A stretch of 64,000 nucleotides of DNA from NCBI GenBank assembly GCA_026002995.1, contig BPGK01000001.1, forward strand, positions 2,293,988-2,357,987. Reading direction: 5' to 3'. Under the pieces are notes generated by a model, which was given only the letters and a program-made list of their open reading frames with translations, searched no databases and had not been told where the DNA came from. Source of the DNA: Gaiellaceae bacterium (lineage in GTDB: Bacteria > Actinomycetota > Thermoleophilia > Gaiellales > Gaiellaceae). Of this stretch, positions 1 to 64,000 are shown piece after piece. The position numbers were made by a program, and so were the translations under genes. Position 1 is the first letter of the stretch. Each line of letters begins with the position of its first letter.

Positions 1-694
1 AGTGGTTGATGGAGCCGAACACGAGACCGATGAGCACGCCTGCGGCTCCGGCGAGCGCGGAGCCGATGAAGAACGTGCGAACGATGACGCGGTCGACGTC
101 GATCCCCATCATCGCCGCCGCCTCGCGGTCGAAGGCGGTCGCCCGCATCGCCTTGCCGAGCTTCGTCCGCGTCACGAGGAGCCAGAGGCCGAGCATCATC
201 GCGAGCGCGGAGACGAAGACGACGACGCGCAGGATCCAGACGTTGAGCGGACCCCAGCTGATTCCGATCCCGACGTCCACGAGGTCGAACGACTCGTAGC
301 TGCGGAAGTTCGCGCCGAAGAGGAGGAGCACCGAGTTCTGGATGAAGAACGAGACCCCGAGCGCGCTGATGAGCGGCGCGATCCGGGGCGCTCGCCGCAG
401 GGGTCGGTAGGCGAACCGCTCGATGGCGACGCCGATGAATCCGCACCCGACCATCGCCGCGAGCACCATCAGCGTGATGAGGAGCCACACCGCGACCGCG
501 GGATCCTGCGCCCCTCCGAGCCAGCCGAGCACGCCCCAGCCGATGAACGCGCCGACCATGACGACGTCGCCGTGGGCGAGGTTGAGGAGCTTCAGGATCC
601 CGTAGACCATCGAGAACCCGAGCGCAACGAGCGCGTACACGCCACCGAGCGTGAGCCCGTTGACGATCAACTGGACGAGCTTGTCCCAGTCCAT
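1..694 (-). CDS. Branched-chain amino acid ABC transporter permease (LivH family); 3' end runs off the window
   Basis: Absent from the ORF track because it is open at the window edge. The reverse complement from the ATG at 694 reads MDWDKLVQLIVNGLTLGGVYALVALGFSMVYGILKLLNLAHGDVVMVGAF..., a typical LivH N-terminus. It lies directly downstream of the LivK-like gene. Confidence 0.8.
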   Translation of the reverse strand, partial: MDWDKLVQLIVNGLTLGGVYALVALGFSMVYGILKLLNLAHGDVVMVGAFIGWGVLGWLGGAQDPAVAVWLLITLMVLAAMVGCGFIGVAIERFAYRPLRRAPRIAPLISALGVSFFIQNSVLLLFGANFRSYESFDLVDVGIGISWGPLNVWILRVVVFVSALAMMLGLWLLVTRTKLGKAMRATAFDREAAAMMGIDVDRVIVRTFFIGSALAGAAGVLIGLVFGSINH

Positions 695-779
695 CGGCGG
701 TTTATCTCATACGCGACCCATGACGTGCGAGCGGCCCGCCCGAAGGCGGGCCGCTCGTCCTTCTCCTGCCCGGCGGGTG

Positions 780-1931
780 TTACCCGACGGGGCTGTACTT
801 GCCGTTCGTGATCTTGTAGATGACGAACGTCCCGCCCCGCACGTCGCCCTTGCGGTCGAAGCGGACCGGGTTCTTGCTGATGATCGACGGGATGTTGATC
901 CGCTGCGTCGCCTGCACCACCTCGGCCCGCGTCGCCTTCCCGTCCGCGCACGCGTTCTTGATCGCGTTCATCGCGACCTGGCCCGCCATGTACGTCGCGG
1001 GGCCGAACGCGCCGAACGACTTGCCCTTCGACCAGCGCTTGTACGCATTGACGATCGCCCTGGCCTTCGGGTCGAAGTTGATGTCGGGCGCGAAGACCGA
1101 GACGTAGCCCGCCCGCGGCTTGAACTGGTCGGGCGAGTAGGCTCCATCGGAGCCGAACACGACCGCTCGCTTGCCCTGCTCGCGGAGCTGGTTCGCGAGG
1201 GTGTTGGCCGCCGTCGCGACCTGGGTCGCGAAGACGACGACGTCGACGTTCGAGCCGACGTTCGCGACAACGGACGAGAAGTCCGTGTCGTCGGCCGAGA
1301 CCGACTGCCGCGTGACGTTCACGTTCGCGGCCCGGAGCCGCTTCGTCACCGCCTGCGCGAGCGGCAGCGAGTAGTCGTCCTGCGAGTCGATGACGACGAC
1401 GTTCTTCGCCTTGAGCGTGCCGGAGACGTACGTCGCGATCGTCGGCGCCTGCACGCCGTCGTTCGGGACGACGCGGAAGAAGGTCTTGTACGGACGACCC
1501 TTCGTCAGGTCGACAGCGGTCGCCGAGCCCGAGATCGCCGCCAGGTTCGCGTTGGCGTAGATCTTCCCGCCAGAGCGAACAGCCTGGCTCTCGGAGGGGC
1601 CGATCACTGCCATGACGTTCCGGTTCGAGGCCATCCGCTGCGCGACGGTGCGGGCCACGTCGGCCTTGAGCTGCGTGTCGCCGAGGACGACCTTGAACCT
1701 CGTGCCGTTCTTCTTGTTGAACTCCTCGACGCCAAAGCGGAGCCACGAGAGCTGCTCCTGGCCGAGGAACGCGGCGGCGCCGGTGAGCGGCCCGACGAAG
1801 CCGAGCGACACGTTCGTGCACTGAGCGAGCTGCGACGCCGCAGCTGGCTCCGCGGTCCGCGCCACTGCCGTCGAGGCGACAACCGCCGCCATGAGCACCG
1901 CCAGCGCGGATGCGATGAGACCCTTCCTCAT
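780..1931 (-). CDS. Branched-chain amino acid ABC transporter substrate-binding protein (LivK/LivJ family)
   Basis: 383-aa ORF with an N-terminal signal peptide (MRKGLIASALAVLMAAVVAS...). The type-I periplasmic binding fold pattern is present (GPLTGAAAFLG, VIGPSESQA, VVVIDSQDDYS). It sits next to the LivH-like permease. Confidence 0.9.
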   Translation of the reverse strand: MRKGLIASALAVLMAAVVASTAVARTAEPAAASQLAQCTNVSLGFVGPLTGAAAFLGQEQLSWLRFGVEEFNKKNGTRFKVVLGDTQLKADVARTVAQRMASNRNVMAVIGPSESQAVRSGGKIYANANLAAISGSATAVDLTKGRPYKTFFRVVPNDGVQAPTIATYVSGTLKAKNVVVIDSQDDYSLPLAQAVTKRLRAANVNVTRQSVSADDTDFSSVVANVGSNVDVVVFATQVATAANTLANQLREQGKRAVVFGSDGAYSPDQFKPRAGYVSVFAPDINFDPKARAIVNAYKRWSKGKSFGAFGPATYMAGQVAMNAIKNACADGKATRAEVVQATQRINIPSIISKNPVRFDRKGDVRGGTFVIYKITNGKYSPVG

Positions 1932-2121
1932 GTGCCCTCCTGTCTTGGAGTTACCTGCCTCGATGTGGGACGACGGACTGCGCCCTTTGTTGCACGGGTC
2001 GCAGTTTCCCGTGTGCGGCCCGAATCGAATCGCGTCCGAGCTGTCATGTCAACTCGAAGCGCGCCTCACGCACGGTTAGCCTTCCCCCATCGAGACCGGG
2101 CTGAGCGGGAAGGGGGTCGTA

Positions 2122-2865
2122 GTGACGGGCGCCTCGGGCGGGATCGGCGCAGCCTGCGCACGCGCCTTCGCAGCGGAAGGCGCTCGGGTCTTCCTCCACT
2201 ACCACCGTGGGCTCGCGCGCGCCGAGGCGCTCTCGGCAGAGCTCGGCGGGGCGCCCACCGGTGCGGCCGACCTGACCGACGAAGCGTCGGTCGACCGGTT
2301 GTTCGAGAGCGCGCGGAGGGCGCTCGGGTCAGTCGACGTCTGCGCCGCCGTCGCGGGTATCTGGCCACGCGAGGATATCCCTGCCTGGGAGCTCCCGCTC
2401 GAGCGCTGGGAGGGCACGGTGCGCGCGAACCTGACGGCCACCTTCCTCACCGCTCGCGCATTCCTGCGCGAGGTGGCGCGAAACGGGCACGGCTCGCTCG
2501 TGCTCGTGGGCTCCACCGCGGGGATCTTCGGCGAGGCCGGGCACGCGGACTACGCCTCCGCGAAGTCCGCGATCCTCGGCGGCCTCCTGCTCTCGCTGAA
2601 GAACGAGATCGTCCGCATCGCACCCCGCGGCCGCGTGAACGCTGTGGCGCCGGGATGGACGGAGTCGCCCATGACCCGCGGGCTCGTCGACCCGGCCCGC
2701 GTCCACGCCGTCTCACGGACGATGGCGCTGCGCAAGGTGGCGCAGCCCGAGGACGTCGCCGCCCAGGTCGTCGTTCTCGCGTCCGATCGGCTCTCCGGCC
2801 ACGTCACCGGCGAGGTCGTCGTCGTCGCCGGCGGCATGGAGGGCCGCGTGATCCACGACGAGTGA
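2122..2865 (+). CDS. SDR family NAD(P)-dependent oxidoreductase
   Basis: TGASGGIG cofactor motif at the N-terminus and a YASAK catalytic motif. The true start may be a few codons upstream, because the frame is open back to 2080 and reads ...LSGKGVVVTGASGGIG. Confidence 0.9.
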   Translation: MTGASGGIGAACARAFAAEGARVFLHYHRGLARAEALSAELGGAPTGAADLTDEASVDRLFESARRALGSVDVCAAVAGIWPREDIPAWELPLERWEGTVRANLTATFLTARAFLREVARNGHGSLVLVGSTAGIFGEAGHADYASAKSAILGGLLLSLKNEIVRIAPRGRVNAVAPGWTESPMTRGLVDPARVHAVSRTMALRKVAQPEDVAAQVVVLASDRLSGHVTGEVVVVAGGMEGRVIHDE

Positions 2866-2876
2866 GAGGAGAGTCG

Positions 2877-3215
2877 ATGGCCGAGAGCCGCCGCGTGTTC
2901 AACGCGTACACGACGCCCTTCCAGCAGTACGACCTCGAAGGCCCCGTGCAGCCGGAGATGAGCTGGCTGCCGATCAGCTACGACCGCAAGACAGGCCAAG
3001 GCTGCTACCTCATGCGCATGCAGCCCGGCGCGGTCACCATCGCGCACGAGCACCAGGGCATGGAGGAGTTCCTCGTCCTCGAGGGTGACCTCGTGGATTC
3101 GGACGGAACGGTCTTCGGCCCTGGCGACTTCGTCAGCTACGAGGCCGGGACGCGTCACAACTCGTGGACCGAGGGCGGCTGCCTCCTCGCCGTCTTCGAG
3201 TGGCGACGCCCCTGA
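2877..3215 (+). CDS. Cupin domain protein
   Basis: ATG at 2877 inside the long spurious ORF 651..3215. The 112-aa product carries the cupin motifs HEHQGMEEFLVLEG and GTRHNSW. The start is preceded by GAGAGGAGAG. Confidence 0.75.
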   Translation: MAESRRVFNAYTTPFQQYDLEGPVQPEMSWLPISYDRKTGQGCYLMRMQPGAVTIAHEHQGMEEFLVLEGDLVDSDGTVFGPGDFVSYEAGTRHNSWTEGGCLLAVFEWRRP

Positions 3216-3349
3216 CCTCCCTCAAGCCCGCGGCCGTCGATGCCGATAGCGAGAGCGGCTCCCGACTGGGTACTGACGGCAACAGGCCCGGGGTCGGAGC
3301 GCACGAGCGGGGCGGCGGACGACGTCGCCCCTCCTCGTTGCAAGCGCAC

Positions 3350-3392
3350 GGAACGGGGCGGGGGTGCCGCCACGCCCCCGTCGCCCCGTTCC
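3350..3392 (+). other. Strong GC-rich stem-loop in the cupin/homocysteine-methyltransferase intergenic region
   Basis: GGAACGGGGCG(GGGGTGccgcCACGCCCCC)GTCGCCCCGTTCC. The outer 11-bp arms are perfectly complementary. No U-tract follows. Confidence 0.4.
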
Positions 3393-3623
3393 CGCAGGCC
3401 GGCTCCGAGTCGAGCCGTGACTCCTCTCCCGACCCACTCGAGCGGCCGCCGCATCGCCGCCCCCAGTGAGTGCGTCGACCCGATGCTCGTCGATCCGCGG
3501 GTCGCCGACCTCCCCGTTCCGGGGTTGACCGTTCCCCCGCACGGCGTTGACGAGCTCGCTTGACTCCGCGGGCGGAGACGAGCACGCGGGCGAGGCAAGT
3601 CTCGCCCCTACACTGAGCCGGCC

Positions 3624-5420
3624 ATGAGCCGGTTCCTCGAGCGACTCGCAAACGGCCCGCCGATCGTCGCCGACGGCGGGATGGGGACGCTGATCTCGAG
3701 CGCCGTCCCCCGGCTCCGCTGCCCGGAGGAGGCAAACCTGCGCGCCCCGGAGAGCGTCCTCTCGCTCCACCTCGGCTTCATCCGCGCGGGCGCGGAGCTC
3801 ATCGAGACGAACACGTTCGGCGCGAACCGGCGCAAGCTCGCCGACCGCTACCTCGACGACGAGGTCGGCGCGATCAACGAGGCGGCGGTGAAGATCGCCC
3901 GTGACGCGCGCGAGGTCGCGGGTGGCGAGGTCTTCATCGCGGGCTCGATCGGGCCACTCGGCGGGCCGGCGAAAGACCGCGAGGCGATCTTCGCCGAGCA
4001 GGCCTCGCTTCTCGAGGGACGCGGCGTCGACCTCTTCATGGTCGAGACCTTCTACGACCTCGACGAGCTCCTCACCGCCGTCGGCGCGGTCCGGAGCGTC
4101 TCGTCGCTCCCGATCGTCGCGCTCCTCACGTTCGACGAGGACGCGCAGACCCTCGGAGGGGTGAACGCCGAGGACGCAGCCAGGGCCCTCTCGGAGCTCG
4201 ACGTCGCCGCGATCGGCGCCAACCACGGCGTCGGTCTCCAGGCGGCGCTGCGAGCGATCGAGAAGATGGCGGGCTCGCCGAAGCCGCTCGCTGCCCTCCC
4301 GAACGTCGGTCTCGCGAGCTTCGCGGGCCAGCGCATCGTCTTCCCCCACGCGACCCCCGAGTACTTCGCGGAGTTCGCAGCGCTCGCGCGGGAGCTCGGC
4401 GCGCGCATCATTGGCGGTTGCTGCGGCACGACGCCGACCGAGATCGCCGCCATCCGAGCCGCCGTCGACGAGGACCGCGAGCCGCACACGGTTCTCGTCA
4501 CCCGAGAGCGTGAGCTCGTTGTGCCCCCCTCCGAGCCCGAGCGTGAGACGCTCCTTCAGCAGAAGCTCCGTGCCGGCGAGTTCGTGGTCTCGGTCGAGAT
4601 CGATCCTCCGCGCGGCGGGAACGCGCGCGCGATGCTCGACCTCGCGCGCGCGCTGAAGGAGTCCGGGCACGTCGACGTCGTGGACGTGAACGACAACCCG
4701 CGAGCACGGGCTCGGATGAGCGGGCTCATGGCCTCCGCCGTGATCGAGCGCCTCGTCGGCATCGAGACGATCCCGCACGTCACCCCGAGAGACGCGTCGA
4801 TCGCCGGGCTCGAGTCGATGCTCCTCGGGGCGCACGCCGAAGGGATCCGCAACGTGCTCGCGATCACCGGCGACCCGCCCGAGGCCGGCGACTACCCGGG
4901 CGCGCGGGGCGTGTACGAGGTCGACTCGATCGGGCTCGCTCGGATGATCTCGCGCATGAACGCGGGCGAGGACTTCAACGGCCGCGAGATCGACGCGCCG
5001 ACATCGTTCTTCCTCGGGGTGGCGGTGAACCCGTCGGCCGACGACCTCGCGTACGAGCTCGACCGCTTCCACCAGAAGGTCGAGGCCGGCGCACACTTCG
5101 CGATGACGCAGGTGCTCTTCGACCTCTCCGCGCTCGAGACGTTCCTCGAACGGCTCGGAGGCACGTCACCGATCCCGCTCCTCGTCGGCGTCTTCTACGT
5201 CCGCAGCTACCAGCTCGCGCTCCGGCTGCACAACGAGGTGCCGGGGATCGTCGTGCCCGAGCACGTGCTCGCACGGCTGCGCGACGCAGGGCCGCGTGCG
5301 GCCGAGGTCGGGCTCTCGCTGGCGCGGGAGCTCGTCGAGGCCGCGCGCGAGAAGGCCGCGGGCGTCTACCTCATTCCTCCGTTCCGCCAGCCCCTCGCCG
5401 CGTTGGACCTCTTCCAGTAG
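3624..5420 (+). CDS. Bifunctional homocysteine S-methyltransferase / 5,10-methylenetetrahydrofolate reductase (YitJ-type fusion)
   Basis: 598 aa. The N-terminal half has homocysteine S-methyltransferase hallmarks (DGGMGT, ETNTFGAN, GGCCGTTP zinc-site cysteines). The C-terminal half is MTHFR-like (VSVEIDPPRG..., ITGDPP, HFAMTQVLFD). Confidence 0.9.
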   Translation: MSRFLERLANGPPIVADGGMGTLISSAVPRLRCPEEANLRAPESVLSLHLGFIRAGAELIETNTFGANRRKLADRYLDDEVGAINEAAVKIARDAREVAGGEVFIAGSIGPLGGPAKDREAIFAEQASLLEGRGVDLFMVETFYDLDELLTAVGAVRSVSSLPIVALLTFDEDAQTLGGVNAEDAARALSELDVAAIGANHGVGLQAALRAIEKMAGSPKPLAALPNVGLASFAGQRIVFPHATPEYFAEFAALARELGARIIGGCCGTTPTEIAAIRAAVDEDREPHTVLVTRERELVVPPSEPERETLLQQKLRAGEFVVSVEIDPPRGGNARAMLDLARALKESGHVDVVDVNDNPRARARMSGLMASAVIERLVGIETIPHVTPRDASIAGLESMLLGAHAEGIRNVLAITGDPPEAGDYPGARGVYEVDSIGLARMISRMNAGEDFNGREIDAPTSFFLGVAVNPSADDLAYELDRFHQKVEAGAHFAMTQVLFDLSALETFLERLGGTSPIPLLVGVFYVRSYQLALRLHNEVPGIVVPEHVLARLRDAGPRAAEVGLSLARELVEAAREKAAGVYLIPPFRQPLAALDLFQ

Positions 5421-5428
5421 CGCCAGCG

Positions 5429-6589
5429 CTAGGAGCGCACGCACGTGGTAGACGGAACCGGCCCCTCGCCGACGTGCGCGAGGAGCGCGCGGACGCGATC
5501 GGGCGGCACACCGAAGCCGCCGCCTTGCTCTCCTGGCCTGCGCGCGAACACCGTCGTCCGCACGCGCCCCTGCGCGTCGATCCCCGGCCCGCCGGAGCTC
5601 CCTGGACGCACCTGCCCGCGGATCGTCGTGATGGAGCGCCTCACGGGCTCGCGTCCGTAGGCGTCCTGAGCGACGAGCTCGCGGGTCGCACCGAGCCTCC
5701 CGGGGATCCGTCGGAGCGGGCCGTTCTCCGGGTACCCGACGAGCGCGACCGGCGTCCCCCGCTCCGCGTCGACCAGCGGGAGCGGGCGGCCACGGAGCCC
5801 AGGCACTCGAACGACGGCGAGATCGTTGTCGGCGTCGAACGCGACGACCGTGCCGAGCCAAGCCCGGCCCGCGCCTCGATCGACGCGCGGCTGGCCGACG
5901 CCCGCCACGACGTGCGCGTTCGTCACGACGAGACCGGGCGCCGCGATCCAACCCGAACCCTCGACGCCGAGGCCGCACGCGACGCCGGTGATCCGCAGGA
6001 CGCTCCGCGAGGCGGCGATCACGTCGGGGTCGCGCACGAGGGCCGAGTCCGGAGGCGGAACTGCGGCGGGCGGGCCCGGGAAGACGCCGAGCGGGTCGAC
6101 CCGCTCGAGCGTCTCGAGCAGGCGCTCCGGCGGGAAGGCGTCGTTGATCCGCGAGAGGATCGCCGAAGCCTGCACCGCCCGGCGAAGCTCGGACTGGCCT
6201 GGCAGGTAGAGGAGGACTGCGCCGATCGCCCAGCACAGGAGCAGGCCTCCAGCTGCGCCGAGGATCAGCCCCGCGAGCGAGTCGAGCGCACGGAGGCCGG
6301 GAATCGTCGAGAGCCCCGTCCGTGCGGCCCCGCCCAGCACTCCGGCGAGGCCGTGCAGGATCGTCCCGCCGATGAGCGCTCCGCCGAGGGCGAAGAACGG
6401 CGCGTACGGCGACCCCTCGCGCAGGAGATCCGGCGCAACGCGCGCGCCGAGGTACGCACCGAGCGCGAAGCCCGCGAGTGAGAGGGCTCCGCGCACGAAA
6501 CCGCTCGCGAGCCCGTAGAGGCCGGCGAGCGCGACGACGCCGAGGACGATCCAGTCGGCGGTGCTCACTCGCGAGAGCGTACGCGCCAC
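5429..6589 (-). CDS. CvpA-family membrane domain fused to a trypsin-like serine protease (MarP-like)
   Basis: 386 aa. The N-terminus has four hydrophobic CvpA-like helices. The C-terminus is chymotrypsin-fold (TNAHVVAG, DNDLAVVRV, GSSGGP catalytic Ser motif). Confidence 0.85.
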   Translation of the reverse strand: MARTLSRVSTADWIVLGVVALAGLYGLASGFVRGALSLAGFALGAYLGARVAPDLLREGSPYAPFFALGGALIGGTILHGLAGVLGGAARTGLSTIPGLRALDSLAGLILGAAGGLLLCWAIGAVLLYLPGQSELRRAVQASAILSRINDAFPPERLLETLERVDPLGVFPGPPAAVPPPDSALVRDPDVIAASRSVLRITGVACGLGVEGSGWIAAPGLVVTNAHVVAGVGQPRVDRGAGRAWLGTVVAFDADNDLAVVRVPGLRGRPLPLVDAERGTPVALVGYPENGPLRRIPGRLGATRELVAQDAYGREPVRRSITTIRGQVRPGSSGGPGIDAQGRVRTTVFARRPGEQGGGFGVPPDRVRALLAHVGEGPVPSTTCVRS

Positions 6590-6630
6590 GCCGCCCGATC
6601 CCTGCCGCCCGGCTACACTGTCGCGGCGCT

Positions 6631-6704
6631 GGGGGCGTAGTTCAGCTGGTTAGAACGCCGGCCTGTCACGCCGGAGGTCGCGGGTTCGAGTCCCGTCGCT
6701 CCCG
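6631..6704 (+). tRNA. tRNA-Asp: tRNA-Asp (anticodon GUC)
   Basis: Hand-folded cloverleaf: acceptor GGGGGCG/CGCTCCC, D arm GTTC..GAAC, anticodon stem CCGGC/GCCGG with loop CTGTCAC, T arm GCGGG-TTCGAGT-CCCGT, discriminator G. No CCA is encoded. Confidence 0.95.
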
Positions 6705-6718
6705 CTCTTCTCGTTTGT

Positions 6719-6748
6719 GAGCCCGGTTCCTGGGCTCTCTTCTCTATT
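6719..6748 (+). terminator. Intrinsic-terminator-like hairpin after tRNA-Asp
   Basis: GAGCCC-ggttcct-GGGCTC followed by the T-rich tail tcttctctatt. Confidence 0.5.
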
Positions 6749-6888
6749 CACGCGGGTTTGCGCCGGGGATTGGCAGGCGCAGCCTGTCGTCTTATACCGC
6801 CCGACCGCTGGCGTCACCGCACTCCTGTCGCACACCGCTAGTCGCCAGCGGAGACGAGATTCAACGCTGCCTTCTCGAAGCGGAACGG

Positions 6889-7422
6889 TCAGCCCAGCGA
6901 ATGGCCGCGCATCCGCGCGATCGGGGCAAGCAGCGCGTAGATGGCGCGCTGCAGCGGCCACGGAGGGCTGGCCAGCCGGATCTCCTCGGAGAAGGCCAGC
7001 CCGAGCAAGGCTGAGCGAAGCAGGGAGGGCTTGCCTTGCTCATCGAGCTCGCCGCGCTCGGCCATGCCGAAGTAGGTCTCGAAGAACTCCGCCGTTCGCA
7101 TCGCCGGCCGGAACTCCTGGAGCGCGACCGCGTCCTCGGCGCCGTCGTTGGCGAAATGGTGGGGTGTGCCGGCGAGAATCGTGATCGCCTCCCCCGGGCC
7201 GAGACGCCGCTCTCGCCCGTCGACCACGAACCGGAGCGTGCCCGATACGACCTCGGCCCGGCTCTCCTGGTGGGGGTGGACGTGTAGCGGCTCGACGACG
7301 CCGCTCGGCGGATTGACGGTCTCGATCCGCAACAGCTCGCCGCCCGTGTCGGCAGCGGTGAGGAGGAAGCGCATGCGCTGGCCGGTGCGAGGGTTGCGGA
7401 TCTCTCGGTGCTCCTGGCTCAT
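6889..7422 (-). CDS. Cupin domain protein
   Basis: 177 aa with cupin motifs (EPLHVHPHQESRAEVVSG and GTPHHFAN). Divergently paired with the MarR gene. Confidence 0.8.
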   Translation of the reverse strand: MSQEHREIRNPRTGQRMRFLLTAADTGGELLRIETVNPPSGVVEPLHVHPHQESRAEVVSGTLRFVVDGRERRLGPGEAITILAGTPHHFANDGAEDAVALQEFRPAMRTAEFFETYFGMAERGELDEQGKPSLLRSALLGLAFSEEIRLASPPWPLQRAIYALLAPIARMRGHSLG

Positions 7423-7451
7423 GGCCGTACCTCCGGGTAGGCTGATCGAGA

Positions 7452-7474
7452 ACTTAGGCCACCTAAGCTTAGGT
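7452..7474. promoter_or_regulatory. Candidate MarR operator: three CTTAGG/CCTAAG half-sites
   Basis: ACTTAGGccaCCTAAGCTTAGGT lies in the 66-bp divergent cupin/MarR intergenic region. CCTAAGCTTAGG (7462-7473) is a perfect 12-bp palindrome in an otherwise GC-rich context. Confidence 0.45.
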
Positions 7475-7488
7475 CACCAAAGCATCTC

Positions 7489-7956
7489 GTGTCTACTGCC
7501 TCCACCCAGCGACTCCACATCGGTCAGCTGCTGGCGCAGCTCACGCGTCTCTTTCAGACCGAGCTGTTCGAGCGCCTGGTCGCCGCCGGCCTCGAGGACG
7601 CCCGCGTCTCCCACACCCATGTCACCGCCTACATCAAGGCGGAGGGGTCGCGGCTCACCGAGCTCGCCAGCCAGGCGCGCATGACCCTCCCCGCGATGTC
7701 CGAGCTCGTCGACGACCTCGAGCGGCTTGGGATCGTCGAGCGACGGCCCGACCCAAGCGACGGACGCGCAAAGCTGATCTGTCTCACCAAGGCCGGCTGG
7801 GAGGCGATGCGCACGGCGCGTCGGATCATCGCGGAGATCGAAGCGGAGTACGCGGACCACGTCGGCTCGGAGCGCTTCGAGGACGCCGCACAGACCCTCA
7901 ACGCGCTGCTGGCGGCGCTCACCGCCACGAAGGGCGGACCGTCCAAGGCCGAATGA
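7489..7956 (+). CDS. MarR family transcriptional regulator
   Basis: 155 aa with a winged-helix core: LTELASQARMTLPAMSELVDDLERLGIVERRPDPSDGRAKLICLTKAG. Confidence 0.9.
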   Translation: MSTASTQRLHIGQLLAQLTRLFQTELFERLVAAGLEDARVSHTHVTAYIKAEGSRLTELASQARMTLPAMSELVDDLERLGIVERRPDPSDGRAKLICLTKAGWEAMRTARRIIAEIEAEYADHVGSERFEDAAQTLNALLAALTATKGGPSKAE

Positions 7957-8084
7957 CAAGATCAGCTCCCCGGGGGACCCCGTTGCCGCCGTCGGCGGAC
8001 ACACGCGATCCGCGGGCGCGTCGCACGTCGTCTCGACCCGGTTCCGCGGTTCTCCCTCAGGGCGGAGCCTAACGCCTGTGGCCG

Positions 8085-8111
8085 GTACGCGAGGTACGCG
8101 AGGTAGACGAG
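8085..8111. repeat. 9-bp tandem repeat, about 3 units (ggtacgcga ggtacgcga ggtagacga), inside the pseudogene
   Basis: Read directly from the sequence. It produces the duplicated peptide YLAYLAY in the minus-strand reading frame. Confidence 0.7.
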
Positions 8112-8223
8112 ACCGTTGTCGTACGAGGCGCTCATCGAGAGCGCGGACGTGTGCGGTCCGGCGTTGTCGGGGAACTGGCGTGGCCCGCTGCCGCGTGTGA
8201 GCGGGAGACGAACAGGTGCAAGT

Positions 8224-8245
8224 TCGTCGGCGAGCCGTCGGCGAG
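8224..8245. repeat. 11-bp tandem duplication (tcgtcggcgag / ccgtcggcgag) causing the frameshift
   Basis: Read directly; 10 of 11 positions are identical. Removing one copy restores ...GGGGTLVRALLADELAPVRLPLTRGSGPRQF... in a single frame. Confidence 0.7.
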
Positions 8246-8639
8246 CAGCGCGCGTACGAGCGTGCCGCCGCCGCCGACGTAGAACCATCCTGGGATAGAC
8301 GCAGGAAGCGTGGGCACGACCGGGTCACGGCGGGCTCGAAGGTGCCGCAAATAGAAGAGATCAGACGGCGACGACTGACCCGCGCGTGCCCGCGAGTGGA
8401 CGCGCTGATGTTCGCACCTTGTTCGCGCGATGTGTAGTCCGCGTAGCCAACGGCTTGGGTGCGAGGCCCGGGCGAGCCCTTGGGCGAGCTGCGTGATCCA
8501 CGTTGCGAGCGCTAACGCGGCGTCAAGATTGGCGCGCGAGGCGTCGGAGTTCCGTCAGGAGGGCCGCGCGCTTCACGGGCGCGAGGTCACGTCCCGTCAA
8601 GTGGTGTGTGACGCGAAGGGCGCCATCCTCGCTTGACTC

Positions 8640-9107
8640 TCACGCGGCCTCGGCGATGGCCATCACCTCCTCGGGCTCGTCGACGGGAGCTTCGGCGAGC
8701 GCCTTCGCGATCGACTCGGCGCTCAGGTAGCGGCGGGCGACGGCCCATTCGTCGTGCTGCTCGGCCAGCACCGCACCGACGAGGCGGATGATCGAGGCGC
8801 GGTCGGGGGAGATCCCGACGACGTCGGTCCGCCGGCGGATCTCCTTGTTCAGCCGCTCGAGCGAGTTGTTCGACCACAGCTGCCGCCAGTGCTCCTTCGG
8901 GAAGTGCGTGAAGGCGAGGAGATCGGGCGTGGCCTCGGCGAGGAGCTCGGCCGCAGCGGGGAAGCGCTCCTCGAGCTGGGCGCAGACGCGGGCGTGCTGC
9001 TCGAGCACGGTGTCTTGGTCGGGCTGGGCGAAGATCGAACGCACCATGGTCGCGACGAAGGTCTGCGTGGCCTTGGGGACGTGGGTCAGCAGGTTGCGCA
9101 TCTTCAA
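8640..9107 (-). mobile_element. IS256-family transposase, C-terminal fragment only (5'-truncated remnant)
   Basis: The 155-aa ORF matches the conserved IS256-type transposase C-terminus (MRNLLTHVPK...FAQPD...LLAFTHFPKEHWRQLWSNNSLERLNKEIRRRTDVVGISPDRASIIRLVGAVLAEQHDEW). Full-length enzymes are about 400 aa. A TAA sits 2 codons upstream at 9114-9116. No terminal inverted repeats were recognised. Confidence 0.85.
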
Positions 9108-9140
9108 CAGGGGTTAGGTCCGATCCGTTGCAAGCGCTTG

Positions 9141-9168
9141 GGCGCCCGCTCTCCGGCGCCCGCTCTTC
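9141..9168. repeat. 14-bp tandem duplication (ggcgcccgctctcc / ggcgcccgctcttc)
   Basis: Read directly; 13 of 14 positions are identical. It lies in non-coding DNA between the IS remnant and the tRNA-derived repeat. Confidence 0.7.
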
Positions 9169-9335
9169 AGACAGTCCCGGTGCTGTCCGACAGACGGTGA
9201 AGCAGAGGAAACCGCAAGCGGCGCCGCCCTCTCGGGCTCGGAAACCTCGACGGCTCATCCCCTCGTCCGCGCGGCACGCTGCGAAGGAACGTGGAAGACC
9301 TGACCCCAAGCACGACAGCCCAAGACCAGCACGAG

Positions 9336-9383
9336 CGGCCTGTCATGCGGGAGGTCGCGGGTTCGAGTCCGTCGCTCCCGCTC
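9336..9383 (+). repeat. Direct repeat of the 3' half of tRNA-Asp (att-like scar)
   Basis: 9336-9383 aligns with 6659-6707 (anticodon loop to acceptor end plus 3 nt). By hand count 46 of 49 columns are identical, with 2 substitutions in the anticodon stem and a 1-nt deletion in the T arm. Same orientation as the tRNA. Confidence 0.85.
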
Positions 9384-9405
9384 CCTGGCTGCTCGCTGCG
9401 GAGCG

Positions 9406-9918
9406 TCAGAGCCGACCGCGATCACGAACTCGCTCGAGGGTCTGGCGCAGAGCGGGGAGCTGGGCACGGTCCTTGGGGCGGTTCGAGGCCTCCTTCGAGC
9501 GAATCACGTCGGCGAGCGACGCGACCCGGACGTGCACGCCGTCCCCGATCTCGACGGCGAACGCGTCGCGCCGCAGATCCTCGTAGCCCGCCGTCCCAGG
9601 CGGCGTAAACACGAGGTCGAGGTCGCCGTGACGCGTGGTCAGCGTCCAGAACTCGGCCTGCGCGAGGAGTCGCGGATCGCGCGGCAACGGGACGTCGTCG
9701 CCCGTCTCCGTGCGCAGCCGAGCGCCGAGCTCGGCGAGCGCATCTGCGAGCCTGTGGAGGTTCACCTCGCTGCGCTCCGGCGTGACGTCGACATCCTCGG
9801 TCGGGAGCGGAGAGCCGTGTGAGAGCGCGGCGATACCCCCGATCACGACGAACTGCACCTCGTGACGGGTGAGAGTCTCGAGCATCGCGATGGGGTCGAA
9901 CGACGGAGTCTCAGCCAC
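9406..9918 (-). CDS. Small nucleotidyltransferase-fold protein (putative toxin partner of the XRE protein)
   Basis: 170 aa. FVVIGGIAALSHGSPLPTEDVDV resembles the pol-beta-type NTase G[GS]...DxD motif. The GTG start at 9918 overlaps the upstream XRE gene by 8 nt. Confidence 0.65.
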   Translation of the reverse strand: MAETPSFDPIAMLETLTRHEVQFVVIGGIAALSHGSPLPTEDVDVTPERSEVNLHRLADALAELGARLRTETGDDVPLPRDPRLLAQAEFWTLTTRHGDLDLVFTPPGTAGYEDLRRDAFAVEIGDGVHVRVASLADVIRSKEASNRPKDRAQLPALRQTLERVRDRGRL

Positions 9919-10258
9919 GCCTCTCGGCCTCGATCCGCGACCGGAGCTCGGTCAGCAGCGCCGCGGATCGCGTCCCGCGCAGGACTCGCTCCTTCGGCGA
10001 GAGCGCCAGCATGCGATCGATCTGCACGAGGTACGAGTCGTCGTACTCGGCCAGTCCGACGGTTAACTCGAGGCCGCAGGCACGAACGAGCTCGACGAGC
10101 GTACTGAGGCGAGGCTCGACGTCGCCGCGCTCCCAGCGCGCCACGGCCGACTGCGCACGGCCGGTCCGGCGCGCGAGCTCCGCCTGGCTCAGCCCGGCAC
10201 GCTTCCGTGCCTCTCTCAACAAATCTGCGCTTAGACCTATATCACTAATGATATGCAC
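9911..10258 (-). CDS. XRE-family helix-turn-helix protein (putative antitoxin/regulator)
   Basis: 115 aa with a classical Cro/C1 HTH: LREARKRAGLSQAELARRTGRAQSAVARWERGDVEPRLSTLVELVRACG. Confidence 0.85.
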   Translation of the reverse strand: MHIISDIGLSADLLREARKRAGLSQAELARRTGRAQSAVARWERGDVEPRLSTLVELVRACGLELTVGLAEYDDSYLVQIDRMLALSPKERVLRGTRSAALLTELRSRIEAERRG

Positions 10259-10320
10259 GCCGGCCGCGCCTGCCGGGTGCTCGCCTCCCGGAGAGCTCGT
10301 GAGCTGGGCGGCTCGAGCCG

Positions 10321-10551
10321 TTGCTCGGCAACGCCGAGCGCGACGCCACCGTGATGCCGATCGTCGCCGAGATCAGCGCCGAGGACGTTCGCTACCTCGA
10401 GGAGGTCCTCGACCTGCTCCTCGAGGCGTGGCCGGCGCGCGGCGAAGCGAGAGCCCGCCTGCGGCGAGCGATCGGTCACGCGCTCGAGCTCCACACGTGG
10501 CAGTCGCTCGTCCGCCGCCACAGGTGCACGACCGAGGAAGGGTTCGGCTGA
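10321..10551 (+). pseudogene. TetR-family regulator remnant (C-terminal ligand-domain fragment, no HTH)
   Basis: ...RAIGHALELHTWQSLVRRH..TTEE resembles TetR_C ends. The expected continuation VRLMVALARTA is found in a +1-shifted frame just after 10551. There is no N-terminal HTH upstream, because that space is taken by the XRE gene. Confidence 0.3.
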
Positions 10552-10847
10552 TGGTCGCCTTGGCTCGCACCGCCCAGTCAGGCAACGCCACTACGAGGCG
10601 ACGGCTCGGTTGTAGACGGCGCAGCGAGCGCGCGGGATCGATCATGCGCTCACGTCCGCTCGTTTGCTCGTCGGCCAACCTGTCTCCCGCGCTCATCGCG
10701 CACGAGTGGCCAGAGGGCTTGTGAGATCGACCGAGCCGCTCGAGGACCGGTTCGGGATGACGATGCGAGCGGGATCTGACTCCTGGTCGATTGCGCTTCA
10801 TCTGGAGCGCTGTCCCCACCGGCCGCGGCCGCCCGCCACATGCCTCT

Positions 10848-10868
10848 CCTTTACTTGTTTGGTAAAGG
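10848..10868. promoter_or_regulatory. Perfect 7-bp inverted repeat overlapping the vapB ribosome-binding region
   Basis: CCTTTAC-ttgtttg-GTAAAGG ends 2 nt before the ATG at 10871. It is an AT-rich island in GC-rich DNA. Confidence 0.35.
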
Positions 10869-10870
10869 TC

Positions 10871-11092
10871 ATGCCGAAGATCTCCGCCGAGAACCAGGTC
10901 ACGATCCCAGTCGCCGTACTCGACGAGGCTGGGTTGCGCGCCGGCGACCACGTCGTCGTCGAAGCGCTCGCGGAAGGTGAGCTGCGCATCCGCCGGGGCG
11001 AGCTCAGCTTCGAGCGCGCCTTCGGCGCCCTCACCGGCGCCGACCCGCCTGGTTACCTAGAACGCCTCGACCGAGAAGACGCCGAGCTGTGA
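10871..11092 (+). CDS. AbrB/MazE/SpoVT-family antitoxin (VapB-like)
   Basis: ATG at 10871. The 73-aa product MPKISAENQVTIPVAVLDEAGLRAGDHVVVEA... has a swapped-hairpin beta-barrel signature. Its stop overlaps the PIN gene start. Confidence 0.8.
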   Translation: MPKISAENQVTIPVAVLDEAGLRAGDHVVVEALAEGELRIRRGELSFERAFGALTGADPPGYLERLDREDAEL

Positions 11093-11472
11093 GCGTCGTG
11101 CTCGACGCCGACGTTCTGATCGGCGCGCTCGACAGCTCCGATCCTCACCACGCGCAAGCGCGCACGCTCTTCCGCGGCTGGCGGCGCCGGAACACGACTC
11201 GGATGATCAGCGTCGTCAACCTCACCGAGGTGCTCGTTGCGCCCGCCGCCGACCGGCGCAAACTACGCGCGGCGCGCGAGGCGATCGCGGCGCTCGGAAT
11301 CGCAGTGCACCAGCCGAATGAAGCGATCGGTGTCGACGCAGCCTGCCTCCGCAGCGTTCACCCGGTCACCTTGCCCGACGCCCACAGTCTCGCGACGGCA
11401 CGTTACACCGCCGCAGAGGACGAAGGAGTCGCGGTCACCAAGAGGGCCGCACGGCAACCACGCAAGCGCTGA
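11089..11472 (+). CDS. PIN-domain ribonuclease toxin (VapC-like)
   Basis: 127 aa with VVLDADVLIGAL (first acidic residue), NLTEVLV and LPDAHSLATA. There is a 4-nt GTGA overlap with the antitoxin gene. The C-terminal ~25 aa are atypical. Confidence 0.75.
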   Translation: MSVVLDADVLIGALDSSDPHHAQARTLFRGWRRRNTTRMISVVNLTEVLVAPAADRRKLRAAREAIAALGIAVHQPNEAIGVDAACLRSVHPVTLPDAHSLATARYTAAEDEGVAVTKRAARQPRKR

Positions 11473-11565
11473 TCATCGGCAGCCGTCGGAGCGTGTCGCG
11501 GTGGCCCGGCCACCCCATCCGCATGCATCGGAGCGCTCATCTTCGGGGCGCAAGGTCCGTGCAGA

Positions 11566-11588
11566 GTTCTTGTTGCTATGACAAGAAC
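11566..11588. promoter_or_regulatory. Perfect 8-bp inverted repeat upstream of the Nudix/NrtR-like gene (candidate operator)
   Basis: GTTCTTGT-tgctatg-ACAAGAAC lies 24 nt upstream of the ATG at 11612. A TATAGG -10-like hexamer at 11601-11606 leaves only 5 nt before the ATG, so the transcript may be leaderless. Confidence 0.4.
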
Positions 11589-11611
11589 CTGGTGCTAGGG
11601 TATAGGTCTAC

Positions 11612-12370
11612 ATGACTTTAACACGCCACGGCCGGGCGCCCGCCGGCTACGACCCGTCCGCGTTCCCCTCCTTCGCCGTCACGGTCGACGTGGTCGTCCT
11701 CACGATCGAGGGCGGCCGCTTGCAGGTGCTCCTCGTCCAGCGCGGGCTGGAGCCGTTCCAAGGGTCGTGGGCTCTCCCCGGGGGCTTCAAGCGCCCCTAC
11801 GAGACGCTCGACGAGGCAGCGGCGCGGGAGCTCCGGGAGGAGACGAGCATCCAGGACGCGCCGACGCTGCGCCAGCTCGGCGCCTACGGCGATCCGGGCC
11901 GCGACCCGCGCATGAACGTCGTGACCGTCGCGTACCTGGCGGTGGTGCGCGAGGTCGGGGAGATCGTCGCCGGCTCCGACGCGGCAGGCGCCGCGCTCGT
12001 CTCGGTCGCGGAGGCGCTCGACGGCGCACTCGAGCTGGCCTTCGACCACGGGCGGATCCTGGCCGACGCCGTCGAGCGCGCCCGCGTCGACCTCGAGCAG
12101 ACCGGCCTCGCGATCTCCTTCGTGGGAACGACGTTCACGCTCGCCGAGCTGCGGGCAGTGTACGAGGCCGTCTGGGGCGTGACGCTCGACCCGGCGAACT
12201 TCAGGCGCGCGCTCATCGCCGAGGACGGCTGGATCGTCCCCACCGGGAAGCGCGCACAGCCGGGGCCCGCGGGCGGCAAGCCGGCGGAGCTGTACAAGGC
12301 GGGACGGTCATGGGCGTATGGCAGCCCCATCCGCCGCCCGCGCAGAGCGAGAGAGAAGGGAGCGAGATGA
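11612..12370 (+). CDS. Nudix hydrolase fused to a C-terminal winged-helix domain (NrtR-like regulator)
   Basis: 252 aa. The Nudix box GGFKRPYETLDEAAARELREETSI is intact. The C-terminal ~90 aa (FTLAELRAVYEAVWGVTLDPANFRRAL...) resembles the NrtR-type wHTH. Confidence 0.8.
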   Translation: MTLTRHGRAPAGYDPSAFPSFAVTVDVVVLTIEGGRLQVLLVQRGLEPFQGSWALPGGFKRPYETLDEAAARELREETSIQDAPTLRQLGAYGDPGRDPRMNVVTVAYLAVVREVGEIVAGSDAAGAALVSVAEALDGALELAFDHGRILADAVERARVDLEQTGLAISFVGTTFTLAELRAVYEAVWGVTLDPANFRRALIAEDGWIVPTGKRAQPGPAGGKPAELYKAGRSWAYGSPIRRPRRAREKGAR

Positions 12371-13329
12371 AGGCAGTGCTGCACGACCGCTACGGCCCGC
12401 CGGAGGTGCTTCGGATCGACGAGGTTCCGCGACCCGTGCCCGCGGACGACGAGCTGCTCGTCCGCGTGCACGCCTCGACGGTCACGCGCTCGGACTGTGG
12501 GTATCGCTCGGCGACCCCGTTCTTCGCCCGCTTCTTCACCGGCCTGCGCCGGCCGAAGCAACCGATCGTCGGCACGGAGCTCGCGGGGATCGTCGAGGAG
12601 ACCGGCTCCGCCGTGACGGAGTTCGCCGTCGGCGACGAGGTGTTCGGCCTCCGCTCGGGCGCGAACGCGGAGTACGTCTGCCTGCGGACGGGAGGTCCTG
12701 TTGCGCACAAGCCCCGGTCGCTGAGCTTCGCGGAGGCAGCGGCGCTCCCCGACGGGGCGAGCATCGCGCGCGCCTGCCTCGCGAAGGTCGAGCTCGGCCC
12801 GGCCACGCGCATCGTCGTCTACGGAGCGACCGGCGCGATCGGCACGGCCGGCGTCCAGCTCGCGAAAGCCGCGGGCGCCCACGTGACCGCGGTCTGCGAT
12901 GCGAAGAACGTCGAGCTCGTGCGCTCGCTCGGCGCCGACGTCGTGATCGACTACGGGCGCGAGGACTTCACCCGGAACGGGGAGGTCTACGACGTCGTCT
13001 TCGACGCGGTCGGCAAGCACTCGTTCCGACGGTGCCGCCGCTCGCTGAAGACGGGCGGCACCTTCATCACGACCGACCTCGGCTGGGGCTGGCACGTCCC
13101 CTTCCTCGCCCTCGCCACGCGCGTTCTCGGGAGCAAGCGGGTCACGCTCCCGATCCCGACGTACACGAAGGAGGACGTCCTCCACGTCAAGACGCTCGTG
13201 GAAGCCGGGAAGTACCACCCGGTGATCGACCGCGTATACCCGCTCGAGCAGGTCGTCGAGGCGACGCGCTACGTCGAGACGGGACAGAAGACCGGCAACG
13301 TCGTCCTGACGCTGGAAGCAGGCGCGTAA
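12367..13329 (+). CDS. NAD(P)-dependent MDR-family (zinc-type/quinone) oxidoreductase
   Basis: The ATG at 12367 gives an ATGA overlap with the Nudix gene. 320 aa: MKAVLHDRYGPPEVLRIDEVPRP..., Rossmann VVYGATGAIGTAGVQLAK, C-terminal GKTGNVVLT. Confidence 0.9.
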   Translation: MKAVLHDRYGPPEVLRIDEVPRPVPADDELLVRVHASTVTRSDCGYRSATPFFARFFTGLRRPKQPIVGTELAGIVEETGSAVTEFAVGDEVFGLRSGANAEYVCLRTGGPVAHKPRSLSFAEAAALPDGASIARACLAKVELGPATRIVVYGATGAIGTAGVQLAKAAGAHVTAVCDAKNVELVRSLGADVVIDYGREDFTRNGEVYDVVFDAVGKHSFRRCRRSLKTGGTFITTDLGWGWHVPFLALATRVLGSKRVTLPIPTYTKEDVLHVKTLVEAGKYHPVIDRVYPLEQVVEATRYVETGQKTGNVVLTLEAGA

Positions 13330-14152
13330 TGGGAGCCGCCGTACATGACCGCTACGGCGACCTGCGGGAGGTCGTCGAGATCCGGGAGCTCGAGCGGCCC
13401 GAGCCTGCCCACGACGAAGTGCTCGTGCGCGTTCGAAACGCGGCCTTGAACATCGCCGACTGGTACGGCGCGGTCGGGTGACCCTACGCGGCTCGCGTCG
13501 CCCTGGGGTGCGCAGGCCGGAGGAGACTCGCCTGGGTACCGACTACGCCGGCGTCGTGGAGGCTGTCGGGGAGAGCGTGACGGACCTCGCCGTCGGCGAC
13601 GAGGTGTTCGGCGGGCGCACGGGCGCGCTGGCCTGGCGAGGTCACGGCCGTCTGCAGCACGCCGAACGTCGAGATCGCCCGCTCGCTCGGCGCGAACCGG
13701 GTCGTCGACTACATGCAGGAGGACTTCAACCGAAGCGCCGAGAGCTACGACCTCGTGATCGACATCGCCGGGACGACGCCGTTCTCGAGGCTGCGGAGGG
13801 CCCTCCAGCCCGATGCGACCGTCGTCGTCGTCGAAGGGCCGAGAGCGGGACGGCTCCTCGGCTCCATCGGCCACCTGATCTGCTCGCGTCTCTCGGCGCT
13901 TCGGGCGAGCCAGCGCGCGACCTCCTCCCGCGCGAGGCTGGGCAAGGACGACTGGAGGTGCTCGGGGAGCTGCTGGAGTCCGGGCGGCTGACCTCGGTGA
14001 TCGACAGTACGCATCCGCTCTCCGAGGTCGGCGAGGCGCTCCGGCACATGGGCGGAGGCCACCGCCGCGGCAAGATCGTCGTCACGTGCCGACGGCTCTC
14101 GCGCAGCCGCGTGGCTATCCGGCTGGAGGCAGCACCTTGCCCGGGTTCATGA
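13329..14152 (+). pseudogene. Second MDR-family oxidoreductase, decayed (frameshifts plus internal deletion)
   Basis: The N-terminus MGAAVHDRYGDLREVVEIRELERPEPAHDEVLVRVRNAALN is in one frame, with a TAATG junction to the upstream gene. LGTDYAGVVEAVGESVTDLAVGDEVFGG is in a second frame. VTAVCSTPNVEIARSLGANRVVDYMQEDF...YDLVIDIAG is in a third. The end LESGRLTSVIDSTHPLSEVGEALRHMGGGHRRGKIVVT is back in the second. The Rossmann GxGxxG segment is missing. Confidence 0.6.
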
Positions 14153-15512
14153 TCCCCTGCGGGTCGAACGCGTCCTTGATGCGGCGCATGAGCTCGACGC
14201 CGTCCTCCCCGTGCTCGAGCGGCAGGAACTTCGACTTCCCGTAGCCCACCCCGTGCTCGCCGGTACAGGTGCCGCCGACCGCGATCGCACGCTCGGCGAT
14301 CCCGTCGGCGAGCCGACGGACGGTCTCGAGCTCCTCCGGCCGCTCGGGATCGACGAGGAAGCAGACGTGGAAGTTCCCGTCGCCGACGTGGCCGACGATC
14401 GGGGCGACGAGGCCGGCGGCATCGATCTCCGCGCGCGCCTGTGCAACGCACCCGGCGAGCTCGGAGACGGGGACGCACACGTCGGTGATGTAACCCCGCG
14501 ACCCGGGACGAAGCGCGAGCGCGGCCTCGTACGCCTGGTGGCGAGCCTCCCACAGCTTCCGCCGCTCGTCCTCGCTCGTCGCCCAGCGGACGCCGTCCGC
14601 GCCGCGCGCCTGCGCGAGCGCCGCGACCTCCTCTGCCTGAGCAGCGACCTCCGAGGCGCTGCCGTGGAACTCGAGGAAGAGCGTCGGCGCAACGGGGTAG
14701 TCGAGTCCCGAGCGGCGGTTGATCGCGTCCATCTGCACGTCGTCGAGGAGCTCGATCCGCGCCACGGGGATGCCGAGCTGGATCGCCTCGATGACACAGG
14801 CGACGGCAGCGTCGAGCGTCGGAAACGAGGCGACCGCGGCCGAGATCGCTTCCGGCGTCGGGTAGACGCGGAGCGTCGCCTCCACGACGATGCCGAGGGT
14901 TCCCTCCGCGCCGACGAAGAGCCGGGTCAGGTCGTAGCCCGCCGACGACTTCCGCGCGCGCGAGCGGGTTCGCACGACGCGCCCGTCGGCCGTCACGACG
15001 ACGAGCGAGAGGACGTTGTCCCGCATCGCCCCGTAGCGCACGGTGGTCGTCCCGGACGCCCCGGTACTCACCATCCCGCCGATCGTCGCATCGGCCCCGG
15101 GATCGACCGGGAAGAAAACACCCTCGGGCCGCAGCCGCGCGTCGAGCTGCTTCCGGGTCACGCCCGCCTGCACGGTGACGTCGAGATCCTCGACGCTCAG
15201 GCGCAGGATCCGGTCGAGCCTCGTCAGGTCGACGCAGACGCCGCCTGCGAGCGGGACGACCTGTCCCTCGAGCGACGTGCCTGCCCCGAAGGGAACGATC
15301 GGCACTCGGTGCGCCCGGCAGAGCTCGACGACGGCGACGACATCCTCGGTCGACCCCGGGAAGACGACGAGATCCGGCTCGCCGCCGCGGTGATACGACT
15401 CGCCGATCGCGTGCTGGGCGCGAACGGCTTCGCTGGCGACGACGTGCTCCGGGCCGAGCGCTGCGGTGAGCTCAGCCGCAGCGAGCTCCACTGCTGCTCG
15501 CGTCACGCTCAC
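14115..15512 (-). CDS. FAD-linked oxidase (GlcD / D-lactate dehydrogenase-like)
   Basis: The C-terminal 465 aa of composite ORF 14115..16565. GTG at 15512 gives a GTGA overlap with the upstream stop. FAD_binding_4 motifs are present ([28 protein letters not shown]), and the C-terminal end reads [11 protein letters not shown]...[10 protein letters not shown]. Confidence 0.9.
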
Positions 15513-16681
15513 CAGTCTCCCACGCTCCCGTCGCGGTAGAAGACGCGTTGCGGCAGCTCCTGCTCGAAGGGGTGCGCCGCGACCGCCTCGAGGTCGACCT
15601 CGATGCCGAGCCCCGGCCGCTCGCTCGGGCCGACGAGCATGCCGTTCCGATCGAGCGCGTGCGAGTCGAAAACGACGTCCGAGCGCCACGGCACGTCGTC
15701 GGTGACCGCTTCGCAGATGACGTACGAGGGCGTCGCGAGGCCGAGCTCGATCGAGGCGGCCGTGCTCACGGGGCCCTGCGGATTGTGGGGCGCAAGCGCG
15801 ACGCGGAAGACCTCGGCGAGCGCCGCTATTCGGCGCCCCTCGCTCAGGCCGCCGCAGTGGGTGAGGTCGGGCTGCACGACGCTGCAGCCGCCGCGTGAGA
15901 GGAGCTCGTGGAAGGCGTGGATGCCCACCAGGCGCTCCCCCGAGGCGATCGGCGTCGAGACCGAGCGTTGGATGGCAGCGAGGTCGTCCGGGCGCTCGGG
16001 CCAGCACGGCTCCTCCAGCCAGTAGAGGCTGTACGGCTCGAGGGCGGCGGCGAAGCGATGGCCCATGCGGGGGCTCGGTCTCGCGTGGCAGTCGACCATA
16101 AGGTCGATCTCCTCGCCCACCGCCTCGCGCATCGCGGCCACGCAGCGCTCGGCGTGCCGGATCGGGGCCAGGCCCTCGATCGGCATCGTCGGCGGCACGG
16201 CCATCGTCTTGAAGGCCGTGAATCCCCGTTCCACCATCGCCTGCGCGAGCTCGGCGAACCGCTGCGGCTCGTCGGACTCGTAGAAGTCCTCCATCCTGCC
16301 GCCGCCGAGATGGCCGTAGAGGCGGACGTGGTCGCGCACCGGGCCTCCCCAAAGCCGGTGGCAGGGGACGCCGTGCACCTTTCCGAGGATGTCCCAGAGC
16401 GCGATGTCGACCCCCGAGATCGCAGTCCCCCGGACGATGTCGTTGCCGTGCCAGAAGTGCTGCCGGAACATCATCTGCCAGAGGTGCTCGATCCGGGTCG
16501 GGTCCTCGCCGACGATGAGCTCGGCGAGGTCCTCGATCGCGCCGACGACCGCCCGCGTGTGCCACTCGAGCGTCGCCTCGCCCCAGCCGACGAGCCCGGG
16601 CTCGTCGGTGCGCACGCAGACGATCACCCAGTTGCGCATCCGGGCGTTGCAGACGTGCGCCTCGACGGCGGTGATCCTCAT
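15509..16681 (-). CDS. Enolase-superfamily enzyme, D-galactonate-dehydratase-like (MR subgroup)
   Basis: ATG at 16681 (residue 83 of ORF 15509..16927). [38 protein letters not shown]. Metal ligands DCHARP / LEEP / ASGERL, then [12 protein letters not shown] and APHNPQGP. Confidence 0.9.
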
Positions 16682-18051
16682 CGGGCGACCTGCTCGAGGA
16701 GCCGCGCCGACTCGTCGATCACGCGCTCCACCTCGCCCCGGTCGACGTTCGAGTTGGTGATGCCGTACGCCCAGCGGTAGCGGTCCTGGTCGAGGATCTC
16801 GTCGAGCGGCACGCCAGCGACGAGGTCGAGGTCCTCGCTCGCGGGCAGGTAGCCCGCGTAGTCGTTGCAGTAGCCGAGGACGTGGGTGACGGCGAACGGG
16901 CTGCGCGCGCGGATCCGTCGCCCGCACTCGTTGAAGAGCTCGAACGGGTTCGCGGCGATCGCCGTCTCGCCGATCGCGAGCGCCTGCAGCTCGACCTCGA
17001 CGGGCACCTCGGCTCGGCGGCTCATGTCGGCGTAGAAGACGAGCGCGCTGCGCTGGTAGAGGGCAGGAAACTGCTGGGCGGAGGTGGCCGTATGAACTCC
17101 CTCCGGCCAGGCCTCGGGGAACGCGGGCTCGGGCTCAGCGGCGAGCTCGGCCAGCTTCGCCTCCACCTCGGCGAGCGGGTACGGCGCGCGGCGCCGACGG
17201 AGCTCGAGGATCGTAGCCGCCGAGGCGAGGCGGGCGGACGCGCGCGTCTCGATCTCCTCCAGCACGCCGACCGCAGCCTCGCCCAGCGCGCGCCCGAGCT
17301 CGTCCCGCTCCTCGTAGGAGTGCGGCCGCGCCTCCCAGTTGCCGAACCAGAAGTCCCAAGCCGCGACGTCGCCGCCACAGCCCTGGAGGAAGACGCACTC
17401 GACCCCGGGCAGCGCGGCGCGCACCGTGTCCCGGAGAGGCCCGGGGAAGTCCGCGTTCCAGAGCAGCGTCTCGCCGCCGATGGTCGTCGCGTGGCAGGCG
17501 AAGCTGACGACGGCCGCGAGCGGCCGACCGTCCGCCCGGTCGACGCGCAGCACCGGCAGCGCCCGGTCGACCTCGCGCGTCCGGTCGACGCGGTTGACGG
17601 TGATCTCGGGTGCCGTCCCGAGCCCCCATCCCACCCGTGCCGGGACCCGCTGGCGCCAGGCGGCGTAGACGGCGCCTGCGAGCTGGTCGGCGACGAGCTC
17701 CGCGTAGCGGGCGAACTCGGGAGCGTCGCGCAGCCCGGCGACGGTCGAGCCGCGCGAGAGGCTGGGCGCGCTGTGGTTGTGGGACGCGTTCACGAGCACC
17801 GCCTCGGGGGGAATCCCGGTCAGCTCGCCGGCGCGACGCCGGACGGCGAGCGTCAGCTCGCGGCCGGCGAAGACGAGGTCGACGGCGATGATCGCGAGCG
17901 CGGTCTCACCGTCACAGAGGACGAGCGCATGGCCGAGCATCGGATCGTGGATCCCGGTCGCGAGCCCCGAGCGGGCCGACCAGCAGCCGTGCGGGAGCCC
18001 GCAGGGCGGGGTGACGTCGACGCGGGCAATGCCGGCGGTGAGCGTGCTCAT
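16678..18051 (-). CDS. Neutral/alkaline ceramidase-like amidohydrolase family protein
   Basis: 457 aa. The N-terminus [19 protein letters not shown]...[10 protein letters not shown]...ASHNHSAP is typical of the neutral ceramidase N-terminal domain family. ATGA overlap with the downstream dehydratase gene. Confidence 0.7.
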
Positions 18052-18118
18052 GGCTCCTCCTTCACAGTCTGCGGATCGGCTCCTCGCACGTCTGCGGTCT
18101 CCTCGTGGATGCGGCCCG

Positions 18119-19141
18119 TCAGTCGAGCTCGGAGCGGTCGGCCTCGCGCGCGACGACGGCGACGCAGTCGCCCTGCGTCGTCGGCGCGATGGCGCGGATG
18201 GTGCAGACGATGCCCGCCGTCGAGGCCCGGACGAGCTCGGGCTCCCGATCGGGGCGCTCCAGGAAGAGCAGACGCCCGACCGGGTCGCCCACTTCGACCC
18301 GATCGCCGAGATCGACGAGCGCTTCCCATATGCCGGACTCGGGGGCGAGCAGGTAGTTCTCGAGCTCCGTCGCCATCAGCAGGCGCTGCTCCGGAAGCCC
18401 GAGGGACGCGCGCGTGGCGACCTCGCCGGCGAGCACGCCTTCGTGGCGCAGGACGTTGCGGAGCCCGCTCGCAGCGAGGCGGTGCAACGCAGCGGTCACG
18501 TGCCCGCCGCCACCGAGCTCGGCCGAGGCGACCACCTTGCCCTGCCGCTCCGCCTCGCCGACGAGGAGCCCCGTTCCGGCGATGTCGATGTAGACGGCGC
18601 ACCAGTCCGTGTTCCACGCATACATCGCGGCGACCATGCGTCGGCGCTGACCGGGATCCTCGACCCAGTGCATCTCGGCCCAGGGGAGGTGCATCCCCGA
18701 GCGCCCGCCCGAGTGGATGTCGACGACGACGTCAGCGAGCGGAAAGAGGACGGTGGAGAAGAAGTGCGCGAGCTGCTCGTCCGGGCTTCCATCGGGCGAC
18801 CCGGGGAAGGAGCGGTTCAGGTTCGCGCCCGACGGCCACAGTCGCGTGAACGCACGAGCGGCGTCCATCGACGCGCACGGAACGATGATGAGCCTCCCCG
18901 GGACCTCCTCGGGCGTCACCTCCCGAGCGAGCCCGAGCGCGGCGACCTGCCCCTCGGGCTCGTCGCCGTGGACGCCCCCGACGACGAGCGCCGTCGGCCC
19001 GTCGCCGCCGCGAACCGTCACAATCGGAACGACGGTGCTCGCCCACCCCGCCGTGTTCGAGGAGCGCGGGACGTGCAAGGCGCCGACCTGCTTCCCCGGA
19101 GCGTCGAGGTCGATGGTGCAGCGAACCGGCGACTCGGCCAT
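18119..19141 (-). CDS. Succinylglutamate desuccinylase/aspartoacylase (AstE/AspA, M14-like) family deacylase
   Basis: 340 aa. The zinc-site pattern [10 protein letters not shown]...NLNRSFPG...DIHSGG is present. Paralog of 21670..22695. Confidence 0.85.
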
Positions 19142-19158
19142 CTGCGGCGATCGTAGAA

Positions 19159-19191
19159 GATTGTTGACAATCTCGCTATAGTCAACAATCG
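19159..19191. promoter_or_regulatory. Two 12-bp boxes (ATTGTTGACAAT, ATAGTCAACAAT) 18 bp apart; candidate GntR operator
   Basis: The boxes are at 19160-19171 and 19178-19189 in the 88-bp divergent intergenic region. The same boxes with the same 18-bp spacing recur at 31407-31436, in front of the GntR gene. Each is a GT-N2-AC core palindrome typical of GntR/FadR sites. Confidence 0.5.
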
Positions 19192-19229
19192 TTCATGCGC
19201 CTCCCGCGCCGCGCCCTCCCGTCCATCTC

Positions 19230-20363
19230 GTGAAGATCACCGACGTCGAAGCGATCGTCCTCCGCCAGCCGGCCGTGGACGAGGGGATCGCGGACGGTAG
19301 TCAGGACGACCTGATCGTCCTCGTGCACACGGACGAGGGTCTGACCGGCATCGGTGAGGTCGACTCGGCGCCCGAGGTCGCGGCCGCGCTCATCCGCGGG
19401 AACGGCTCACACGCCGTCGCGATCGGCCTGCGCGAGCTGCTCGTCGGCGAGGACCCGCTCGACATCGAGCGGCTGTGGCAGAAGATGTACCGCGGGACGA
19501 TCTACGTCGGCCGTCGCGGGATCACCGTCCACGCCATCAGCGGGATCGACATCGCGCTCTGGGACCTCAAGGGCAAGGCGCTCGGTCGCCCCGTGTGCGA
19601 GCTCATCGGGGAGCCGAAGCGCGATCGCGTGCGCGCGTACGCCTCGCGGCTCATGCCCGAGACTCCCGAGGAGACCCGAGAGGCCGTCGCAGAGCTTCGC
19701 GCGCAGGGGTTCACGGCCGTGAAGCTCGGCTGGGGTCCGCTCGGAAAGGACCTCGGCCACGACCTCGCGCTCGCCGCGGCAGCGCGCGAGGCGGGAGGTG
19801 ACGGCGTCGACATCCTCATCGACGCCGGGCTCGGCTACGGAGACGACGTCGAGCGGGCGACCTACGTGGCTCGTGGGCTCGAAGAGCTCGGGGTCCGCTG
19901 GCTCGAAGAGCCATTCGAGCCCGACGAGTACGAGGCATACGCCGCGCTCGCGGACAGCGTCGAGATCCCAGTCGCGGCGGGTGAGCAAGACGCAACCAGG
20001 TGGGGCTTCCGCGAGCTCCTCGAGCGCGGGCACGTGGACATCGTCCAGCCGGATGTCACCCGCTGCGGTGGGATCAGCGAGCTCCTACGCATCGCCGACC
20101 TCGCGGCCGCACACGGCGTCCCGACCGTCCCGCACGCCTGGAAGAGCGGCATCATCAAGGCGGCGTCACTGCATGTCAACGCCGTCCTGCCGGAGGCGCT
20201 CTACCAGGAGTACTGCGTGGCCGAGACCCCGATCAACACCGAGCTCACGGTCGAGCGGCTGCCGATCGAGGCCGACGGCACCGTGGCCGTCCCCACCGGG
20301 CCTGGACTCGGAGTCGAGCTCGACTTCGACGTCGTCGAGCGGTTGCGGGTGGACGGGAGATGA
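19230..20363 (+). CDS. Enolase-superfamily enzyme (mandelate racemase/muconate lactonizing family, MR-like subgroup)
   Basis: 377 aa. MKITDVEAIVLRQP...VLVHTDEGLTGIGE. Ligands IDAGLGY / LEEPF / AAGEQD, then QPDVTRCGGISE and PHAWKSG. Confidence 0.9.
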   Translation: MKITDVEAIVLRQPAVDEGIADGSQDDLIVLVHTDEGLTGIGEVDSAPEVAAALIRGNGSHAVAIGLRELLVGEDPLDIERLWQKMYRGTIYVGRRGITVHAISGIDIALWDLKGKALGRPVCELIGEPKRDRVRAYASRLMPETPEETREAVAELRAQGFTAVKLGWGPLGKDLGHDLALAAAAREAGGDGVDILIDAGLGYGDDVERATYVARGLEELGVRWLEEPFEPDEYEAYAALADSVEIPVAAGEQDATRWGFRELLERGHVDIVQPDVTRCGGISELLRIADLAAAHGVPTVPHAWKSGIIKAASLHVNAVLPEALYQEYCVAETPINTELTVERLPIEADGTVAVPTGPGLGVELDFDVVERLRVDGR

Positions 20364-21673
20364 GCCAGGCGCCCCCCGAGAGCTCGGCGCACGCGCTGGC
20401 TCTGCGAGCGGCGGCCGCGATCCCCGGCGGCGTGAACAGCGGCCAGCGGCGCGTCCCGGGGCTCGAGGAGCTCGTCGTTGTCGCGACGAGCGGCGCGACG
20501 TTCACCGACGCCGACGGTCGGACGTACACCGACTACCACGCGGCCTTTGGGCCTCCGCTCCTCGGCCACAACGACCCGGACGTCGACGCCGCCGTCGCGG
20601 CGACGGCCGCGGAGCTCGGGAATATGGGCGTCGGCGTCACGCCGATCGAGATCGAGCTCGCCGAGCGGCTCGTCGCCTGCGTGCCCTCGCTCGAGAAGGT
20701 CCTGCTGACGGCGACTGGGAGCGAGGCGACCTTTCACGCGCTACGGCTTGCGCGCGTCGCCACGGGGCGTCGGCACGTGGTCAAGTTCCAGGGCTGCTAC
20801 CACGGCTGGCACGACTCGGTGGCGATGAACGTGATCTCGCCGCCCGAGCGTGTCGGCACGAAGGACCCTCTCTCCCAGGGGATCCTCCCGGAAGTGCTCG
20901 ACGCCACGATCGTCCTCCCGTTCAATGACGCGGACGCCGTCGAGCGCGCCCTTGCAGAGCACGACGTCGCGGCGGTCATCCTCGAGCCCATCCCGCACAA
21001 CATCGGTGCCGTGCTCCCGAAGCCGGGTTTCCTCGAGCGCCTCCGTGAGCTCACCGCGAGAAGCGGCACGGTGCTCGTCTTCGACGAGGTGATCACCGGC
21101 TTCCGCCACGGGCTCGGCGGCTACCAGGAGGTCGCGGGCGTGACTCCCGATCTGACGACTCTCGGCAAGGCGATGGCGAACGGGTGGCCCATCTCGGCGC
21201 TCGGCGGCCGTGCGGAGCTCATGGAGCTCTTCTCGACGACGCCGGGGCGGCCCGCCTTCTTCGCCGGCACCTTCAACGGCCACCCTGCCACCGCAGCCGC
21301 CGCGCTCGCGACGATCGAGAAGCTCGAGCGGGAGCCCGTGCATGAGCACGTCTTCCGGCTCGGCGAGCGGGCGCGCACGGAGCTGCAGGCCCTCTACGAC
21401 CGCCTCGGCGTTCCCGCCGTCGTCAGCGGCTTCGGGTCGGTCTTCGTCTCGTACTTCCTCGCCGGCCCCGTCGAGCGCTACGAGGACCTGCTCGCGAACG
21501 ACACCGAGCTCTTCACGGGGTACCGGCGCGAGCTCATGCGCCACGGAGTCTTCGAACTTCCGCTCAACCTCAAGCGCAGCCACGTCTCCTACGCCCATAC
21601 GGATGCGGACATCGACCGCCTGCTCGAGGCGACCGAGGCCGCTGTCACGTACGTGCTCGAGGCCCGCTCGTGA
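20360..21673 (+). CDS. Class-III (GSA-aminomutase-like) PLP aminotransferase
   Basis: The ATG at 20360 gives an ATGA overlap. 437 aa with TGSEATFHALRLAR, VFDEVITGFR and TLGKAMANG (PLP lysine). Confidence 0.9.
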   Translation: MSQAPPESSAHALALRAAAAIPGGVNSGQRRVPGLEELVVVATSGATFTDADGRTYTDYHAAFGPPLLGHNDPDVDAAVAATAAELGNMGVGVTPIEIELAERLVACVPSLEKVLLTATGSEATFHALRLARVATGRRHVVKFQGCYHGWHDSVAMNVISPPERVGTKDPLSQGILPEVLDATIVLPFNDADAVERALAEHDVAAVILEPIPHNIGAVLPKPGFLERLRELTARSGTVLVFDEVITGFRHGLGGYQEVAGVTPDLTTLGKAMANGWPISALGGRAELMELFSTTPGRPAFFAGTFNGHPATAAAALATIEKLEREPVHEHVFRLGERARTELQALYDRLGVPAVVSGFGSVFVSYFLAGPVERYEDLLANDTELFTGYRRELMRHGVFELPLNLKRSHVSYAHTDADIDRLLEATEAAVTYVLEARS

Positions 21674-22695
21674 CGGCGCTCTCGCCGGTCTCCTGCTCGA
21701 TCGACCTCGAGGCGCCCGGGAAGCGCATCGGCCACCTCGCGCTCCCGAAGATCACGAACACGGCCGGCTGGGCGAGCACGTTCATCCACCTCGGATGCGT
21801 CGTGAACGGTGACGGCCCGACTGTGCTCGTGCTCGCCGGAAACCACGGCGACGAGTACGAGGGACAGGTCGCGGCGCTGCGCCTGCTCCAGGAGCTCCGG
21901 CCCGAGCAGGTCTCCGGTCGTGTGATCGTGATCCCGGTGCTCTCCCCCGCCGCCTCGAAGGCGAACACGCGCAACTGGCCGTCCGGCGCGAACTTCAACC
22001 GCTCGTTCCCCGGCCGCCCCGACGGACCGCCGAACGAGCAGCTCGCCCACTACCTCTCGACTGTCCTCTTTCCCGAAGCCGACGTCGTCATCGACATGCA
22101 CTCCGGAGGCCGCAGTGCCTGGTTCGTTCCGTGCTCGCACATGCACGTCGTCGAGGATCCCGTGCAGCGTCGGGCCATGCTCGAGGGCATGGAGGCGTGG
22201 CTCAGCGACTTCCACTACCTGTACATCGACGTCAACGGCTCCGGGCTCCTGCCGGTCGAAGCCGAGCGCCAGGGGAAGCTCGTCATCACGACCGAGCTCG
22301 GTGGGGGCGGTCGCGTGCCTGCGCCGATCCACCGCCTCGCCTGGAACGGGCTGCTGAACGTCCTCCGCCACGTCGGCGTCCTCGATGGCGAGGCGCAGAC
22401 GCGCGAGTCGCTCGGACTGCCGCCCGCAATCATCCTCGACGGGCGCGACCCGGCAAACATCGTGCTGGCGCCCGAAGACGGCCTCTTCGAAGCGCTCCTC
22501 GAGCCGGGCGACCCGGTGGAGGAAGGGCAGATCGTCGGGCGCCTGTGGTTCATCGATCGCCCCGACCGCCCGCCACTCGAGATTCCCGCCCCGCTCGGCG
22601 GATACGTCGCCGCGACGAAGGCGATCCCCGTCACCGAGCAGGGCGACTGCGTGTTCTGCCTCGGGCAGCCGATCGAGCGAGCGGCGCTCCTCTGA
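21670..22695 (+). CDS. AstE/AspA-family deacylase, second paralog
   Basis: 341 aa with AGNHGDEYEG...NFNRSFPG...DMHSGG. Colinear similarity to 18119..19141 runs along the whole length. GTGA overlap with the aminotransferase gene. Confidence 0.85.
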   Translation: MTALSPVSCSIDLEAPGKRIGHLALPKITNTAGWASTFIHLGCVVNGDGPTVLVLAGNHGDEYEGQVAALRLLQELRPEQVSGRVIVIPVLSPAASKANTRNWPSGANFNRSFPGRPDGPPNEQLAHYLSTVLFPEADVVIDMHSGGRSAWFVPCSHMHVVEDPVQRRAMLEGMEAWLSDFHYLYIDVNGSGLLPVEAERQGKLVITTELGGGGRVPAPIHRLAWNGLLNVLRHVGVLDGEAQTRESLGLPPAIILDGRDPANIVLAPEDGLFEALLEPGDPVEEGQIVGRLWFIDRPDRPPLEIPAPLGGYVAATKAIPVTEQGDCVFCLGQPIERAALL

Positions 22696-22705
22696 GGTGA
22701 GGATC

Positions 22706-23956
22706 GTGCGCTGGCTCCGCGGACGGACGTTCGCGAGCCTGCGGCACCGCAACTTCCGGCTCTACTACGCGAGCCACGCGGTCGCCTTTGCCGGCCGCTG
22801 GATGCAGCAGATCGCGGCCTACTGGCTCGTGCTCGAGCTCACCCGCGATCCGGTCGCAGTCGGAGCGCTCGCGGTGTTCCAGCTCCTCCCCGTCACCGTC
22901 TTCGGGCTCGCAGCGGGGTCAGCCATCGATCGCTTCGACGTCCGCCGGCTCATCGTCTCGTGCGAGGCGGTCATGGCAGCGCTCTCGGCGATCCTCGCCG
23001 CCCTCACCCTCACCGGTGCGATCAACGTGTGGGGCGTCTACGCCGTCGTCGGCATCCAGGGGCTCCTCCTCGTCGTCGACAACCCGGCGCGACACGCGCT
23101 CGTATTCCGGATCGTCGGCCCCGCCGACCTCCCGAACGCCGTCGCGCTCAGCTCCGCGCTCGGAACGACGGCCCGCGTCGTCGGTCCGGCGCTCGGCGGT
23201 CTCGTCGTCGCGCTCGCCGGCGCTGGGGTCGCTTTTGCTCTGAACGCAGCGACCTACCTCGCAGTGGTCGCCGCCGTGCTCGCCATGCGCGAGAGCGACC
23301 TGCTCCCCGAGTCTCGTCACGACGCTCGAGTGGGGCTCCTCTCGGGGACGTGGGAGGCGCTTCGGTTCGCCTTCAGCTCCCGGCGAGTAGCCGTCGCCTT
23401 CCTCGCGGTGTTGATCGTGAGCACCGTCTCGTTCAACTTCGACGTGCTCTTCCCGCTCCTCGCTGCGGAGACACTCGCTGCCGGAGCGGCGACGTTCGGT
23501 CTCGTCGCGGCGGTCTTCGGGTTTGGCGCGCTCGTCGGCGCTCTCGGGCTCGCGACGATAGGGAGGGCCCGGATGCGGCTCCTCTTGCTCGGGGCAGGCG
23601 GGTTCGGCGTCGTGGAGCTCCTACTCGCGCCGCAGTCGACGCTCGTGGCCGTGCTCGCGCTTCTCGTTCCACTCGGCGTCTTCTACGTGTTCTGGGGGAC
23701 GAGCGCCCTTGCGACGCTCCAGCTCTCCGCGCCTCCAGCGCTGCGTGGGCGCGCTGTGAGCCTCTACTTCTTCGCCTTCCAGGGTGGAGCCCCGCTCGGC
23801 GGGCTGCTCGCCGGGTGGCTGACGAAGGTCGGCGGCACCGAGCTCGCCTTCGCCGTCGCCGGCGCGACCGCGATCCTCGTCTCGCTCGCTGGAGCGGCCG
23901 CGCTCAGGAACGCGCGGCAGAGGCGACATCAGCCGGCTGCGGCCGTGGTCTCTTGA
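22706..23956 (+). CDS. MFS transporter (EntS/MFS_3-like)
   Basis: About 12 hydrophobic segments. The start is ambiguous (GTG at 22697 or 22706). The N-terminus RWLRGRTFASLRHRNFRLYYASHAVAFAGRWMQ is typical of this MFS clade. Confidence 0.85.
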   Translation: MRWLRGRTFASLRHRNFRLYYASHAVAFAGRWMQQIAAYWLVLELTRDPVAVGALAVFQLLPVTVFGLAAGSAIDRFDVRRLIVSCEAVMAALSAILAALTLTGAINVWGVYAVVGIQGLLLVVDNPARHALVFRIVGPADLPNAVALSSALGTTARVVGPALGGLVVALAGAGVAFALNAATYLAVVAAVLAMRESDLLPESRHDARVGLLSGTWEALRFAFSSRRVAVAFLAVLIVSTVSFNFDVLFPLLAAETLAAGAATFGLVAAVFGFGALVGALGLATIGRARMRLLLLGAGGFGVVELLLAPQSTLVAVLALLVPLGVFYVFWGTSALATLQLSAPPALRGRAVSLYFFAFQGGAPLGGLLAGWLTKVGGTELAFAVAGATAILVSLAGAAALRNARQRRHQPAAAVVS

Positions 23957-24975
23957 GCAACCGCCGCGGCGGCGGCGATCGCCCGCTCGATCGCCTCGTC
24001 GTCGATCAGTCGGTGGGTGACGAGCCGGATGCGAGACCCGTCGCGCTCGAGCGCTCGAACCCCGTGCCGCGCGAGAGCTTCGACGAAGCCCGGTGGCTCC
24101 CAGCCGCTCGGGGTCACGTCGACGAGGACGATGTTCGTCTCCACCCGCTCGGGGTCGAGACGGAGGCCGTCGATCGCGGACAGCCCCTCGCCGAGCTCCC
24201 GCGCGCGACGGTGATCCTCGGCGAGCCGATCCCACATCGTCTCGAGCGCGACGAGCCCGGCTGCCGCCGCGATGCCCGCTCGGTGCATCGTCGCACCCCC
24301 GAGCTGGAGCAGGCGACGGCGGGCACTGTCGATGAACGCCTGCGAGCCGGCGAGGATCGTCCCGAACGGAGCGCTCAGCCCTTTGTTGAGGCTCAGCGCG
24401 ACCGAGTCCACCTCGGAGGCGAGCGCCCGCGGCTCGACACCGAGCGCGACCGCGGCATTCGCGAGACGGGCTCCATCGAGATGCACGCGGGCCCCGTGGC
24501 GACGTGCGACCGCAACGAGGGCAGAAGTCTCCTCGACTCCGAGCACGGTCCCGCCCGCCCTCGTGTGCGTGTTCTCGAGCGCAAGGACGGCCGCGCGTTG
24601 CTGGACGAGCTCCTCCTCGACGCGAGCGGGATCCAGCCTGCCGTCCGCGGCCCAGACGGCGAACGGCTCGAGCCCGGCCAGCTCCGAGATCGCCATTCCC
24701 TCTGAGGTGAGGATGTGCGCCGCGGCCTCGAGCACGACGCCCTGGCCCGGCTCCGCATGCACCGAGAGCGCCGCGAGGTTCGCCATGCCGCAGGTGGGCA
24801 CCCAGACCGCGGCCTCGTGGCCGAGGAGCGCCGCCCCCGCGGCCTCGAGCCGGTTGACCGAGTCGTCCTCCCCGTACGTCGCCCAGCCGAGCTCAGCCGC
24901 CCGCATCGCCTCCCACATCTCGTCCGTGGGGACGGTCATGAGATCCGACCGCAGGTCGATGGCCACGTCAGCCAC
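23929..24975 (-). CDS. Threonine aldolase-like PLP lyase (Beta_elim_lyase family)
   Basis: GTG at 24975 (or 24966). IDLRSDLMTVPTDEMWEAM, ENTHTRAGG, DGARLANA and SLNKGLSAPFG (PLP Lys). The 3' end overlaps the convergent MFS gene by 28 nt. Confidence 0.85.
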   Translation of the reverse strand: MADVAIDLRSDLMTVPTDEMWEAMRAAELGWATYGEDDSVNRLEAAGAALLGHEAAVWVPTCGMANLAALSVHAEPGQGVVLEAAAHILTSEGMAISELAGLEPFAVWAADGRLDPARVEEELVQQRAAVLALENTHTRAGGTVLGVEETSALVAVARRHGARVHLDGARLANAAVALGVEPRALASEVDSVALSLNKGLSAPFGTILAGSQAFIDSARRRLLQLGGATMHRAGIAAAAGLVALETMWDRLAEDHRRARELGEGLSAIDGLRLDPERVETNIVLVDVTPSGWEPPGFVEALARHGVRALERDGSRIRLVTHRLIDDEAIERAIAAAAAVAQETTAAAG

Positions 24976-26572
24976 GCAGCAGCTGCCGACCGGGCCGAGC
25001 GCCCGTGTGCTCCCCGCCGTCCACGACGAGGACGCCATTGACGAGGACGTACTCCACGCCGCGGGCGTAGGCGAGCGGGTTTTCGTCCGTCGAGACGTCG
25101 TCGAGCTCCTCGTAGTCGAAGACGACGACGTCCGCTGCATACCCGGGCAGCAGGAGGCCGCGGTCGCGGAGCCCGAAGTGGGCCGCGGGCATGCTCGTCA
25201 TCTTCCGGATCGCCTCCTCGAGGCGCAGCGTCCCGAGCCCGCGGACGTGGTGGGTGAGGTAGTGCACGTGCCCGGCGAAGGCGAGCGGGTGCTTCGCCAC
25301 CTGGCTCAAGGCGCCGTCGACGGTGCTCGTGAAGCTGTCGACGCCGAGCGAAAAGAGCGGGTGCGAGATCATCTCCGCCAGGTGCTCGTCGGTGAAGAGC
25401 CTGCCTACCATGAGCGCGCTCTCCATCGCCTCCCCCTCCGCGGCGAGGATGTCGAAGAAGCACTCCCACTCGTCCTTGCCGAGGATGGCAGCGATCTCCG
25501 GGAACGACTTCCCCTCGAGGCCCGCGTACTCGCGGCTCGACTGCAGGCGCACGCGATCCCACTCCCCGCGATGGATGAACCGCCAGTAGCGGTCGCACTC
25601 GCCACGGAGTCGGCGTCGCACCGAGGGCTGCCGCAGACGCTGCGCGGCCTGCGCCGCTCCGCCTTCCATCACCCACGGCGGGAGGATGGCGGCCATTTGC
25701 CCGAGACCGTCGCGGAGCGGTGTCGTGTCCGCGAGCACGTCGAGGCCCTGCTCACGGCTCTCGGCCATCATCTCGACCGCCCGCTCCCAGCCGCCGTCGG
25801 GCGCGCCCGTGTTGTGGCGCACGTTCAGGTGCGAGATCTCGGCCTTCGTGCCACCCGCGCGGGCGATCTCGAGGAACTCCGCGATCGAGGGCAGGAGCGC
25901 GGCGTCCCGGTTGCGGACGTGGCTCGTGTAGATCGCCCCCTCGTACTCGCCCGCGACTGCGTTCAGCCGCACGAGCTCCTCGGTCGGAGCCGCGCGGCCC
26001 GGCTCGAACTCGAGGCCGGTCGACATCCCGAGCACGCCGGCGTCCATCGCCTCGCGGAGCATGCGCTCCATCGCGCGCAGGTCCTCCTCGGTGGGCTCGG
26101 AGCCGGCGACACCGGCGGCCAGCCTGATCGCGTTGTGGCCGACGAACCAGGCGACGTTCTGCGAGTGGCCGAGCCGCTCGACGAACTCGAGCAGCTCGCC
26201 GGTGGTCGACCATTCGATCGGCCCCTCGTAGGCGAAGGTGCGCAGCCGGCCGAGCATCATCGCGTGCGAGTGCTCGCTGACCGGCGCGTAGCTCCAGCCG
26301 CAGTTGCCGACGATCTCCGTCGTCACACCCTGGCGGATGGTGCTCTCGGCGGTCGGGTTGGTGAGGATGGTGAAGTCGCTGTGGCTGTGCGGGTCGACGA
26401 AGCCCGGGCAGACCGTCTTCCCGGTCGCGTCGATCACGCGCTCGGCGGTGGCGCCCTCGTCGAGCCGCCCGACCTCCTTGATGCGACCGTCCTCAATCGC
26501 GACGTCGGCCAGGCGGGCCGGGTTGCCGGTGCCGTCGACGACCCAGCCGCCGCGGATCAGGACGTCGAGCAC
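24968..26572 (-). CDS. D-aminoacylase (N-acyl-D-amino-acid deacylase), amidohydrolase superfamily
   Basis: 534 aa. DVLIRGGWVVDGTGNP...GFVDPHSHSD...TSHVRN...ISHLNV and the C-terminal ADVVVFD are characteristic of D-aminoacylases. Confidence 0.9.
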   Translation of the reverse strand: MLDVLIRGGWVVDGTGNPARLADVAIEDGRIKEVGRLDEGATAERVIDATGKTVCPGFVDPHSHSDFTILTNPTAESTIRQGVTTEIVGNCGWSYAPVSEHSHAMMLGRLRTFAYEGPIEWSTTGELLEFVERLGHSQNVAWFVGHNAIRLAAGVAGSEPTEEDLRAMERMLREAMDAGVLGMSTGLEFEPGRAAPTEELVRLNAVAGEYEGAIYTSHVRNRDAALLPSIAEFLEIARAGGTKAEISHLNVRHNTGAPDGGWERAVEMMAESREQGLDVLADTTPLRDGLGQMAAILPPWVMEGGAAQAAQRLRQPSVRRRLRGECDRYWRFIHRGEWDRVRLQSSREYAGLEGKSFPEIAAILGKDEWECFFDILAAEGEAMESALMVGRLFTDEHLAEMISHPLFSLGVDSFTSTVDGALSQVAKHPLAFAGHVHYLTHHVRGLGTLRLEEAIRKMTSMPAAHFGLRDRGLLLPGYAADVVVFDYEELDDVSTDENPLAYARGVEYVLVNGVLVVDGGEHTGARPGRQLLRG

Positions 26573-26603
26573 GCGCTCCTTCCGCGCGGAGGCCGCACGC
26601 GTC

Positions 26604-27527
26604 TCACTCCCTCGGCGGAGCCGTGCCGACGACGGGGCCGAGCCGTGGGTCGAGGACGTCGCGGAGTCCGTCTCCGAGGAAGTTGAACCCGAGGACGACG
26701 ACCATGATCGCGGCGCCGGGGAAGATCGAGTACCACGGAGCGAAGTCGAGGTACGCGCGTGACGTGTTCAGCATCGACCCCCACGACGCCTCCGGCGGCT
26801 GCGTCCCGAGGCCGAGGAAGCTCAGAGCCGCCTCGGCGAGGATCGCGACCGAGAGGTACACGGTCACGAGCACGGTCAGCGGCGCGACGATGTTCGGGAG
26901 GACGTGCTTGCGCATGATCCTGCTCCCCGGCGCACCGAGCGCGCGCGCGGACTCGATGAACGGGAAGCCCATCACCTCGAGCACCGCGCCGCGCGTGACG
27001 CGGGCGAAGACCGGGATGATGATGATCCCGATCGCGATCATCGCGTTCCGCCGACTCGGCCCGAGGAGCCCGGCGATGAGTATCGCGAGCACGAGCCCGG
27101 GGAACGAGAACATGATGTCGACGACTCGCATGAGAACACCGTCGGTGACCCCCTTGTAGTAGCCGGCGACCAGCCCGAGCGCGGTGCCGAAGACGAGGGC
27201 GATCGAGACCGAGATGAGCCCGACCTGGAGCGAGACCCGCGCCCCGTGGATGATCCGCGCGAGGATGTCGCGGCCAAGCTCGTCCGTGCCCATCGGGTTC
27301 GTCCAGCTCGGCGCCAGGAGGCGCTCGTACTCCTGCGCGTCGGGGTCGATCGTCCAGACCTGGTTCCCGAACGCGGCAACGAGGATCACGAACAGCACGA
27401 TCGCCGCGCCGACGAGGCCGATCGGGTTGTACCAACGGCCGAGCCGCGCACGACCGCGCCGGCGGGCGCGCGGCGGCGCCGCGGCCGCGGCCACGGGCGG
27501 GCCCTCGGGAGCCAGTCTGCCGCTCAC
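26604..27527 (-). CDS. Peptide/nickel-type ABC transporter permease (DppC/OppC-like)
   Basis: 307 aa with six hydrophobic segments. EAA-like loop SARALGAPGSRIMRKHVLPN. GTGA overlap with the upstream permease. Confidence 0.9.
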   Translation of the reverse strand: MSGRLAPEGPPVAAAAAPPRARRRGRARLGRWYNPIGLVGAAIVLFVILVAAFGNQVWTIDPDAQEYERLLAPSWTNPMGTDELGRDILARIIHGARVSLQVGLISVSIALVFGTALGLVAGYYKGVTDGVLMRVVDIMFSFPGLVLAILIAGLLGPSRRNAMIAIGIIIIPVFARVTRGAVLEVMGFPFIESARALGAPGSRIMRKHVLPNIVAPLTVLVTVYLSVAILAEAALSFLGLGTQPPEASWGSMLNTSRAYLDFAPWYSIFPGAAIMVVVLGFNFLGDGLRDVLDPRLGPVVGTAPPRE

Positions 27528-28474
27528 GTCTGCGAGATCCTCGGGTCGAGGACGCCGTAGAGGATGTCGACGAGCAGATTGGCGACGATGAACGTCACCG
27601 CGATCAGCATGGTCGCCGCCTGGATGAGCGGGTAGTCGCGGCTGAAGATCGCCTGGAGCAGGACGTTTCCCACGCCCGGCAGGCCGAAGATGACCTCGAT
27701 GATCGCCGCCCCTCCGAGGAGGACGCCAACTTCGAAGCCGATGATCGTGACGACGGGGATGAGGGCGTTGCGAAGCGCGTGCCGGGAGACGACCTTGTTC
27801 CAGGAGACACCCTTCGCCCGCGCCGTCCGCACGTAATCCTGGCTCAGGACCTCGAGCATGGTCGCGCGGACCATCCGCATGATGATCGCGAGCGGGAAGA
27901 CGGAGAGGGCGATCGCCGGGAGGATGAACTGGGCGAGGTTCTGGATTGGGTCGTCGAGCGGCGAGACGTAGGTCAGCGGCGGCACCCAGCCGAAGACCCG
28001 TGAGGTGAAGAGGAGGAGGAGGGTCGCGAGCCAGAAGTTCGGGATGCTGACCCCGACGAGCCCGGTGACGCGCGAGGCGTAGTCGTGGGCGCTGTCGCGG
28101 CGCACGGCGGAGATCACGCCGAAGGGGATCCCGACCGCCGTAGCGATGAGGAGCGCCAGGAAGATCAACTCGAGCGTGATCGGGAGCGCCGCCTCGAGGA
28201 TGTCGCGCACGGGCTCGGCGTTGCGGAGCGACATCCCGAGATCGCCCCGCAGAGCACCCGTGGCCCAGCGCCAGTACTGCTCCGGGTACGAGCCGACGAG
28301 GCCGAGCTGCTCGCGTGCCGCCTGGCGCTGCTCCTCGGTCGTCGTGATGTCGCCCCCGATGAGGACGTCGAGCACGTCGCCGGGCAGGAGCCTAACCATG
28401 AGGAAGATGAGGATCGAGATGACGATCAGCGTCGGGATCGTGTAGAGGACGCGCCGCAGGATGTACGCGTACAT
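27524..28474 (-). CDS. Peptide/nickel-type ABC transporter permease (DppB/OppB-like)
   Basis: 316 aa. MYAYILRRVLYTIPTLIVISILIF... and YVRTARAKGVSWNKVVSRHALRNAL. Confidence 0.9.
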   Translation of the reverse strand: MYAYILRRVLYTIPTLIVISILIFLMVRLLPGDVLDVLIGGDITTTEEQRQAAREQLGLVGSYPEQYWRWATGALRGDLGMSLRNAEPVRDILEAALPITLELIFLALLIATAVGIPFGVISAVRRDSAHDYASRVTGLVGVSIPNFWLATLLLLFTSRVFGWVPPLTYVSPLDDPIQNLAQFILPAIALSVFPLAIIMRMVRATMLEVLSQDYVRTARAKGVSWNKVVSRHALRNALIPVVTIIGFEVGVLLGGAAIIEVIFGLPGVGNVLLQAIFSRDYPLIQAATMLIAVTFIVANLLVDILYGVLDPRISQT

Positions 28475-28496
28475 CGCCTACCCCCTGCCGTGCATG

Positions 28497-28526
28497 GGTG
28501 GGGCGCCGTTTGTGCGGCGCCCCACC
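28497..28526 (-). other. Perfect 12-bp GC stem-loop between the binding-protein and permease cistrons
   Basis: GGTGGGGCGCCG-tttgtg-CGGCGCCCCACC. It lies 25 nt downstream of the binding-protein stop (28551) and 23 nt upstream of the permease start (28474). There is no U-tract on the transcribed (minus) strand. Confidence 0.6.
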
Positions 28527-28550
28527 AGTCGTTTTGCCCAGACCACTGCC

Positions 28551-30191
28551 CTACTTGATGTAGACGTAGCGGATCCCGGTGTTGAAGTCGCTGAAGGCGA
28601 CGTACATGTTGTTGACGCGCCGGCGCACGACCTGGAACTTCTTCACGACACAGATCGGCACCTGGATGAGCTCGTCGAGGAGGATGCGCTGCGCCTCCTT
28701 GTACATCGGGAGCCGCTTCTCGAGGTCGAGCGTGATCCGGCCGTTGCCGATGAGCCGCCAGAGCTTCACCGGCGGCCGCCACTCCGGATACCAGACCCGG
28801 TAGATCGACGCGCTCGGGTTGAACTCGGCCAAGTAGCCGTCGACGTCACCGCGCATGCCGCGGGCCGTCAGGTCCCACTCGAAGTTCCCGCGGCCGTTGT
28901 TCGCCGCGAACGTCCCCGGCTCCTGGGCCTCGATCTTGACCTCGATCCCGATGCGCGCGAGCTGCGACTTGATCACCGCCGCGACCTGCTGGAAGTCGAG
29001 CGGCGTCGAGAAGGTGGACATCGTGACCTCGAACCCGTTCGCGTAGCCCGCCTGGCGCATGAGCTGCCGCGCCTTCGCGAGGTCGTACTTCAGCCACTTC
29101 TCCCGGAGCTCCTTGACCGGGAGCGGCCACGGCCCGTACCCGGGCGGGACGTGCCCCGAGAACTCGCCGTTCCCGCTGTACACGCGGTTGATGATCTCCT
29201 GCCGGTTGATCGCGTGGTTCACGGCCTGGCGAACCCGCTTGTCGTGCCAGGGCTTGCGATCGCCCGGCTTGTACGTCATCTGCAGCTCGCGGAAGGCAGC
29301 CGTGAAGTTGCTGAGGACCTTGAAGTTCGCGTTCCCCTGGAACTGCCTCGCGCTGTCCGGCGAGAGCGTCGCCCCATCGATCGCGCCGGCGCGCAGCGCG
29401 GCGATCCGCGCCTGCTCGTCGGTCAGGATCTTGAAGTTGACCGCGTTCAGGTACGGCTGCGGCTGTCGCCAGAAGCGGGGCCAGCGGACGAACTCGAGCC
29501 GGTCGTTCGGCTGGTAGGTGACGAGCCGGAACGGCCCCGTGCCGATGCCCTCGCGCCCGGGATTGACCTGCTGGTACATGCCCTCGGGCACCATGGGCGA
29601 GTAGCGGCCCCAGGCGAGGTACCCGAACAGGCGCGCGTCCGGGGCCTTGAGCAGGATCCGCAGGCGGTACTTGTCGATGACCTCGGTCCGGTCGATAGCC
29701 GGGAACTGCCCGAGGACAGCCGTCGAGCCGGGAGGCGGCGGATTCGCCTGCAGGTCGAAGGAGTACTTGCAGTCGGCCGCGGTCAGCTCCTTGCCGTTGT
29801 GGAAGCGAACGCCGCGCTTGAGCGTGAAGACGACGGTCCGTGGATCCACGACCTCCCACTTCTCGGCGAGCGCGACCCGGATGTTCAGCTTCGGATCCCA
29901 CTCGAGAAGCGAGTCGTACATGAGCTCCTTGCCCCAGTGGTTGGCGGTCAGGATCCCGCCGAAGGGCGCGATGTGCGCCGGATCCTGCTCCAGCGCCCAG
30001 TTGAGCGTCCCGCCGCGCGGAGGCCTGGCAGCCGTGCGGTCGACCGCGGCCTTCGCCGCCCTCGCCGTCACGCCGCCGAGCGCGCCCGCGGCGAGCGCGC
30101 CCGCGCCGACCTGGCCCGCGCGCGTCAGGAGCTCTCGCCTGGTGAGATCGCCCTTGCCGCTCTCTGGTACGACCTTGTCGTTGTCCGACAC
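28551..30191 (-). CDS. ABC transporter substrate-binding protein, family 5 (peptide/nickel), Tat signal
   Basis: GTG at 30191 is preceded by AAGGAGGAGG. The twin-arginine signal reads DLTRRELLTRAGQVGAGALAAG. The SBP_bac_5 body includes GTLNWALEQDP..., GTGPFRLV and YVAFSDFN. Confidence 0.9.
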   Translation of the reverse strand: MSDNDKVVPESGKGDLTRRELLTRAGQVGAGALAAGALGGVTARAAKAAVDRTAARPPRGGTLNWALEQDPAHIAPFGGILTANHWGKELMYDSLLEWDPKLNIRVALAEKWEVVDPRTVVFTLKRGVRFHNGKELTAADCKYSFDLQANPPPPGSTAVLGQFPAIDRTEVIDKYRLRILLKAPDARLFGYLAWGRYSPMVPEGMYQQVNPGREGIGTGPFRLVTYQPNDRLEFVRWPRFWRQPQPYLNAVNFKILTDEQARIAALRAGAIDGATLSPDSARQFQGNANFKVLSNFTAAFRELQMTYKPGDRKPWHDKRVRQAVNHAINRQEIINRVYSGNGEFSGHVPPGYGPWPLPVKELREKWLKYDLAKARQLMRQAGYANGFEVTMSTFSTPLDFQQVAAVIKSQLARIGIEVKIEAQEPGTFAANNGRGNFEWDLTARGMRGDVDGYLAEFNPSASIYRVWYPEWRPPVKLWRLIGNGRITLDLEKRLPMYKEAQRILLDELIQVPICVVKKFQVVRRRVNNMYVAFSDFNTGIRYVYIK

Positions 30192-30217
30192 GTTGCCTCC
30201 TCCTTTCCAGACGGTCG

Positions 30218-31375
30218 TCAGAGGATCTGACCGACCCGCGGTGCCTGTCCTTCGATGTCGTCGTAGAAGACGGCTTCGCGCACGGGAAGTTGCGCGAGTC
30301 GCTCGAGTGCGGCGGCGTCGACCGCCACGCCGAGCCCGGGCCCTGCAGGGACGTCGACGATCCCCGTGGCCATGTCGAGTCGCTCGACGAGGACGTCGTC
30401 GAGCTGCAGCGGGTAGTGGGTGTCGATGGCGAACGGAAACGCCTCGGACGAGGCGGCGAGGTGCAGGTTCGCCGCGGTCGCCACGCCCAGCTCCGCCCAG
30501 CTCCCGACCGCGCACCACTTCCCCGCGGCCTCGGCGACGGCCGCGATGTGCCGCGCCTTCGTGAGCCCACCCGCCTCCGACGGATAGACGACGAGGACGT
30601 CGCACGCGTCCGCGCGGATCAGATCGAGCGCCGAGCGGACGTCGCAGCACGCCTCGTCGGCGGCGATGGGCACGGAGACGGACCGCCGAACCTGCGCGAG
30701 CCCCTCGACGTCGAAGTCCGGCACCGGCTGTTCGACGTACTGGAGCTCGAACTTCTCGAGGCCGCGGATCCAGCGCACCGCCGTCGGCACGCTCCACATC
30801 ATGTTGGCGTCGATGCGGATCGGGACGTCGACCCCGACCGCATCGCGGATGGCTGCCAAGGTGTCGTGATCCTGGCCGTAGTCGCGGCCGACCTTGAGCT
30901 TGAGCTCGGTGAACCCCGCCTCGACGAACGCGGCCGCCCGCTCGGCGTTCGCCTCCGGCTCGTCGATGAAGAGGTAGCCGACGGCGGGCACCGTGTCCCG
31001 GCAGCGGCCGCCGAGCAGGTTCGCGACATCCGTTCCGAGCGCCTTGGCCTTGAGATCGAAGAGCGCGATCTCGATCCCGCTGATCGCGTATGCGGCGATC
31101 CGGCTCCAGTTGCGAGAGAACTCCTCCATGCGATGGACGAGTCGCTCGACGCGGAGCGGATCCTGGCCGAGGAGGAACTGCGCGAGCTCCCGATCGACGA
31201 TGGTGCGGATCGTCGGCAGGGTCGGCCCGGGGCACTCTCCGATCCCCACGATCCCCTCGTCGGTCTCGATCGCGACCACGATGCCCGAGGCCGACTGCCT
31301 CGTGCCACCTGCCCACACGAGGGGATGCGCAACGGGGACGCGGCACGTCGTCGTGTCGACCTTGGTGATCCGCAC
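30218..31375 (-). CDS. Enolase-superfamily enzyme (MR/MLE family; KxK-type, subgroup unclear)
   Basis: A GTG start at 31375 (VRITKVDTTTCRVPV...) is preferred over the TTG at 31414, which would overlap the operator boxes. ELKLKVG (KxK), IDANMMW, VEQPV, AADEAC. Confidence 0.85.
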   Translation of the reverse strand: MRITKVDTTTCRVPVAHPLVWAGGTRQSASGIVVAIETDEGIVGIGECPGPTLPTIRTIVDRELAQFLLGQDPLRVERLVHRMEEFSRNWSRIAAYAISGIEIALFDLKAKALGTDVANLLGGRCRDTVPAVGYLFIDEPEANAERAAAFVEAGFTELKLKVGRDYGQDHDTLAAIRDAVGVDVPIRIDANMMWSVPTAVRWIRGLEKFELQYVEQPVPDFDVEGLAQVRRSVSVPIAADEACCDVRSALDLIRADACDVLVVYPSEAGGLTKARHIAAVAEAAGKWCAVGSWAELGVATAANLHLAASSEAFPFAIDTHYPLQLDDVLVERLDMATGIVDVPAGPGLGVAVDAAALERLAQLPVREAVFYDDIEGQAPRVGQIL

Positions 31376-31406
31376 CGGTGTGGCTACACTACGGCCATCC
31401 GGTGAA

Positions 31407-31436
31407 ATTGTCAACTATCTTCCGATTGTCAACAAT
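31407..31436. promoter_or_regulatory. Two 12-bp boxes (ATTGTCAACTAT, ATTGTCAACAAT) 18 bp apart; candidate autoregulatory GntR operator
   Basis: The boxes are at 31407-31418 and 31425-31436, 10 nt upstream of the GntR ATG. GATTGTCAACAATA matches the reverse complement of 19159-19172 at 13 of 14 positions. Confidence 0.5.
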
Positions 31437-31445
31437 ACGCTCCTG

Positions 31446-32159
31446 ATGGCAGCGCCACGACGCAGAGCCGCGAGCGCCGGCGCAGGGGCACGCGAGCGCC
31501 CGAGCACGAGCCTCCCACGCCGACAGCAGGTGCTGGAGCACCTGCGCAGCGAGATCATGACCGGGCGCTACGAGCCCGGGGAGCGCCTGATCGAGGCGGC
31601 GATCTCCGAGGAGCTCGCGACGAGCCGCGGCCCCGTGCGGGAGGCGCTCCGCCAGCTCGAGCACGAAGGGCTCGTCGTCTCCATCCCCTACCGCGGTGCC
31701 GTCGTGCTCGAGGTCTCGGACGAGGAGGTGCAGGAGGTCCTCATCCCGATCCGCCTCACGCTCGAGAGCTTCAGCTTCCAGAAGGCGCTCGAGCTCATGA
31801 GCGACGACGACTTCGCCGAGCTCGGCAAGCAGCTCTGGATCATGGAGGAGGGCGCACGACGCTCCGATCTGCAGCAGGTGGTCGAGGCGGATCTCCGCTT
31901 CCACGAGCTCGTCATCGCCGCCTCGAGGCGGCCGCACACGATGCAGGTGTGGCGGAGCATCTGGCCGCGCATCCGCAACTACTTCGTCCGGTACGGACGC
32001 TTCCGCGAGCTGGACTCGATCGTCACCGAGCACCGGGAGCTGCTCGAGGCGATGCGCAGCGGCGACCGGAAGTGGATGCTCGAGGTGCTCGAGCGCCATA
32101 TCGACGTGCCCGTTCCCGGCGCTCCCGAGCGCGCCGGCACCGCGGAGTCGAAGGCGTAG
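31446..32159 (+). CDS. GntR-family transcriptional regulator (FadR subfamily, FCD domain)
   Basis: ATG at 31446. 237 aa with w[36 protein letters not shown] followed by an all-helical FCD-like C-terminus. Confidence 0.9.
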
Positions 32160-33173
32160 ATGGCCGACAACACTCCGCTCCTTCGCGTCACAGGGCTCCG
32201 CACGTACTTCTACACCCTCGACGGCGTCCTGCGGGCGGTCGACGGCGTCGACCTGACGATCGGGCACGGCGCCGCCGTCGGCCTCGTCGGGGAGTCTGGC
32301 AGCGGCAAGTCGGTGACCGCCCTCTCCCTGCTCCGGCTGGTCGATTCGCCGGGGCGGATCGAGCCGGGGAGCGTGATCGAGCTCGAGGGCCGCGACCTCT
32401 CCGCCCTGACGGAAGCCGAGCTGGAGCAGGTTCGCGGCAAGGAGATCTCGATGATCTTCCAGGAGCCGATGACGTCACTGAACCCCGTGTTCACGGTCGG
32501 CGACCAGATCGCCGAGGCGGTGCGCCTGCACGAGGGGCTCGGCGCGAAGGACGCGTGGGCGAAGGCCGTCGAGATGCTGCGTCTCGTCGGGATCCCTTCG
32601 GCCGAGCGGCGCGTGCACGACTACCCGCATCAGATGTCGGGCGGCATGCGGCAGCGGGTGATGATCGCGATGGCGCTCTCCTGCAACCCGAAGCTCCTGA
32701 TCGCCGACGAGCCGACGACGGCGCTCGACGTCACCGTCCAGGCGCAGATCCTCGAGCTCATGAAGGAGCTCCGCGAGCGGCTCGGGATGTCGATCCTCCT
32801 CATCACCCACGACCTCGGCGTGATCGCCGAGATGGTCGACGAGGTCGCGGTGATGTACGCGGGGCGGATCGTCGAGCGCGGGCCGGTGGCGGACGTCTTC
32901 GCGAACCCTCAGCACCCGTACACGGAGGCGCTCCTGCGCTCGATCCCGGTCGTCGGCATGACCTACGCGCAGCCCCTGCGAGCGATCCGGGGCATGGTTC
33001 CGAGCCCGCTCGAGTGGCCGCCCGGGTGCCGGTTCGCCCCCCGTTGCGACTACGCGTTCGCGAAGTGCGCGACCGAGGATCCGCACCTGCTGCCCGCAGG
33101 CGACCAGGAGTCGGCCTGCTGGCTCAGCGAGCAGGGGTGGCGCCCGACCGCGACCATCGAGGTCGCGACGTGA
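32160..33173 (+). CDS. Peptide-type ABC transporter ATP-binding protein (DppD/OppD-like)
   Basis: Walker A GESGSGKS, signature MSGGMRQR, Walker [13 protein letters not shown], and a C-terminal oligopeptide-transporter extension. Confidence 0.92.
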
Positions 33174-34174
33174 CCGACGACGGCGTCCTCCTCCGCACCG
33201 TCGGGCTGAAGAAGCACTTCCCGGTGCGAAAAGGGGTCTTCGGTCGGGTCTCCGGGCACTTGCAGGCGGTCGACGGCGTCGACCTCGAGATCGCCCAAGG
33301 GGAGACGCTCGGCCTCGTCGGCGAGTCGGGCTGCGGGAAGTCGACGCTCGGACGGGTCGTGCTCCGGCTGCTCGAGCCGACCGCAGGCGAGGTCTGGTTC
33401 GACGGCACCGAGCTGACGCGGCTCTCGGCCCGCCAGCTCAAGCCCTACCGGCGCGACATGCAGATCGTCTTCCAGGACTCGGTGGGCTCGCTCGACCCTC
33501 GCATGCGCGTCCGCGAGATCGTCGCCGAGGGGCTCGAGATCCACGGGGTGGCCTCGAAGGACGAGCGAGAGGCGCGCGTCCTCGACACGCTCGAGCGGGT
33601 CGGGCTGAGCCGCGACGTCGCCGGCCGCTACCCGCACCAGTTCAGCGGCGGCCAGCGACAGCGCATCGGCCTCGCGCGAGCCCTCGCCCTGCAGCCGCGC
33701 TTCGTCGTCGCCGACGAGCCCGTCTCCGCGCTCGACGTCTCCATCCAGTCGCAGGTACTCAACCTGCTCGTCGAGCTCAAGCGGGAGTTCGACCTCACGT
33801 ACCTCTTCGTCGCCCACGACCTCGCCGTCGTCGGCTACATCTCCGATCGCATCGCGGTCATGTACCTCGGGAAGGTCGTAGAGCTCGCGCCCGCGCAAGA
33901 GCTGTTCGCGCGACCGCTGCACCCGTACACGATGGCCCTCCTCTCGGCGAACCCGGAACCGATCCCCGGCCGCAAGCGCCAGCGGATCGTCCTCACGGGC
34001 GACGTGCCGAGCCCGATCGACCCGCCCTCGGGCTGCCGCTTCCGCACCCGCTGCCCGATCGCGCAGCCGATCTGCGCCGAGCAGGAGCCGCCGCTCGCCG
34101 ACCACGGCCAGGGCCACCGCGCGGCCTGCCACTTCCCCGGCACGGAGATCGCGGTCACCTCATCGGCAGCATGA
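33170..34174 (+). CDS. Peptide-type ABC transporter ATP-binding protein (DppF/OppF-like)
   Basis: GTG at 33170 (GTGA overlap). [29 protein letters not shown], and the C-terminal CRFRTRCP motif. Confidence 0.92.
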
Positions 34175-35871
34175 CCTCGTCGGGCGCGGCTTACGACGTC
34201 CGCCTGCTCCACGACCAGCGCGCGACGCTCCGGGACGGTCTCTCGCTCTCCGCCGACGTCTACCTCCCCCTCGCGCGGGGCCCGTTCCCGACGATCGTGC
34301 AGTGGACGCCGTACGAGTCGACCCGCGACCGGTTCATCGCCTGGGGGGTGTTCTACGCCGAGCGCGGCTACGCGGCGGTCGTGCTCGACGTCCGCGGCCG
34401 CTACGAGTCCGACGGCGAGTTCACGGCCTACAGGCGCGACGGCGAGGATGCGTTCGACAGCCTCGACTGGGTCGCGAGCCGGGAGTGGTGCAACGGCCGG
34501 ATCGGCACGTGGGGGCGGAGCTACGGGGCGATCGTCCAGTGGCAGCTCGCGCCGCACCGGCACCCGGCGGTGGCATGCATGGCGCCGCACGTGATCATGG
34601 ACGACTACTTCGCCGACTGCCACTACGTCGGCGGAGCGTTCCAGCTCGCGCTGTCCCTCGGCGCCGCGCTCATCTGGTCGACCTCCATCGGTGTCGTGAC
34701 CGGAGAGAACGCCGGCCGACTCATGCTGAACGACCGCGTGCTCCGGCACCTGCCGCTGCTCGAGCTCGACGAGCAGGCGATCGGCCGCCGCGTCGCGTGC
34801 TGGCGGGAGTGGCTCGCCCATTCGGTGGACGACGGGTTCTGGCGCTCGCTCCGCCATCGGCCCGAGGACGTGACCGTGCCTGTGTTCCAGCAGTGCGGCT
34901 GGTACGACGCGTACCCGGGCGCGACCATGCGCACGTTCCAGGCGCTCGCGGGCCGGGTGCCGCAGAAGGTGCTGATGGGCCCGTGGTCGCACGAGGAGGA
35001 GTTCACGCGGGTGATCGGAGGCCACGACTTCGGGCCCGAGGCGTCACGCGTCATCCGCGAGGACGACCTGCGCTGGTACGACCAGTGGCTGAAAGAGCTC
35101 GACACGGGCATCCTCGACGAGCCACCGCTCAGCCTCTTCGTGATGGGCGCGAACCGCTGGCGCCACGAGTCGGAGTGGCCGCTCCCCGGAACGGAGCTCA
35201 CGCCTTGGTACCTGCACAGCGGGGGCCGGGCGAACTCGCTTGCGGGCGACGGCGTCCTCTCGCCCGAGCCGCCCGGAGCCGGCGAGCCAGCCGACACCTA
35301 CGACTACGACCCGGCCCGACCGGTGCCGACGATCGGTGGCAACAACTCGATCCTGACCATGATGCAGAACGCGGTCGAGCCCATCGTCCCGGGCCCGGCT
35401 GACCAGCGGCCGCTCGAGCGACGCGACGACGTCCTCTGCTACACGAGCGCCCCACTCGAGCGCGACCTGGAAGTGACCGGACCGGTCGAGGCGGTCCTGT
35501 ACGCCGCCTCGAGCGCACGCGACACCGACTTCACCGTGCGGCTCTCCGACGTCCAGCCCGACGGCCGCTCGCTCGTCCTCTGCGAAGGGATCGTGCGCGC
35601 CCGGCACCGCACCGGCCTCGACCGGGTCGAGCTGCTCGAGCCCGGCGAGGTCGCCGAGTACCGGATCCGCATGTACCCGACGAGCAACCTCTTCCGCCGC
35701 GGCCACCGCCTGCGCGTCGACGTGTCGAGCTCGAGCTTCCCCCGCTTCAGCCGCAACCTCAACACCGGCGAGGACATCGCAACCGGGACGCGCATGGAGA
35801 TCGCTCGCCAGACGGTGCTGCACACGGACGCCTACCCGTCCCACGTGCTCCTCCCGATCGTCCCCTCGTGA
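34171..35871 (+). CDS. CocE/NonD-family hydrolase (S15 X-Pro dipeptidyl-peptidase fold)
   Basis: 566 aa. [17 protein letters not shown], nucleophile elbow GTWGRSYGA, and a C-terminal beta-sandwich ([24 protein letters not shown]). Confidence 0.88.
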
Positions 35872-36968
35872 AGCGGTTCCCGACTCACGCCGCCGAGGAG
35901 CGCCTGCGCTCGCTCGGTATCGAGCCTGTGCCGTTGCACGGGACGCCGGCCCCGGCCCTTCCGCCGCACGTCGTCGACGCCGTCGCCACGGCGCTCGGCC
36001 GCCCGGCGGCAGCGCCGCCGCCGCGCGGGCAGGCGGCGCTGCGCGAGGCCTTGGCCGCCGAGCTCGCTCGCACCACGGGCCGCGCGACCGACCCCGAGCG
36101 GGAGATCCTCGTCACGCACGGCGCCATGCAGGCGCTCGGGGTCGTCTTCCGGTCGCTGCTCGAGCCCGGCGACGAGGTGGTCGTCCAGACGCCGTGCTTC
36201 TTCTTCGAGGCACCGATCCGGGCGGCCGGCGGCAGTCCGACCTTCGTCTTCGCACGGAAGGGCGGCTGGACGTGGGACGCGGACGCGATCGAGCGCGCCC
36301 TCGGGCCGCGAACGCGCGCACTCGTGCTCTGCAACCCGGAGAACCCGACGGGCCACCTTCTGTCGCGCGAGGAGATCGCCGCGGTCGTCAACGTCGCCGA
36401 CCGACACGGTCTCCTCGTCGTCACCGACGAGGCCTACGAGGCGGCGATCTGGGGCGATGGCGTCCTGAGCTCCGCGTACCCGGCCTCGGAGCGCGCGCTC
36501 GTGGTGAGGAGCCTCGGCAAGAGCCTCGCCATGCCGCACCTGCGGCTCGGCCTCGTCGCCGGCTCCGCCGACCTCGTGGAGCGCTGTGCGGTCTCCTTCG
36601 AGTGGGACTGCCTGCGGGTCGGCGTCGCCTCGCAGGCGGCCGCGCTCGCGGCGCTGACCGGGCCGCGGGAGTGGCTCGCGCAGGTGCGCGAGCGCCTGGC
36701 TCGCGATCGCGCCGTCGCACTCGAGCTCGTCGCGAGGACTCCCGGGCTCGAGGTCGTCGCGCCGGCGGGCGGGCCGTTCCTCTTTCTGACTGCGCTCGAC
36801 CGACGCCCAACGCTCGCAGACGAGCTCGTCCGTGTCGGGCTTCCGGCCGTCGACGGAGCGGAGTTCCGCGCGCCCGGCTACGCGCGCCTCCCCTTCGGAG
36901 GCGCCCACGAGGCCAGGGACGCCCTCGAGCGTGCGCTCGCGGCGTGGGCGGAGGCCCACGTCGAGTGA
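35868..36968 (+). CDS. Class I/II PLP-dependent aminotransferase
   Basis: 366 aa with NPENPTG, TDEAYE and SLGKSLAMPHLRLG (PLP Lys). GTGA overlaps on both sides. Confidence 0.85.
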   Translation: MKRFPTHAAEERLRSLGIEPVPLHGTPAPALPPHVVDAVATALGRPAAAPPPRGQAALREALAAELARTTGRATDPEREILVTHGAMQALGVVFRSLLEPGDEVVVQTPCFFFEAPIRAAGGSPTFVFARKGGWTWDADAIERALGPRTRALVLCNPENPTGHLLSREEIAAVVNVADRHGLLVVTDEAYEAAIWGDGVLSSAYPASERALVVRSLGKSLAMPHLRLGLVAGSADLVERCAVSFEWDCLRVGVASQAAALAALTGPREWLAQVRERLARDRAVALELVARTPGLEVVAPAGGPFLFLTALDRRPTLADELVRVGLPAVDGAEFRAPGYARLPFGGAHEARDALERALAAWAEAHVE

Positions 36969-38140
36969 GGCTCTTCCGTCGCACCCCGGCGCTCCTCATC
37001 GCAAACGCGCTGTCCGCCGCGATCCAGGGACAGTTCATGTTCGTGCTGCCCTGGATGCTGCTTGCAAACGGCTCGAGTCCGCGCGTTGCGGCGCTTGCGG
37101 CAGGCCTGGTCTTCCTGCCGATGCTGCTCCTCACGCTTCCCGCCGGCGCCGTCTCCGACCGGAGTGACCCCGCCCGCGTGATGCGCGCGGCGTGTGCGAT
37201 CGGGCTCGTGACGAGCGCGCTCTACCCGCTCGCGTCCCTGACCGATCGTGATTGGTTCTGGCTCGTTGTCGTGGCAGCGCTCGCGACCGGTGCGGTCCGG
37301 CTGTTCGTCGAGGGCGCCGTGCTGAGAGAGGTGGGCGACACCGCCTCGGCGACCTCGCTCCTGCGCAGGCAGACCATCCGTTCGACGCTGAACCAGGCGG
37401 CGATCTTCGCGAGCCCATTCGTCGGGCTGCTCGCCTTCCGGGCCGGCGGCGCGGTCGCCGCACTCGCGCTCGTGGCGGCGCTCTACGCGGTCGCGTTCGC
37501 TCTGGTGTCGGTCGCATCGAGGCACGAGGCCGCGCAGTCCGAGACGCGGCGTCCCTCGGTCGTAGCCGGGCTCGCATCTCTCGTCGCGAGCCCGCGGCTC
37601 CTCTGGATCGGCGTCGCCGCCCTCGTCTGGAACGTCTTCGCCGGAGCGGCGCTCGGGATGATGCCGGCGGTGCTCCGGCTGCACGCCGGCCTCGACGAGC
37701 TCGGCGCGAGCGCCGCGTTCGTCCTCGGTGGGATCGCGGTGGTCGGCTTCACGTTGCCGTCGACGAGCGCGCTGCAACGCCACCTCGACCCGGCGGACGT
37801 CTTCCTCGTCGCCGTCGCGGCCGAAGGCGCGGCCGTGCTCCTCTTCGCCGATCCGCAGCTCGGGCTTCTCATCCCGCTCGCGTACGCCTTCTTCCTCCTC
37901 TCGAACAGCGTCGCGGCGGCTGCGCTCTCCGGCGCGCGCGCCCTCGAGGTCGAGGTTGACCACCAGGCGCTGCTGAACCTCGTCCTGATCGCGGTCTCGC
38001 TCGTCGGCTACCTACTCGGCGTGCTGCTCACCGCCGGGCTCATCGGCGCCTACGGTTTCGGCGTCGCCCTCGTCGTCGTCGCGGCCGGGCTCGCCACGAC
38101 CGCCGCCGGCTTCCGTCGGCCGCTGGCCTCGTCGACCTGA
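36965..38140 (+). CDS. MFS-type transporter
   Basis: GTG at 36965. 391 aa, highly hydrophobic with about 11-12 predicted helices. LPAGAVSDRSD resembles MFS motif A. Confidence 0.75.
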   Translation: MRLFRRTPALLIANALSAAIQGQFMFVLPWMLLANGSSPRVAALAAGLVFLPMLLLTLPAGAVSDRSDPARVMRAACAIGLVTSALYPLASLTDRDWFWLVVVAALATGAVRLFVEGAVLREVGDTASATSLLRRQTIRSTLNQAAIFASPFVGLLAFRAGGAVAALALVAALYAVAFALVSVASRHEAAQSETRRPSVVAGLASLVASPRLLWIGVAALVWNVFAGAALGMMPAVLRLHAGLDELGASAAFVLGGIAVVGFTLPSTSALQRHLDPADVFLVAVAAEGAAVLLFADPQLGLLIPLAYAFFLLSNSVAAAALSGARALEVEVDHQALLNLVLIAVSLVGYLLGVLLTAGLIGAYGFGVALVVVAAGLATTAAGFRRPLASST

Positions 38141-38167
38141 CGGGCGCGCGGCCGACGTCGCCGTCGG

Positions 38168-39715
38168 CTAGCGACCGGCCCGCTCGGCCTCGAGCCGGCG
38201 CAGCTCGTTGCGACGGATCTTCCCCGTGACGGTGAGAGGGAGCTCGTCGACGAAGGCGATCGCGCGCGGCACCTCGTAGGGCGCGAGGCGCTGCCGCACC
38301 CAGGCCGTGAGCTCGGCCGCGAGCGCCTCGTTCGGCTGCACCCCGGACGTCGGCACGACGAACGCCTTCACGACCTGCCCGCGCACCTCGTCGGGAACGC
38401 CGATCGCGGCGGCGAGGGCGACCGAGGGGTGGCGCACGAGGCAGTCCTCGATCTCGCCTGGCCCGATCCGGTAGCCGCCGCTCGTGATCAGGTCGTCGGC
38501 CCGCCCTACGAACCACAGGTAGCCGTCGTCGTCTCGCTCGGCGAGGTCGCCGGTGAGGAGCCAGCCGTCGCGGACCTTGGCTTTCGTCGCCTCGGGGTTT
38601 CGCCAGTACTCGAGGAAGACGACGGGGTTGCCCTCGACCCGCACCGCGAGCTCGCCCTCGACGAGGCCGACCTCGTGCCCCGGGTAGGGGAGGCCCATGG
38701 AGCCCGGCTTCGCGGGCCAGGCGGAGCAGTTGCCGACGAGGAGGTTCGCCTCCGTCTGCCCGTAGAACTCGTTCAAGCGGACGCCGAAGCGCTCCTCGCA
38801 CCAGGCGGCGGTCTCCTCACCAACGGTCTCCCCGCCGCTCGCGAGCGTCCGCAGCCCCGGTCGGGCGGATCCGCCCGCCGCGCGGAGCATCCGCAGCGCA
38901 GTCGCTGGCATGAACACGTTCCTGACCTCGAGGCACTCCATCAGGTCGAGCGCCTGCTCGGGGTCGAAGCGCCGCGCGCGGAAGGCGACCACCGGCACCC
39001 CGTGGACGAGCGAGGGTATGAGGACGTCGTAGAGGCCCCCGATCCAGGCCCAGTCCGCGGGCGTCCAGATCCGATCGCCCGGCTGCGGGAAGAAGTCGTG
39101 CGAGAGCTCGAACCCCGGAAGGTGGCCGGCCAAGACGCGATGGCCGTGGAGGGCGCCCTTCGGCGGGCCGGTCGTCCCGGACGTGTACACGAGGAGCGCC
39201 GGCGTGTCGGGCCCCGTCTCCGCCGCCGCGAAGCGCGGCGACGCGATCGCGAGGAGCCGGGGGAGGTCGCGGTCGACGTCGACGAGCGCGGCGTCCGACC
39301 CGGTGGCGGCCACCTTCTCGAGCGCGTCCGCCTCCCCGATGACGACGCGGGGCTCCGCGTCGCCGACGCGCACCGCGAGCGCGTCCTCGCCGAACTGGGT
39401 CGACAGGGGGAGCGCGATCGCGCCGAGCTTGTAGGCGGCGAGGTGGGCGAGAGCCGTCTCCACCCGCTGCGAGAGGACGATCGCGACCCGCGCGCCGGGC
39501 TCTACTCCGAGCGCGGCGAGCGCGTTGGCGAGCCGGTTCGAGTCGTCGGAGAGCTCCCCGAAGGTCGCCGTGCGCGTGATCCGACGGCCGTCGGTGACGA
39601 GGATCGCCGGCGCGCCGCGGGGGTGGCGGTCGACCGCCTCGACGCCGATGTTGACGCGCTCGGGGAGGCGCCAGGCGAAGGACGCGCACAGCTCCTCGTA
39701 GCTCCGCCCGCTCAC
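38168..39715 (-). CDS. AMP-forming acyl-CoA synthetase / ligase
   Basis: GTG at 39715 (515 aa by count). YTSGTTGPPKG, YGQTE, TGDL..RDDDGYLWFVGRADD, GKIRRNEL. Confidence 0.9.
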   Translation of the reverse strand: MSGRSYEELCASFAWRLPERVNIGVEAVDRHPRGAPAILVTDGRRITRTATFGELSDDSNRLANALAALGVEPGARVAIVLSQRVETALAHLAAYKLGAIALPLSTQFGEDALAVRVGDAEPRVVIGEADALEKVAATGSDAALVDVDRDLPRLLAIASPRFAAAETGPDTPALLVYTSGTTGPPKGALHGHRVLAGHLPGFELSHDFFPQPGDRIWTPADWAWIGGLYDVLIPSLVHGVPVVAFRARRFDPEQALDLMECLEVRNVFMPATALRMLRAAGGSARPGLRTLASGGETVGEETAAWCEERFGVRLNEFYGQTEANLLVGNCSAWPAKPGSMGLPYPGHEVGLVEGELAVRVEGNPVVFLEYWRNPEATKAKVRDGWLLTGDLAERDDDGYLWFVGRADDLITSGGYRIGPGEIEDCLVRHPSVALAAAIGVPDEVRGQVVKAFVVPTSGVQPNEALAAELTAWVRQRLAPYEVPRAIAFVDELPLTVTGKIRRNELRRLEAERAGR

Positions 39716-40857
39716 GTCCACAGCCACTCGAGCGTCCGCAGGTAGACCTTCGCCGCCCGCTCTAGCTCGGAGACGGTGATCGACTCGACGTCCGCGTGCG
39801 CGCCGCTGCCGACGGGCCCGTGGTAGACGGTCGGGATCCCGGCCTGGTGGAAGATCGCGCCGTCGGCGACGACCTTGAGCCCGACCAGTGGCAGCTCGTC
39901 GCCGGTCACGTCGCGGTAGGCGTGGCGGAGGGCGAGCGCGAGCTCGTGCTCGGGATCGATGCGGTAGGCGTCCCGGACGAGACGGCAGTCGAGCTCGATC
40001 TCGCAACCGGTCTCCTCGGCCAGCGGCGCGAGCAGCGCTCGCAGCTCGGCCTCGATGTCGTCGAAGGGCCGGCCCGGCGCCCAACGGCGGGTGCCGACGA
40101 TCCGGCAGCTCGTCGGATGCCGGTTGTAGAAGTCCCCGCCGTGCACCTCGCCGAGGAAGATCGTCTCGGCCCCCACCCACTCGTGCTCGGTCGCCGCCAG
40201 CTCGGCCCGCAAGGCTGCGAGAGCCTCGATCACCCGGCCCGCGGCGAAGAGGGGGTGCGGTGTCCCGGGAGGCGTCTGTAGCTCGTGCGTCGCCATCCCC
40301 GGGCGGGAGATCGTGAGCTCGACCGTCGCCTGACCCATGTGGGCGACCGGGAAGGCATGGCCGCCGAGCTCGCAGACGATCGCGAGGTCGGCGGTGAATC
40401 CCGTCTCCCCGAGGAGGTAGGAGAGATCCTCGCCGCGGCCGGTAGGCGCCTCGTGGAGGCCGATGGCGACGATCACGACCTCCCCCGGGAAGGACCTATC
40501 GCTCGCCGCCAGCACGCGGGCCGCCTCGGCCGCCGAGGCGAGCGCGCCCTTCATGTCGGCCGCGCCGCGGCCGACGAGGACGTCGCCCTCGAGCCGCGGG
40601 GGCTCGTGCGGGATCGGCACGGTGTCGAGGTGGCCGTTGAGGACAACCGTGGGACCCGGCTTGCCGCCGCGGAGACGGCCGACGACGATCGGCGTCGCCG
40701 AGAAGGCCTCGTCCAGCAGCTCCACCTCGAGCCCGCTCTCCGCCAGCCGCCGGCCGTAGAGGCGCGCGACCTCGGCCGTGTCCCCGGTCGGGCTCGGGAC
40801 CTCCACCAGCTCGAGCGCGAGCGACGCGAGCCGCTCGCGGTCGACGCGATCAACCAT
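39712..40857 (-). CDS. M20-family metallopeptidase/deacylase (ArgE/DapE/ACY1 type)
   Basis: ATG at 40857 is preceded by GAGGAGGTGGAAGAG. NGHLDTVP and GRGAADMKG metal-site motifs are present. Confidence 0.88.
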   Translation of the reverse strand: MVDRVDRERLASLALELVEVPSPTGDTAEVARLYGRRLAESGLEVELLDEAFSATPIVVGRLRGGKPGPTVVLNGHLDTVPIPHEPPRLEGDVLVGRGAADMKGALASAAEAARVLAASDRSFPGEVVIVAIGLHEAPTGRGEDLSYLLGETGFTADLAIVCELGGHAFPVAHMGQATVELTISRPGMATHELQTPPGTPHPLFAAGRVIEALAALRAELAATEHEWVGAETIFLGEVHGGDFYNRHPTSCRIVGTRRWAPGRPFDDIEAELRALLAPLAEETGCEIELDCRLVRDAYRIDPEHELALALRHAYRDVTGDELPLVGLKVVADGAIFHQAGIPTVYHGPVGSGAHADVESITVSELERAAKVYLRTLEWLWT

Positions 40858-41714
40858 CTCTTCCACCTCCTCGGACGAAGCCGAGGCCGATGTGCGACTG
40901 GCGGCGGCTGGGATGGCTGCGGCTCCGGGCGGCGCAGCGCGCGAGGCTCGGGTCGGAGCTGGCGTACGAGCCTCCGCGCAGCACCCGCTCGCCACCGTCG
41001 GCCGACGGACCTGGGTAGGACCCGTACCAACTCCCGGTCCACTCCCACACGTTCCTCACCACGTCGAGCAGACCGTACGGGTTGGCGCCGTCCGGATGCG
41101 ACCCCACCGGCTCCGTCGCACCCCTCTTGATCCCCCGCCCGGTGAGGGCGCGGACGAGCTCGGAGCTCCCGGCGGCCGGCGCGGCGGCGGGGCGGAGGCC
41201 GATGTACGGGTCGCGGGCCGCTCGGGCCGTCGCCGTAGACGGCCGCGATCCACTCGCCGACGTTCCCGGCGAGATCGAGCACGCCGAGCGGCGAGGCGCC
41301 GGCCCTGAGCGAGCCGACCACCGGGCGCGGGCGCCCGATCGCCGCCGTGAAGACGACACGGGTCGCATCCGGCAGCTCGTCTCCCCCAGGGCGAGAGCCG
41401 GTCGTCCCCGCCACGCGGGGCGTGCTCCCACTCGTCCTCGGTCGGAAGTCGCGCCTCCACCCAGGCACAGAACGCGGCCGCGTCGTCCCAGGTCACGTAG
41501 CCGACCGGCACGTCGTCCTCGCCGACGCGTGCCCAGGCTCGACCGGTCGCGGCGGCGAAGCGACCGTGCGCGTTCGTCACCGGCGTGCGGGCGATGCGGT
41601 AGGGCCCGAGAGTCACGAGCCGCCGCGACTGCTAGTCGTCGTCGGGCGGGAACACCCTCCCGGATCGCTCCCCATGAGGAACGGCCCGGCGGGTACGAAG
41701 CGCCACTCGATCAC
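40850..41714 (-). pseudogene. FGE/SUMF1 (formylglycine-generating-enzyme-like) domain gene, multiply frameshifted with an in-frame TAG
   Basis: The domain is spread over all three minus-strand frames. VIEWRFVPAGPFLMGSDPGG starts at GTG 41714. VFPPDDD-TAG-QSRRLVTLGPYRIARTPVTN...VTWDDAAAFCAWVEARLPTEDEWEHA follows in a second frame. DELPDA...SPLGVLDLAGNVGEW follows in another. NPYGLLDVVRNVWEWTGSWY...RVLRGGSY ends at 40850. Confidence 0.6.
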
Positions 41715-43597
41715 GCGGGGATCACCGGCAGGACGACGACGCCCCCGTGAACCGTGTTCTCCGCCCGGACCGTGTGCGTGTGCCGGCCGATCGGCTCGCC
41801 CGTGTTCGGGTTCCGCTCGAGCCGCGGGAAGTTCGACGACGAGATGTCGACCCGGATCCGGTGCCCGGCCGCGAACAGGTTCGAGGTCGGCGGGAGCGAG
41901 ATCGTCACCTCGACCTCCTCCCCGGGCTCGAGCAGCTCCTCCGACTCGAAGCCGTTCCGGTAGCGGCAGCGGATGACGGAGTCGTTGAGGAGCATGTCGT
42001 AGCCATCCGGGTAGTCCTCGTTCGGCGGATAGACGTCGATCAGCTTGGCCGTGAAGTCGGTGTCCGGGGCGCTCGACGAGACCCGGAGGCGGACGGTCAC
42101 GCGACCGGTCACCTCGACCGGCTCCGCGAGCGGCTCGGTCTGGTAGACGAGGACGTCGGGACGCTCGGAGAGACGGCGCCCGGGCCGCCGCGCGGTGAAG
42201 AACTCCTCCCGCTCGACCTGGTCCGCGGGGCCCGGGGTCATGATGTTCCGGAGCAGGAGCGCCGGGTTGAGGAGGCGCATCCACGCGGGCTCCATCCCCT
42301 CGCCCTCGGGCGGCAGCTCGCCGACGGCGCAGTAGAGGCCGCCAATCGTCGGTACCGGGTCCTCGGGGTCGTAGACGAAGGTCCGCGGCGGATCGCCGGC
42401 GGGCGGTGGCAGCGGCCTGAGCGTCCCGTCCCCGTGCAGGTGGAGCGTCCTCTCGACCGCGCGCGCGAGCGGCCACTCGTGCTCCTCCCGCCAGCGGCCG
42501 CCGTGGTCGAGCTTGCCCTCGGCGGTCTTCCGCCCGCTGCCGCCGCCCATGACGAAGATGCGGATCGGCGCCTCGTCGTGCGACGCGCCCGGGGCGTCGT
42601 CCCGGAGCCAGCGGTCGAAGAACGCGAGCTGCTCCTCGAAGTAACGGCGTACGCCCCACACGGAGTCGGGCCCGAAGTCCACGTCGAGCGTCCACGACGC
42701 GTCACCTCGCATCCCGACGTGGCTCCAGGGGCCGACGACGAGCCGCTGCGGCGCGCTGTTCCTCTCGGCCATGGCCGCGAAGTACTCCGTGCCCGAATGC
42801 GGGAAGCCGTCGAACCAGCCCGTCGAGATCGTCGCCGGGATGTCCGCGTGCTCGTGCCAGAAGCGCGTGAAGTCGTTCTCCTTGCGTGCCCAGAACTCGT
42901 CGTAGGCGCCGCGCGTGCAGTAGTCCTCGAGCGTGCGGTCGAGCGCGGGGACGTGGCGGAGCGAGAGCTCGCCCTCGTGCCACGGCCACCCCCACATGAG
43001 CTGCCGGAGGTTGCGCAGGTCGTTCCACACCTCCTCCTGCTTGGCGGGATCGGCCTGCACCTCTTGGGCATCCGCGGCATGGATGAAGAGCGCCCAGAAC
43101 ATGTGGAGCTGCATCACGCCGCCCTCGCGCGTCTGGTGGTGGTACATGCAGGTCGGGGCGACGTCTGGCCAGATGGCGGTCAGGTGCGGGGGGCGCTCGA
43201 GCGCAGTCCGAATCTGCGTGATCCCCGCGTACGAGCTCCCGACCATGCCCGTGCGCCCGTTGCTCCACGGCTGAGCGGCGATCCACTCGATCGTGTCGTA
43301 GCCGTCCCTACCGGTGTGTGGCGTCACGACGTGGAAGTACTCCTTCGTTCCCTCGGACCGGTGGCGGTCGCGCATGTCCTGGAGCACGACGACGTAGCCG
43401 TGCGGGACGAAGAAGTCCGCGATCTCGACGTAGCGCCGCTCGCTCTTGTCGTAGGGCGTGATGCAGACGATGGTGGGAAAACGGCCGTCGACGAGCTCTC
43501 CGTCGCGCGCCGGGCGGTGGATGTCCGTCGCGAGCCGTATCCCGTCGCGCATGGGGACCATCACGTCCTTTGCGACGACGATGCCGTAAGGCGTCAC
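41711..43597 (-). CDS. CocE/NonD-family hydrolase, second paralog
   Basis: 628 aa. MRDGIRLATDIHRP, ITPYDK, GMVGSSYAG (nucleophile elbow), and the C-terminal PTSNLFAAGHRIRVDISSSNFPR. Confidence 0.9.
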   Translation of the reverse strand: MTPYGIVVAKDVMVPMRDGIRLATDIHRPARDGELVDGRFPTIVCITPYDKSERRYVEIADFFVPHGYVVVLQDMRDRHRSEGTKEYFHVVTPHTGRDGYDTIEWIAAQPWSNGRTGMVGSSYAGITQIRTALERPPHLTAIWPDVAPTCMYHHQTREGGVMQLHMFWALFIHAADAQEVQADPAKQEEVWNDLRNLRQLMWGWPWHEGELSLRHVPALDRTLEDYCTRGAYDEFWARKENDFTRFWHEHADIPATISTGWFDGFPHSGTEYFAAMAERNSAPQRLVVGPWSHVGMRGDASWTLDVDFGPDSVWGVRRYFEEQLAFFDRWLRDDAPGASHDEAPIRIFVMGGGSGRKTAEGKLDHGGRWREEHEWPLARAVERTLHLHGDGTLRPLPPPAGDPPRTFVYDPEDPVPTIGGLYCAVGELPPEGEGMEPAWMRLLNPALLLRNIMTPGPADQVEREEFFTARRPGRRLSERPDVLVYQTEPLAEPVEVTGRVTVRLRVSSSAPDTDFTAKLIDVYPPNEDYPDGYDMLLNDSVIRCRYRNGFESEELLEPGEEVEVTISLPPTSNLFAAGHRIRVDISSSNFPRLERNPNTGEPIGRHTHTVRAENTVHGGVVVLPVIPA

Positions 43598-45660
43598 ACC
43601 ATCCTCCTCAGGAGCAGGTTGCCGTAGGTGTCGACCTCCACCCAGAAGCCTGGATGGACGACGGTCGTCGAGTCGTACTCCTCGACGATCGCCGGCCCCT
43701 CGAAGCGGGCGCCCGCCGGGAGCGCCGAGCGCTCGTACACCGCGGTCTCGACGTACCCGCCTGCCTCGGTGAAGTGCACCGGGCGAGAACCGGTCGGTGC
43801 CGGCAGCGGACCCGCCTCGAGCGGCTTCGGCACGGGCTTGGGGATCCGACCGACCGCCCGGACGCGGACGCTCACGAGCTCGATCGGCTCGCCGGGAGCG
43901 CTGAACCCGTACGCCCGGTCGTGCTCGGCGTGGAAGAGGTCGGCGGCCGTCTCCGGATCCGCGGATGCGACCGTGAGCTCGAAGCTCTGCCCGACGTACC
44001 GGAGGTCGAGCTGACGGACGGTGGAGACGTCCTCGGGCGCGGTGCCCTCCCGCTCGAGGTCACGCCGCCCCGCGTCCTCGAGCGGGGCGAAGAGCTCGTC
44101 GAGGCGCTCTCGGGTGACCTCTGCAAGGGGCGCCAGCACCGTTGTCGTGTACTCATGGTGGAGGTCGGTCACGAGCAGGCCCGTCGCCGAGAAGATCCCC
44201 GGGCTGCGCGGCACGAGAACGGTGTTGATCTCGGCGTCGCGAGCGAGCGCGTTCGCGTGCGCAGGCCCCGCGCCTCCGAAGGCAACGAGCACGAACCGGC
44301 GTGGATCGTGGCCACGCTGCACCGAGACGAGGTGGAGCGCGTTGCCCATTGCAGCGTTGGCGATCTCGACGATCCCACGCGCGGCCTCGACGACGTCGAG
44401 ACCGAGCGGCTTCGCGCAGCGCTCCTCGATCGCCGCGCGTGCGCCCTCGACGTCGAGCTCGATCTCGCCGCCGAGGAAGTTCGTCGGGCTCAGCCGCCCG
44501 AGCACGAGGTTCGCATCGGTGATCGTCGGCTCAGCGCCCCCGCGTCGGTAGCAAACCGGCCCGGGGTCGGCGCCCGCGCTGCGGGGGCCGACCCGGAGCT
44601 TGCCGCCGGTGTCGATCCACGCGATCGAGCCGCCCCCCGCCCCGATCTCAACGAGATCGACCACCGGCGTTCGAACCGGGTATCCGCTGAAGGAGGAGCC
44701 ACCGATTCCCGCCTGGGCGGCGCTCCCGACCTGGAAGTCCTTGGTGACCGTCGGCTCGCCGTCCTGGACGAGGCTGACCTTCGCGGTTGTGCCGCCCATG
44801 TCGAAGGAGATGACGTCGGGCTGGCCGAGCGCGCGACCGAGCTGTGCCGCGGCAATGACGCCGGCCGCCGGGCCCGACTCGACCATGTATACAGGCCGCC
44901 GCTTCGCCGCTGTCGCGGTGTAGACGCCGCCCGCGGACTGCATGACGAGGAGCTCGGCGTCCACGCCGCGGTCGGCGAGACGATCCTCGATGCTCTCGAG
45001 GTATCTGAGCACGACGGGTTGGACGCCGGCGTTGATGACGGTCGTCGAGGCTCGCAGGTACTCGCGGAACTCCGGAGCGACGCTGGACGAGAGCGAGATC
45101 TCCACTCCCGGCAGCTCCTCGGCGAGGATCTCGCCGACGCGGCGCTCGTGGGCGTCGTTCACGTACGCATGCAGGAGACAGACGGCGACCGCCTCCACGT
45201 CCTCCGCGCGCAACGAAGCGGCGACGTCGCGGACGTGCTCCTCGTCGAGCTCGCGGAGCACGGAGCCGTCCGGCCCGAGACGCTCGCGGACGCCGAAGCA
45301 CCGGTGCCGAGGCACGAGGGGCCGTGGCTTTTCGAAGTGGACGTTGTAAAGGGCGGAGCGGACCTGACGCTGGATCTCGAGGAGGTCGCGGAAGCCATCG
45401 GTCGTGACGAATGCGGTCCGCGCGAGCTTGCCTTCGATGATCGCGTTCGTCGCCACGGTCGTCGCGTGGGCGAGGTACCGCAGGTCGCGGCCGGCGACGC
45501 CGGCCTCCGCGAGGAGGCGCTCCATCGCGAGGAGGAACCCGACCGACGGGTCGCTCGGCGTCGTGGACACCTTGGCGATGCAAACTTCGCCCGTCGCCTC
45601 GTCGACGAGGGTCGCGTCGGTGAACGTGCCGCCGATGTCGACGCCGAGCCGGTAGCTCAT
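43594..45660 (-). CDS. hyuA: Hydantoinase/oxoprolinase A-type subunit (HyuA family)
   Basis: ATG at 45660 (residue 104 of the composite ORF). MSYRLGVDIGGTFTD, GFRDLLEI and DMGGTTAK are ATPase-fold motifs. Confidence 0.92.
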   Translation of the reverse strand: MSYRLGVDIGGTFTDATLVDEATGEVCIAKVSTTPSDPSVGFLLAMERLLAEAGVAGRDLRYLAHATTVATNAIIEGKLARTAFVTTDGFRDLLEIQRQVRSALYNVHFEKPRPLVPRHRCFGVRERLGPDGSVLRELDEEHVRDVAASLRAEDVEAVAVCLLHAYVNDAHERRVGEILAEELPGVEISLSSSVAPEFREYLRASTTVINAGVQPVVLRYLESIEDRLADRGVDAELLVMQSAGGVYTATAAKRRPVYMVESGPAAGVIAAAQLGRALGQPDVISFDMGGTTAKVSLVQDGEPTVTKDFQVGSAAQAGIGGSSFSGYPVRTPVVDLVEIGAGGGSIAWIDTGGKLRVGPRSAGADPGPVCYRRGGAEPTITDANLVLGRLSPTNFLGGEIELDVEGARAAIEERCAKPLGLDVVEAARGIVEIANAAMGNALHLVSVQRGHDPRRFVLVAFGGAGPAHANALARDAEINTVLVPRSPGIFSATGLLVTDLHHEYTTTVLAPLAEVTRERLDELFAPLEDAGRRDLEREGTAPEDVSTVRQLDLRYVGQSFELTVASADPETAADLFHAEHDRAYGFSAPGEPIELVSVRVRAVGRIPKPVPKPLEAGPLPAPTGSRPVHFTEAGGYVETAVYERSALPAGARFEGPAIVEEYDSTTVVHPGFWVEVDTYGNLLLRRMV

Positions 45661-47375
45661 CGGGCGACCTCCGCCCGCAGCTTGCGCGTCTCGCTCTCGT
45701 CGACCCGCCGGGCTTCCATGTCGACCGCAACCCGATACACCGCCCGTGCGCGCTCGACGCTCACCTTCCCGTCGACGACGTCCCGGAGGACGAGCTCCGG
45801 GTCGCGCTCGTGCGGAGGGCCGTAGCCGCCGCCGCCACACGTCCTGTAGCTGACGAGCTCGCCGGCCTGCACCTCGACGGTGGACTTGGCGCCAAGCCGG
45901 CGCTCCCCCTCCGCGGTCTGGAGGACGTACTCGGCCGGTCGACCGGGGAGGCCCCCGAACAGCCCCCACGGCCCCTCCTTGTCACGGTCGGCGAGCACGG
46001 AGAACGTCACCGGCCCGCGCGGGAAGCGGTAGTCCTTGCGCAGCCCGAGACCGCCGCGGTACCGACCTGCGCCCTCCGAGTCCTCGACGAGCTCCAGCCG
46101 CTCGACGAGCACCGGGTAGCCGCGCTCGGTCTCCTCGACGGGGGCGTTCTCGGTGTTCTGGCCGTGCGCCTGCACGGCGTCCGGGCCGTCGCTTCGGAAC
46201 CGGCCGCCGTAGCCGCCGCCGAAGGTCTCGAGGAAGCACCAGTACCCGAGCTCGGGGTCGACGCCGCCGAAGCCCGCGTGACACATCATCCCTTTCGTTC
46301 CCGCCGGCACGCCGTGCGGGAGCGCCTCGGAGAGCGCGCGGAAGATCACCTCGACGAGCCTGGTGTGCGTCTCCCAGCCGCCGACCACCGGCGCCGGCCA
46401 CTCCGCGTGCGCGATCGTGCCTGGCCTCGTGTCTACCTGCAGCAGCCGGTAGAAGCCGTCGTTCACCGGCAGGTCGGGATCGATGAGGCACTTGAGCGCG
46501 TACGCGCAGGCGGAGTACGTCTGCGCGTAGGTCGAATTCACCGGCGCTCGGCGCTGCGGCTCCGAGTCCGTGATGTCGAAGCGGACGCCGTCGGCGCGCA
46601 GCTCGACGCGGGCGTGCAGGCGCACGCGCTCGTCGCTGTAGCCGTCGGAGTCGACGTAGCCCTCCGCCTCGAAGCTCCCGTGCGGGAGGCGCGCGAGCTC
46701 CGCGCGCGTGCGCCGCTCGGTGTAGTCGAGGAGCTCGTCGATCGCCGCGCGCACGGTGCCGAGGCCGTGGCGCTCGAGGAGCGCGCCGACGCGTCGGATC
46801 CCGGTCGCGTTCGCCGCGACCTGAGCGCGGAGGTCGCCGCCCGTCTCGTGTTTCGACCGAATCTGAGCCAGGACGAGCTTCCAGACGTCGGGGACGAGCG
46901 CTCCGGCCTCGACGACCTTGACCGGCGGGATGATCAGGCCCTCTTGGAACACCTCGCGGAAGGCGCCGATCGAGGCCGGCGCGCCCCCTCCGACGTCGAC
47001 GTGGTGCGCGAGGTTGGCGACGTAGCCGACGAGCTCGCCGTCCCAGAAGACCGGCGAGACGAGGCTCACGTCGTTCAGGTGCACGCCGCTCGGGAACGGG
47101 TCGTTCGTGATGATCGCGTCGCCGGGGCCGATGTTCTCGGCGCCGTACTCGGTCACCGCGCGCGGGACCTGCTGCACCATCGACCCGAGGTGCACGGGCT
47201 GGGTGAAGCCCTGAGCGATGCAGCGCAGGTCGGCGTCGAAGAAGGCGCACGAGAAGTCCGCGCGCGTCTTGATGTTCGTCGAGTAGGCGGCGCGCCGCAG
47301 GGATACGACCATCTCGTCGGTCGCCGCAACGAGCGCGTTCCGGACGACCTCGAACGTGATCGGGTCGAGGCTCAT
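45657..47375 (-). CDS. hyuB: Hydantoinase B/oxoprolinase-type subunit (HyuB family)
   Basis: ATG at 47375. MSLDPITFEVVRNALVAATDEM..., NDPF..G.HLND, and GGGGYGPPHERDPELVLRDV at the C-terminus. Confidence 0.92.
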   Translation of the reverse strand: MSLDPITFEVVRNALVAATDEMVVSLRRAAYSTNIKTRADFSCAFFDADLRCIAQGFTQPVHLGSMVQQVPRAVTEYGAENIGPGDAIITNDPFPSGVHLNDVSLVSPVFWDGELVGYVANLAHHVDVGGGAPASIGAFREVFQEGLIIPPVKVVEAGALVPDVWKLVLAQIRSKHETGGDLRAQVAANATGIRRVGALLERHGLGTVRAAIDELLDYTERRTRAELARLPHGSFEAEGYVDSDGYSDERVRLHARVELRADGVRFDITDSEPQRRAPVNSTYAQTYSACAYALKCLIDPDLPVNDGFYRLLQVDTRPGTIAHAEWPAPVVGGWETHTRLVEVIFRALSEALPHGVPAGTKGMMCHAGFGGVDPELGYWCFLETFGGGYGGRFRSDGPDAVQAHGQNTENAPVEETERGYPVLVERLELVEDSEGAGRYRGGLGLRKDYRFPRGPVTFSVLADRDKEGPWGLFGGLPGRPAEYVLQTAEGERRLGAKSTVEVQAGELVSYRTCGGGGYGPPHERDPELVLRDVVDGKVSVERARAVYRVAVDMEARRVDESETRKLRAEVAR

Positions 47376-48520
47376 CGCTCCTCCCTTCGCTTCTCGACGG
47401 CGCGGTAGGCGCCGTGCGACTCGTACCGCTCCCGTGCTCTCGCGACCGCTTCGTGGTCGAGCTCGATACCGAGTCCCGGCCCGTTCGGTAGACGCAGTGG
47501 CCCCACGGACGCAACCTCCGCGGGCGCCGCGAGGATCGACTCCGCCAGCAGCTGGTGCATCGCCTGGTTGCCGAGCGTCAGGTTCGGGATGCAGGAGACC
47601 GCCTGCGCGCCCGCGAGCGTCGAGAGCGCCGTCTCCATACAGGCGTGCCTGTTCACGAGCACGCCGTAGGTCTCTGCGAGGGCGGCGAGCTGGCGCAGCC
47701 GCCACAGGCCCCCGGTCTCGTGGTGGCCTACGACGACGACGTCGGCCGCCTCGTGCTCGAGCACGTGTCGGAGTTCGCCGGTCGTGTAGACGGCCTGATC
47801 AGCCGCGACCTTGACATCGACCTTGCGTCGGACGAAAGCGAGCCCCGCGACGTCGTCGGCACGGACCGGCTGCTCGACCCAGTCGAGGCCGTAGGGCTCG
47901 AGCGCGCGGATGCGCTCCACCGCCTCCGCAGGGCTCCACGCCTCGTTCGCGTCGACGCGCAGGAGCGGTCCCGGGCCGACCGCATCCCGCACCGCCGCGA
48001 CGATCTCCTCGTCGCCCGCGTCGGCCCTGCCGACCTTGCAGTAGACGACACGCGCGCCCTCTCCCGCGAGGCGCGCGGCGTCCGCCGCCACCTCGTCAGG
48101 GGTCTCGCCCTGTGGAAACGCCATCAGATCGACCTCGTCGCGGACACGCCCGCCCAGGAAGGCGCTCACCGGCAGGTCGTGCGCCTTGCCCCACGCATCC
48201 CAGCAGGCGACCTCGATTCCGGCGACGATCTGGTTCGTGAAGCGCGGCGTGAACCGCCAGCGTCCCTCGCGCCAGAGGGCGCCGAGGATCGCCTCGACGT
48301 CTCCCGGCGAGCGGCCGACGAAGCGCTCCGCGAGCAAGCGGCCGTAGGCCTGGACGGCTGCCGGTTCCTCGCAGATCGACTCGCCGTAGCCCTCGATGCC
48401 CTCGTCGGTCTCGACCGTCCACAGCACGAGGTTGGCGCCGAGCTGGCGGCCCGAGCTCCAGTGGAACGGCCGCGCGAGCGGGAGCGCGAGCGGCGTCGCG
48501 TGGACGGCGACGACCCTCAC
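47372..48520 (-). CDS. Enolase-superfamily enzyme (MR/MLE family; atypical active-site strand)
   Basis: A GTG start at 48520 (GTGA overlap) is preferred over 48541. VDANEAW, VEQPV, AADQAV. YCKVG sits where the KxK motif is expected, and GHHETGGL sits where the strand-6 Lys/Asp is expected. Confidence 0.85.
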   Translation of the reverse strand: MRVVAVHATPLALPLARPFHWSSGRQLGANLVLWTVETDEGIEGYGESICEEPAAVQAYGRLLAERFVGRSPGDVEAILGALWREGRWRFTPRFTNQIVAGIEVACWDAWGKAHDLPVSAFLGGRVRDEVDLMAFPQGETPDEVAADAARLAGEGARVVYCKVGRADAGDEEIVAAVRDAVGPGPLLRVDANEAWSPAEAVERIRALEPYGLDWVEQPVRADDVAGLAFVRRKVDVKVAADQAVYTTGELRHVLEHEAADVVVVGHHETGGLWRLRQLAALAETYGVLVNRHACMETALSTLAGAQAVSCIPNLTLGNQAMHQLLAESILAAPAEVASVGPLRLPNGPGLGIELDHEAVARARERYESHGAYRAVEKRREER

Positions 48521-49707
48521 GCCCGGTTCCCCGGCCCCCACACCGAGCTGAATGTCCGCCCCTCCGCGAACCTGCGGCCAGAGAGGCTCGAGATGTCGAT
48601 CGGCGGCTCCAGCCCCGCAATGACGTGCGCGAGCGACTCGCCGATGGTCGGACCGATCTTGAAGCAGTGCCCGCTGCCACCGAAGGCGGAGTAGTACCCC
48701 TCGACCTCCTCCTCGCCGACCACCGGATACCAGTCCTCGGTGATGTCGTAGATACCCGAGTAGCCGGTCACGAACGCGCCCCCGTACCCGGGCTCGCCCA
48801 GGCGCTCCGCGAGCGCGGGTAGGCGCCGCACGAGCTTCGGCACCATCCGCCCGAGGTGCTCCTCGTCGGTGCCGTCGTCGTAGCGGTCGGGATCGGCGGG
48901 CTCGGGCTCCTTCGGCCAGCCCTCGCCGACGAGGACGCGACCGGTGCCGTAGTGGCGGAAGTAGAGCCGCTGAACCGCGTCCGACATGACCGGGAAGGCA
49001 CCGAGATCCGCCGGCGCCTCGAAGATCGCCTCGTGCTCGCGGCTGAACCGGAGCGGATACTCGATCCCGACCATGCGACCGACCTCGTTCCCCCAGGGGC
49101 CGGTCGCATTCACGACGACGTCGGTGGCGATCTCGCCGTCGCCGGTCACGACCCCCGACACGCGTCCGCGCTCGACGTGTATCCCGAGGACGCGACAGCC
49201 TTCGTAGACCGTGAGGCCGCGCTGCTTGGCCGTGTCCACGAGCGTCTGGACGGTGAGGACCGGGTCGGCGTAGCCCGACGTCTCCTCGTAGCAGCCGAGC
49301 GCGACCCCGTCGAGCGCGAGAGCAGGCCAGCGGTGGGCGATCTCCTCCACCGTGAGCACCTCCGTTCGCACGCCGAGCGCCTGCTGAACGGGAACGACCT
49401 GGCGGATCGCGTCCGCCTGCTCTTCCGGGGCAATGACCATGTACCCGTGCCGCGTGAAGCCGGTCGGGCCGCCGAACGCCTCCTCGTCGTTCGCGAACAT
49501 CTCCGCCGCGCGCACCGCGAGTCGAATCGCAACCTCGTTCGTGTAGTGCTGGCGCACGTGCGCTGCGGAGTACTGGGTCGAGCCTCCGCAGATCCTCGAC
49601 TTCTCTACGAGCACGACCTCGCCGTAGCCCAGCTTCACGAGGAAGTGGGCGACGCTCGCCCCCATGATCCCGCCGCCGATGACGACGGCGTCAGCTCGTT
49701 CGCGCAT
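48517..49707 (-). CDS. FAD-dependent oxidoreductase (DAO family; sarcosine-oxidase-beta / D-amino-acid-oxidase-like)
   Basis: 396 aa. The N-terminal dinucleotide fold reads DAVVIGGGIMGASVAHFL..VVLVEK. The C-terminal motif reads GGSGHCFKIGP. Confidence 0.9.
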   Translation of the reverse strand: MRERADAVVIGGGIMGASVAHFLVKLGYGEVVLVEKSRICGGSTQYSAAHVRQHYTNEVAIRLAVRAAEMFANDEEAFGGPTGFTRHGYMVIAPEEQADAIRQVVPVQQALGVRTEVLTVEEIAHRWPALALDGVALGCYEETSGYADPVLTVQTLVDTAKQRGLTVYEGCRVLGIHVERGRVSGVVTGDGEIATDVVVNATGPWGNEVGRMVGIEYPLRFSREHEAIFEAPADLGAFPVMSDAVQRLYFRHYGTGRVLVGEGWPKEPEPADPDRYDDGTDEEHLGRMVPKLVRRLPALAERLGEPGYGGAFVTGYSGIYDITEDWYPVVGEEEVEGYYSAFGGSGHCFKIGPTIGESLAHVIAGLEPPIDISSLSGRRFAEGRTFSSVWGPGNRA

Positions 49708-51421
49708 TCCGCTCCTCTCTCGTCGCCTCCTCGTCCACCGAGCCGTCGGGTCGGAGGACCACGCCGTACTCCTCGAGCGCCGCGCGGACGCTCACCTTCT
49801 CCTGCGCGACGTCGGCCGCCACCGCCGCGGGGTCGCGCTCGAGCGGGTCGCCGTAGCCACCCCCGCCCGCGATCCGGTGGTAGAAGACCTCGCCCGCCCC
49901 GATCGTGGTGGAGAACATCGACGGCAGCTCCTCCTCGCTCCCATCGGGGCGCCTGAGGACGTTGAGCGACGGGGCGCCCGGTCGGCCGCCGTGCAGCCCG
50001 TAGGGCGGGTGCGCGCGCCGATCCGAGCGCACGATGAGCGAGGTGTCGTCCGTCAGGCAGCGCCAGGCCCGCTCGATCGCGAGGCCGCCGCGGTAGCGTC
50101 CCGCTCCGCCCGTGTCCGGGACGAGGCCGTAGCGCTCGACGAGGATCGGGTACTCGCTCTCGGCGACCTCGACGGGGATGTTCGCGGCGACGCTGCACGG
50201 GTTCGCAAGCCCATCGTTCCCGTCGCCCTCAGGTGTCGCCCCCCACGTCCCCGTGACGAGCTCGTAGTAGACGAAGCGCTCGCCGGTGGGGCGCTCCGCG
50301 CCGAAGATCGCGAGCGTATTCCCACCCTCCCCCGCTGCGGCGATCCGATCCGGGATCAGCTGCGCGAGCGCACCGTTGACGGCGTCGAAGGCGCGGAAGC
50401 CGGTGACGCCGCGCATGCTCGAGGCGCCGGGCATGACCACCTCCGCGATCGTCCCGGGCCGCGTGACGACGGTGATCGGGCGGAAGGCCCCGGAGGTGTT
50501 CGGTACCTCAACGGAGAGCGCGGCCCGAATGGCCTGGTAGACGACGGCCTGGATGAACGAACGGGTGCTGTTGAGCGCCCCCCGTACCATCGGCGACGAC
50601 TCGGAGAAGTCGGCGATCACCTCGTCCCCCGCGATCGTCACCGTCACGTGGATGGGGACGTCCACGCGCTCGATCCCGTCCGAGTCGAGGTAGTCGACGA
50701 AGCTCGCGCTGCCGTCGGGCCAGCTCGCGATCTCGCTCCGCACAAGCCGCTCCGTATGCTCGACGAGCGCGCCCATGAGCGCCTGCAGGCGCTCGACGCC
50801 ATACCGCTCGACGAGCGCAAGGAGCGAGCGCTCGGCCACCGAGCAGGCGGCGACCTGTGCACCGAGATCGCCGAGGGTCATCCGCGGGATGCGGACGTTC
50901 GCGGAGATGATCTTGAAGACGTCCTCGACCGGCTCCCCCTCCGCATACAGCCGCAGCCAGGGCAGACGGATCCCCTCCTGGAAGATCTCGGTGTTGTCGC
51001 AGGCGCTCGACCCCGGAAGGCGGCCCCCGACGTCCCCGTGGTGCGCCGTCGTGGCCGCGAACCCGACGAGCGTCTCGCCCGAGAACACCGGCTTGAAGAC
51101 GAACACGTCCTGGAGGTGGATGCCGCCGTCGAAGGGGTCGTTCATCACGTAGACGTCGCCGGGACGCAGCTCGTCCCCGTAGCGGGCGAGGAGCTTCTCC
51201 ATCGCCACAGGCAGCGACCCGAGATGGAACGGAACGCTCACCGCCTGGGCTACGGTCTCTCCGCGCGCGTCGCAGAGCGCGGCGGAGAAGTCCATGCCGT
51301 CGCGAACGACGGTCGAGTGCGCCGTGCGGAAGATCGTCGTCGCCATCTCGTCCGCGATCGACGCGAGCGCGTTGGCCACGATCTCCTGCGTGACGGGGTC
51401 GGCGTGAGCGTTCGTCGTCAC
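49691..51421 (-). CDS. hyuB: Hydantoinase B/oxoprolinase-type subunit, second copy
   Basis: 576 aa. DPVTQEIVANALASIADEM, NDPFDGGIHLQD, GGGGYGDPLERDPAAVAADV. Confidence 0.92.
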   Translation of the reverse strand: MTTNAHADPVTQEIVANALASIADEMATTIFRTAHSTVVRDGMDFSAALCDARGETVAQAVSVPFHLGSLPVAMEKLLARYGDELRPGDVYVMNDPFDGGIHLQDVFVFKPVFSGETLVGFAATTAHHGDVGGRLPGSSACDNTEIFQEGIRLPWLRLYAEGEPVEDVFKIISANVRIPRMTLGDLGAQVAACSVAERSLLALVERYGVERLQALMGALVEHTERLVRSEIASWPDGSASFVDYLDSDGIERVDVPIHVTVTIAGDEVIADFSESSPMVRGALNSTRSFIQAVVYQAIRAALSVEVPNTSGAFRPITVVTRPGTIAEVVMPGASSMRGVTGFRAFDAVNGALAQLIPDRIAAAGEGGNTLAIFGAERPTGERFVYYELVTGTWGATPEGDGNDGLANPCSVAANIPVEVAESEYPILVERYGLVPDTGGAGRYRGGLAIERAWRCLTDDTSLIVRSDRRAHPPYGLHGGRPGAPSLNVLRRPDGSEEELPSMFSTTIGAGEVFYHRIAGGGGYGDPLERDPAAVAADVAQEKVSVRAALEEYGVVLRPDGSVDEEATREERNARTS

Positions 51422-53481
51422 GAGCGTGTACCTCGCTCGAGGATCAGCGTCGAGGTGGCCTCGTGCCGGCGCACCGTCCAGCCGGGCCGGACGACGACGG
51501 TCGTGTCGTACTCGTCCACGAGGAGCGGACCCTCTTCGGGCTCGGCGTCGATCGAGCTTCGAGTGCGAACCGGGACGGCGAGAGCGTCGTGTCCGAAACG
51601 GGCGACCCGCTCGGCGTCACGCACCGGCGGGTCGGCAGGAGCAAGCACATCCGCGGGCGGCATGGGGCCGAGCGCAGCGACCCGGAGCGCGCGCAGCTGC
51701 ACCGGAGAGCCCGCCTGTCCGCGCACTCCGTACAGGCGCTCGTGCTCGTCCTCGAAGCGCGCGACGAGCGCGGCGAGCGCTTCGGGGGTGACGCGTCGCG
51801 AGGGGAGCTCTACCTCGACCTCCCAGCTCTGCCCCTCGTAGCGAAGCTCCGCCGTTCGCGACCATTCGAGCTCGGGGAGGTACGCGAGCGCGGCGCGCAG
51901 GCCAGCCTCCATCTCCGCGTAGAGCTCCTCGAGCGCCGCCGGATCGGCCGAGCGGGCGTCGAGGTGGCAGGGGCGGACGTCGTGGAACTCGGGGCGCGCG
52001 AAGAGGAGCCCGACCGCGCTGAAGAGCCCTGCGAGCGGGGGGACGAGCACGGTGGCGACGCCGAGCTCCTCGGCGAGACCCGCCGCGTGGATCGGCCCGG
52101 ACCCGCCATAGGCGAGGAGCGTGAAGTCACGTGGATCTCGACCCTTCTCGGAAGAGACGCTGCGCAGCGCTCGCGTCATGCGCGCGTTCGCGATCTCGTG
52201 GATGCCGCGCGCCGCTGCCTCGAGGGAGAGTCCGAGCGGCGCCGCCACCCGGAGCACGGCCTCGGCGGCACGCTCGACGGAGACCGAGATCTCGCCGTCC
52301 GCGAGCGTCGCGCCGGGCATGTAGCCGAGGACGACGTTCGCGTCCGTGACCGTAGGCTCGACCCCACCACGCCCGTAGCACGCCGGCCCTGGCTCGGCGC
52401 CCGCGCTCCGCGGGCCGACCATGAGACCCCCTGCGGCGTCGAGCCATGCGATCGACCCTCCGCCCGCGCCGATCTCTGCGATGTCGATGGTGGGGATCCG
52501 GAGCAGCTCCCCGGATCCGCGCAGCAGCCGACTCCCTGCCGAGAGCGATCCTCCCGCCTCGTACTCCCGGCCGCGCGTGAGAGCGCCGCGCTCGATGAGC
52601 GAGGCCTTTGCGGTCGTACCGCCCATGTCGAACGAGATGACGTTCTCGTACCCGATCCGGGTGGCGATGCCGAGCGCGGCGACAACTCCCGCAGCAGGGC
52701 CGGATTCCAGGGCGAAGACTGGACGCTCCTCGGCGTCGTGCGCAGTCATGACCCCTCCAGAGGACTGCATGATCCGAAGCGGGGCCTCGAAGCCGCGCTC
52801 GGCGAGCCCGCTGCGGATGCTCCGCAGGTACGAGCTCATCAGCGGTCGAACGTACGCGTTGACGACCGTCGTCGCCGTGCGCTCGTACTCGCGCTGCTCG
52901 CGCAGGATCCGGCTCGAGAGCGAGACGCTGACACCGGGAAGCTCGTCCTCGAGCACGGCGCCCACGCGCTCCTCGTGCTCGGGGTTCGCGTACGCGTGCA
53001 GGAGGCACACGGCGACCGACTCGACGCCGAGCTCCCGGAGCCGCGCCGCGACCTCCCGCACCTCGTCCTCGCGGAGCTGCTCGAGCACCGAGCCGTCCGC
53101 GGCCAGGCGCTCGGTCAACTCGAGCCGCAGTCGCCGCTCGACGAGAGGGGGCGGCTTTCGCCAGAAGAGGTCGTACATGTGCGGGATCCGGAGGCGCCGG
53201 AGCTCCAGGACGTCGCGAAAGCCCTTGGTCGTCACGAGGGCCGTCCGGGCACCCCGCCGCTCGAGCACCGCGTTCGTCGCGACCGTCGTCCCATGCACGA
53301 TCTCCTCGAGGTCGCAGTCCGCGGCCGCGAGCTCACTCACCGAGGCGACCACCGCCCGGTCGTAGTCGGGCGGCGTCGAGAGGACCTTCCGCACTTGCAC
53401 CGCACCGGTCGAGGAGAGATGGACGACGTCCGTGAACGTCCCACCGACGTCGACGCCGACCCGTGCCGACGCGGCCGTCAC
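51418..53481 (-). CDS. hyuA: Hydantoinase/oxoprolinase A-type subunit, second copy
   Basis: GTG at 53481 (GTGA overlap with the RraA-like stop). ARVGVDVGGTFTD, GFRDVLEL, DMGGTTAK. Confidence 0.92.
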   Translation of the reverse strand: MTAASARVGVDVGGTFTDVVHLSSTGAVQVRKVLSTPPDYDRAVVASVSELAAADCDLEEIVHGTTVATNAVLERRGARTALVTTKGFRDVLELRRLRIPHMYDLFWRKPPPLVERRLRLELTERLAADGSVLEQLREDEVREVAARLRELGVESVAVCLLHAYANPEHEERVGAVLEDELPGVSVSLSSRILREQREYERTATTVVNAYVRPLMSSYLRSIRSGLAERGFEAPLRIMQSSGGVMTAHDAEERPVFALESGPAAGVVAALGIATRIGYENVISFDMGGTTAKASLIERGALTRGREYEAGGSLSAGSRLLRGSGELLRIPTIDIAEIGAGGGSIAWLDAAGGLMVGPRSAGAEPGPACYGRGGVEPTVTDANVVLGYMPGATLADGEISVSVERAAEAVLRVAAPLGLSLEAAARGIHEIANARMTRALRSVSSEKGRDPRDFTLLAYGGSGPIHAAGLAEELGVATVLVPPLAGLFSAVGLLFARPEFHDVRPCHLDARSADPAALEELYAEMEAGLRAALAYLPELEWSRTAELRYEGQSWEVEVELPSRRVTPEALAALVARFEDEHERLYGVRGQAGSPVQLRALRVAALGPMPPADVLAPADPPVRDAERVARFGHDALAVPVRTRSSIDAEPEEGPLLVDEYDTTVVVRPGWTVRRHEATSTLILERGTRS

Positions 53482-54086
53482 CGCGAGCCCTCCACCCCAA
53501 GCCCGAGAAGGGTCGAGAGCGACTCGCCGCGCCCGAGAGCGCTGCGCAGCTCCGACTCCTCCTCGTCGAGCCGCCGCGCCCGCTTCTGCACCGACCTCCA
53601 CTCCTCCGCAGGCACGACGAGCACGCCGTCTCGATCGGCGACGACGACGTCACCGGGGACGACGGGAACGCCGCCGAGCTCGACGGGCTCCTCGAGCAGG
53701 GGGGCCTCGGCCTTGGCGGCGCGACCCGGGGCGAAGCCGCGATGGAAGACGGGGAAGCCGAGACCGCCGAGGACGGAGCCGTCGCGCACCGCGCCGTCGA
53801 TCACGAGACCGCGGAGGCCACGGCTCCGCGCCTCCAGGGCCATCAGCTCGCCGAAGTAGCCGACGTCGTCACGCCCGCCGGCGTCGCAGACGAGCACCGA
53901 GCCCGCGGGAGCCGTCGCGAGCAGGTGATGGAGGGCGAGGTTGTCACCAACCGCGCACGCGCAGGTCGCCGCCGGTCCCACGAGCCGCGAGTCGGGGGCG
54001 ATCGGCACGAGCCCGCGGACACGACGCACCGCCTCTGCGGCCACGCTCGCAACGGAAGCGGCGCTCGGGAGCGGAGATGCACTCAC
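53478..54086 (-). CDS. RraA-family protein (RNase E regulator / HMG-aldolase / oxaloacetate decarboxylase fold)
   Basis: GTG at 54086 is the tentative start. GSVLVCDAGGRDDVGYFGELMALEARSRGLRGLVIDGAVRD...GDVVVADRDGVLVVP is the RraA core. Confidence 0.8.
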   Translation of the reverse strand: MSASPLPSAASVASVAAEAVRRVRGLVPIAPDSRLVGPAATCACAVGDNLALHHLLATAPAGSVLVCDAGGRDDVGYFGELMALEARSRGLRGLVIDGAVRDGSVLGGLGFPVFHRGFAPGRAAKAEAPLLEEPVELGGVPVVPGDVVVADRDGVLVVPAEEWRSVQKRARRLDEEESELRSALGRGESLSTLLGLGVEGSR

Positions 54087-54127
54087 AGACGGACGACCGC
54101 CCGGCGTGCTATCGTCGCAGCGATATG

Positions 54128-54148
54128 CGATTTGAGATAGCAAATTGC
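54128..54148. promoter_or_regulatory. Imperfect inverted repeat GCGATTTG-agatag-CAAATTGC upstream of the second GntR gene
   Basis: It sits in the AT-rich centre of the 90-bp divergent intergenic region. 7 of 8 arm positions are complementary. The sequence differs from the ATTGTCAACAAT boxes. Confidence 0.3.
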
Positions 54149-54176
54149 GCATGAGCATACACGTTTCGGAGGCACC

Positions 54177-54878
54177 ATGCGAGCAGCTGTGAGCACCGTC
54201 GATGACGCCCTCCCAATTTCGCCGCTCGAGGAGCGGGAGTCGGTCGAGCGGCGCGTCGCGGCGGTCCTCCGCGAGCTCATCGTCAGCGGGCAGCTTCGCG
54301 AGGGGACGCCGCTCGTCCACCGCGAGCTCGCGGCGAAGCTCGGCGTCTCGCCGACGCCCGTCCGCGCGGGGCTCGGACAGCTCGAGCGCGACGGACTCGT
54401 CGTCTTCGCCCCGAACGGGCGCGCCTCGGTCTCCCGCCTGACCCGCGAGGACTTCGAGGAGATCTACGCCGCCCGGCTCGGCACCGAGGGCCTCGCCGCG
54501 CGGCTGGGCGCGCCGGCGGTCTCCGACGCCGCGCTCGCCGCGATGCGGGAGATGCTCGAGCGGCTGCGCGTCCACGCCGCGCGGCAAGAGCTCGACGAGT
54601 ACCTCGGGCTGCGCTGGGAGTTCCACGCCACGTGCTACCGGTCGAGCGGTCGCACGAGGCTCGTGGACGAGGTGGAGCGCCTGTACCGGCGCTCCGAGCG
54701 CTACAACCGACTCGTGCTCGCCTCCCCCGAGCGGTTCCGGGAGTCCGTCGCGCGATACGGCGAGTTCCTGGCGGCGTGCGAGGCGCGAGACGGCGACGCG
54801 GCGGAGCGGATCATCCACACCGCGATGCGCTGGGCGGTAGACCGCCTCGCGCCGACGCTGCCGAGCGAGCGGGACTGA
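54177..54878 (+). CDS. GntR-family transcriptional regulator (FadR subfamily, FCD domain), second copy
   Basis: 233 aa with wHTH GTPLVHRELAAKLGVSPTPVRAGLGQLERDGLV and a helical FCD-like C-terminus. Confidence 0.9.
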   Translation: MRAAVSTVDDALPISPLEERESVERRVAAVLRELIVSGQLREGTPLVHRELAAKLGVSPTPVRAGLGQLERDGLVVFAPNGRASVSRLTREDFEEIYAARLGTEGLAARLGAPAVSDAALAAMREMLERLRVHAARQELDEYLGLRWEFHATCYRSSGRTRLVDEVERLYRRSERYNRLVLASPERFRESVARYGEFLAACEARDGDAAERIIHTAMRWAVDRLAPTLPSERD

Positions 54879-54893
54879 CCCGCCGCCTGAACG

Positions 54894-56075
54894 TCAGAGA
54901 GTCTCGACGAAAGCGCGCATCCGCGCCAGTCCGAGCTCGAGCCGCTCCGGCGCGGTCGCGTAGCTGATGCGCAGGTGTCCGGCGCCGTAGCGGCCGAACG
55001 CGGTGCCGGCGAGGACGGCGACCCCTGCTTCCTCGAGCAGCCGGTGAGCGAGCTCGTGCTCGGAGAGCGGCAGGGCCGACACGTTCGGGAACGCGTAGAA
55101 GGCGCCGCGCGGCGAACGGCACGAGACGCCCGGGATCTCGTCGAGACCCGACACGACGAGCTCGCGGCGCGCCCGATACTCCTCGCGCATCGCCTCTGGC
55201 TGATCCTGGGGGCCGTCGAGCGCCGCGATCGCCGCGAGTTGCACGAACGGCGGCACGCATGAGGTCGAGTTGACGAGGAAGCGGACGAGCGGCTCGACGA
55301 GCGGCTCGGGCACGGCGGCGAATCCGCAGCGCCAGCCCGTCATCGCGTACGTCTTCGAGAGTCCGTCGAGGACGACCGTCCGCTCGAGGAGACCCTCCGT
55401 CTGCGCAACGCTCGCGGGCTCACCCTCGTAGAGGAGCCGCGCGTACACCTCGTCCGACAGAACCCACGCCCCGCTCGTCGCGAGGAGCTCGGCTGCCGCG
55501 CGCGTCTCGTCCGGGGTCAGCGCCCCACCGGTCGGGTTCTGGGGCGAGTTGAGGATGACGAGCTTCGTGTGCGGCGAGAGGAGTGAGGCGAGCTCGTCGA
55601 GCTCGAAGGCGAAGTCACGCTCCTCGCGGAGGGGGAGCGGAACGGGCGTCGCGCCAACCCAGCGGATGGCCGACTCGTAGATCGGGAACCCGGGATCGGG
55701 GTAGACGACCTCGTCGCCCGGCTCGCAGGTGGCGAGGATCGTGAAGAAGAGGAGCGGCTTCGCGCCGTTGCCCACGACGACCCGGTCGGGATCGACCTCG
55801 ATCCCGCGGGTCCGAGCGAAGTAGGCCGCCGCCGACTCGCGGAGCTCGTGGAGCCCGGCCGAGGGGCAGTACCCCGTGTGCCCGTCGCGCATCGCCCGGG
55901 CCGCCGCCTCGACGACGTGCGCCGGAGTCGGGTAGTCCGGCTCGCCGATCTCGAGGTGAACGACGTCGCGGCCCTGCCGCTCGAGCTCCCGAGCGCGGGC
56001 GAGAACGCCGAAAGCCGTCTCGGTGCCGAGTCGCTGCACGCTCGAGGCGAGCCGCATGCCGGTCGCCGGTCGCAT
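54894..56075 (-). CDS. Class I PLP aminotransferase (aspartate/aromatic aminotransferase-like)
   Basis: ATG at 56075 (alternative at 56057). EIGEPDYPTP, NSPQNPTG, SDEVYARL, SKTYAMTGWR (PLP Lys). Confidence 0.9.
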   Translation of the reverse strand: MRPATGMRLASSVQRLGTETAFGVLARARELERQGRDVVHLEIGEPDYPTPAHVVEAAARAMRDGHTGYCPSAGLHELRESAAAYFARTRGIEVDPDRVVVGNGAKPLLFFTILATCEPGDEVVYPDPGFPIYESAIRWVGATPVPLPLREERDFAFELDELASLLSPHTKLVILNSPQNPTGGALTPDETRAAAELLATSGAWVLSDEVYARLLYEGEPASVAQTEGLLERTVVLDGLSKTYAMTGWRCGFAAVPEPLVEPLVRFLVNSTSCVPPFVQLAAIAALDGPQDQPEAMREEYRARRELVVSGLDEIPGVSCRSPRGAFYAFPNVSALPLSEHELAHRLLEEAGVAVLAGTAFGRYGAGHLRISYATAPERLELGLARMRAFVETL

Positions 56076-56167
56076 GGCCCTATCCTCGCAGCGACGAGCT
56101 CGGCGCTCCACTGGAAGCGGCGCGAGCGTGGGGCTCCGCACGCGCGGACACCCCACGCTCTCGCCCC

Positions 56168-56524
56168 TCAGCCGACGACGCGGAAGCTGCCCCGCATCTC
56201 GTCGGCGTGCGGCGCGCACAGGAAGCGATACGTCCCCTTGCGGAGGGTCAGCACCAGCGCCTTGCGGCCCACGAACTCCACGCCCGTGACGGCGCGGTTG
56301 ACGCCCGGTCCGACGAGCCGGAAGTCGTGGTCGTCGGAACGATCGGTCACGACGAGCCGGTAGGCGCCGGCCTTCAAGACGGTGACCTTCTTGCCTCCGG
56401 CCCGGAGGTCGATGGTGTGACCCGGGCCCACCGTACCGACGAGCGGAGTCGGCGCCGCCACGGCAGCTCCCGAGGTGACGAGAGCGACGACCGCCGTCGC
56501 GACGGTTGCGCGGAGGGCACGCAT
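56168..56524 (-). CDS. Small secreted cupredoxin-like (type-1 copper) protein
   Basis: 118 aa. The signal peptide reads MRALRATVATAVVALVTSGAAVAA. Candidate Cu ligands are HDF...C-A-P-H-A-D-E-M (YRFLCAPHADEMRGSFRV). Confidence 0.7.
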   Translation of the reverse strand: MRALRATVATAVVALVTSGAAVAAPTPLVGTVGPGHTIDLRAGGKKVTVLKAGAYRLVVTDRSDDHDFRLVGPGVNRAVTGVEFVGRKALVLTLRKGTYRFLCAPHADEMRGSFRVVG

Positions 56525-56904
56525 CAGAACCCCGCCCTCGCCGTGCAGACCTCGCCCGCCGGGCTCGTGGCCCGGGCGACGAACCGGTCCGTGCCCGGGC
56601 CGTTCGGCGTCACGACGCGGAGCGTGAAGGAGCCACTCGGGCTCTTCGTGACCCGCGTCGTCTTCACGACGCGCGTCCCGTTCCGAGCGATCGCGACGAC
56701 CCAGCGCACGCCGTTCCGGTTCTGGTCGACCTCGAACTCGACCTCGATGCCGCCGTCCTCCTCGCTCAGCTTCAGCTTCGCCGTGCTCGAGGCCGTGCAG
56801 ACGCCCGCGACCCGAACGTCGCCACGCTTCGCGTGTCCGACGGGCGCGACCGCGAGCGCGGCGACCGCAGTGGCCAGGACTGCCACCGCCACCCGTGTGT
56901 CCAT
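56524..56904 (-). CDS. Small secreted 2-Cys protein of unknown function (paralog A)
   Basis: ATG at 56904 is preceded by GAGGAGGAG. 126 aa with signal peptide MDTRVAVAVLATAVAALAVAPVGHA. It has one Cys near each end of the mature chain. Paralog of 58991..59371. Confidence 0.65.
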   Translation of the reverse strand: MDTRVAVAVLATAVAALAVAPVGHAKRGDVRVAGVCTASSTAKLKLSEEDGGIEVEFEVDQNRNGVRWVVAIARNGTRVVKTTRVTKSPSGSFTLRVVTPNGPGTDRFVARATSPAGEVCTARAGF

Positions 56905-56967
56905 GGTGCTCCTCCTCGCTTGCTGGCAGTTCACGCCTCGAGGATGTCGGAGCCTCGGTCGGGGACA

Positions 56968-56983
56968 CAATGGGACCTTGGTC
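56968..56983 (-). promoter_or_regulatory. 16-bp motif GACCAAGGTCCCATTG (read on the minus strand) upstream of paralog A; candidate response-regulator site
   Basis: The plus strand reads CAATGGGACCTTGGTC. The reverse complement matches 58945-58960 at 15 of 16 positions. It contains the palindrome GACC-NN-GGTC. Confidence 0.5.
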
Positions 56984-56992
56984 GTAGAACCG

Positions 56993-58312
56993 ATGCCCTC
57001 TCCTGACACCGTCACGCGAGCGCCCGCCGTCGCCGGCGAGGTCGCGAAGTTCGTCGCCGCCGGCCTCGCCGCGCTCGCCGTCTTCGTCATCGGCGCGGTT
57101 CTCGTGATCCGGGATCTCGGCCAGTCGGAGGCGCTTCGCGACGCCCGGCAGTTCGCCATTCTCTCCGGGCAGGGGATCGTCGAGCCCGTCCTCCGGGACT
57201 CGCTCCTGCGGGGCGACCGCCGCGCGCTCGAGGCCGTGGATGTGGCCGTGCAGGAGCGCGTGCTCGGCGAGCGCATCGTCCGCGTGAAGATCTGGGACCG
57301 CGCGGGCCGCGTCGTCTACTCGGATGAGCCGCGCGCGATCGGCTCCACGTTCCCGCTCGAGGACGAGAAGCTCGAGGTCCTACGAACGGGCGAGGCCCGC
57401 GCCGAGCTCAGCAACCTCGCAGGCCCCGAGAACCGGTTCGAGCGAGGGCTGGGCGAGCTGTACGAGGTCTACCTCCCGATCCGCACCCCCGACGGCACGC
57501 CGCTCCTCTTCGAGACGTACCAGCGAGCGGAGGAGGTGAGCTCGACGGGTCGGCGCATCTGGCTGCCGTTCGCGGCGCTCGTGCTCTGGAGCCTCGTCCT
57601 CCTGTGGCTCGTCCAAGTGCCGCTCGCCTGGCGGCTCGCAAACCGTGTCCGGCGCGGGCACGAGGAGCGGGAGAGGCTCCTGGAGCGCGCCGTCGACGCC
57701 TCGATCGACGAGCGTCGACGCATCGCGGGCGAGCTGCACGACGGGGTCGTGCAGGACCTCGCGGGCATCTCGTACTCGCTGAGCGCAGCCGCCGACCGCC
57801 TGCCCCAGGACGCGCCGGCAGATGTGCGCGCCGCCCTCCGCGAGGGAGCGACCGCGACGCGTGACAGCATGCGCCGCATCCGCTCGCTGCTCCTCGAGAT
57901 CCATCCCCCCAACCTCCGCGCCGCGGGGCTCGGTGCGGCGCTCGCCGACCTCGTCACCCCGCTCGCCACACACGGAATCGCGGTCGAGCTCGACGTCGCC
58001 GACGCGCTCGCGCTCCCGGAAGACGTCGAGCAACTCGTCTACCGCGCCGCCGGTGAGGCGCTCCGCAACGTCGAGAAGCACGCGCATGCCTCGCGCGTCT
58101 CCGTGGAGCTCCGCGCACGTGACGGCGCCGTGCGGCTCGCGGTCGTGGACGACGGCGTCGGCTTCACGGCCGAGGAGCGCGAACGCCGACGAGCCGAGGG
58201 CCACGTCGGCCTCTCGCTCGTCGAGGAGCTCGCGACCCGCGCGGGCGGGCGCATCGAGATTCGATCGGCGCCCGGAAGGGGCACGATGTTCACCTTGGAG
58301 GTTCCAGCGTGA
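56993..58312 (+). CDS. NarL-type sensor histidine kinase (HisKA_3 + HATPase_c)
   Basis: ATG at 56993. Two TM segments flank a ~150-aa extracytoplasmic domain. H-box RRRIAGELHDGVVQDL. N/G boxes EALRNVEKHA, DDGVGF and GLSLVEE. Confidence 0.9.
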   Translation: MPSPDTVTRAPAVAGEVAKFVAAGLAALAVFVIGAVLVIRDLGQSEALRDARQFAILSGQGIVEPVLRDSLLRGDRRALEAVDVAVQERVLGERIVRVKIWDRAGRVVYSDEPRAIGSTFPLEDEKLEVLRTGEARAELSNLAGPENRFERGLGELYEVYLPIRTPDGTPLLFETYQRAEEVSSTGRRIWLPFAALVLWSLVLLWLVQVPLAWRLANRVRRGHEERERLLERAVDASIDERRRIAGELHDGVVQDLAGISYSLSAAADRLPQDAPADVRAALREGATATRDSMRRIRSLLLEIHPPNLRAAGLGAALADLVTPLATHGIAVELDVADALALPEDVEQLVYRAAGEALRNVEKHAHASRVSVELRARDGAVRLAVVDDGVGFTAEERERRRAEGHVGLSLVEELATRAGGRIEIRSAPGRGTMFTLEVPA

Positions 58313-58944
58313 TCCGCATCGCGATCGCCGACGACCACGCCGTCGTACGAACGGGGCTCGCTCAACTCGTCGACACGTTCGACGGCGTCGAGCTCGTCGG
58401 CGCCGCCACGAACGGCGAGGAGGCCGTGCGCGTCGCCCGCGAGCTCGCGCCGGACGTCGTGCTGATGGACCTGGAGATGCCGGTACTCGACGGGATCGAG
58501 GCAACGCGACGGATCAAGGACGCATGCCCGCAGACCGCCGTCGTCGTCCTCACCTCGTTCTCCGACCGCGAGCGCATCCTCGGAGCGCTCGAGGCAGGAG
58601 CAGTCGGCTACCTGCTGAAGGACGCGGAGCCCGACGAGCTCGCGCGCGCGATCCGGGCCGCGGCGCGCGGCGAAGCGCCGCTCGATCCGAAGGCCGCGCG
58701 AGCGCTGCTCGGCGCCCATCGCAGAGCGGCGTCCGCGGCCGAGACCCTCTCGGAGCGCGAGCGCGAGGTGCTGAGCATGGTGGCACAGGGGCTCCCGAAC
58801 AAGGTCATCGCGAGACGCCTGGAGATCAGCGAGAAGACGGTGAAGGCGCACCTCACGAGCGTCTTCCGCCGGATCGGCGTCACCGATCGGACGCAGGCTG
58901 CCCTCTGGGCTGAGCGCCACGGGCTCGCGCGTCGCGAGTCCTAG
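58309..58944 (+). CDS. NarL/LuxR-family response regulator
   Basis: 211 aa. Receiver domain (IADDHAVVR...VVLMDLEMPVLDG...K) plus LuxR HTH (LSEREREVLSMVAQGLPNKVIARRLEISEKTVKAHL). Confidence 0.95.
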   Translation: MIRIAIADDHAVVRTGLAQLVDTFDGVELVGAATNGEEAVRVARELAPDVVLMDLEMPVLDGIEATRRIKDACPQTAVVVLTSFSDRERILGALEAGAVGYLLKDAEPDELARAIRAAARGEAPLDPKAARALLGAHRRAASAAETLSEREREVLSMVAQGLPNKVIARRLEISEKTVKAHLTSVFRRIGVTDRTQAALWAERHGLARRES

Positions 58945-58960
58945 GACCGAGGTCCCATTG
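58945..58960 (+). promoter_or_regulatory. 16-bp motif GACCGAGGTCCCATTG upstream of paralog B; candidate response-regulator site
   Basis: It starts immediately after the response-regulator stop codon, about 30 nt upstream of the paralog B start. Its orientation relative to the downstream gene is the same as at 56968-56983. Confidence 0.5.
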
Positions 58961-58990
58961 CCCGGACGACGCGCGCCGCGGCACGATCCA

Positions 58991-59371
58991 GTGGTGAATC
59001 GCGTCGCCTTCGTCGTCGCGGCCGCCGTCGTGCTCGCGCTCCCCGTCACCGCCTCGGCGGACCGCGCAGACGACGAGGTGCGGGCGCGCGGAGCGTGCTC
59101 TCCGGGCCGCACCGCCGAGCTCCGCGTCCGCGCCGACGACGGCGAGCTCCGCGTCGAGCTGCGCGTCGTCTCGCGGCGAAGCGGCGAGGCCTGGAGCGTC
59201 ATCCTCGTGCACGAGCGACGCATCGTCACGCGCACACGAGCGACCACGCAGGGCAGCAGCCGCAGCTTCCGCCTGCGTCGGTGGCTGCCCGACCTCTACG
59301 GCAGGGACACGGTCGTCGCGCGCGCGACGGGCCCCGGCGGCGCGAGCTGCCGTGCGTCGGCGACGCTCTAG
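58991..59371 (+). CDS. Small secreted 2-Cys protein of unknown function (paralog B)
   Basis: The ORF 58958..59371 probably starts at GTG 58991 or 58994 (VNRVAFVVAAAVVLALPVTASA signal). It aligns without gaps to paralog A: VR..G.C...TA.L....DG...VE..V...R.G..W.V......R.V..TR.T...S.SF.LR...P...G.D..VARAT.P.G..C. Confidence 0.65.
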   Translation: MVNRVAFVVAAAVVLALPVTASADRADDEVRARGACSPGRTAELRVRADDGELRVELRVVSRRSGEAWSVILVHERRIVTRTRATTQGSSRSFRLRRWLPDLYGRDTVVARATGPGGASCRASATL

Positions 59372-59417
59372 CCTGGGTCGCCGACCACGCGTCCCGTGCC
59401 GGGAGGCGCGTCTCGGC

Positions 59418-59915
59418 TCAGGACTGCAGGTGCGCCTCGACGAACCAGAGGTGCTTGTCGATCGCCCGCGACACGTCCGTGAAGAGGTCGGAGGTGTCGA
59501 GGTCGCCGAGCTCGGCCGCAGTGTCGATCGCCTCGCGGACGGCGGCGCCGTACGTCGCGAGACGGCTCGCGATCACCTGCACCGTCTCCGTCCCAGCCAC
59601 CGCGTCGAGCGGGTACTCCTCGAGCGTCGAGGCCTCGGCCGCCATGCGCGCCGTGCCGAGGGCGAGCCCGCCCAGCGCGGTCGCGCGCTCGGCGATCTCG
59701 TCCACGAACCCGAGAACGCTCTCCGCGATCTCGTCGTAGAGCTCGTGCAGCTGGATGAAGTCCGAGCCCTTCACGTTCCAGTGCGCCTGCTTGAGCTGCG
59801 AGTAGAGGTCGAAGCTGTCGGCGAGCCGCGCGTTCAGGAGCTCGACGAGCTTCTGGCGCACGTCCTCGGCGAGGTCGTTGCGGGTCTCGAACATCCGTGC
59901 GGTCGTGGTAGCCAT
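59418..59915 (-). CDS. dps: Dps (DNA starvation/stationary-phase protection protein, ferritin-like)
   Basis: ATG at 59915 is preceded by GGGAGG. 165 aa with ferroxidase-site residues in LYSQLKQAHWNVKG..F..LHELYDE. Confidence 0.92.
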   Translation of the reverse strand: MATTTARMFETRNDLAEDVRQKLVELLNARLADSFDLYSQLKQAHWNVKGSDFIQLHELYDEIAESVLGFVDEIAERATALGGLALGTARMAAEASTLEEYPLDAVAGTETVQVIASRLATYGAAVREAIDTAAELGDLDTSDLFTDVSRAIDKHLWFVEAHLQS

Positions 59916-60018
59916 CGATACCTCCCGCTGTCGCTTACCCCTCGATTGTGCCGTCGAAAGGCTCCCTTGCGCGGCGGCAGATCGTGCCTCCGTATCTCTC
60001 TGCGCGTAGGCTGACATC

Positions 60019-60717
60019 GTGAGCAGCTCCTCGTGGCACCAGGTCGACCTCGTCCCGGCACTCGACGACTCGGCGCTCGCGCTCGTCGCCTCCGAGGGGG
60101 GTTCCGGCGCCGCGCTTCGGCTGAACGACGCGGAGCGCGACACGCTGCTCTACGCCGTCCGCGGAGCGGGCACGCTCGCGCTCGGCGAGGAGTCGGTGTC
60201 ACTCGTGGCGGGGGACGCCGCCCTCGTTCTCGCGGGCGAGGAGGCTACGGTCGAGGCGGGCTCCGACGGGCTGAGCGTCCTGCGCGCCACGGTCGGACCG
60301 GAGGCCGACCGACACGCGCCGATCGGCCCCCGCACGCTCGTGTCGTCTCTCCGAACGGCGGACGCAGAGCAGGCGACCGGCGCGCGCTCGTTCCAGGTTC
60401 TGTTCGGGCCGCACAACGGCTCGACGCGCGCGACGCTGTTCGCGGGCTTCATCCCCCCGGGCAAGGCGCCCTGGCACTACCACCTCTACGACGAGATCGT
60501 CTGGGTACCGGAGGGCCCGGGCCGGCTGCACCTCGGCGACACCGTCACCGATCTCGGCCCCGGCTCCGCGTTCCGGCTCCGCCCGCGCCAGGTGCACATC
60601 GTCGAGAACACGGGCGACTCCGAGCTGACCGTGATCGGAATCTTCACGCCGGCCGGCAGCCCGTCGGCCGCGTACCTCGAGCCCGAGGTCGCCGCCGAGT
60701 ACCGCTTCGGCGGGTAG
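60019..60717 (+). CDS. Cupin/bicupin domain protein
   Basis: 232 aa. The C-terminal cupin reads PWHYHLYDEIVWVPEGPGRLHLG...RPRQVHIVENTG. A weaker N-terminal cupin-like half is also present. Confidence 0.75.
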   Translation: MSSSSWHQVDLVPALDDSALALVASEGGSGAALRLNDAERDTLLYAVRGAGTLALGEESVSLVAGDAALVLAGEEATVEAGSDGLSVLRATVGPEADRHAPIGPRTLVSSLRTADAEQATGARSFQVLFGPHNGSTRATLFAGFIPPGKAPWHYHLYDEIVWVPEGPGRLHLGDTVTDLGPGSAFRLRPRQVHIVENTGDSELTVIGIFTPAGSPSAAYLEPEVAAEYRFGG

Positions 60718-60721
60718 CTCG

Positions 60722-61774
60722 ATGCGACTCTCGATCCCGGTCGTCTGGAGCGAGGCGCACCGCCGCCACGCGCCCGAGACCGGGGTCTGGGTCGGTGTGC
60801 GGATCCCAGCGGACGAGGTTCCCGAGCGCGCGGAGCGCATCCGACGCTCACTGGAGGACGCCGGCGCGCCGATCGTCCGGGCCGAGCCACACGCCGACGA
60901 GACGCTCCTCGCAGTCCACGAGCCGGCGCTCGTCGAGTTCCTGCGCACCGCGTGGGCAGCCTGGAGCGAGGCCGGGTACCCCGGCGACCCCGGCCAGGAC
61001 GAGGTCGTCGGCTACATCTTCCCCACCCCCGGGCTACTCGGCGTCGTCGATCCGCACGTGCCGCGCTCGCCCGCCGCGCGTACGGGGGCGTACTGCTTCG
61101 ACACGATGACGCCGATCGGTCCGGGCACCTGGGAGGCGGCGCGCGCGGCGGTGGACTGCGCGCTCACGGCCGCCGACCTCGTGCTCGACGGGGCACCCGC
61201 GGCGTACGCGTGCTGCCGCCCACCGGGACACCACGTGACGAGCAGCGCGTACGGCGGCTCCTGCTACCTGAACAACGCCGCAGTGGCGGCCGCCCACCTC
61301 CGAGACCGCGGGGTCGAGCGGGTCGCGATCCTCGACCTCGACGCGCACCACGGCAACGGCGCCCAGGCGATCTTCTGGGAGGAGGAGCGCGTGCTCACGG
61401 GATCCGTGCACGTCGACCCGGGCGCCGGGTGGTTCCCGCACTTTCTCGGCTTCGCCGACGAGCGCGGCGTGGCGAACCTCAACCTGCCGCTCGCGCCGGG
61501 CTCGGGGGACGACGCGTGGCTCGAGGCGGTCGACCGCCTCGCGGAGGCCGCGCACGCCCACGGCAGCGAGGCGCTCGTCGTCCCGCTCGGCGTCGATGCG
61601 CACGCCGACGACCCGAACGCGCCGCTCGAGGTCACGGGCGCAGGGTTTCGCCAAGCTGGACTGAGGCTCGGCGCGCTCGGTCTTCCGACCGTCGTCGTCC
61701 AGGAGGGCGGGTACGTGCTCGAGACCGTCGGCTCGCTCGTCCGGGCCGTCCTCGAGGGTCTCGCGGAAGCGTGA
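60722..61774 (+). CDS. Histone-deacetylase-family (arginase fold) deacetylase / acetylpolyamine amidohydrolase-like
   Basis: 350 aa with CRPPGHH, LDLDAHHGNGAQ and GGY. Confidence 0.9.
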   Translation: MRLSIPVVWSEAHRRHAPETGVWVGVRIPADEVPERAERIRRSLEDAGAPIVRAEPHADETLLAVHEPALVEFLRTAWAAWSEAGYPGDPGQDEVVGYIFPTPGLLGVVDPHVPRSPAARTGAYCFDTMTPIGPGTWEAARAAVDCALTAADLVLDGAPAAYACCRPPGHHVTSSAYGGSCYLNNAAVAAAHLRDRGVERVAILDLDAHHGNGAQAIFWEEERVLTGSVHVDPGAGWFPHFLGFADERGVANLNLPLAPGSGDDAWLEAVDRLAEAAHAHGSEALVVPLGVDAHADDPNAPLEVTGAGFRQAGLRLGALGLPTVVVQEGGYVLETVGSLVRAVLEGLAEA

Positions 61775-62154
61775 GCCCGCGACCGGTGCTCCTCTACGAC
61801 GCCGACTGTCGCCTCTGCCGCTTCGCCGTGCGAACCATCGCCCGGCTCGATCGAGACGAGCGGCTCGCACTGCTCCCCCTCCAGGATCCCGAGTCCGAGC
61901 CGCTCCTCGCGTCGCTCGACGCCGGACGTCGCCTCGAGACGTGGCGGCTCGCCCGGCCGGACGGCTCGCTCACCGGCTACGGGGCGGGCGTGCCGGAGCT
62001 CCTGGCAGCCACGCGACGGGGCCGACTCCTCGGGCGCCTGCTCAGGCTGCTCCCGTCCGGCGTACTCGACGCCGGCTACCGGCTCGTCGCCCGCAACCGC
62101 CGCCGGCTCGGACGACTCGTCCCGGACGGGCCGGCTCCCCGCCGCTTCCCGTAG
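61771..62154 (+). CDS. Thiol-disulfide oxidoreductase DCC family (DUF393)
   Basis: GTG at 61771 (GTGA overlap). LLYDADCRLCRFAV carries the DxxCxxC motif. Confidence 0.8.
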   Translation: MSPRPVLLYDADCRLCRFAVRTIARLDRDERLALLPLQDPESEPLLASLDAGRRLETWRLARPDGSLTGYGAGVPELLAATRRGRLLGRLLRLLPSGVLDAGYRLVARNRRRLGRLVPDGPAPRRFP

Positions 62155-62240
62155 GAGGCGATCGGACGAACGGCCCGCGAGCCGCGGACGGCTCGGCTCT
62201 GCCCCGTTTGCCGTTGTTCTCCCATCGTGGTTGCGTTGAC

Positions 62241-62267
62241 GCATGATGTCATGCACACTTGCATGCA
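62241..62267. promoter_or_regulatory. Palindromes GCATGAtgTCATGC and TGCATGCA upstream of the second vapBC pair (candidate operator)
   Basis: 62241-62254 is a 6+6 inverted repeat with a 2-nt spacer, and 62260-62267 is an 8-bp palindrome. TTGACG (62236-62241) is a -35-like hexamer. The ATG is at 62281. Confidence 0.35.
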
Positions 62268-62280
62268 GCACCGACGAGCG

Positions 62281-62526
62281 ATGCCGAAGACGATCCAGAT
62301 CCGTGACGTCGACGACGACGTGTACGCCGCTCTCCAACGGCGCGCCGCCGAGGCTGGCCTCAGCGTCCCCGACCTGCTACGCCGTGAGGCGGCTCGACTC
62401 GCGTCGCGCCCGACGGTCGAGGAGTGGCTCGCGCGAACCCGTCGGCGGCCGTCCACGATCGAGCGTTCGGAGATCCTCGCTGCGCTCGACGAGCAGCGTG
62501 GCCCGTGGCCCGATGCTGGTCGTTGA
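62281..62526 (+). CDS. Ribbon-helix-helix (FitA/VapB-type) antitoxin
   Basis: ATG at 62281. MPKTIQIRDVDDDVYAALQRRAAEAGLSVPDLLRREA is a typical RHH antitoxin N-terminus. It overlaps the PIN gene by 14 nt. Confidence 0.7.
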   Translation: MPKTIQIRDVDDDVYAALQRRAAEAGLSVPDLLRREAARLASRPTVEEWLARTRRRPSTIERSEILAALDEQRGPWPDAGR

Positions 62527-62911
62527 CGCCTCGTGCCTGTACGAGGTCCTGGTCGACGCACCGCAGGCGGAGGACGTGCGTGCGCGGCTGGCCCTCGACC
62601 CGGATCAGGCCGCCCCCCACGTCGTCGACGCCGAAGTGCTCGGAGTCGTCCGCCGCGATCACCTGCTCGGTCGGCTCGACGCCACGGCCGCATACCAGGC
62701 GGTCGAGGACCTGCGCGCGTGGCCCGGCGAGCGCTTCGGACATCGCGCGCTCCTCGAACGCGCCTGGGAGCTCCGCGAGAACGTGCGCACGTGGGACGCG
62801 CTCTACGTCGCGCTCGCCGAGGCCTTCGACGCCACGCTGCTCACGCTGGACGACCGTCTACGGCGCGTCAGCGGCCTGCGCTGCCGGGTCGAGGTCGTCG
62901 GCGGCTCATGA
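62513..62911 (+). CDS. PIN-domain toxin (VapC-like)
   Basis: ATG at 62513. 132 aa with MLVVDASCLYEVL, DAEVLGVV, WDALYVALAEAFDATLLTLDDRL (the conserved T.D motif is present). Confidence 0.85.
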   Translation: MLVVDASCLYEVLVDAPQAEDVRARLALDPDQAAPHVVDAEVLGVVRRDHLLGRLDATAAYQAVEDLRAWPGERFGHRALLERAWELRENVRTWDALYVALAEAFDATLLTLDDRLRRVSGLRCRVEVVGGS

Positions 62912-62921
62912 GCGCGAGAGC

Positions 62922-64000
62922 TCAGGACGCCCGCAGCGACCTGCGAACCTCGCGCAGGCGGTAGCTCTCTGCCGCGATCGCCGCGAGCAGGACGGCGAGG
63001 ACGATCGCGAGCGTCACCGGCGCGTCCGGGCTGTCGAGCACCACGGCGACGACGACGATGACCGCCGCAGCGCCGATGCGCTCCCACGCGATCCTCCGAA
63101 CGACCCGGAAGCGCATCAGCGCGAACGCAAGCAGGAAGAGCCCGAGCCCGAGCCCGAGCGCCCACCGCCCTGCGCCCGAGAGCGGGTCGGCCGGATGCGC
63201 GAGCGTCTTTTCGGCAGCGACCGCGAAGTAGATGATCCCGAGCACGATCGGGAAGTGGAAGTATGTGAACACGTCCCGCGCGATCGCTGCACGCGCCTCC
63301 GGAGCCGCGCGAGCGAGCGACCGCTCTGCTGCAGTCGACGTGAACTCGAAGTACGACCACCACAGCGCGAACACGCCGACGAGGGCGATCACCACCGAGA
63401 GCACGAAGACCGTGTCGCGCTCGAGCTCGGCCGCGCCGATGCCGATGGCGACGATCGACTCCCCGAGCGCGATGATCACGATGAGCGCGAAGCGCTCGGC
63501 GAAGTGCGAGGGCGAGACCTTCCAGCCAGCGCGCGCGACGGTCAACGTGCCCACGACGTCGATCACGAGCGACAGGAGCCAGACCCAGGCGCGGAGGCCG
63601 GGCTCGACGAAGCCGCCCGCGAGCGCGACGAGCGCGGCGACGAGGAACCACGGGGCCAGGCTGCGAACCGCCCCGAGCTGCGCCCGGTCGTGCCGCACTC
63701 CCCAGGCGTACAGCGCCGGTTGCAGCAGCCTGACCACGAAGTAGGCGACCGCGAACCACGCAGCCTCGTCCTCGTAGGCGTCCGGCACGGCGAGGGCCAT
63801 GAAGAACGCAGCGGCCATCGCCGCGAACACGATGGTCCGCGTGACGACGTTGTCCACGTCGATCGCGTTCGTCATCCACGTGTACGCCGACCACGCCCAC
63901 CAGACGAGCGCCAGCACGAGCGTGGCCTGCAGGAACCCCGCCGCGGTCGTGTCCTCCAGGATGAGCGCGGTGACCTGCGTGAAGGCGAACACGAAGACGA
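62922..64000 (-). CDS. LtrA (low temperature requirement A) family membrane protein; 5' end beyond the window
   Basis: The polytopic membrane ORF stays open through the window end, where the upstream codons read ...VFVFAFTQVT, matching the conserved LtrA N-terminal motif. Confidence 0.85.
   Translation of the reverse strand, partial: VFVFAFTQVTALILEDTTAAGFLQATLVLALVWWAWSAYTWMTNAIDVDNVVTRTIVFAAMAAAFFMALAVPDAYEDEAAWFAVAYFVVRLLQPALYAWGVRHDRAQLGAVRSLAPWFLVAALVALAGGFVEPGLRAWVWLLSLVIDVVGTLTVARAGWKVSPSHFAERFALIVIIALGESIVAIGIGAAELERDTVFVLSVVIALVGVFALWWSYFEFTSTAAERSLARAAPEARAAIARDVFTYFHFPIVLGIIYFAVAAEKTLAHPADPLSGAGRWALGLGLGLFLLAFALMRFRVVRRIAWERIGAAAVIVVVAVVLDSPDAPVTLAIVLAVLLAAIAAESYRLREVRRSLRAS

Follow-up and report, generated by a model that had tools for sequence, protein, structure and literature searches.

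Two divergent promoter regions in a 64-kb stretch of the chromosome of a soil actinobacterium, family Gaiellaceae (the window, the whole stretch of DNA analysed here) have in common a 12-bp palindrome, ATTGTYRACAAT, present in two tandem copies. This shared site is a new finding; it links three of four very different enolase-superfamily enzymes, ENO1 to ENO4, all of which lie within one ~40-kb stretch of breakdown genes. With modest confidence, we favor a catabolic neighborhood of two separately regulated gene sets rather than one pathway. Which genes are present, which catalytic residues they encode, and how far synteny and the operator are conserved were read directly from the data, and on these we base proposals for the pairing of regulator and operator, the reaction types and the substrate classes. 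Since a regulatory site is common to three of the enolase genes and the usual catalytic lysine is missing from two of the enzymes, we regard the neighborhood as a good lead toward new enzyme functions, not as a new kind of system.

Gene content and conservation of the neighborhood

Pfam (MR_MLE_N and MR_MLE_C) identified in the window exactly the four enolase-superfamily genes that an earlier, sequence-only reading had placed there, and tblastn with all four proteins recovered no fifth copy in the whole window. Their pairwise identity of 29-35% points to ancient paralogs rather than to a recent tandem duplication. The accessory genes named in that reading were all present as well: two AstE/AspA-type deacylases, two CocE/NonD hydrolases (34% identical to each other), the D-aminoacylase-family amidohydrolase, the M20 deacylase, one class III and two class I/II aminotransferases, the aldolase-like lyase and a peptide-type (Opp/Dpp) ABC importer of five genes (Table 1). 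Each accessory enzyme fell below its own NCBIfam equivalog cutoff or matched a broad family only.

The window further contains genes that were missing from the earlier list. They encode two GntR/FCD regulators and three MFS transporters, two HyuA/HyuB pairs, two oxidases (one of the DAO family, the other a GlcD-like FAD enzyme), an AMP-ligase and the ceramidase-like protein; an RraA-like gene and a frameshifted gene with an FGE-sulfatase domain complete the list. The split of the latter represents a frameshift, a pseudogene or an assembly error; its orthologs are intact in two other loci, L002 and L100 (469-472 aa).

The arrangement recurs in dozens of Gaiellaceae species. The core of the ENO3 divergent gene pair is kept in 40-45 of 45 species-level loci; what flanks it differs among species and may be an ENO1-like gene with a ceramidase-like one, the ENO2 operon or Hyu genes. 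Four further genomes retain the ENO1/ENO2 divergent pair, where it again adjoins the end of the ENO3 operon; ENO2 orthologs across the family are 76-92% identical, and the ENO4 operon is kept as a unit in L002. Gene clustering exceeds chance, since synteny across species-level Gaiellaceae genomes is accompanied by a conserved operator-like site at two promoter regions.

Table 1 Features of the neighborhood (positions within the window; bits refer to profile scores)
Feature	Position	Strand	Evidence and remarks
FAD-linked oxidase (GlcD / D-2-hydroxyacid dehydrogenase-like)	14115-15491	-	Pfam FAD_binding_4 + FAD-oxidase_C; TIGR00387 (glcD) 364 bits, cutoff 568; terminal gene of AstE1-CerN-ENO1 operon
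ENO1, MR-subgroup enolase-superfamily enzyme	15509-16681	-	Pfam; PDB 3rr1 at 4e-62
Ceramidase-like protein (putative amidase)	16678-18051	-	Weak Pfam Ceramidase_alk N-terminal match, 36.8 bits; no PDB sequence match; 4-bp overlap with ENO1 start; gene order kept in L101-L103
AstE/AspA-family deacylase 1, AstE1 (DoeB-like)	18119-19141	-	Pfam AstE_AspA_cat; TIGR02994 256 bits, cutoff 402.7
Tandem operator-like palindromes ATTGTTGACAAT, 6 nt, ATAGTCAACAAT	19160-19189	.	Spacer between ENO1 and ENO2 operons
ENO2, MR-subgroup enolase-superfamily enzyme	19230-20363	+	Pfam; PDB 3sjn at 2e-89; no NCBIfam cutoff reached
Class III (omega-type) aminotransferase	20360-21673	+	Pfam Aminotran_3; NCBIfam GSA-aminomutase subfamily 382, cutoff 398
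AstE/AspA-family deacylase 2 (DoeB-like)	21670-22695	+	57% identity to AstE1
MFS_3 transporter	22697-23956	+	
PLP-dependent threonine-aldolase-like lyase (GntG family)	23929-24975	-	Pfam Beta_elim_lyase; NF041359 318.6, cutoff 230; start re-set to 24975; terminal gene of ENO3 operon; 42/45 orthologous loci
D-aminoacylase-family amidohydrolase	24968-26572	-	Pfam Amidohydro_3; PDB 3gip (N-acyl-D-Glu deacylase, 6e-60), 1m7j (D-aminoacylase), 9kb1 (OngB); 43/45 loci
Two Opp/Dpp-type ABC permeases	26604-27494, 27524-28474	-	43-45 of 45 loci
SBP_bac_5 (peptide/nickel/opine-type) substrate-binding protein	28551-30191	-	No NCBIfam equivalog cutoff reached
ENO3, MLE-subgroup-like enolase-superfamily enzyme	30218-31375	-	
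Tandem operator-like palindromes ATTGTCAACTAT, 6 nt, ATTGTCAACAAT	31407-31436	.	Spacer between ENO3 and GntR gene
GntR/FCD-family regulator	31530-32159	+	Pfam GntR + FCD; 42/45 loci
Two Opp/Dpp-type ABC ATPases	32160-33173, 33170-34174	+	45/45 loci
CocE/NonD (S15) serine hydrolase a	34171-35871	+	PDB cocaine esterase 1ju3 at 2e-106; 41/45 loci
Class I/II PLP enzyme (aminotransferase-like)	35868-36968	+	Best NCBIfam match GntC, 194 bits, cutoff 415; 40/45 loci
MFS transporter	36965-38140	+	
AMP-dependent ligase	38168-39727	-	Distal end of ENO4 operon
M20 ArgE/DapE-like deacylase	39712-40866	-	Distal end of ENO4 operon
FGE-sulfatase-domain gene	40850-41616	-	Split over two reading frames
CocE/NonD (S15) hydrolase b	41711-43597	-	
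HyuA1	43594-45660	-	ATP-dependent hydantoinase/oxoprolinase/caprolactamase-type pair with HyuB1; NCBIfam caprolactamase alpha 567 bits, cutoff 1000
HyuB1	45657-47375	-	NCBIfam caprolactamase beta 302 bits, cutoff 1000
ENO4, 2pgw-like enolase-superfamily enzyme	47372-48520 (or 48541)	-	
DAO-family FAD amine oxidase (monomeric sarcosine oxidase / N-methyltryptophan oxidase-like)	48517-49707	-	NF008425 115 bits, cutoff 257
HyuB2	49691-51421	-	Second hydantoinase/lactamase-type pair
HyuA2	51418-53394	-	Second pair; 38% and 47% identity between the two pairs
RraA-like aldolase/decarboxylase-family gene	53478-54008	-	First gene of ENO4 operon
Second GntR/FCD regulator	54189-54878	+	Divergent from ENO4 operon; orthologous arrangement in L002

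A shared operator-like site and two regulators

Exactly four sites with at most two mismatches to the palindrome occur in the window, two in each divergent intergenic region. Allowing up to three mismatches gave 8 matches against 1.8 expected, a number reached in 0 of 100 shuffles. Upstream of ENO3, the pair is kept in 71 of 71 orthologous loci from other genomes at a constant distance from the start (about -44 and -62). Of 133 strict sites across 1.35 Mb of loci, 120 are inside the GntR/ENO3 intergenic spacer. One strict site is upstream of ENO2 in L067. The tandem site precedes the ENO2 ortholog in all five other genomes (L067 and L100-L103); four of these loci (L100-L103) have no further site outside the ENO2 upstream region, and L067 also holds the ENO3 spacer pair. 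The site scan did not find the palindrome at the ENO4 operon.

Because the same conserved tandem palindrome stands in both divergent promoter regions, the ~23 genes between 14.1 and 38.1 kb most likely form one GntR-type regulon. From adjacency alone, we infer that the GntR/FCD protein encoded next to ENO3 binds the site. This first set (23 genes in four transcription units, arranged as two divergent pairs) would thus be held under a single repressor, and the second set (38.2-54.9 kb) would answer to its own GntR regulator. The sequence-only reading had joined the genes that it listed into a single supercluster acting together. Conserved synteny and the shared operator uphold such a linkage for ENO1, ENO2 and ENO3, whereas the ENO4 operon, with its separate regulator and without the shared site, stands apart, giving at least two regulons.

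Catalytic residues of the four enzymes

Alignments and profile scores place ENO1 and ENO2 in the MR subgroup as dehydratase-like enzymes, as had been proposed, and both contain QPD...CGG followed by a downstream His. ENO1 scored 317.6 against the galactonate dehydratase model NF010624 (cutoff 311) and is 34% identical to E. coli DgoD, with which the DxH, EEP, GER, QPD and APH motifs align; it carries the D-galactonate dehydratase catalytic set, yet its gene neighbors are wrong for a galactonate pathway. ENO2 belongs to the uncharacterized 3sjn family, and comparison with 3sjn revealed a Lys, an Asp-His dyad and an Arg at "position 266".

ENO3 and ENO4 sit, by sequence and fold, among MLE-subgroup structures. 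In alignments against PDB 2p88, 2pgw and 4dye, ENO3 has K159-x-K161, the metal ligands D189/E215/D240, Tyr264 at the position of the strand-6 Lys, Glu267 and D318-T-H320; ENO4 has Y160-x-K162, the metal ligands D190/E216/D241, Gly265 at the strand-6 position, and H266, H267 and E268. The previously noted motifs (VVYPSEAGGL in ENO3; VVGHHETGGL and YCK in ENO4) are all present, and their placement by eye on strand 6, for which a structural check had been suggested, proved correct. AlphaFold models (pLDDT 91.6 for ENO3 and 92.9 for ENO4), used for strand positions rather than side-chain geometry, put Tyr264 and Gly265 where barrel strand 6 reaches its C-terminal end, and Lys162 and His292 of ENO4 at the ends of strands 2 and 7. 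The motifs are invariant among 120 orthologs of each enzyme. The nearest solved relatives of ENO3 are the N-succinyl-Arg/Lys racemase 2p88 and the dipeptide epimerases 3jva and 1jpm; ENO4 shares the strand-6 Gly, the YxK motif and the strand-7 His with 2pgw, a structure of unknown function. Neither enzyme conforms to the canonical MLE or MR catalytic set, but the label of an unassigned subgroup was overstated, because their sequence and fold are MLE-like, 2pgw shares the ENO4 motifs, and a strand-6 Tyr occurs in 24 of ~140 representative relatives.

According to an empirical correlation described in a preprint, all characterized racemase/epimerase families have Lys or Arg at the position of Amycolatopsis NSAR residue 266, two residues before GG (10.1101/2022.03.03.481873). 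In our alignments, ENO3 and ENO4 carry Glu there.

Candidate reactions and substrates

In each operon, the enolase-superfamily enzyme would add a step that the others cannot perform, the Mg-assisted removal of a carboxylate-adjacent proton. Substrates of the first set would enter through the Opp/Dpp-type ABC system and two MFS carriers and meet four amide/ester hydrolases (two DoeB-like deacylases, the ceramidase-like protein and the D-aminoacylase-family enzyme), a CocE-like hydrolase, three PLP enzymes, a flavin 2-hydroxyacid oxidase and ENO1-ENO3. ENO1, with an Asp-His dyad and DxH His like galactonate dehydratase, is most likely a hydroxy-acid dehydratase; ENO2 may catalyze dehydration or epimerization. 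For ENO3, in which Lys161 is the sole canonical base and Tyr264 and Glu267 replace Lys and Lys/Arg, a one-base reaction is most likely, either beta-elimination or cycloisomerization with Tyr as the acid, on a small N-acyl or peptide-like acid imported by the adjacent ABC system. A 57% identical ENO3 relative outside Gaiellaceae likewise has an Opp/Dpp-type ABC system directly behind it; the neighbors of Armatimonadota relatives (57%) are uninformative. The second set brings together two ATP-dependent pairs for lactam/hydantoin opening and an amine oxidase resembling sarcosine oxidase, along with another CocE-like hydrolase, an M20 deacylase and a ligase of the acyl-CoA type. Here ENO4, through Lys162 and His292, would use an N-alkyl or N-methyl amino-acid-type compound released by lactam opening, which the neighboring amine oxidase would then oxidize. 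The N-methyl and betaine-handling genes beside three alphaproteobacterial ENO4/2pgw relatives (described below) fit this role.

Tyr can serve as a base in other enzymes, and ENO3 could also be a two-base epimerase through Tyr264. That ENO3, ENO4 or both are true racemases or epimerases (Lys/Tyr or Lys/His), as the sequence-only reading held, is possible though doubtful; D/L interconversion of N-acyl amino acids or dipeptides would then feed the adjoining stereospecific deacylases and peptidases, scavenging D-amino-acid-containing material such as cell-wall peptides. The solved relatives of ENO3 fit this role, as does its operon, which in 43-45 of 45 genomes also encodes a D-aminoacylase-family enzyme and a peptide-type importer. 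Lys/Tyr base pairs function in other racemases, and Lys162 and His292 of ENO4 occupy the strand-end positions of the two bases of mandelate racemase. The idea is weakened by the absence from both enzymes of the strand-6 Lys that defines the MLE subgroup, by their Glu at the NSAR-266 position and by the DxH of ENO3, where dipeptide epimerases have DxD. In Nocardioides, moreover, a Tyr/Glu-type ENO3 relative has a Gfo/Idh/MocA oxidoreductase on one side and an aldehyde dehydrogenase on the other, an oxidative operon of a sugar-acid-like kind. That context suits degradation of sugar acids or amino-sugar acids by the first set, for example N-acetylated 2-amino-aldonic acids from oxidized chitin or similar polymers, which we consider unlikely. 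The enolases would be acid-sugar dehydratases, the D-aminoacylase-family and DoeB-like enzymes de-N-acetylases, and the threonine-aldolase-like enzyme would cleave the resulting beta-hydroxy-alpha-amino acid. The galactonate dehydratase score of ENO1 and its full set of DgoD catalytic residues agree with this, as do the TRAP transporters and FadR/GntR regulators beside its closest plasmid-borne relatives, the match of the amidohydrolase to the carbohydrate de-N-acetylase OngB, and the carboxylates that FCD-type GntR regulators commonly sense. However, Pfam found no sugar kinase, KDG/KDPG-type aldolase, lactonase or glycoside hydrolase in the first set, the identity of ENO1 to DgoD is low, the amidohydrolase is nearer to N-acyl-D-Glu deacylase than to OngB, and the class III aminotransferase and DoeB-like deacylases suggest diamino acids or amines.

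It is somewhat unlikely that the region handles nitrogenous osmolytes and lactams instead of peptides, the candidates being betaines, N-methyl amino acids, compounds of the ectoine or N-acetyl-diaminobutyrate type, and rings like hydantoin or creatinine. In favor are the two Hyu pairs and the sarcosine-oxidase-like enzyme of the ENO4 operon, together with DoeB-like deacylases and a class III aminotransferase reminiscent of the final steps of ectoine breakdown. ENO2 relatives adjoin BCCT transporters, and three alphaproteobacterial ENO4/2pgw relatives adjoin N-methyl or betaine-handling genes (a betaine-type binding protein with an MttB-family methyltransferase, sarcosine oxidase, DmmA/DUF3445), but these contexts come from proteobacterial relatives of only 37-45% identity, are heterogeneous and need not transfer. 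The importer is of the peptide/opine type, the DoeB model cutoff was missed, and no ectoine hydrolase (DoeA/M24), BCCT transporter or betaine-type binding protein was found in the window. The contexts of relatives equally suggest organic acids, betaine-type or N-methyl compounds and amides, which loosens the original focus on D-amino acids and peptides; of that interpretation, the inventory, the ENO1-ENO3 linkage, the ENO1/ENO2 subgroup and the unusual catalytic sets of ENO3 and ENO4 stand, and the single cluster, the racemase role, the new subgroup and the substrates are weakened or unsupported. Finally, the four enolase genes may be functionally unrelated, neighbors merely because this chromosome region accumulates catabolic operons, as the species-specific flanks of the ENO3 core, the separate regulator of the ENO4 operon and the age of the paralogs would allow. 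We judge this distinctly improbable: the identical tandem operator at the ENO1/ENO2 and ENO3 promoter regions, conserved across genomes, argues against it, and it is viable only for ENO4 relative to ENO1-ENO3.

Gene content and transcription units

We called genes in the window (G+C ~71%) by third-position G+C and checked the calls with Pfam and NCBIfam. An earlier sequence-only reading had placed four enolase-superfamily genes here, and all four, ENO1 to ENO4 in order of position, were borne out at their coordinates, each carrying both superfamily domains according to Pfam. A tblastn search with all four proteins revealed no fifth copy in the whole 64 kb. Their mutual identity of 29-35% indicates old paralogs and rules out a recent tandem duplication. 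The deacylases, hydrolases, aminotransferases, lyase and importer named in the same reading were likewise all present, as judged from Pfam, NCBIfam and PDB matches. Its inventory was nevertheless incomplete: it did not mention two HyuA/HyuB pairs (hydantoinase/oxoprolinase/caprolactamase type), a DAO-family amine oxidase, a GlcD-like FAD oxidase, a ceramidase-like protein, an AMP-dependent ligase, an RraA-like gene, three MFS carriers, two GntR/FCD regulators, and a frameshifted gene with an FGE-sulfatase domain. From gene order and 4-bp overlaps, we drew five transcription units, in which AstE1 and AstE2 denote two AstE/AspA-family, DoeB-like deacylases.

Enolase-superfamily genes, transcription units, predicted operator sites and other features of the window
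Feature	Position	Strand	Content
ENO1	15509-16681	(-)	MR_MLE_N + MR_MLE_C
ENO2	19230-20363	(+)	MR_MLE_N + MR_MLE_C
ENO3	30218-31375	(-)	MR_MLE_N + MR_MLE_C
ENO4	47372-48520	(-)	MR_MLE_N + MR_MLE_C
Unit 1		(-)	AstE1 > ceramidase-like > ENO1 > FAD oxidase
Unit 2, divergent from unit 1		(+)	ENO2 > class III aminotransferase > AstE2 > MFS
Unit 3		(-)	ENO3 > binding protein > two permeases > D-aminoacylase-like > threonine-aldolase-like
Unit 4, divergent from unit 3		(+)	GntR > two ATPases > CocE-like > class I/II PLP enzyme > MFS
Unit 5 (long), divergent from second GntR gene		(-)	RraA-like > HyuA2 > HyuB2 > DAO > ENO4 > HyuB1 > HyuA1 > CocE-like > FGE (broken) > M20 > AMP-ligase
GntR/FCD gene	31530-32159	(+)	first gene of unit 4
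Operator sites, ENO1/ENO2 spacer	19160 and 19178		at most two mismatches
Operator sites, ENO3/GntR spacer	31407 and 31425		at most two mismatches
Second GntR/ENO4-operon spacer	53990-54200		contains ATATGCGATTT
FGE-sulfatase-domain gene	40850-41616	(-)	two overlapping frames, 40850-41431 and 41056-41616
Stretch of ~2.5 kb	9107-11612		short overlapping ORFs
Nudix protein	11612-12370	(+)	NrtR-type winged-helix domain
Quinone-oxidoreductase-like gene	12367-13329	(+)	full length
Short ORF	13478-14152	(+)	fragmentary zinc-dehydrogenase domains

Several gene models deserve comment. The FGE-sulfatase-domain gene is split between two frames in the window, and its orthologs in two fetched loci (L002 and L100) are intact, at 469-472 aa; the split gene is either a frameshift pseudogene or an assembly error. 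Fused gene calls were encountered in long-read assemblies, joining the ceramidase-like protein to ENO1 (847 aa, L103 2444-4987) or AstE to the ceramidase-like protein (817 aa, L100 4458-6911). Indel errors where the genes overlap by 4 bp are the probable cause, rather than genuine fusion. Two further loci carry an extra CN_hydrolase gene (nitrilase/amidase family) between AstE1 and the ceramidase-like gene of the ENO1 operon (L101 4985-5881 and L102 4978-5874); the window has no such gene, and the corresponding gap is 67 bp.

A predicted shared operator and conserved modules

AstE1 and ENO2 are separated by 88 bp, within which lies an A+T-rich inverted repeat, two copies of a 12-bp palindrome in tandem. 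Searching the window for this motif with up to three mismatches yielded eight matches against 1.8 expected, a number reached in none of 100 shuffles. Allowing at most two mismatches left exactly four sites, which form two pairs with an internal spacing of 18 bp. The pair in front of ENO3 was seen only through the motif taken from the ENO1/ENO2 spacer, as repeat detection had missed it.

The predicted operator is conserved in other genomes. AT[GA]GTTGACAAT lies ~44 bp upstream of the ENO3 start in all 71 loci with enough upstream sequence, and ATTGTCGACAAT lies at ~-62 in most of them. The strict motif occurs 133 times in 1.35 Mb of fetched loci: 120 times in the spacer between GntR and ENO3, 12 times beside a GntR-like gene, and once directly upstream of ENO2, of which these loci include a single ortholog. 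In four additional ENO2 loci of 15 kb each, the tandem pair occurs only at 60-80 bp upstream of ENO2. The promoter regions of the ENO1, ENO2 and ENO3 operons share a conserved palindromic operator, as expected of a GntR/FadR-type regulon, and the GntR/FCD gene of unit 4 is the sole regulator encoded in their four transcription units. We therefore infer that the three enolase genes belong to one regulon of ~23 genes, spanning 14.1-38.1 kb. The predicted binder of the operator is the GntR/FCD protein itself, given the adjacency of its gene and the GT-N2-AC core of the palindrome, which we take to be of the type bound by GntR-family proteins.

The same window search found no operator site at the ENO4 operon (38.2-54.9 kb), which has a GntR gene of its own. 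The spacer between that gene and the operon shares ATATGCGATTT with the orthologous spacer in a second genome (L002 4920-5020); with these two instances, the element might be a distinct operator of the ENO4 operon.

To follow the modules across genomes, we scanned one genome per species and mapped the window's proteins by tblastn onto the 80 ENO3 loci recovered. The wide alignment proved too divergent and a narrow one was used, so these loci are mostly from Gaiellaceae. Co-occurrence was counted in the 45 loci having at least 9 kb on either side of ENO3. The ABC ATPases and the first permease were found in all 45, the binding protein, second permease and D-aminoacylase-like gene in 43, the GntR regulator and the aldolase in 42, the CocE-like hydrolase in 41, and the class I/II PLP enzyme in 40. 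A further enolase-superfamily gene lies within 10 kb in 23 of the 45. The flanks of the ENO3 module vary by species and may hold the ENO2 operon, an ENO1-like gene paired with a ceramidase-like gene, or Hyu genes. The divergent ENO1/ENO2 pair directly adjoins the tail of the ENO3 operon in all four further genomes fetched through ENO2 orthologs, and ~7 kb separates the ENO4 operon from the ENO3 module on a contig of 436 kb. These variable flanks and recurrent pairings indicate that the modules are separate units that tend to share one neighborhood. The basis for clustering beyond chance is this conservation together with the shared operator, and not a formal clustering statistic. At 32 of the 45 loci (among L006-L085, for example L013, at the equivalent of about 1537-3045, L024 and L027), a second Amidohydro_3 paralog, ~30% identical to the operon's D-aminoacylase-like gene, stands at the far end of the GntR-side operon; the window has no copy there.

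Close homologs of ENO2, ENO3 and ENO4 (65-92% identity) come almost exclusively from metagenome-assembled genomes of Gaiella, Gaiellaceae and Thermoleophilia, and one copy of ENO4, on a 52-kb JGI contig, is 100% identical. A plasmid or other mobile-element origin was considered and rejected: we found no near-identical plasmid DNA for the window, and the orthologous loci reside on contigs that reach 3.3 Mb in length and include three labeled as chromosomes.

Active sites of the four enzymes

All four proteins have the two-domain architecture of the superfamily, an N-terminal capping domain followed by a C-terminal modified TIM barrel. Members of the muconate-lactonizing (MLE) subgroup have one catalytic lysine at the end of strand 2 and another at the end of strand 6, and a preprint from the Glasner and Raushel laboratories put forward residue 266 of the Amycolatopsis N-succinylamino-acid racemase (NSAR), two residues before a GG pair and Lys or Arg in all characterized racemase and epimerase families, as a predictor (10.1101/2022.03.03.481873). 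The families concerned are NSAR, dipeptide epimerase, hydroxyproline-betaine epimerase and mandelate racemase. The residue at this position is His in ENO1, Arg in ENO2, and an invariant Glu in the families of ENO3 (E267) and ENO4 (E268).

ENO1 and ENO2 both retain the Asp-His dyad of the mandelate racemase (MR) subgroup. The best solved relatives of ENO1 are galactonate-dehydratase-like proteins (3rr1, 4e-62), with its strand-6 Asp and strand-7 His (QPD...APH) aligned to 3rr1 and to E. coli DgoD. ENO1 scores 317.6 bits against the galactonate dehydratase model NF010624, whose equivalog cutoff is 311, and aligns end-to-end with DgoD at only 34% identity, including the DxH, EEP, GER, QPD and APH motifs and the metal ligands. 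Although every DgoD catalytic motif is kept, the operon is unlike that of E. coli: dgoK, dgoA and dgoT are missing, and ENO1 is flanked by a DoeB-like deacylase and a GlcD-like oxidase. The dgo-pathway partners (2-keto-3-deoxygalactonate kinase, KDPGal aldolase and a galactonate transporter) were absent from the ENO1 operon, from orthologous operons, and from those genes of the window that were scanned with Pfam (11.6-58.3 kb). A 4-bp overlap translationally couples ENO1 to the ceramidase-like gene, and ENO1 directly follows such a gene in three other genomes; relatives at 43-45% identity adjoin TRAP transporters and FadR/GntR regulators. ENO1 is most likely a hydroxy-acid dehydratase, and the name "galactonate dehydratase" would probably be a mis-annotation.

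ENO2 matches 3sjn, a structure of unknown function from Shewanella pealeana, over its full length (2e-89). The strand-2 Lys, the QPD and PH motifs (dyad QPD...VPH) and the metal ligands are all kept in this alignment, and no NCBIfam cutoff was reached. With Arg at position 266, dehydration and epimerization are both possible. Gammaproteobacterial relatives of ENO2 (40-45% identity) adjoin a BCCT transporter and a second, divergent MR/MLE gene. These are the partners of the 3sjn family on Pseudomonas and Psychrobacter plasmids, whereas ENO2 is accompanied by a class III aminotransferase, a DoeB-like deacylase and an MFS carrier. The plasmid trio of an ENO2/3sjn gene, a BCCT transporter (quaternary-ammonium type) and an MR/MLE gene only ~27% identical to ENO2 is conserved between Pseudomonas sp. 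MPC6 (L086 6379-10260) and Psychrobacter urativorans (L087 6666-10646), and may help to assign the 3sjn family.

ENO3 is closest in sequence and fold to MLE-subgroup structures. Its nearest solved relatives are 2p88 (N-succinyl-Arg/Lys racemase of Bacillus cereus), 2qde, 4dye/2oqh, the dipeptide epimerases 3jva and 1jpm, and 2pgw, all at ~1e-48 and 29-32% identity. Its AlphaFold model (pLDDT 91.6) superimposes on enolase-superfamily structures with TM scores of 0.85-0.89, and a fold search with this model returned nothing closer than 32% identity. The strand-2 lysines (K159-x-K161) are present, and the metal ligands D189, E215 and D240 are invariant in the family alignment and sit at strand ends in the model. 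At the position of the catalytic strand-6 Lys, ENO3 has Tyr264; the model places strand 6 at residues 260-263, which would put this tyrosine exactly at its C-terminal end. The surrounding [VI]YPSEAGGL motif is kept in 117 of 120 orthologs and ELKLKVG in 119, and ENO3 has neither the strand-7 His nor the strand-6 Asp of the MR subgroup. After strand 8 comes a conserved D318-T-H320. Dipeptide epimerases have a DxD at this point, which binds the ammonium group of the dipeptide; the DxH of ENO3 was compared by eye with the motif of the Bacillus enzyme, a weak test. No NCBIfam cutoff for an epimerase or racemase was reached.

The tyrosine is not peculiar to ENO3. We tallied the strand-6 residue in ~140 full-length proteins representing the nearest sequence space: 58 have Lys, 35 Asp, 24 Tyr and six Gly, which makes the Tyr type a recurrent variant; Glu three residues later is frequent within it. 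Among the structure alignments listed for ENO3 and another Tyr-type protein, no solved structure had a strand-6 Tyr: the residue was Lys, or Asp in 4dye. Named Tyr-type members, such as that of Nocardioides soli, carry generic annotations only. One Tyr/Glu-type relative is flanked by a Gfo/Idh/MocA oxidoreductase and an aldehyde dehydrogenase and has an RraA-like gene upstream, a sugar-acid-like oxidative layout. Another is found among an amidohydrolase, a creatininase, an amidase and a further MR/MLE gene. Both settings lend weak support to one-base chemistry over two-base racemization. A relative with 57% identity, from a different metagenome, again has an Opp/Dpp-type importer, in a different gene order. 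Armatimonadota relatives (57%) gave no functional clue, their neighbors being unrelated (histidine kinases, a sulfotransferase).

ENO4 represents a different variant. Its best structural match is 2pgw (6e-69), annotated as a putative muconate cycloisomerase from pSymA of Sinorhizobium meliloti and solved by structural genomics. Papers mentioning 2PGW use it as a structure-comparison example only, and we found none on its function. The two proteins share a YxK motif, a glycine in the strand-6 position, a glutamate two residues ahead of the GG pair, and a histidine that ends strand 7; these motifs, established by comparison with 2pgw and a Paracoccus homolog, are kept in 120 ENO4 homologs. In ENO4, the strand-2 Lys is K162, with Y160 in place of the first lysine. 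The metal ligands D190, E216 and D241 are invariant in the family alignment and lie at strand ends in the AlphaFold model (pLDDT 92.9), which would place Gly265 at the strand-6 position and H292 at the end of strand 7. We take Lys162 and His292 to correspond in position to the two mandelate racemase bases; the Asp partner of the mandelate-racemase-type His is missing, replaced by Gly265.

These active sites bear on the choice between racemization and other chemistries. The sequence-only reading had pointed to an unusual strand-6 region in ENO3 and ENO4 that might represent an unassigned subgroup. The missing Lys was confirmed, with Tyr264 and Gly265 at the strand ends, yet both proteins remain closest in overall sequence and fold to MLE-subgroup structures. 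The proposal of a racemase or epimerase is weakened. In its favor, ENO3 shares with 2p88, the L-Ala-D/L-Glu epimerase 1jpm/1tkk and the Enterococcus enzyme 3jva the fold, KxK, the three metal ligands and the GSxxE strand-7 motif, and like their operons it sits beside deacylases and a peptide-type importer. It differs from them in Tyr264 for the strand-6 Lys, Glu267 for Lys or Arg, and DxH for DxD. The invariant Glu and the missing strand-6 Lys argue against canonical two-base racemization by ENO3 and ENO4 alike. An epimerase using a Lys/Tyr pair is possible for ENO3. Proton transfer by tyrosine has precedent in the superfamily, in a divergent galactarate dehydratase and in mannonate dehydratases, and the Y90F mutant of the former (3hpf) appeared among the structural neighbors of ENO3 in the fold search. 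The proton-transfer role proposed for the non-canonical tyrosine of ENO3 has its likeness in dehydration by these enzymes, the Oceanobacillus iheyensis galactarate dehydratase (2oqy/3hpf) and the D-mannonate dehydratases; theirs comes from positions other than the end of strand 6, and they act on acid sugars.

For ENO3, the residues favor one-base chemistry, either elimination or cycloisomerization. Taken to its full extent, this suggests that ENO3 and its relatives, defined by the strand-2 KxK, the strand-6-end Tyr, Glu three residues later and DxH after strand 8, might form a new isofunctional, non-racemizing MLE-like family that performs one-base beta-elimination, and that the whole 23-gene regulon might constitute an undescribed Gaiellaceae pathway, a proposal that we consider rather unlikely to hold. 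ENO3 would then catalyze a dehydration or deamination, with Lys161 as the base and Tyr264 as the acid, on N-acyl or peptidyl beta-hydroxy-alpha-amino acids brought in by the dedicated Opp/Dpp-type importer, and the GntR regulon, including the three enolase paralogs, would allow abundant soil Gaiellaceae to break down a complex N-acylated amino/hydroxy-acid compound.

Probable roles and relation to known systems

The strongest clue to the ENO3 module is its link to the Opp/Dpp-type importer, which holds in all Gaiellaceae loci and in the 57%-identical relative. Its amidohydrolase belongs to the D-aminoacylase family, matching 3gip (N-acyl-D-Glu deacylase, 6e-60), 1m7j and, more distantly, the sugar-acid de-N-acetylase OngB, and its hydrolase is cocaine-esterase-like (2e-106). 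A threonine-aldolase-type lyase and a class I/II PLP enzyme complete the co-conserved enzymes. This content would fit the breakdown of a small N-acyl or peptide-like acid with a D- or beta-hydroxy-alpha-amino acid unit, and N-acetylated amino-sugar acids would fit as well. The ENO1 and ENO2 operons add the two DoeB-like deacylases, a class III aminotransferase and a D-2-hydroxyacid-oxidase-like flavoenzyme. The deacylases match at the family level only (AstE_AspA_cat), scoring 256 and 257 bits, below the cutoff of 402.7 for DoeB, the N-acetyl-L-2,4-diaminobutyrate deacetylase (TIGR02994). The ceramidase-like protein had no PDB sequence match. Best matches to GntC, GntE and GntG also raised guanitoxin-like biosynthesis, which we rejected: only the broad GntG subfamily cutoff was passed, and the three Gnt-like genes are spread over three operons, with no hydroxylase, methyltransferase or kinase partners.

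The ENO4 operon appears to serve another route. Next to ENO4 are a sarcosine-oxidase/N-methyltryptophan-oxidase-like enzyme and two ATP-dependent lactam-opening pairs, and these weak homologies suggest a lactam or N-alkyl amino acid route. Three alphaproteobacterial relatives of ENO4 have neighbors that handle N-methyl compounds or betaines. The first of them, the 2pgw gene, in contrast to ENO4 with its two Hyu pairs and DAO-family oxidase, adjoins an Ldh_2 oxidoreductase, a creatinase-like peptidase, an MttB-family methyltransferase and the binding protein of a betaine-type ABC system. A second alphaproteobacterial relative adjoins a heterotetrameric sarcosine oxidase, and a third DmmA/DUF3445/PDR-type genes. 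A hydantoinase-carbamoylase-racemase arrangement was set aside, the M20 enzyme matching ArgE/DapE models and not a carbamoylase.

Overall, the region consists of catabolic operons built from known families and is not a new kind of system. The closest known counterparts are the NSAR and dipeptide epimerase operons, the dgo operon, the orphan structures 2pgw and 3sjn, and the expansions in SAR202 Chloroflexota, which have 4-75 enolase-superfamily copies genome-wide, mostly MR-type, interpreted as a means of using chirally complex organic matter (Saw et al. 2020, PMC6946804). The SAR202 parallel, many divergent paralogs in an abundant, hard-to-culture heterotroph, is one of concept: that report describes no operon or regulon structure, whereas in this soil actinobacterial lineage the four paralogs form a physical cluster and three of them share one predicted operator. 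We found no paper linking Gaiella with these enzymes. New in our analysis are a predicted conserved regulon holding three divergent enolase-superfamily enzymes; the Tyr-for-Lys (plus Glu) active-site variant, for which we found no solved structure or assigned function; and a natural context for the 2pgw family.

Much of the enolase superfamily lacks an assigned function, and altered catalytic residues within a well-defined, conserved genomic context are the strongest leads toward one. Three such leads emerge: the Tyr-for-Lys variant of ENO3, the context that ENO4 provides for the orphan 2pgw, and the galactonate-dehydratase look-alike ENO1, which automatic annotation would probably misname. 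The conserved operator and its candidate regulator offer an experimental handle, as finding the inducer would reveal the substrate. Gaiellaceae are widespread in soil metagenomes and poorly cultured, and a dedicated multi-enzyme scavenging regulon, if real, would inform on what they live on.

Just upstream of the region lies a Nudix protein whose NrtR-type domain is that of regulators of NAD metabolism, preceded by a stretch in which codon-bias calling found no confident gene. The short ORF that follows the quinone-oxidoreductase-like gene may be a truncated paralog of it.

Follow-up and report, generated by a model that had tools for sequence, protein, structure and literature searches.

A shared pair of palindromic boxes at two divergent promoter regions points to a probable local GntR regulon in a Gaiellaceae bacterium

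In a 64-kb stretch of DNA, hereafter the window, from a Gaiellaceae bacterium, an uncultured actinobacterium of soil, two divergent promoter regions 12 kb apart carry the same pair of 12-bp boxes, and one of them directly precedes a gntR gene. This raises the question whether a single regulator governs the operons on both sides of both regions. The sequence-only reading had proposed one regulon of four tight operons with 20 genes. The gene count was reproduced (Table 1), and the regulon interpretation is supported by the sequence comparisons reported here: most likely, the boxes are operators of the adjacent FCD-type GntR protein, which would repress all four operons as a local regulon.

Table 1. 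Boxes, predicted promoter elements and operons at the two divergent loci (positions in the window)
Feature	Position	Strand	Remarks
Operator box (putative), locus 1, DoeB/AstE-like gene side	19160..19171		ATTGTTGACAAT; perfect 5+2+5 palindrome arms
Operator box (putative), locus 1, enolase 19230 side	19178..19189		ATAGTCAACAAT; one arm mismatch
Operator box (putative), locus 2, enolase 31375 side	31407..31418		ATTGTCAACTAT; TTGACA on minus strand, 31414 to 31409
Operator box (putative), locus 2, gntR side	31425..31436		ATTGTCAACAAT; ends 9 nt before ATG 31446
Candidate -10 hexamer TAGTGT, promoter of operon 31375 to 23929	31386..31391	-	17 bp downstream of TTGACA of box 31407-31418
Promoter-like TTGTCA-17-AACAAT, made of both locus 2 boxes, toward gntR	31408..31436	+	Consensus scan; function inferred
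gntR, FadR-subfamily regulator, 237 aa, first gene of its operon	31446..32159	+	GntR winged helix + FCD
Operon 1: DoeB/AstE-like deacylase, ceramidase-like protein, enolase-superfamily enzyme (galactonate-dehydratase-like), GlcD-like FAD oxidase	14115..19141	-	Pfam, NCBIfam
Operon 2: enolase-superfamily enzyme, class III aminotransferase, second DoeB/AstE-like deacylase, MFS transporter	19230..23956	+	Gene calls, profile matches, synteny
Operon 3, part: MLE-subgroup enolase (racemase/epimerase-like), peptide-type solute-binding protein, two permeases	23929..31375	-	Profile matches, synteny
Operon 3, further genes: Amidohydro_3 (D-aminoacylase-like), GntG-family PLP aldolase	23929..31375	-	Profile matches, synteny
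Operon 4: gntR, two Opp/Dpp-type ATPases, S15 peptidase, class I/II aminotransferase, MFS transporter	31446..38140	+	Gene calls, synteny

The four boxes, of the type ATTGT-NN-ACAAT, were recovered with the coordinates and sequences reported before, and at both loci the two boxes lie 18 bp apart from start to start. The extended site GATTGTCAACAAT(C/A) matches at 13 of 14 positions between the loci if the reverse strand is used for locus 1. For the pairs as a whole, the best alignment was obtained with locus 2 reverse-complemented; both loci then read ATTGTTGACAAT-N6-ATAGT(CA/TG)ACAAT. Scanning the 64 kb with the degenerate pattern and at most one mismatch gave 4 matches, precisely the four boxes, compared to a mean of 0.04 matches per window in dinucleotide-preserving shuffles, none of which (0/100) reached 4. 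Two mismatches added a single weak match at 27578, within a coding region, and the pattern scan of the 64-kb window, part of a genome of about 2.6 Mb, found the motif at no other promoter; further targets with a single box may lie elsewhere in the genome. Within this window, the same motif stands above chance before at least two transcription units. The intergenic regions are both divergent and measure 88 bp (19142-19229) and 70 bp (31376-31445). Their sole AT-rich 12-mers are the boxes with their immediate flanks, in agreement with their earlier description as AT-rich islands; 12-mers with at most three G+C occur 31 times in the whole window, 10 of them in the two intergenic regions. That the boxes are repeated by chance, or are a dispersed repeat without regulatory role, has a negligible probability. 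The small size of the boxes is all that speaks for it, and it was refuted by the 4 matches versus 0.04 expected, the strictly intergenic position and the conservation across more than 100 contigs in fixed orientation.

The motif had been assigned to the GntR/FadR class, and its architecture agrees. Operators of the FadR subfamily are palindromes with TKGT/ACMA arms and a GT-AC distance of 2-3 nt, groups with 2 nt having been described (PMC4494728); A-TTGT-NN-ACAA-T fits these arms at a distance of 2 nt. The presumed binder of the boxes is the product of gntR. Its designation as an FCD-type GntR protein was confirmed by the Pfam domains PF00392 (residues 27-87, 61.7 bits versus a cut-off of 27) and PF07729 (residues 101-220, 82.7 bits versus a cut-off of 24.3). 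The AlphaFold2 model comprises three helices and a two-strand wing in the N-terminal part and helices across residues 92 to 219 in the C-terminal part. The best Foldseek matches were the FCD/VanR-type regulators McbR, AlkR(VanR), PmiR, TM0439 and Atu1419, and TM0439 was the top sequence match among solved structures (E 5e-18). Residues D149, H153, H196 and H218 show no variation in 12 orthologues and align with the D, H, H and H of the TM0439 metal site (Asp/Asn-x3-His ... His ... His signature); metal-ligand identities and residue numbering of FCD proteins follow PMC6608401 and PMC7674646.

Relatives provided a view of the boxes over larger evolutionary distances. The comparison with orthologous clusters, proposed by the sequence-only reading, revealed pairs at 18 bp in all relatives retrieved by protein similarity: upstream of gntR in 8/8 loci retrieved with the GntR protein (62-83 % identity) and upstream of enolase 19230 in all four distinct clusters retrieved with that gene, with the 18-bp spacing in 17/17 pairs. 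The inter-box spacing is constant irrespective of intergenic length: the intergenic regions span between 70 bp (window) and 212 bp (relative L136), and a box may lie as close as 4 nt to the gene start or as far as about 100 nt from it. In the alignments of both loci (A1, A2) the boxes are conserved islands amid diverged intergenic DNA. Box 19160-19171 is kept in L007, L008, L010, L012 and L135 with a TG or AG centre, and box 31425-31436 in L001-L004 and L134-L137, likewise with a varying centre, while the ATAGT variant arm of box 19178-19189 is seen again in relatives. Arm conservation extends to all protein-retrieved loci apart from two degenerate cases, L134 and L012, the latter with the copy ATGATCGACAAT of box 19178-19189. 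Three of the four box positions show differing central dinucleotides (TG, AG, CG, CA, CC). The gene order of operon 1 is kept in L007, L008 and L012, and relatives also keep the order of operons 2, 3 and 4. In the rearranged L135, gntR is relocated and the operon of enolase 31375 is lost, the box pair is still present before gntR; in L136 the whole module of pair and -10 is duplicated.

A metagenome scan for the double box yielded 109 high-GC matches, of which 105 lie at orthologues of the two divergons, 45 between the deacylase and enolase 19230 and 60 between gntR and enolase 31375. The orientation of the neighbours was the same every time (56, 51, 42 and 42 neighbouring genes). The search pattern demanded the arms, so arm invariance in these 105 loci is given by construction, and the 17 protein-retrieved pairs are the unbiased sample. 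Overall, the conservation of the pair covers regulators of 47-89 % identity on more than 100 contigs in fixed orientation. These data bear on the question whether the boxes are operators for another regulator encoded elsewhere, with the adjacent GntR protein having other targets or none. The search covered the 64-kb window within a genome of about 2.6 Mb, and the pairing of GntR and boxes rests on sequence, which leaves room for such a regulator. Nevertheless, we consider it quite improbable: FadR-subfamily GntR proteins have exactly this class of motif, the pair lies next to gntR in 56 of the 60 metagenomic loci of the gntR type and in 8/8 protein-retrieved loci, and the pair was retained in the rearranged L135.

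The boxes appear not to be operators alone, as they also overlap predicted core promoter elements. All 57 unique metagenomic copies of box 31407-31418 have TG at the centre, resulting in TTGACA on the transcribed strand, and TANNNT follows 17-18 bp after this hexamer in 53 of the 57 unique relatives. Since the centre is fixed as TTGACA at 17 bp from a conserved TAGNNT, a layout (TTGACA-17-TAGNNT) conserved before operon 31375, this box evidently doubles as the predicted -35 element of the leftward promoter. The block TACACTACGG at the candidate -10 hexamer is unchanged throughout alignment A1, and the start of enolase 31375 lies a constant 29-34 nt past the box. In the direction of gntR, TTGTCA-17-AACAAT was the sole match of a consensus scan within 31300-31550, versus 0.0 expected. 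The same consensus scan gave no match for the locus 1 promoters; on the deacylase-gene strand of this locus, a box reads TACAAT in 15 of 44 relatives.

The box pair itself may be the promoter, because an 18-bp repeat of ATTGTNNACAAT gives TTGTNN-17-NACAAT on both strands. It would then constitute a 30-bp symmetric module that serves as a bidirectional core promoter as well as the site for two repressor dimers, a tentative proposal which we regard as rather doubtful. The invariant 18 bp would in this case be set by the 17-bp spacer of RNA polymerase, not by dimer-dimer contacts, and the module would be portable: copied to the second divergon, duplicated in tandem in L136, travelling with gntR in L135 and able to bring any gene pair under the control of the regulator. 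The hexamers created by the repeat on both strands, the 57 TTGACA copies paired with a conserved -10, the scan match across the locus 2 pair and the TACAAT readings at locus 1 would fit boxes that are core promoter elements alone, with TTGACA/TTGTCA as -35 and NACAAT as -10 of strong bidirectional promoters and no dedicated transcription factor. This is highly improbable. Dyad symmetry is kept at positions without a role in sigma-70 contacts, and the central dinucleotide, part of any TTGACA, is free to change at three of the four box positions. Promoter elements of a general kind would occur widely, but the metagenome matches are almost confined to the two divergons, the sequence occurs at no further promoter in the 64 kb, and the boxes always accompany a GntR gene.

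For the preferred reading, control by the adjacent GntR protein, we infer a mechanism from sequence that includes binding by GntR, repression, cooperativity, an effector and a substrate. Each 12-bp box (ATTGT-NN-ACAAT) would be the operator for one dimer of GntR 31446-32159, and two dimers would sit side by side, 18 bp from centre to centre, at each divergent promoter region. Because the boxes overlap core promoter elements, occupied boxes would block RNA polymerase in both directions, and the four operons including gntR itself would be repressed. The spacing of 18 bp corresponds to about 1.7 helical turns and would place the two dimers off the same helix face; cooperativity of the dimers is therefore not obvious. 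The effector is probably a small carboxylate-bearing metabolite of the pathway that binds in the metal-containing FCD pocket and causes the repressor to leave the DNA. The 20 genes encode peptide uptake together with deacylase, racemase, aldolase and aminotransferase chemistry, so that they would act as one local regulon. It is unlikely that GntR binds the boxes but, similar to CitO, activates some of the four promoters or acts on them as a dual regulator. Activators exist in the FCD family, with the CitO site upstream of the -35 (PMC6608401), and the lack of a promoter match in the locus 1 consensus scan would be compatible with this mode. However, the locus 2 boxes overlap the leftward -35 and the entire predicted gntR promoter, a position typical of repression, and FadR-subfamily members with promoter-overlapping sites are mostly repressors, e.g., DgoR, HypR and Atu1419.

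The boxes represent a well supported and experimentally tractable cis-regulatory code for a 20-gene, 24-kb cluster of unknown function, which occurs widely in soil Gaiellaceae as well as in other Thermoleophilia, a lineage that genetic work has hardly reached. The cluster contains three enolase-superfamily enzymes, two DoeB/AstE-like deacylases, a D-aminoacylase-like hydrolase, a GntG-like aldolase and a peptide ABC transporter, and most plausibly serves the use of unusual peptides or N-acyl amino acids. The common operator links the four operons and narrows the substrate search by guilt by association, and the FCD regulator may be used as a handle for ligand screening or as a biosensor.

Most likely, the system consists of a FadR/VanR-type repressor that acts locally through double operators in divergons; among bacterial gene switches it is of an ordinary kind, and for GntR biology its mechanism brings nothing fundamentally new. 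Among known systems it resembles DgoR, the repressor of D-galactonate catabolism in Escherichia coli, which combines a GntR winged helix with a metal-containing FCD-type domain and has two close inverted repeats with TTGT...ACAA arms over its promoter, for which two dimers were inferred; DgoR is autoregulated, as proposed here, and its operon likewise holds an enolase-superfamily dehydratase (PMC11705089, PMC7674646). [quoted passage not shown] DgoR differs by a GT-AC distance of 3 (TTGTAGTACAA) instead of 2 and controls one operon, whereas here a common site pair occurs in two separate divergons with four operons, 12 kb apart. Atu1419 of Agrobacterium fabrum, a VanR-type FCD GntR repressor and one of the Foldseek matches, shares the GT-N2-AC core (palindrome ATGTATACAT); its sites overlap the -10 or -35 of two or more promoter regions, its own divergon among them, and its FCD pocket contains Zn (PMC7797058). 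Atu1419 acts as a tetramer looping DNA between palindromes 109-190 bp apart (PMC7797058), unlike the adjacent boxes with a 6-bp gap in the window. Domain architecture and the D/H/H/H signature are also shared with HypR of Streptomyces coelicolor and TM0439 of Thermotoga maritima (FCD, His3 metal site), the latter with no known DNA target. HypR, an actinobacterial regulator, represses itself together with a cluster for amino-acid catabolism, but its motif CTNTGC(A/C)ATGTCAC has hardly any symmetry and its regulon serves hydroxyproline catabolism.

FadR-subfamily divergons with double sites at constant distance are a class described by Suvorova, Korostelev and Gelfand in 2015 (PMC4494728). In this class the regulator gene is part of the divergon and two palindromic sites near the middle of the intergenic region serve both operons, with cooperative control inferred; the gntR locus fits this description. 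The survey includes neither a Thermoleophilia or Gaiellales regulon nor this gene set (PMC4494728). Its control group without a regulator gene had independently acting sites only (PMC4494728), in contrast to the second divergon of the window, which lacks a regulator gene and still has the same pair at constant distance.

A second look at the window returned four 12-bp boxes with exactly the sequences and coordinates of the sequence-only reading, two in the divergent intergenic region of locus 1 (19142-19229, 88 bp) and two in that of locus 2 (31376-31445, 70 bp). The claimed identical spacing held, with a start-to-start distance of 18 bp in both regions. Allowing at most one mismatch, ATWGTYRACWAT matched exactly four times across the 64 kb, at the four boxes; 100 dinucleotide-preserving shuffles gave a mean of 0.04 matches and none reached four. 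At two mismatches a single extra match appeared in the 64 kb, weak and intragenic. The window has a G+C content of 71%, and 10 of its 31 12-mers with three or fewer G+C fall at the two loci, in agreement with the description of the boxes as AT-rich islands. With locus 2 reverse-complemented, a common architecture emerged, ATTGTTGACAAT-N6-ATAGT(NN)ACAAT, in which the perfect box adjoins the deacylase gene (locus 1) or gntR (locus 2) and the ATAGT variant adjoins an enolase-superfamily gene at both loci. A reading of the boxes as RNA elements was dropped, since an Rfam scan of the window placed an RNA family at neither locus, its sole match being a tRNA gene at 6631-6704. A full-text literature search for the core TTGTCAACAA yielded only unrelated primers and sequences and no earlier description.

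Boxes, candidate promoter element, operon contents (Pfam, NCBIfam) and the duplicated modules of a related contig
Feature	Position	Strand	Sequence or content
Box, locus 1	19160		ATTGTTGACAAT
Box, locus 1	19178		ATAGTCAACAAT
Box, locus 2	31407		ATTGTCAACTAT
Box, locus 2	31425		ATTGTCAACAAT
Candidate -10 of the 31375 operon	31391 to 31386	minus	TAGTGT, 17 bp downstream of TTGACA
Operon leftward of locus 1	14115-19141	minus	DoeB/AstE-like deacylase, ceramidase-like protein, galactonate-dehydratase-like enolase, GlcD-like FAD oxidase
Operon rightward of locus 1	19230-23956	plus	enolase-superfamily enzyme, class III aminotransferase, second DoeB/AstE-like deacylase, MFS transporter
Operon leftward of locus 2	23929-31375	minus	MLE-subgroup enolase, peptide-type binding protein, two permeases, D-aminoacylase-like amidohydrolase, GntG-family aldolase
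Operon rightward of locus 2	31446-38140	plus	gntR, two Opp/Dpp ATPases, S15 peptidase, class I/II aminotransferase, MFS transporter
Duplicated modules, L136	2903-2932 and 3022-3051		single intergenic region between enolase gene and gntR

Conservation was judged on public loci chosen by similarity to GntR or to the 19230 enolase, the first gene of its operon, and thus unbiased as to the DNA pattern. Box conservation upstream of orthologous clusters, a check named in the sequence-only reading, was observed with the gntR orthologues and the 19230-enolase clusters retrieved. Both boxes lay 18 bp apart upstream of gntR in 4/4 genome contigs with 76-83% GntR identity, where the sequence from boxes to gntR had diverged, and the pair was present with all four further GntR orthologues of 62-67% identity. 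The locus-1 pair occurred at the same spacing in four of four distinct clusters retrieved with the 19230 enolase (77-88% identity); in the locus-1 intergenic region of relatives the boxes form conserved islands, and in one of them (L012) the second box is degenerate and reads ATGATCGACAAT. Next to two GntR hits of 30% identity (L005, L006) the motif was missing; motif-carrying GntR relatives had at least 62% identity among the matches listed. Two contigs are informative natural experiments on the association of boxes and genes. In L135 the cluster is rearranged: gntR lies downstream of the enolase and aminotransferase genes and the counterpart of the 31375 operon (peptide transporter) is absent, so that 5783-10744 reads enolase (-), boxes, enolase-aminotransferase (+), boxes, gntR (+). 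L135 nevertheless contains two box pairs, the one at gntR, which has stayed with the gene, and the one of locus 1. In L136 (Gaiella sp. MAG DATEET010000033.1) the whole pair plus a -10-like block occurs as two tandem copies, 119 bp apart. Further features of L135 are a leftward TAGTGT of the gntR box pair that now faces into the aminotransferase gene at its 3' end, and hydantoinase genes downstream of the rearranged cluster.

A scan of metagenome contigs for ATTGTNNACAAT-N6-ATRRTNNACAAT gave at least 120 stretches; 11 of the matches listed were low-GC chance occurrences and 109 were high-GC. Since the pattern required the arms, the scan itself dictates that they are invariant in this set; what the matches listed do show is that the association is exclusive and how the unconstrained positions behave. 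Among the 109 high-GC matches listed, 45 were situated between deacylase and 19230-enolase orthologues and 60 between gntR and orthologues of the 31375 enolase, the first gene of the operon leftward of locus 2; four, all at contig ends, were unclassified, and no third target class was found. Orientation to the flanking genes was uniform among the matches listed (56, 51, 42 and 42 neighbouring genes). A third target class made of unclassified matches was rejected: L016 and L076, like the classified L043, are gntR-locus variants with an inserted gene. This extra gene of about 231-247 aa lies between the boxes and gntR, immediately next to the gntR-side box (L043 2349-3044, L016 67-777, L076 1025-1768); its product begins M.LRGSAFLAIWHDIE.HGE.EF..WHTREHMPER, has no Pfam family, and may be an additional regulon member absent from the window.

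The boxes could be read as -35 hexamers only. Among the matches listed, the central dinucleotide of relatives varies at three of the four box positions (TG, AG, CG, CA, CC), and for this reason that reading was rejected; the symmetric arms are kept in the protein-retrieved loci, bar one decayed arm each in L134 and L012. A variable centre within kept arms marks a predicted dimer-binding palindrome rather than a -35 hexamer. The fourth position differs: homologues of 31407-31418 have the centre TG in 57 of the 57 unique sequences listed, which gives the 31375 operon a TTGACA on its own strand; 53 of these 57 also have TANNNT beyond a spacer of 17-18 bp, and the 31375-enolase start lies a constant 29-34 nt past the box. 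On this basis, box 31407-31418 is predicted to be an operator and also the -35 of a nearly leaderless promoter. Toward gntR, a consensus promoter scan found TTGTCA-17-AACAAT, made of the two boxes. The same scan of 19050-19300 at locus 1 was empty, and manual candidates, TTGACT-16-CAATCT, TAGNNT and TACAAT, were mutually inconsistent and set aside; in locus-1 relatives TAGNNT stands 4 nt past the box in 28/44 and TACAAT within the box in 15/44. By geometry, an 18-bp repeat of the palindrome yields TTGTNN-17-NACAAT on both strands, which may, speculatively, explain the fixed spacing.

The gene at 31446 had been called an FCD-type GntR regulator, and its GntR and FCD domains score well over the Pfam thresholds. 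By sequence, the regulator's closest relatives of solved structure are TM0439, PmiR and McbR; in an AlphaFold2 model (pLDDT 74) an all-helical domain comes after a winged helix, and Foldseek returned FCD/VanR-type regulators. D149, H153, H196 and H218 are invariant across 12 orthologues and align with D130, H134, H174 and H196 of TM0439 (numbering from PMC6608401 and PMC7674646), thus a pocket that binds a small carboxylate ligand with the help of a metal is likely. In the public annotation the gene begins at GTG 31530 (209 aa). Since P24, R25 and Q27, encoded upstream of it, are conserved among orthologues, ATG 31446 is the more likely start, despite an atypical GC3 of 0.71 in the first 28 codons versus 0.96 downstream.

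At the level of sequence analysis, box rarity, conservation, exclusive association and regulator family support the claimed GntR regulon. The motif agrees with the FadR-subfamily consensus, in its less common variant with a 2-nt GT-AC distance, and a class of divergons with double sites at constant distance has been described (PMC4494728). Each 30-bp module would carry two GntR dimers, which would block the divergent core promoters and so repress the four operons and gntR itself until a pathway metabolite at the FCD metal site frees the repressor. We infer the repressor role from site position and from analogy with DgoR, whose promoter is overlapped by two inverted repeats a short distance apart (PMC11705089), with Atu1419, whose ATGTATACAT palindromes lie on the -10 and -35 elements (PMC7797058), and with HypR. 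Box arrangement and regulator belong to a well-known kind of system; they are useful chiefly as a way into a gene cluster that is widespread and uncharacterised, in an uncultured actinobacterial lineage.

GC3-based gene calling with Pfam and NCBIfam reproduced the four claimed operons of 20 genes, tightly packed and flanked by convergent genes on either side; the closest public contigs are Gaiellaceae/Thermoleophilia MAGs. The NCBIfam equivalog cut-offs were reached by no cluster enzyme except one borderline case; the enolase at 15509-16681 gave a borderline match to the NCBIfam galactonate dehydratase model. Among solved structures, the 31375 enolase is closest to an MR/MLE-family protein (2p88) and a dipeptide epimerase (3jva), by which it would, with low confidence, be racemase/epimerase-like. 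A substrate assignment from PDB and NCBIfam was dropped, the best matches being below equivalog cut-offs or structural-genomics entries of unknown function, and these matches allow a class-level guess at most. The combination of a peptide ABC transporter, S15 peptidase, MLE-subgroup enolase, D-aminoacylase-like hydrolase, two DoeB/AstE-like deacylases, a threonine-aldolase-like (GntG-family) enzyme and aminotransferases tentatively suggests that the cluster serves to import and degrade small peptides or N-acyl amino acids with D- or beta-hydroxy residues.

Between the DoeB/AstE-like deacylase and ceramidase-like genes, three related loci carry a CN_hydrolase (nitrilase/amidase-type) gene (L007 4217-5113, L008 4326-5219, L012 7985-8881); the window has a mere 67-bp gap there (18052-18118), thus the gene is absent from its genome. 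The GGAGG-type ribosome-binding site of the 19230 enolase is clear in the relatives compared (L010, L012). None was found in the 40 nt before GTG 19230 (19190-19229; reads CCTCCC), therefore its initiation mode or start codon in the window is uncertain. The minus-strand neighbours at 38168-47375 are also of amino-acid/peptide type (AMP-binding enzyme, M20 peptidase, second S15 peptidase, hydantoinase/oxoprolinase A and B subunits); these genes have no box in front of them, and L134, L136 and L137 show synteny of the AMP-binding/M20 pair with the cluster. At the other end of the window, an NrtR-like regulator (Nudix and NrtR winged-helix domain) is encoded at 11612-12370, and an AT-rich inverted repeat, TATATCACTAATGATATG, at 10236-10255 lies just upstream of a small minus-strand gene (9911-10222), in a stretch of about 1.4 kb (10223-11611) where no gene was called with confidence; the repeat is a further candidate operator or promoter.

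Follow-up and report, generated by a model that had tools for sequence, protein, structure and literature searches.

ATP-dependent ring-opening enzymes of the HyuA/HyuB type occur in several described pathways. HyuE, which belongs to the hyuABC(E) system of Pseudomonas sp. NS671, is a racemase. The nmpABCF pathway of Alicycliphilus sp. BQ1 appears in a list in PMC6987047, which cites Solis-Gonzalez et al. (2018). N-methylpyrrolidone is degraded by a HyuAB-type enzyme and then an FAD amino-acid oxidase (nmpAB and nmpC, respectively; PMC6987047), and hyuABC of strain NS671 converts 5-substituted hydantoins to L-amino acids (PMC8453981). The A subunit of such enzymes carries the ASKHA motifs P1 (DxGGTxTD), P2 (DxGGT) and adenosine (GxxPGP), and an Asp-His-Asp-His metal tetrad, D41/H99/D102/H124 in CapB, is essential in caprolactamase (PMC8453981).

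Here we analyzed a 64-kb window (the whole stretch of DNA under study), in which a minus-strand block at 38168-54086 comprises 11 units, namely 10 intact genes and one dead gene. Our results make it likely that a GntR/FCD regulator controls this block as one catabolic operon in an uncultured soil actinobacterium of the Gaiellaceae type (Thermoleophilia). The features of the locus, from the regulator to the distal end, are the following:

54177..54878, plus strand: divergent GntR/FCD-family transcription regulator (Pfam GntR and FCD)
54126..54159, minus strand: predicted promoter/operator region (sequence and conservation)
53478..54086, minus strand: RraA-like protein of the class II aldolase / oxaloacetate decarboxylase family, first gene (Pfam RraA-like, E=6e-36)
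51418..53481, minus strand: HyuA1, ATP-binding subunit of the hydantoinase/oxoprolinase/caprolactamase type (Pfam Hydant_A_N and Hydantoinase_A)
49691..51421, minus strand: HyuB1, metal-site subunit (Pfam Hydantoinase_B, full profile)
48517..49707, minus strand: FAD-dependent amine oxidase/dehydrogenase of the DAO family (Pfam DAO)
47372..48520, minus strand: enolase-superfamily protein of an uncharacterised 2pgw-like subgroup (Pfam MR_MLE_N/C)
45657..47375, minus strand: HyuB2, second metal-site subunit (Pfam Hydantoinase_B)
43594..45660, minus strand: HyuA2, second ATP-binding subunit (Pfam Hydant_A_N, Hydantoinase_A and Hydant_A_C)
41711..43597, minus strand: CocE/NonD (S15) serine hydrolase (Pfam Peptidase_S15 and PepX_C)
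40850..41714, minus strand: pseudogene, the remains of an FGE-sulfatase-like gene with two domains (three-frame translation, tblastn)
39712..40857, minus strand: M20 metallohydrolase of the ArgE/DapE deacylase type (Pfam Peptidase_M20 and M20_dimer)
38168..39715, minus strand: acyl-CoA synthetase (AMP-binding), last gene (Pfam AMP-binding and AMP-binding_C)
38102..38168, minus strand: GC-rich stem-loop, possible terminator without a U tract (RNA fold)

A previous sequence-only reading had described eleven cistrons joined by an unbroken chain of start/stop overlaps. Sequence inspection confirmed its coordinates for all 11 stops and all 10 junction sequences, and ten of its family assignments agree with Pfam. 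The overlaps are real: eight are NTGA junctions (at 53478, 51418, 48517, 47372, 45657, 43594, 41711 and 39712) and two are longer, 17 nt at 49691-49707 and 8 nt at 40850-40857. However, the chain is not unbroken, since the supposed ninth cistron (40850-41714) does not constitute a gene. Eight of the 10 junctions therefore link two intact genes, and the true layout is seven coupled junctions, approximately 0.75 kb with no intact reading frame past a 33-codon stub, and one further coupled junction.

Apart from the pseudogene, all genes lie on one strand in gapless overlaps whose start codons are backed by Pfam, N-terminal homology, JGI gene calls and conservation in relatives. Since the Pfam domains begin at residues 4-18 of the proteins, the next downstream starts would cut them and are disfavoured, while starts further upstream could only make the overlaps longer. 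For eight genes, JGI independently called the same starts on a contig with 99.83% identity, and alignments to relatives with 64-87% protein identity show zero or near-zero N-terminal offset. The GTG start of the RraA-like gene at 54086 is backed by relatives (JGI call, 54044), and the -4 start of the acyl-CoA synthetase gene at 39715 is kept in the related loci L001 and L005 (JGI call, 39721). The 17-nt overlap between HyuB1 and DAO is kept in L001, L005, L007 and L015. A recognisable Shine-Dalgarno sequence lies inside the upstream gene for 7 of the 10 starts, and the M20 gene has a strong one of its own (GAGGAGG). Because NTGA or short overlaps and internal Shine-Dalgarno sequences join most genes, translation of neighbouring genes is probably coupled.

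Unit 9 is a true pseudogene. Compared with the intact gene of L001 (439 aa, two-domain), it carries several frame changes, an in-frame stop and an internal deletion of about 0.45 kb; tblastn with the intact L001 protein recovers its pieces in three frames, with residues ~170-335 gone. The ancestral GTG at 41714 opens 33 codons only (the stub, 41613-41714), and neither the window nor L015 contains an intact FGE-sulfatase reading frame here. GC content is flat across the codon positions (0.75/0.73/0.76), and the substitution density is 4 per 853 nt versus ~1.7 per kb in the intact genes, where the window and L015 differ by 18 synonymous and 7 non-synonymous substitutions. L015 shows the same decayed state, with no indels between the two, and the decay is common to the independent 99.83%-identical contig; the gene is also intact in L005 and L007. 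In this strain, the ~0.75 kb without an intact frame ahead of the M20 and ligase genes could bring polarity or need an unrecognised internal promoter.

The GntR/FCD protein is likely to act as the repressor of the operon. Its gene adjoins the operon in L001, L005-L008 and L016-L018, and in the window the divergent region between them measures 90 nt. This region contains a -10-like box, TATGCT (54159-54154), and, 3' of it, the imperfect palindrome GCGCAATTTG-N6-CAAATCGC (54151-54126). The operator motif, which matches on both strands, is unique within the window, the operator/-10 element is kept in eight lineages, and the region falls in one of just 8 AT-rich islands of the 64 kb. Inside the block we found no AT-rich island (lowest 40-nt GC 55%, versus at most 40% at intergenic promoter regions), no operator copy, no Rfam element, and no sigma-70-like or terminator-like site, the E. 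coli-type consensus being a weak guide for an actinobacterium of 71% GC. At the other end, the final base of the ligase's UAG stop codon (38170-38168) is also the first of the stem-loop, which reaches into the 3' end of a convergent MFS gene. The RNA fold of 38100-38200 reaches -68.7 kcal/mol (z=-3.3); the consensus terminator scan did not report the stem-loop. Our model suggests that transcription would most likely start from the single promoter in 54126-54159 and run across the ten intact genes and the dead one to the GC-rich hairpin past 38168.

The gene order, which the earlier reading had proposed to look for in other genomes, is conserved in several Gaiellaceae/Gaiellales genomes. The relatives are metagenome assemblies from Gaiellaceae, Gaiellales or Thermoleophilia. 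The complete order persists in L001 and L005 together with the divergent GntR gene, and the core GntR / HyuA1-HyuB1-(DAO)-enolase-HyuB2-(HyuB2')-HyuA2 in L003, L004, L006, L007 and L016-L018. Gene order and junction type are conserved throughout these loci with few lineage-specific gaps, and the -4, -8, -10 and -17 overlaps are mostly retained, also in independent gene calls. The real gaps could hold internal promoters: L001 has +187 nt ahead of HyuB2, L004 and L007 have approximately +122 nt ahead of HyuA2, and L006 has +96 nt ahead of DAO. As the flanking genes are not conserved among the relatives, the unit consists of GntR and the operon. In the window, the surroundings of the operon are rich in genes for the catabolism of amino-acid derivatives and peptides.

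The single-unit, probably one-pathway reading is thus supported, with a conserved gene order, one operator at the head and a block in which the scans showed no internal islands or sites: neither wrong starts nor an unconserved order was encountered, nor, by these indirect scans, a split by internal promoters or terminators. That the block is a single regulated operon, presumably read as a single transcript, is well supported. Some relatives have the accessory genes (RraA, DAO, CocE, FGE, M20 and ligase), while in others these are frameshifted or missing; for instance, L005 has an intact RraA, L001 a frameshifted one, and L006 and L007 have none. Consequently, "one pathway" may hold for the core alone. 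HyuB2 is duplicated in L004, L007 and L016-L018.

Both HyuA proteins have the domains and the ASKHA motifs of A subunits: D11VGGTFTD (P1), D285MGGT (P2) and G361AEPGP (adenosine) in HyuA1, and D8IGGTFTD, D287MGGT and G363ADPGP in HyuA2. In HyuB1 and HyuB2 the Hydantoinase_B match spans residues 1-519 of 519, and both have the full tetrad; D40/H99/D102/H124 of HyuB2 align to that of CapB in 6yra_B, and D44/H102/D105/H127 of HyuB1 align to that of HyuB2. The nearest solved structures to HyuB1 are 7hk5 and 6yra_B. The operon encodes two paralogous HyuAB pairs that are apparently competent for ATP-dependent opening of cyclic amides.

Structurally, the DAO protein is closest to 1y56_B, a 'sarcosine oxidase' according to its deposition, with dimethylglycine and sarcosine oxidases next in rank. 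The enolase-superfamily protein matches 2pgw (E=1e-68) and keeps the metal ligands D190/E216/D241. The catalytic residues of 2p88 are the KxK at the end of strand 2 and the Lys at the end of strand 6: here the K-M-K of 2p88 is replaced by Y160-C-K162, and Gly265 occupies the strand-6 Lys position. These atypical residues are the same in 2pgw and 12 orthologues, and H292 is conserved. With the canonical Lys pair missing, assignment to the MLE two-lysine racemases/epimerases (NSAR, L-Ala-D/L-Glu epimerase) was rejected. Homologues adjoin a SoxB-type oxidase in Paracoccus and occur in a betaine/N-alkyl-amino-acid context on S. meliloti pSymA. The CocE/NonD hydrolase passes the NCBIfam CocE_NonD subfamily cut-off and is nearest in structure to cocaine esterase (E=8e-75). 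The M20 protein (nearest structure, the DapE entry 7uoi, E=3e-19) matches ArgE/DapE models of NCBIfam under their cut-offs, as does the acyl-CoA synthetase its nearest models (archaeal-type acetate-CoA ligase and MbcS) and the RraA-like protein its own. Since no operon protein reaches an NCBIfam equivalog cut-off, every enzymatic step is assigned at the family level. This agrees with the sequence-only reading, whose functional sketch, with two ATP-dependent ring openings, an oxidation, a racemisation or dehydration, amide hydrolysis and activation with CoA, matched no known route as a whole and appears reasonable.

In our model, the two HyuA/HyuB enzymes would use ATP to open lactam- or hydantoin-type cyclic amides. 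The proline-dehydrogenase/sarcosine-oxidase-like FAD enzyme and the atypical enolase-superfamily enzyme would process the resulting N-substituted amino acid, the S15 hydrolase and the ArgE/DapE-type M20 deacylase would split amide or ester bonds, and the RraA-like aldolase/decarboxylase and the acyl-CoA synthetase would pass carbon skeletons to central metabolism. The order of these reactions is our suggestion from the gene families. The most likely substrate is a heterocycle derived from an amino acid, for example an N-alkylated hydantoin, a lactam or a compound resembling pyroglutamate.

We regard it as unlikely that the block instead consists of two or more side-by-side modules with different substrates or partly independent expression, one of them an ancient core (HyuA1B1 with enolase, DAO and RraA) and the other a second part (HyuB2A2 with CocE, FGE, M20 and ligase). 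L008, L009 and L014 have only HyuA1/B1-type genes, enolase, GntR and sometimes RraA or DAO, L018 is devoid of DAO and most of the distal part, and the L001 gap lies exactly at the enolase-HyuB2 boundary. The Hyu pairs are, moreover, only 47% (HyuA1/HyuA2) and 38% (HyuB1/HyuB2) identical and stand in mirror-image order, A-B then B-A. Against such a division, enolase and HyuB2 are joined by a -4 or -1 overlap in the window, L003, L005, L007, L016 and L018, neither an AT-rich island nor an operator copy interrupts the block, and both pairs co-occur with enolase in all close relatives (at least 64% identity). It is extremely improbable that the Hyu pairs act as ATP-dependent carboxylases like those for acetone or acetophenone, in an operon that degrades a ketone. 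The common superfamily, in which carboxylases share the ATP motifs and metal tetrad (PMC8453981), the matches to NCBIfam Apc models and the two HyuA-type subunits, reminiscent of acetophenone carboxylase alpha/alpha', speak for it. However, both pairs score far better against caprolactamase/N-methylhydantoinase: the caprolactamase equivalogs NF050156/NF050157 give 517 (HyuA1), 567 (HyuA2), 331 (HyuB1) and 302 bits (HyuB2), all below the cut-off of 1000 bits, and N-methylhydantoinase/CapB structures match at E 1e-72 to 1e-88, compared with 1e-13 to 1e-46 for carboxylases. The companion enzymes are of amine oxidase and amidohydrolase types, and there is no small gamma-subunit gene, nor room for one between units, because every junction overlaps. 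We therefore rejected membership of the acetone/acetophenone carboxylases.

The overlaps had led the sequence-only reading to propose stoichiometric co-production and probably one pathway or complex. In its strong form, unbroken coupling would serve a fixed stoichiometry of all eleven products in one multi-enzyme complex. We consider this very unlikely, even though seven successive overlaps link intact genes, many of them kept in relatives, and (alpha-beta)2 complexes of HyuA and HyuB do exist; hetero-oligomers are known for HyuA/HyuB only (PMC8453981). NTGA is the commonest junction type among prokaryotes (PMC12548453, PMC6728339) and also within the window, and so says nothing special on stoichiometry. 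Outside the block, the window has 32 same-strand junctions, of which 12 overlap (12 of 23 counting gaps of at most 50 nt), and an unrelated convergent operon next to the block shows a series of four successive -4 junctions. With the overlap rate set at 0.38-0.52 and junctions taken as independent, a run of 7 would be expected in ~0.1-1% and a run of 10 in ~0.005-0.14% of operons, which is long, yet not exceptional across many genomes. In addition, the pseudogene breaks the chain in two diverged populations, the six accessory genes are lost or broken in relatives, HyuB2 varies in copy number, and -17 overlaps are expected, per a review, to couple less efficiently than -4 overlaps. The start/stop overlaps are the ordinary junction style of this genome and no device special to the operon.

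The HyuA1-HyuB1-DAO sub-block follows the logic of nmpABCF of Alicycliphilus sp. BQ1 (PMC6987047) and of the creatinine, N-methylhydantoin, sarcosine route, in which ring opening by an ATP-dependent HyuAB-type enzyme leads straight to an FAD amino-acid or sarcosine-type oxidase for the resulting N-alkyl amino acid. Unlike these routes, the operon lacks genes for succinate-semialdehyde dehydrogenase, creatininase and an isochorismatase-type N-carbamoylsarcosine amidase, and contains an inserted enolase-family gene, a second Hyu pair and further hydrolases. With hyuABC(E) of NS671, the block shares a single operon that combines HyuA/HyuB of the ATP-dependent two-subunit type with a presumed amidohydrolase for release of the amino acid and a candidate stereo-inverting enzyme. 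In contrast, the block has two divergent HyuAB pairs, an M20 protein of the ArgE/DapE type rather than an established carbamoylase, a candidate isomerase that is an atypical enolase-superfamily protein rather than an Asp/Glu-racemase-type hydantoin racemase, and additional DAO, S15, RraA-like and acyl-CoA synthetase genes. The caprolactamase CapAB and the valerolactam enzyme OplAB of Pseudomonas (PMC8453981) provide the closest curated models for both Hyu pairs; all their ATP-binding motifs and the Asp-His-Asp-His metal site recur in the block, and the capBA order is the B-A order of pair 2. Nevertheless, the Hyu proteins reach about half of the equivalog cut-offs at best, and CapAB/OplAB feed an omega-aminotransferase route, whereas the block continues with an FAD oxidase, enolase and hydrolases. 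Finally, like NTGA-coupled operons in general (PMC6728339, PMC10666635, PMC12548453), the block has genes that run in one direction, overlap by -4, -8 or more and have Shine-Dalgarno sequences within the upstream gene, and it differs solely in run length (7 intact, or 10 with the pseudogene borders). It is an ordinary operon architecture surrounding a conserved, uncharacterised pathway.

Each junction, read on the minus strand, matched exactly the coordinates and overlap types proposed by the sequence-only reading, which had described eleven cistrons joined by ten start/stop overlaps. The window has a GC content of about 71%, and the block resolves into eleven stop-delimited units, listed here by the coordinate at which each ends, with the Pfam domains detected.

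53478, minus strand: RraA-like protein (RraA-like); GTGA or ATGA junction to the next unit
51418, minus strand: HyuA1 (Hydant_A_N, Hydantoinase_A); GTGA or ATGA junction
49691, minus strand: HyuB1 (Hydantoinase_B); the DAO ATG at 49707 lies 17 nt inside it
48517, minus strand: FAD amine oxidase (DAO); GTGA or ATGA junction
47372, minus strand: enolase-superfamily protein (MR_MLE_N/C); GTGA or ATGA junction
45657, minus strand: HyuB2 (Hydantoinase_B); GTGA or ATGA junction
43594, minus strand: HyuA2 (Hydant_A_N, Hydantoinase_A, Hydant_A_C); GTGA or ATGA junction
41711, minus strand: CocE/NonD hydrolase (Peptidase_S15, PepX_C); GTGA or ATGA junction
40850, minus strand: FGE remnant; the M20 ATG at 40857 lies 8 nt inside its last frame
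39712, minus strand: M20 peptidase (Peptidase_M20, M20_dimer); GTGA or ATGA junction
38168, minus strand: ligase (AMP-binding, AMP-binding_C)

Wrongly chosen start codons could have created such overlaps artificially. The proposed starts, however, lie 4-18 residues before the Pfam domains, which would be truncated if translation began at the following start codon. Independent gene calls come from a JGI metagenome contig (L015) that matches window 58520-37372 at 99.83% identity with zero gaps: eight genes have identical starts, and those of RraA (54044) and the ligase (39721, overlap retained) differ. Alignments to homologues from relatives (64-87% protein identity) begin at residue 1, shifted by 0-3 residues; the -4, -17 and -8 junctions recur in these relatives, and the -4 start of the ligase and the GTG-AGY start of RraA are likewise kept. 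As the domain positions, the JGI calls and the N-termini of relatives agree, we rule out mis-chosen starts, and the overlaps stand. A GGAGG-like Shine-Dalgarno sequence lies within the upstream gene for 7 of the 10 starts. ATG 54158 and ATG 54152 were rejected as RraA starts because both fall within the conserved -10/operator element. Long plus-strand frames opposite the operon (e.g. 43570-45825 and 51463-53859) were set aside as high-GC shadow ORFs, since codon-position GC and Pfam matches mark the minus-strand frames as coding.

The gene order is also found in other genomes. A search with the enolase protein returned relatives that are all metagenome-assembled genomes, labelled Gaiellaceae, Gaiellales, Thermoleophilia or Actinomycetota. 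The loci retrieved are as follows; coordinates are those of each locus.

L001: complete order with the divergent GntR/FCD gene; operator element 4345-4405; intact unit 9 at 16968-18287
L005: complete order with the divergent GntR/FCD gene; operator element 4383-4425; intact unit 9 at 16772-18073
L006: without RraA and FGE; operator element 4940-4990
L007: HyuB2 tandemly duplicated beside one HyuA2 (11140-14555); operator element 4938-4985; intact unit 9 at 18626-20035
L004: the same HyuB2 duplication (1498-4928)
L016-L018: the same HyuB2 duplication; L018 also has no DAO and has lost the greater part of the distal genes
L008: HyuA1-HyuB1 fusion in a single 1234-aa protein (6300-10004), resembling eukaryotic oxoprolinase
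L009 and L014: parts of the operon only

The full order recurs in two relatives and the core in further ones. The RraA-like first gene is split over two frames in L001 (4445-5031) and absent from L006 and L007, where the operator is followed directly by HyuA1; it is accessory. The broken-up genes of L016-L018 were left uninterpreted, as assembly errors may account for them. The genes flanking the block were excluded from the unit, as they are not conserved beside the operon in relatives. Judging from these comparisons, the stable unit is GntR / HyuA1-HyuB1-(DAO)-enolase-HyuB2-(HyuB2')-HyuA2, the other genes being common but dispensable.

The ninth unit is a dead gene, and the operon has ten intact genes. 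From its GTG at 41714 the FGE remnant stays open for only 33 codons, and the FGE-like similarity resumes in other frames. In L001 the homologue is intact; its protein has 439 aa and two FGE-sulfatase domains, and its gene shares 4 nt with CocE and 17 nt with M20. When this protein was aligned to the window by tblastn, it matched in pieces in three frames, with an in-frame stop and residues ~170-335 missing; the intact gene has 1320 nt and the remnant 865 nt, and a deletion of ~0.45 kb is part of the lesion. Codon-position GC is flat across the remnant. Sequencing errors could have produced the frameshifts, but this explanation is ruled out by the in-frame stop, the deletion and the independent L015 contig, in which the remnant is in an identical state with zero indels. 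L015 and the window differ by 36 substitutions, mostly at synonymous third positions (the intact operon genes account for 18 synonymous and 7 non-synonymous ones); these differences, with zero indels, identify two diverged populations and not one assembly error. Substitution density between the two is 4 in 853 nt in the remnant and ~1.7 per kb in intact genes.

The coupling chain consequently runs over seven junctions, is interrupted by ~0.75 kb without an intact reading frame, and ends with one further junction. The ancestral junction sequences persist at both borders of the remnant, presumably because they carry the CocE stop and the M20 Shine-Dalgarno sequence and start. Overlaps can therefore outlast the decay of an internal gene when its borders hold the stop codon, start codon and Shine-Dalgarno sequence of the neighbours. 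The sequence-only observation was correct overall, except that a pseudogene, as its frames, stop and deletion reveal, had been counted as a cistron.

In relatives the intact unit 9 encodes two tandem FGE-sulfatase domains in 433-469 aa, an unusual protein whose gene overlaps both neighbours. Separately, the ligase (38168-39715) shows 3 non-synonymous and 3 synonymous differences between the window and L015, and M20 shows none; constraint might thus be relaxed on the downstream side of the pseudogene, but the numbers are too small to tell.

For comparison with other junctions, genes were mapped roughly across the whole window by codon usage, with the operon genes as training set. Outside the operon, 12 of 32 same-strand junctions overlap (12 of 23 among gaps of ≤50 nt). 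In the adjacent convergent operon (32160-38140, plus strand), four 4-nt overlaps follow one another (33170, 34171, 35868 and 36965) and one junction has zero gap; it encodes two Dpp-type ATPases, a second S15 hydrolase, an aminotransferase and an MFS transporter. In most groups ~15% of gene pairs are co-directional and overlapping, in some up to ~30% (PMC6728339), NTGA being by far the commonest spacing, with -1 and -8 also enriched (PMC12548453). At a junction rate of 0.38-0.52 and assuming independence, a run of seven overlaps has a probability of ~0.1-1% for a given operon; it is long, yet expected often across genomes. The pattern is real and conserved but, given the frequency of overlaps elsewhere in the window and the four in a row next door, it is the local norm. 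As operon architecture it is of little importance; it illustrates neatly the NTGA packing that high-GC actinobacteria typically show. Stoichiometric co-production or a complex, which had been deduced from the overlaps, is not supported, as such junctions are commonplace and relatives can do without most of the components individually.

The reading of the block as a single operon is, by contrast, well supported by the order conserved in relatives, one conserved head element and an internal GC minimum of 55%. Between the GntR/FCD gene and the operon (54126-54159, minus strand), a -10-like TATGCT precedes an imperfect, AT-rich palindrome, GCGCAATTTG-N6-CAAATCGC, which has a single copy in the window. 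Eight lineages keep the palindrome, and the seven whose retrieved sequence reaches the -10-like box all keep that box, with either RraA or HyuA1 as first gene. Kept at this position in a clade of ~71% GC, the palindrome is a candidate operator. Only eight 40-nt stretches in the 64-kb window have ≤47.5% GC, nearly all intergenic and the rest at gene edges; the operator region is one of them, and none falls inside the operon. Consensus scans of the operon found no sigma-70-like or terminator-like sites, a weak negative with E. coli-type patterns, and an Rfam search, equally a weak negative, found nothing. A strong GC-rich stem-loop (38102-38168, z=-3.3) takes in the final base of the ligase stop codon as its first and shares sequence with the 3' end of the convergent MFS gene. 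This hairpin, which lacks a U tract, is a possible bidirectional terminator. Taken together, the candidate operator, the absence of internal AT-rich stretches, the scans, Rfam and the 3' hairpin favour, indirectly, one regulated promoter and one transcript.

No operon protein reached an NCBIfam equivalog cut-off, and only the generic CocE_NonD subfamily model passed. Both Hyu pairs scored best against caprolactamase CapA/CapB and the structures 7hk5 (N-methylhydantoinase) and 6yra (CapB), and far below that against acetone/acetophenone carboxylases. Three ATP-site motifs are retained in both HyuA and the Asp-His-Asp-His site in both HyuB; mutation of this site inactivates CapAB (PMC8453981). 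The two pairs are 47% (A) and 38% (B) identical. The nearest structure to DAO is 1y56_B, deposited as 'sarcosine oxidase'; it is the L-proline dehydrogenase beta subunit from Pyrococcus horikoshii. Next in rank come dimethylglycine, glycine and sarcosine oxidases. Oxidases of this kind act on N-alkyl or secondary amino acids. M20 is a distant ArgE/DapE-type deacylase, the S15 hydrolase is cocaine-esterase-like, and the ligase resembles short-chain acyl-CoA synthetases.

The enolase (47372-48520, minus strand) has hundreds of close metagenomic homologues and is closest to the uncharacterised structure 2pgw, on which a search for functional literature returned method papers only. It keeps the metal ligands, with Y-x-K (residues 160-162) in place of K-x-K and Gly (265) in place of the strand-6 Lys. 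Because of these replacements it is not of the canonical NSAR or dipeptide-epimerase type. All orthologues have Y-x-K and the strand-6 Gly, and they retain the G-[HS]-H-E motif (265-268) and His292; 2pgw shares both replacements, and this active-site variant is uncharacterised. The annotation 'L-Ala-D/L-Glu epimerase-like' is weakened as support for a cyclic-dipeptide route, the canonical catalytic lysines being missing. Alphaproteobacterial homologues (38-40% identity), the closest among plasmid-borne ones, lie immediately upstream of a heterotetrameric SoxB-type/sarcosine-oxidase-like operon on a Paracoccus seriniphilus plasmid (L019, 9001-15177) and, on S. meliloti pSymA (L020), amid betaine ABC transporter, MttB-like, isochorismatase and Ldh-family genes. 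These neighbourhoods suggest that the enolase is recurrently paired with an amine oxidase, and again point to N-alkyl amino acid metabolism.

Beyond the operon (14115-38140), the window is an island of amino-acid-derivative and peptide catabolism genes. It contains:

15509-16681, 19230-20363 and 30218-31375: enolase paralogues, 29-33% identical to the operon's (four in the window with it)
31530-32159: second GntR/FCD regulator
34171-35871: second S15 hydrolase (two in the window in all)
14115-38140: within this span, a complete Dpp-type ABC transporter
Also: two AstE/AspA-type deacylases, an Amidohydro_3 enzyme, a threonine-aldolase-like lyase and aminotransferases

The most likely mechanism, in which the order of reactions and the substrate are inferred, is as follows. 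An inducer would release the GntR/FCD repressor, allowing synthesis of a polycistronic mRNA. The two HyuAB enzymes would open cyclic amides at the expense of ATP, the FAD oxidase and the enolase would process the resulting N-substituted amino acid, and the hydrolases would cut remaining amide or ester bonds, leaving the RraA-like enzyme and the ligase to deal with keto-acid and acid products. The Gaiellales core, with two distinct HyuAB, an enolase with Y-x-K, no strand-6 Lys and a conserved His, and a proline-dehydrogenase-like FAD oxidase, might even form a new catabolic route for abundant natural cyclic amides without a known ATP-dependent pathway, an idea we regard as unlikely; examples would be 2,5-diketopiperazines and N-alkylated hydantoins or lactams from soil organic nitrogen. 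The literature was searched for diketopiperazine cleavage by ATP-dependent enzymes of the hydantoinase type, and no paper contained all four terms. Little is known of diketopiperazine degradation, according to the abstract of PMC3852281.

For biochemistry, the value of the cluster is modest: it is kept in Gaiellaceae/Gaiellales, and no enzyme has a curated functional assignment, which together imply an uncharacterised route for ATP-dependent cyclic-amide opening. Gaiellaceae and Gaiellales are soil actinobacteria with few cultured representatives. Such a route may contribute to soil organic nitrogen turnover. The pathway is uncharacterised, yet built from familiar parts. In the route from N-methylhydantoin to sarcosine, an FAD amino-acid oxidase acts after a HyuAB-type enzyme. 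The same logic is documented for N-methylpyrrolidone degradation (PMC6987047), and in the NS671 hydantoin route HyuAB is followed by an amidohydrolase (PMC8453981).
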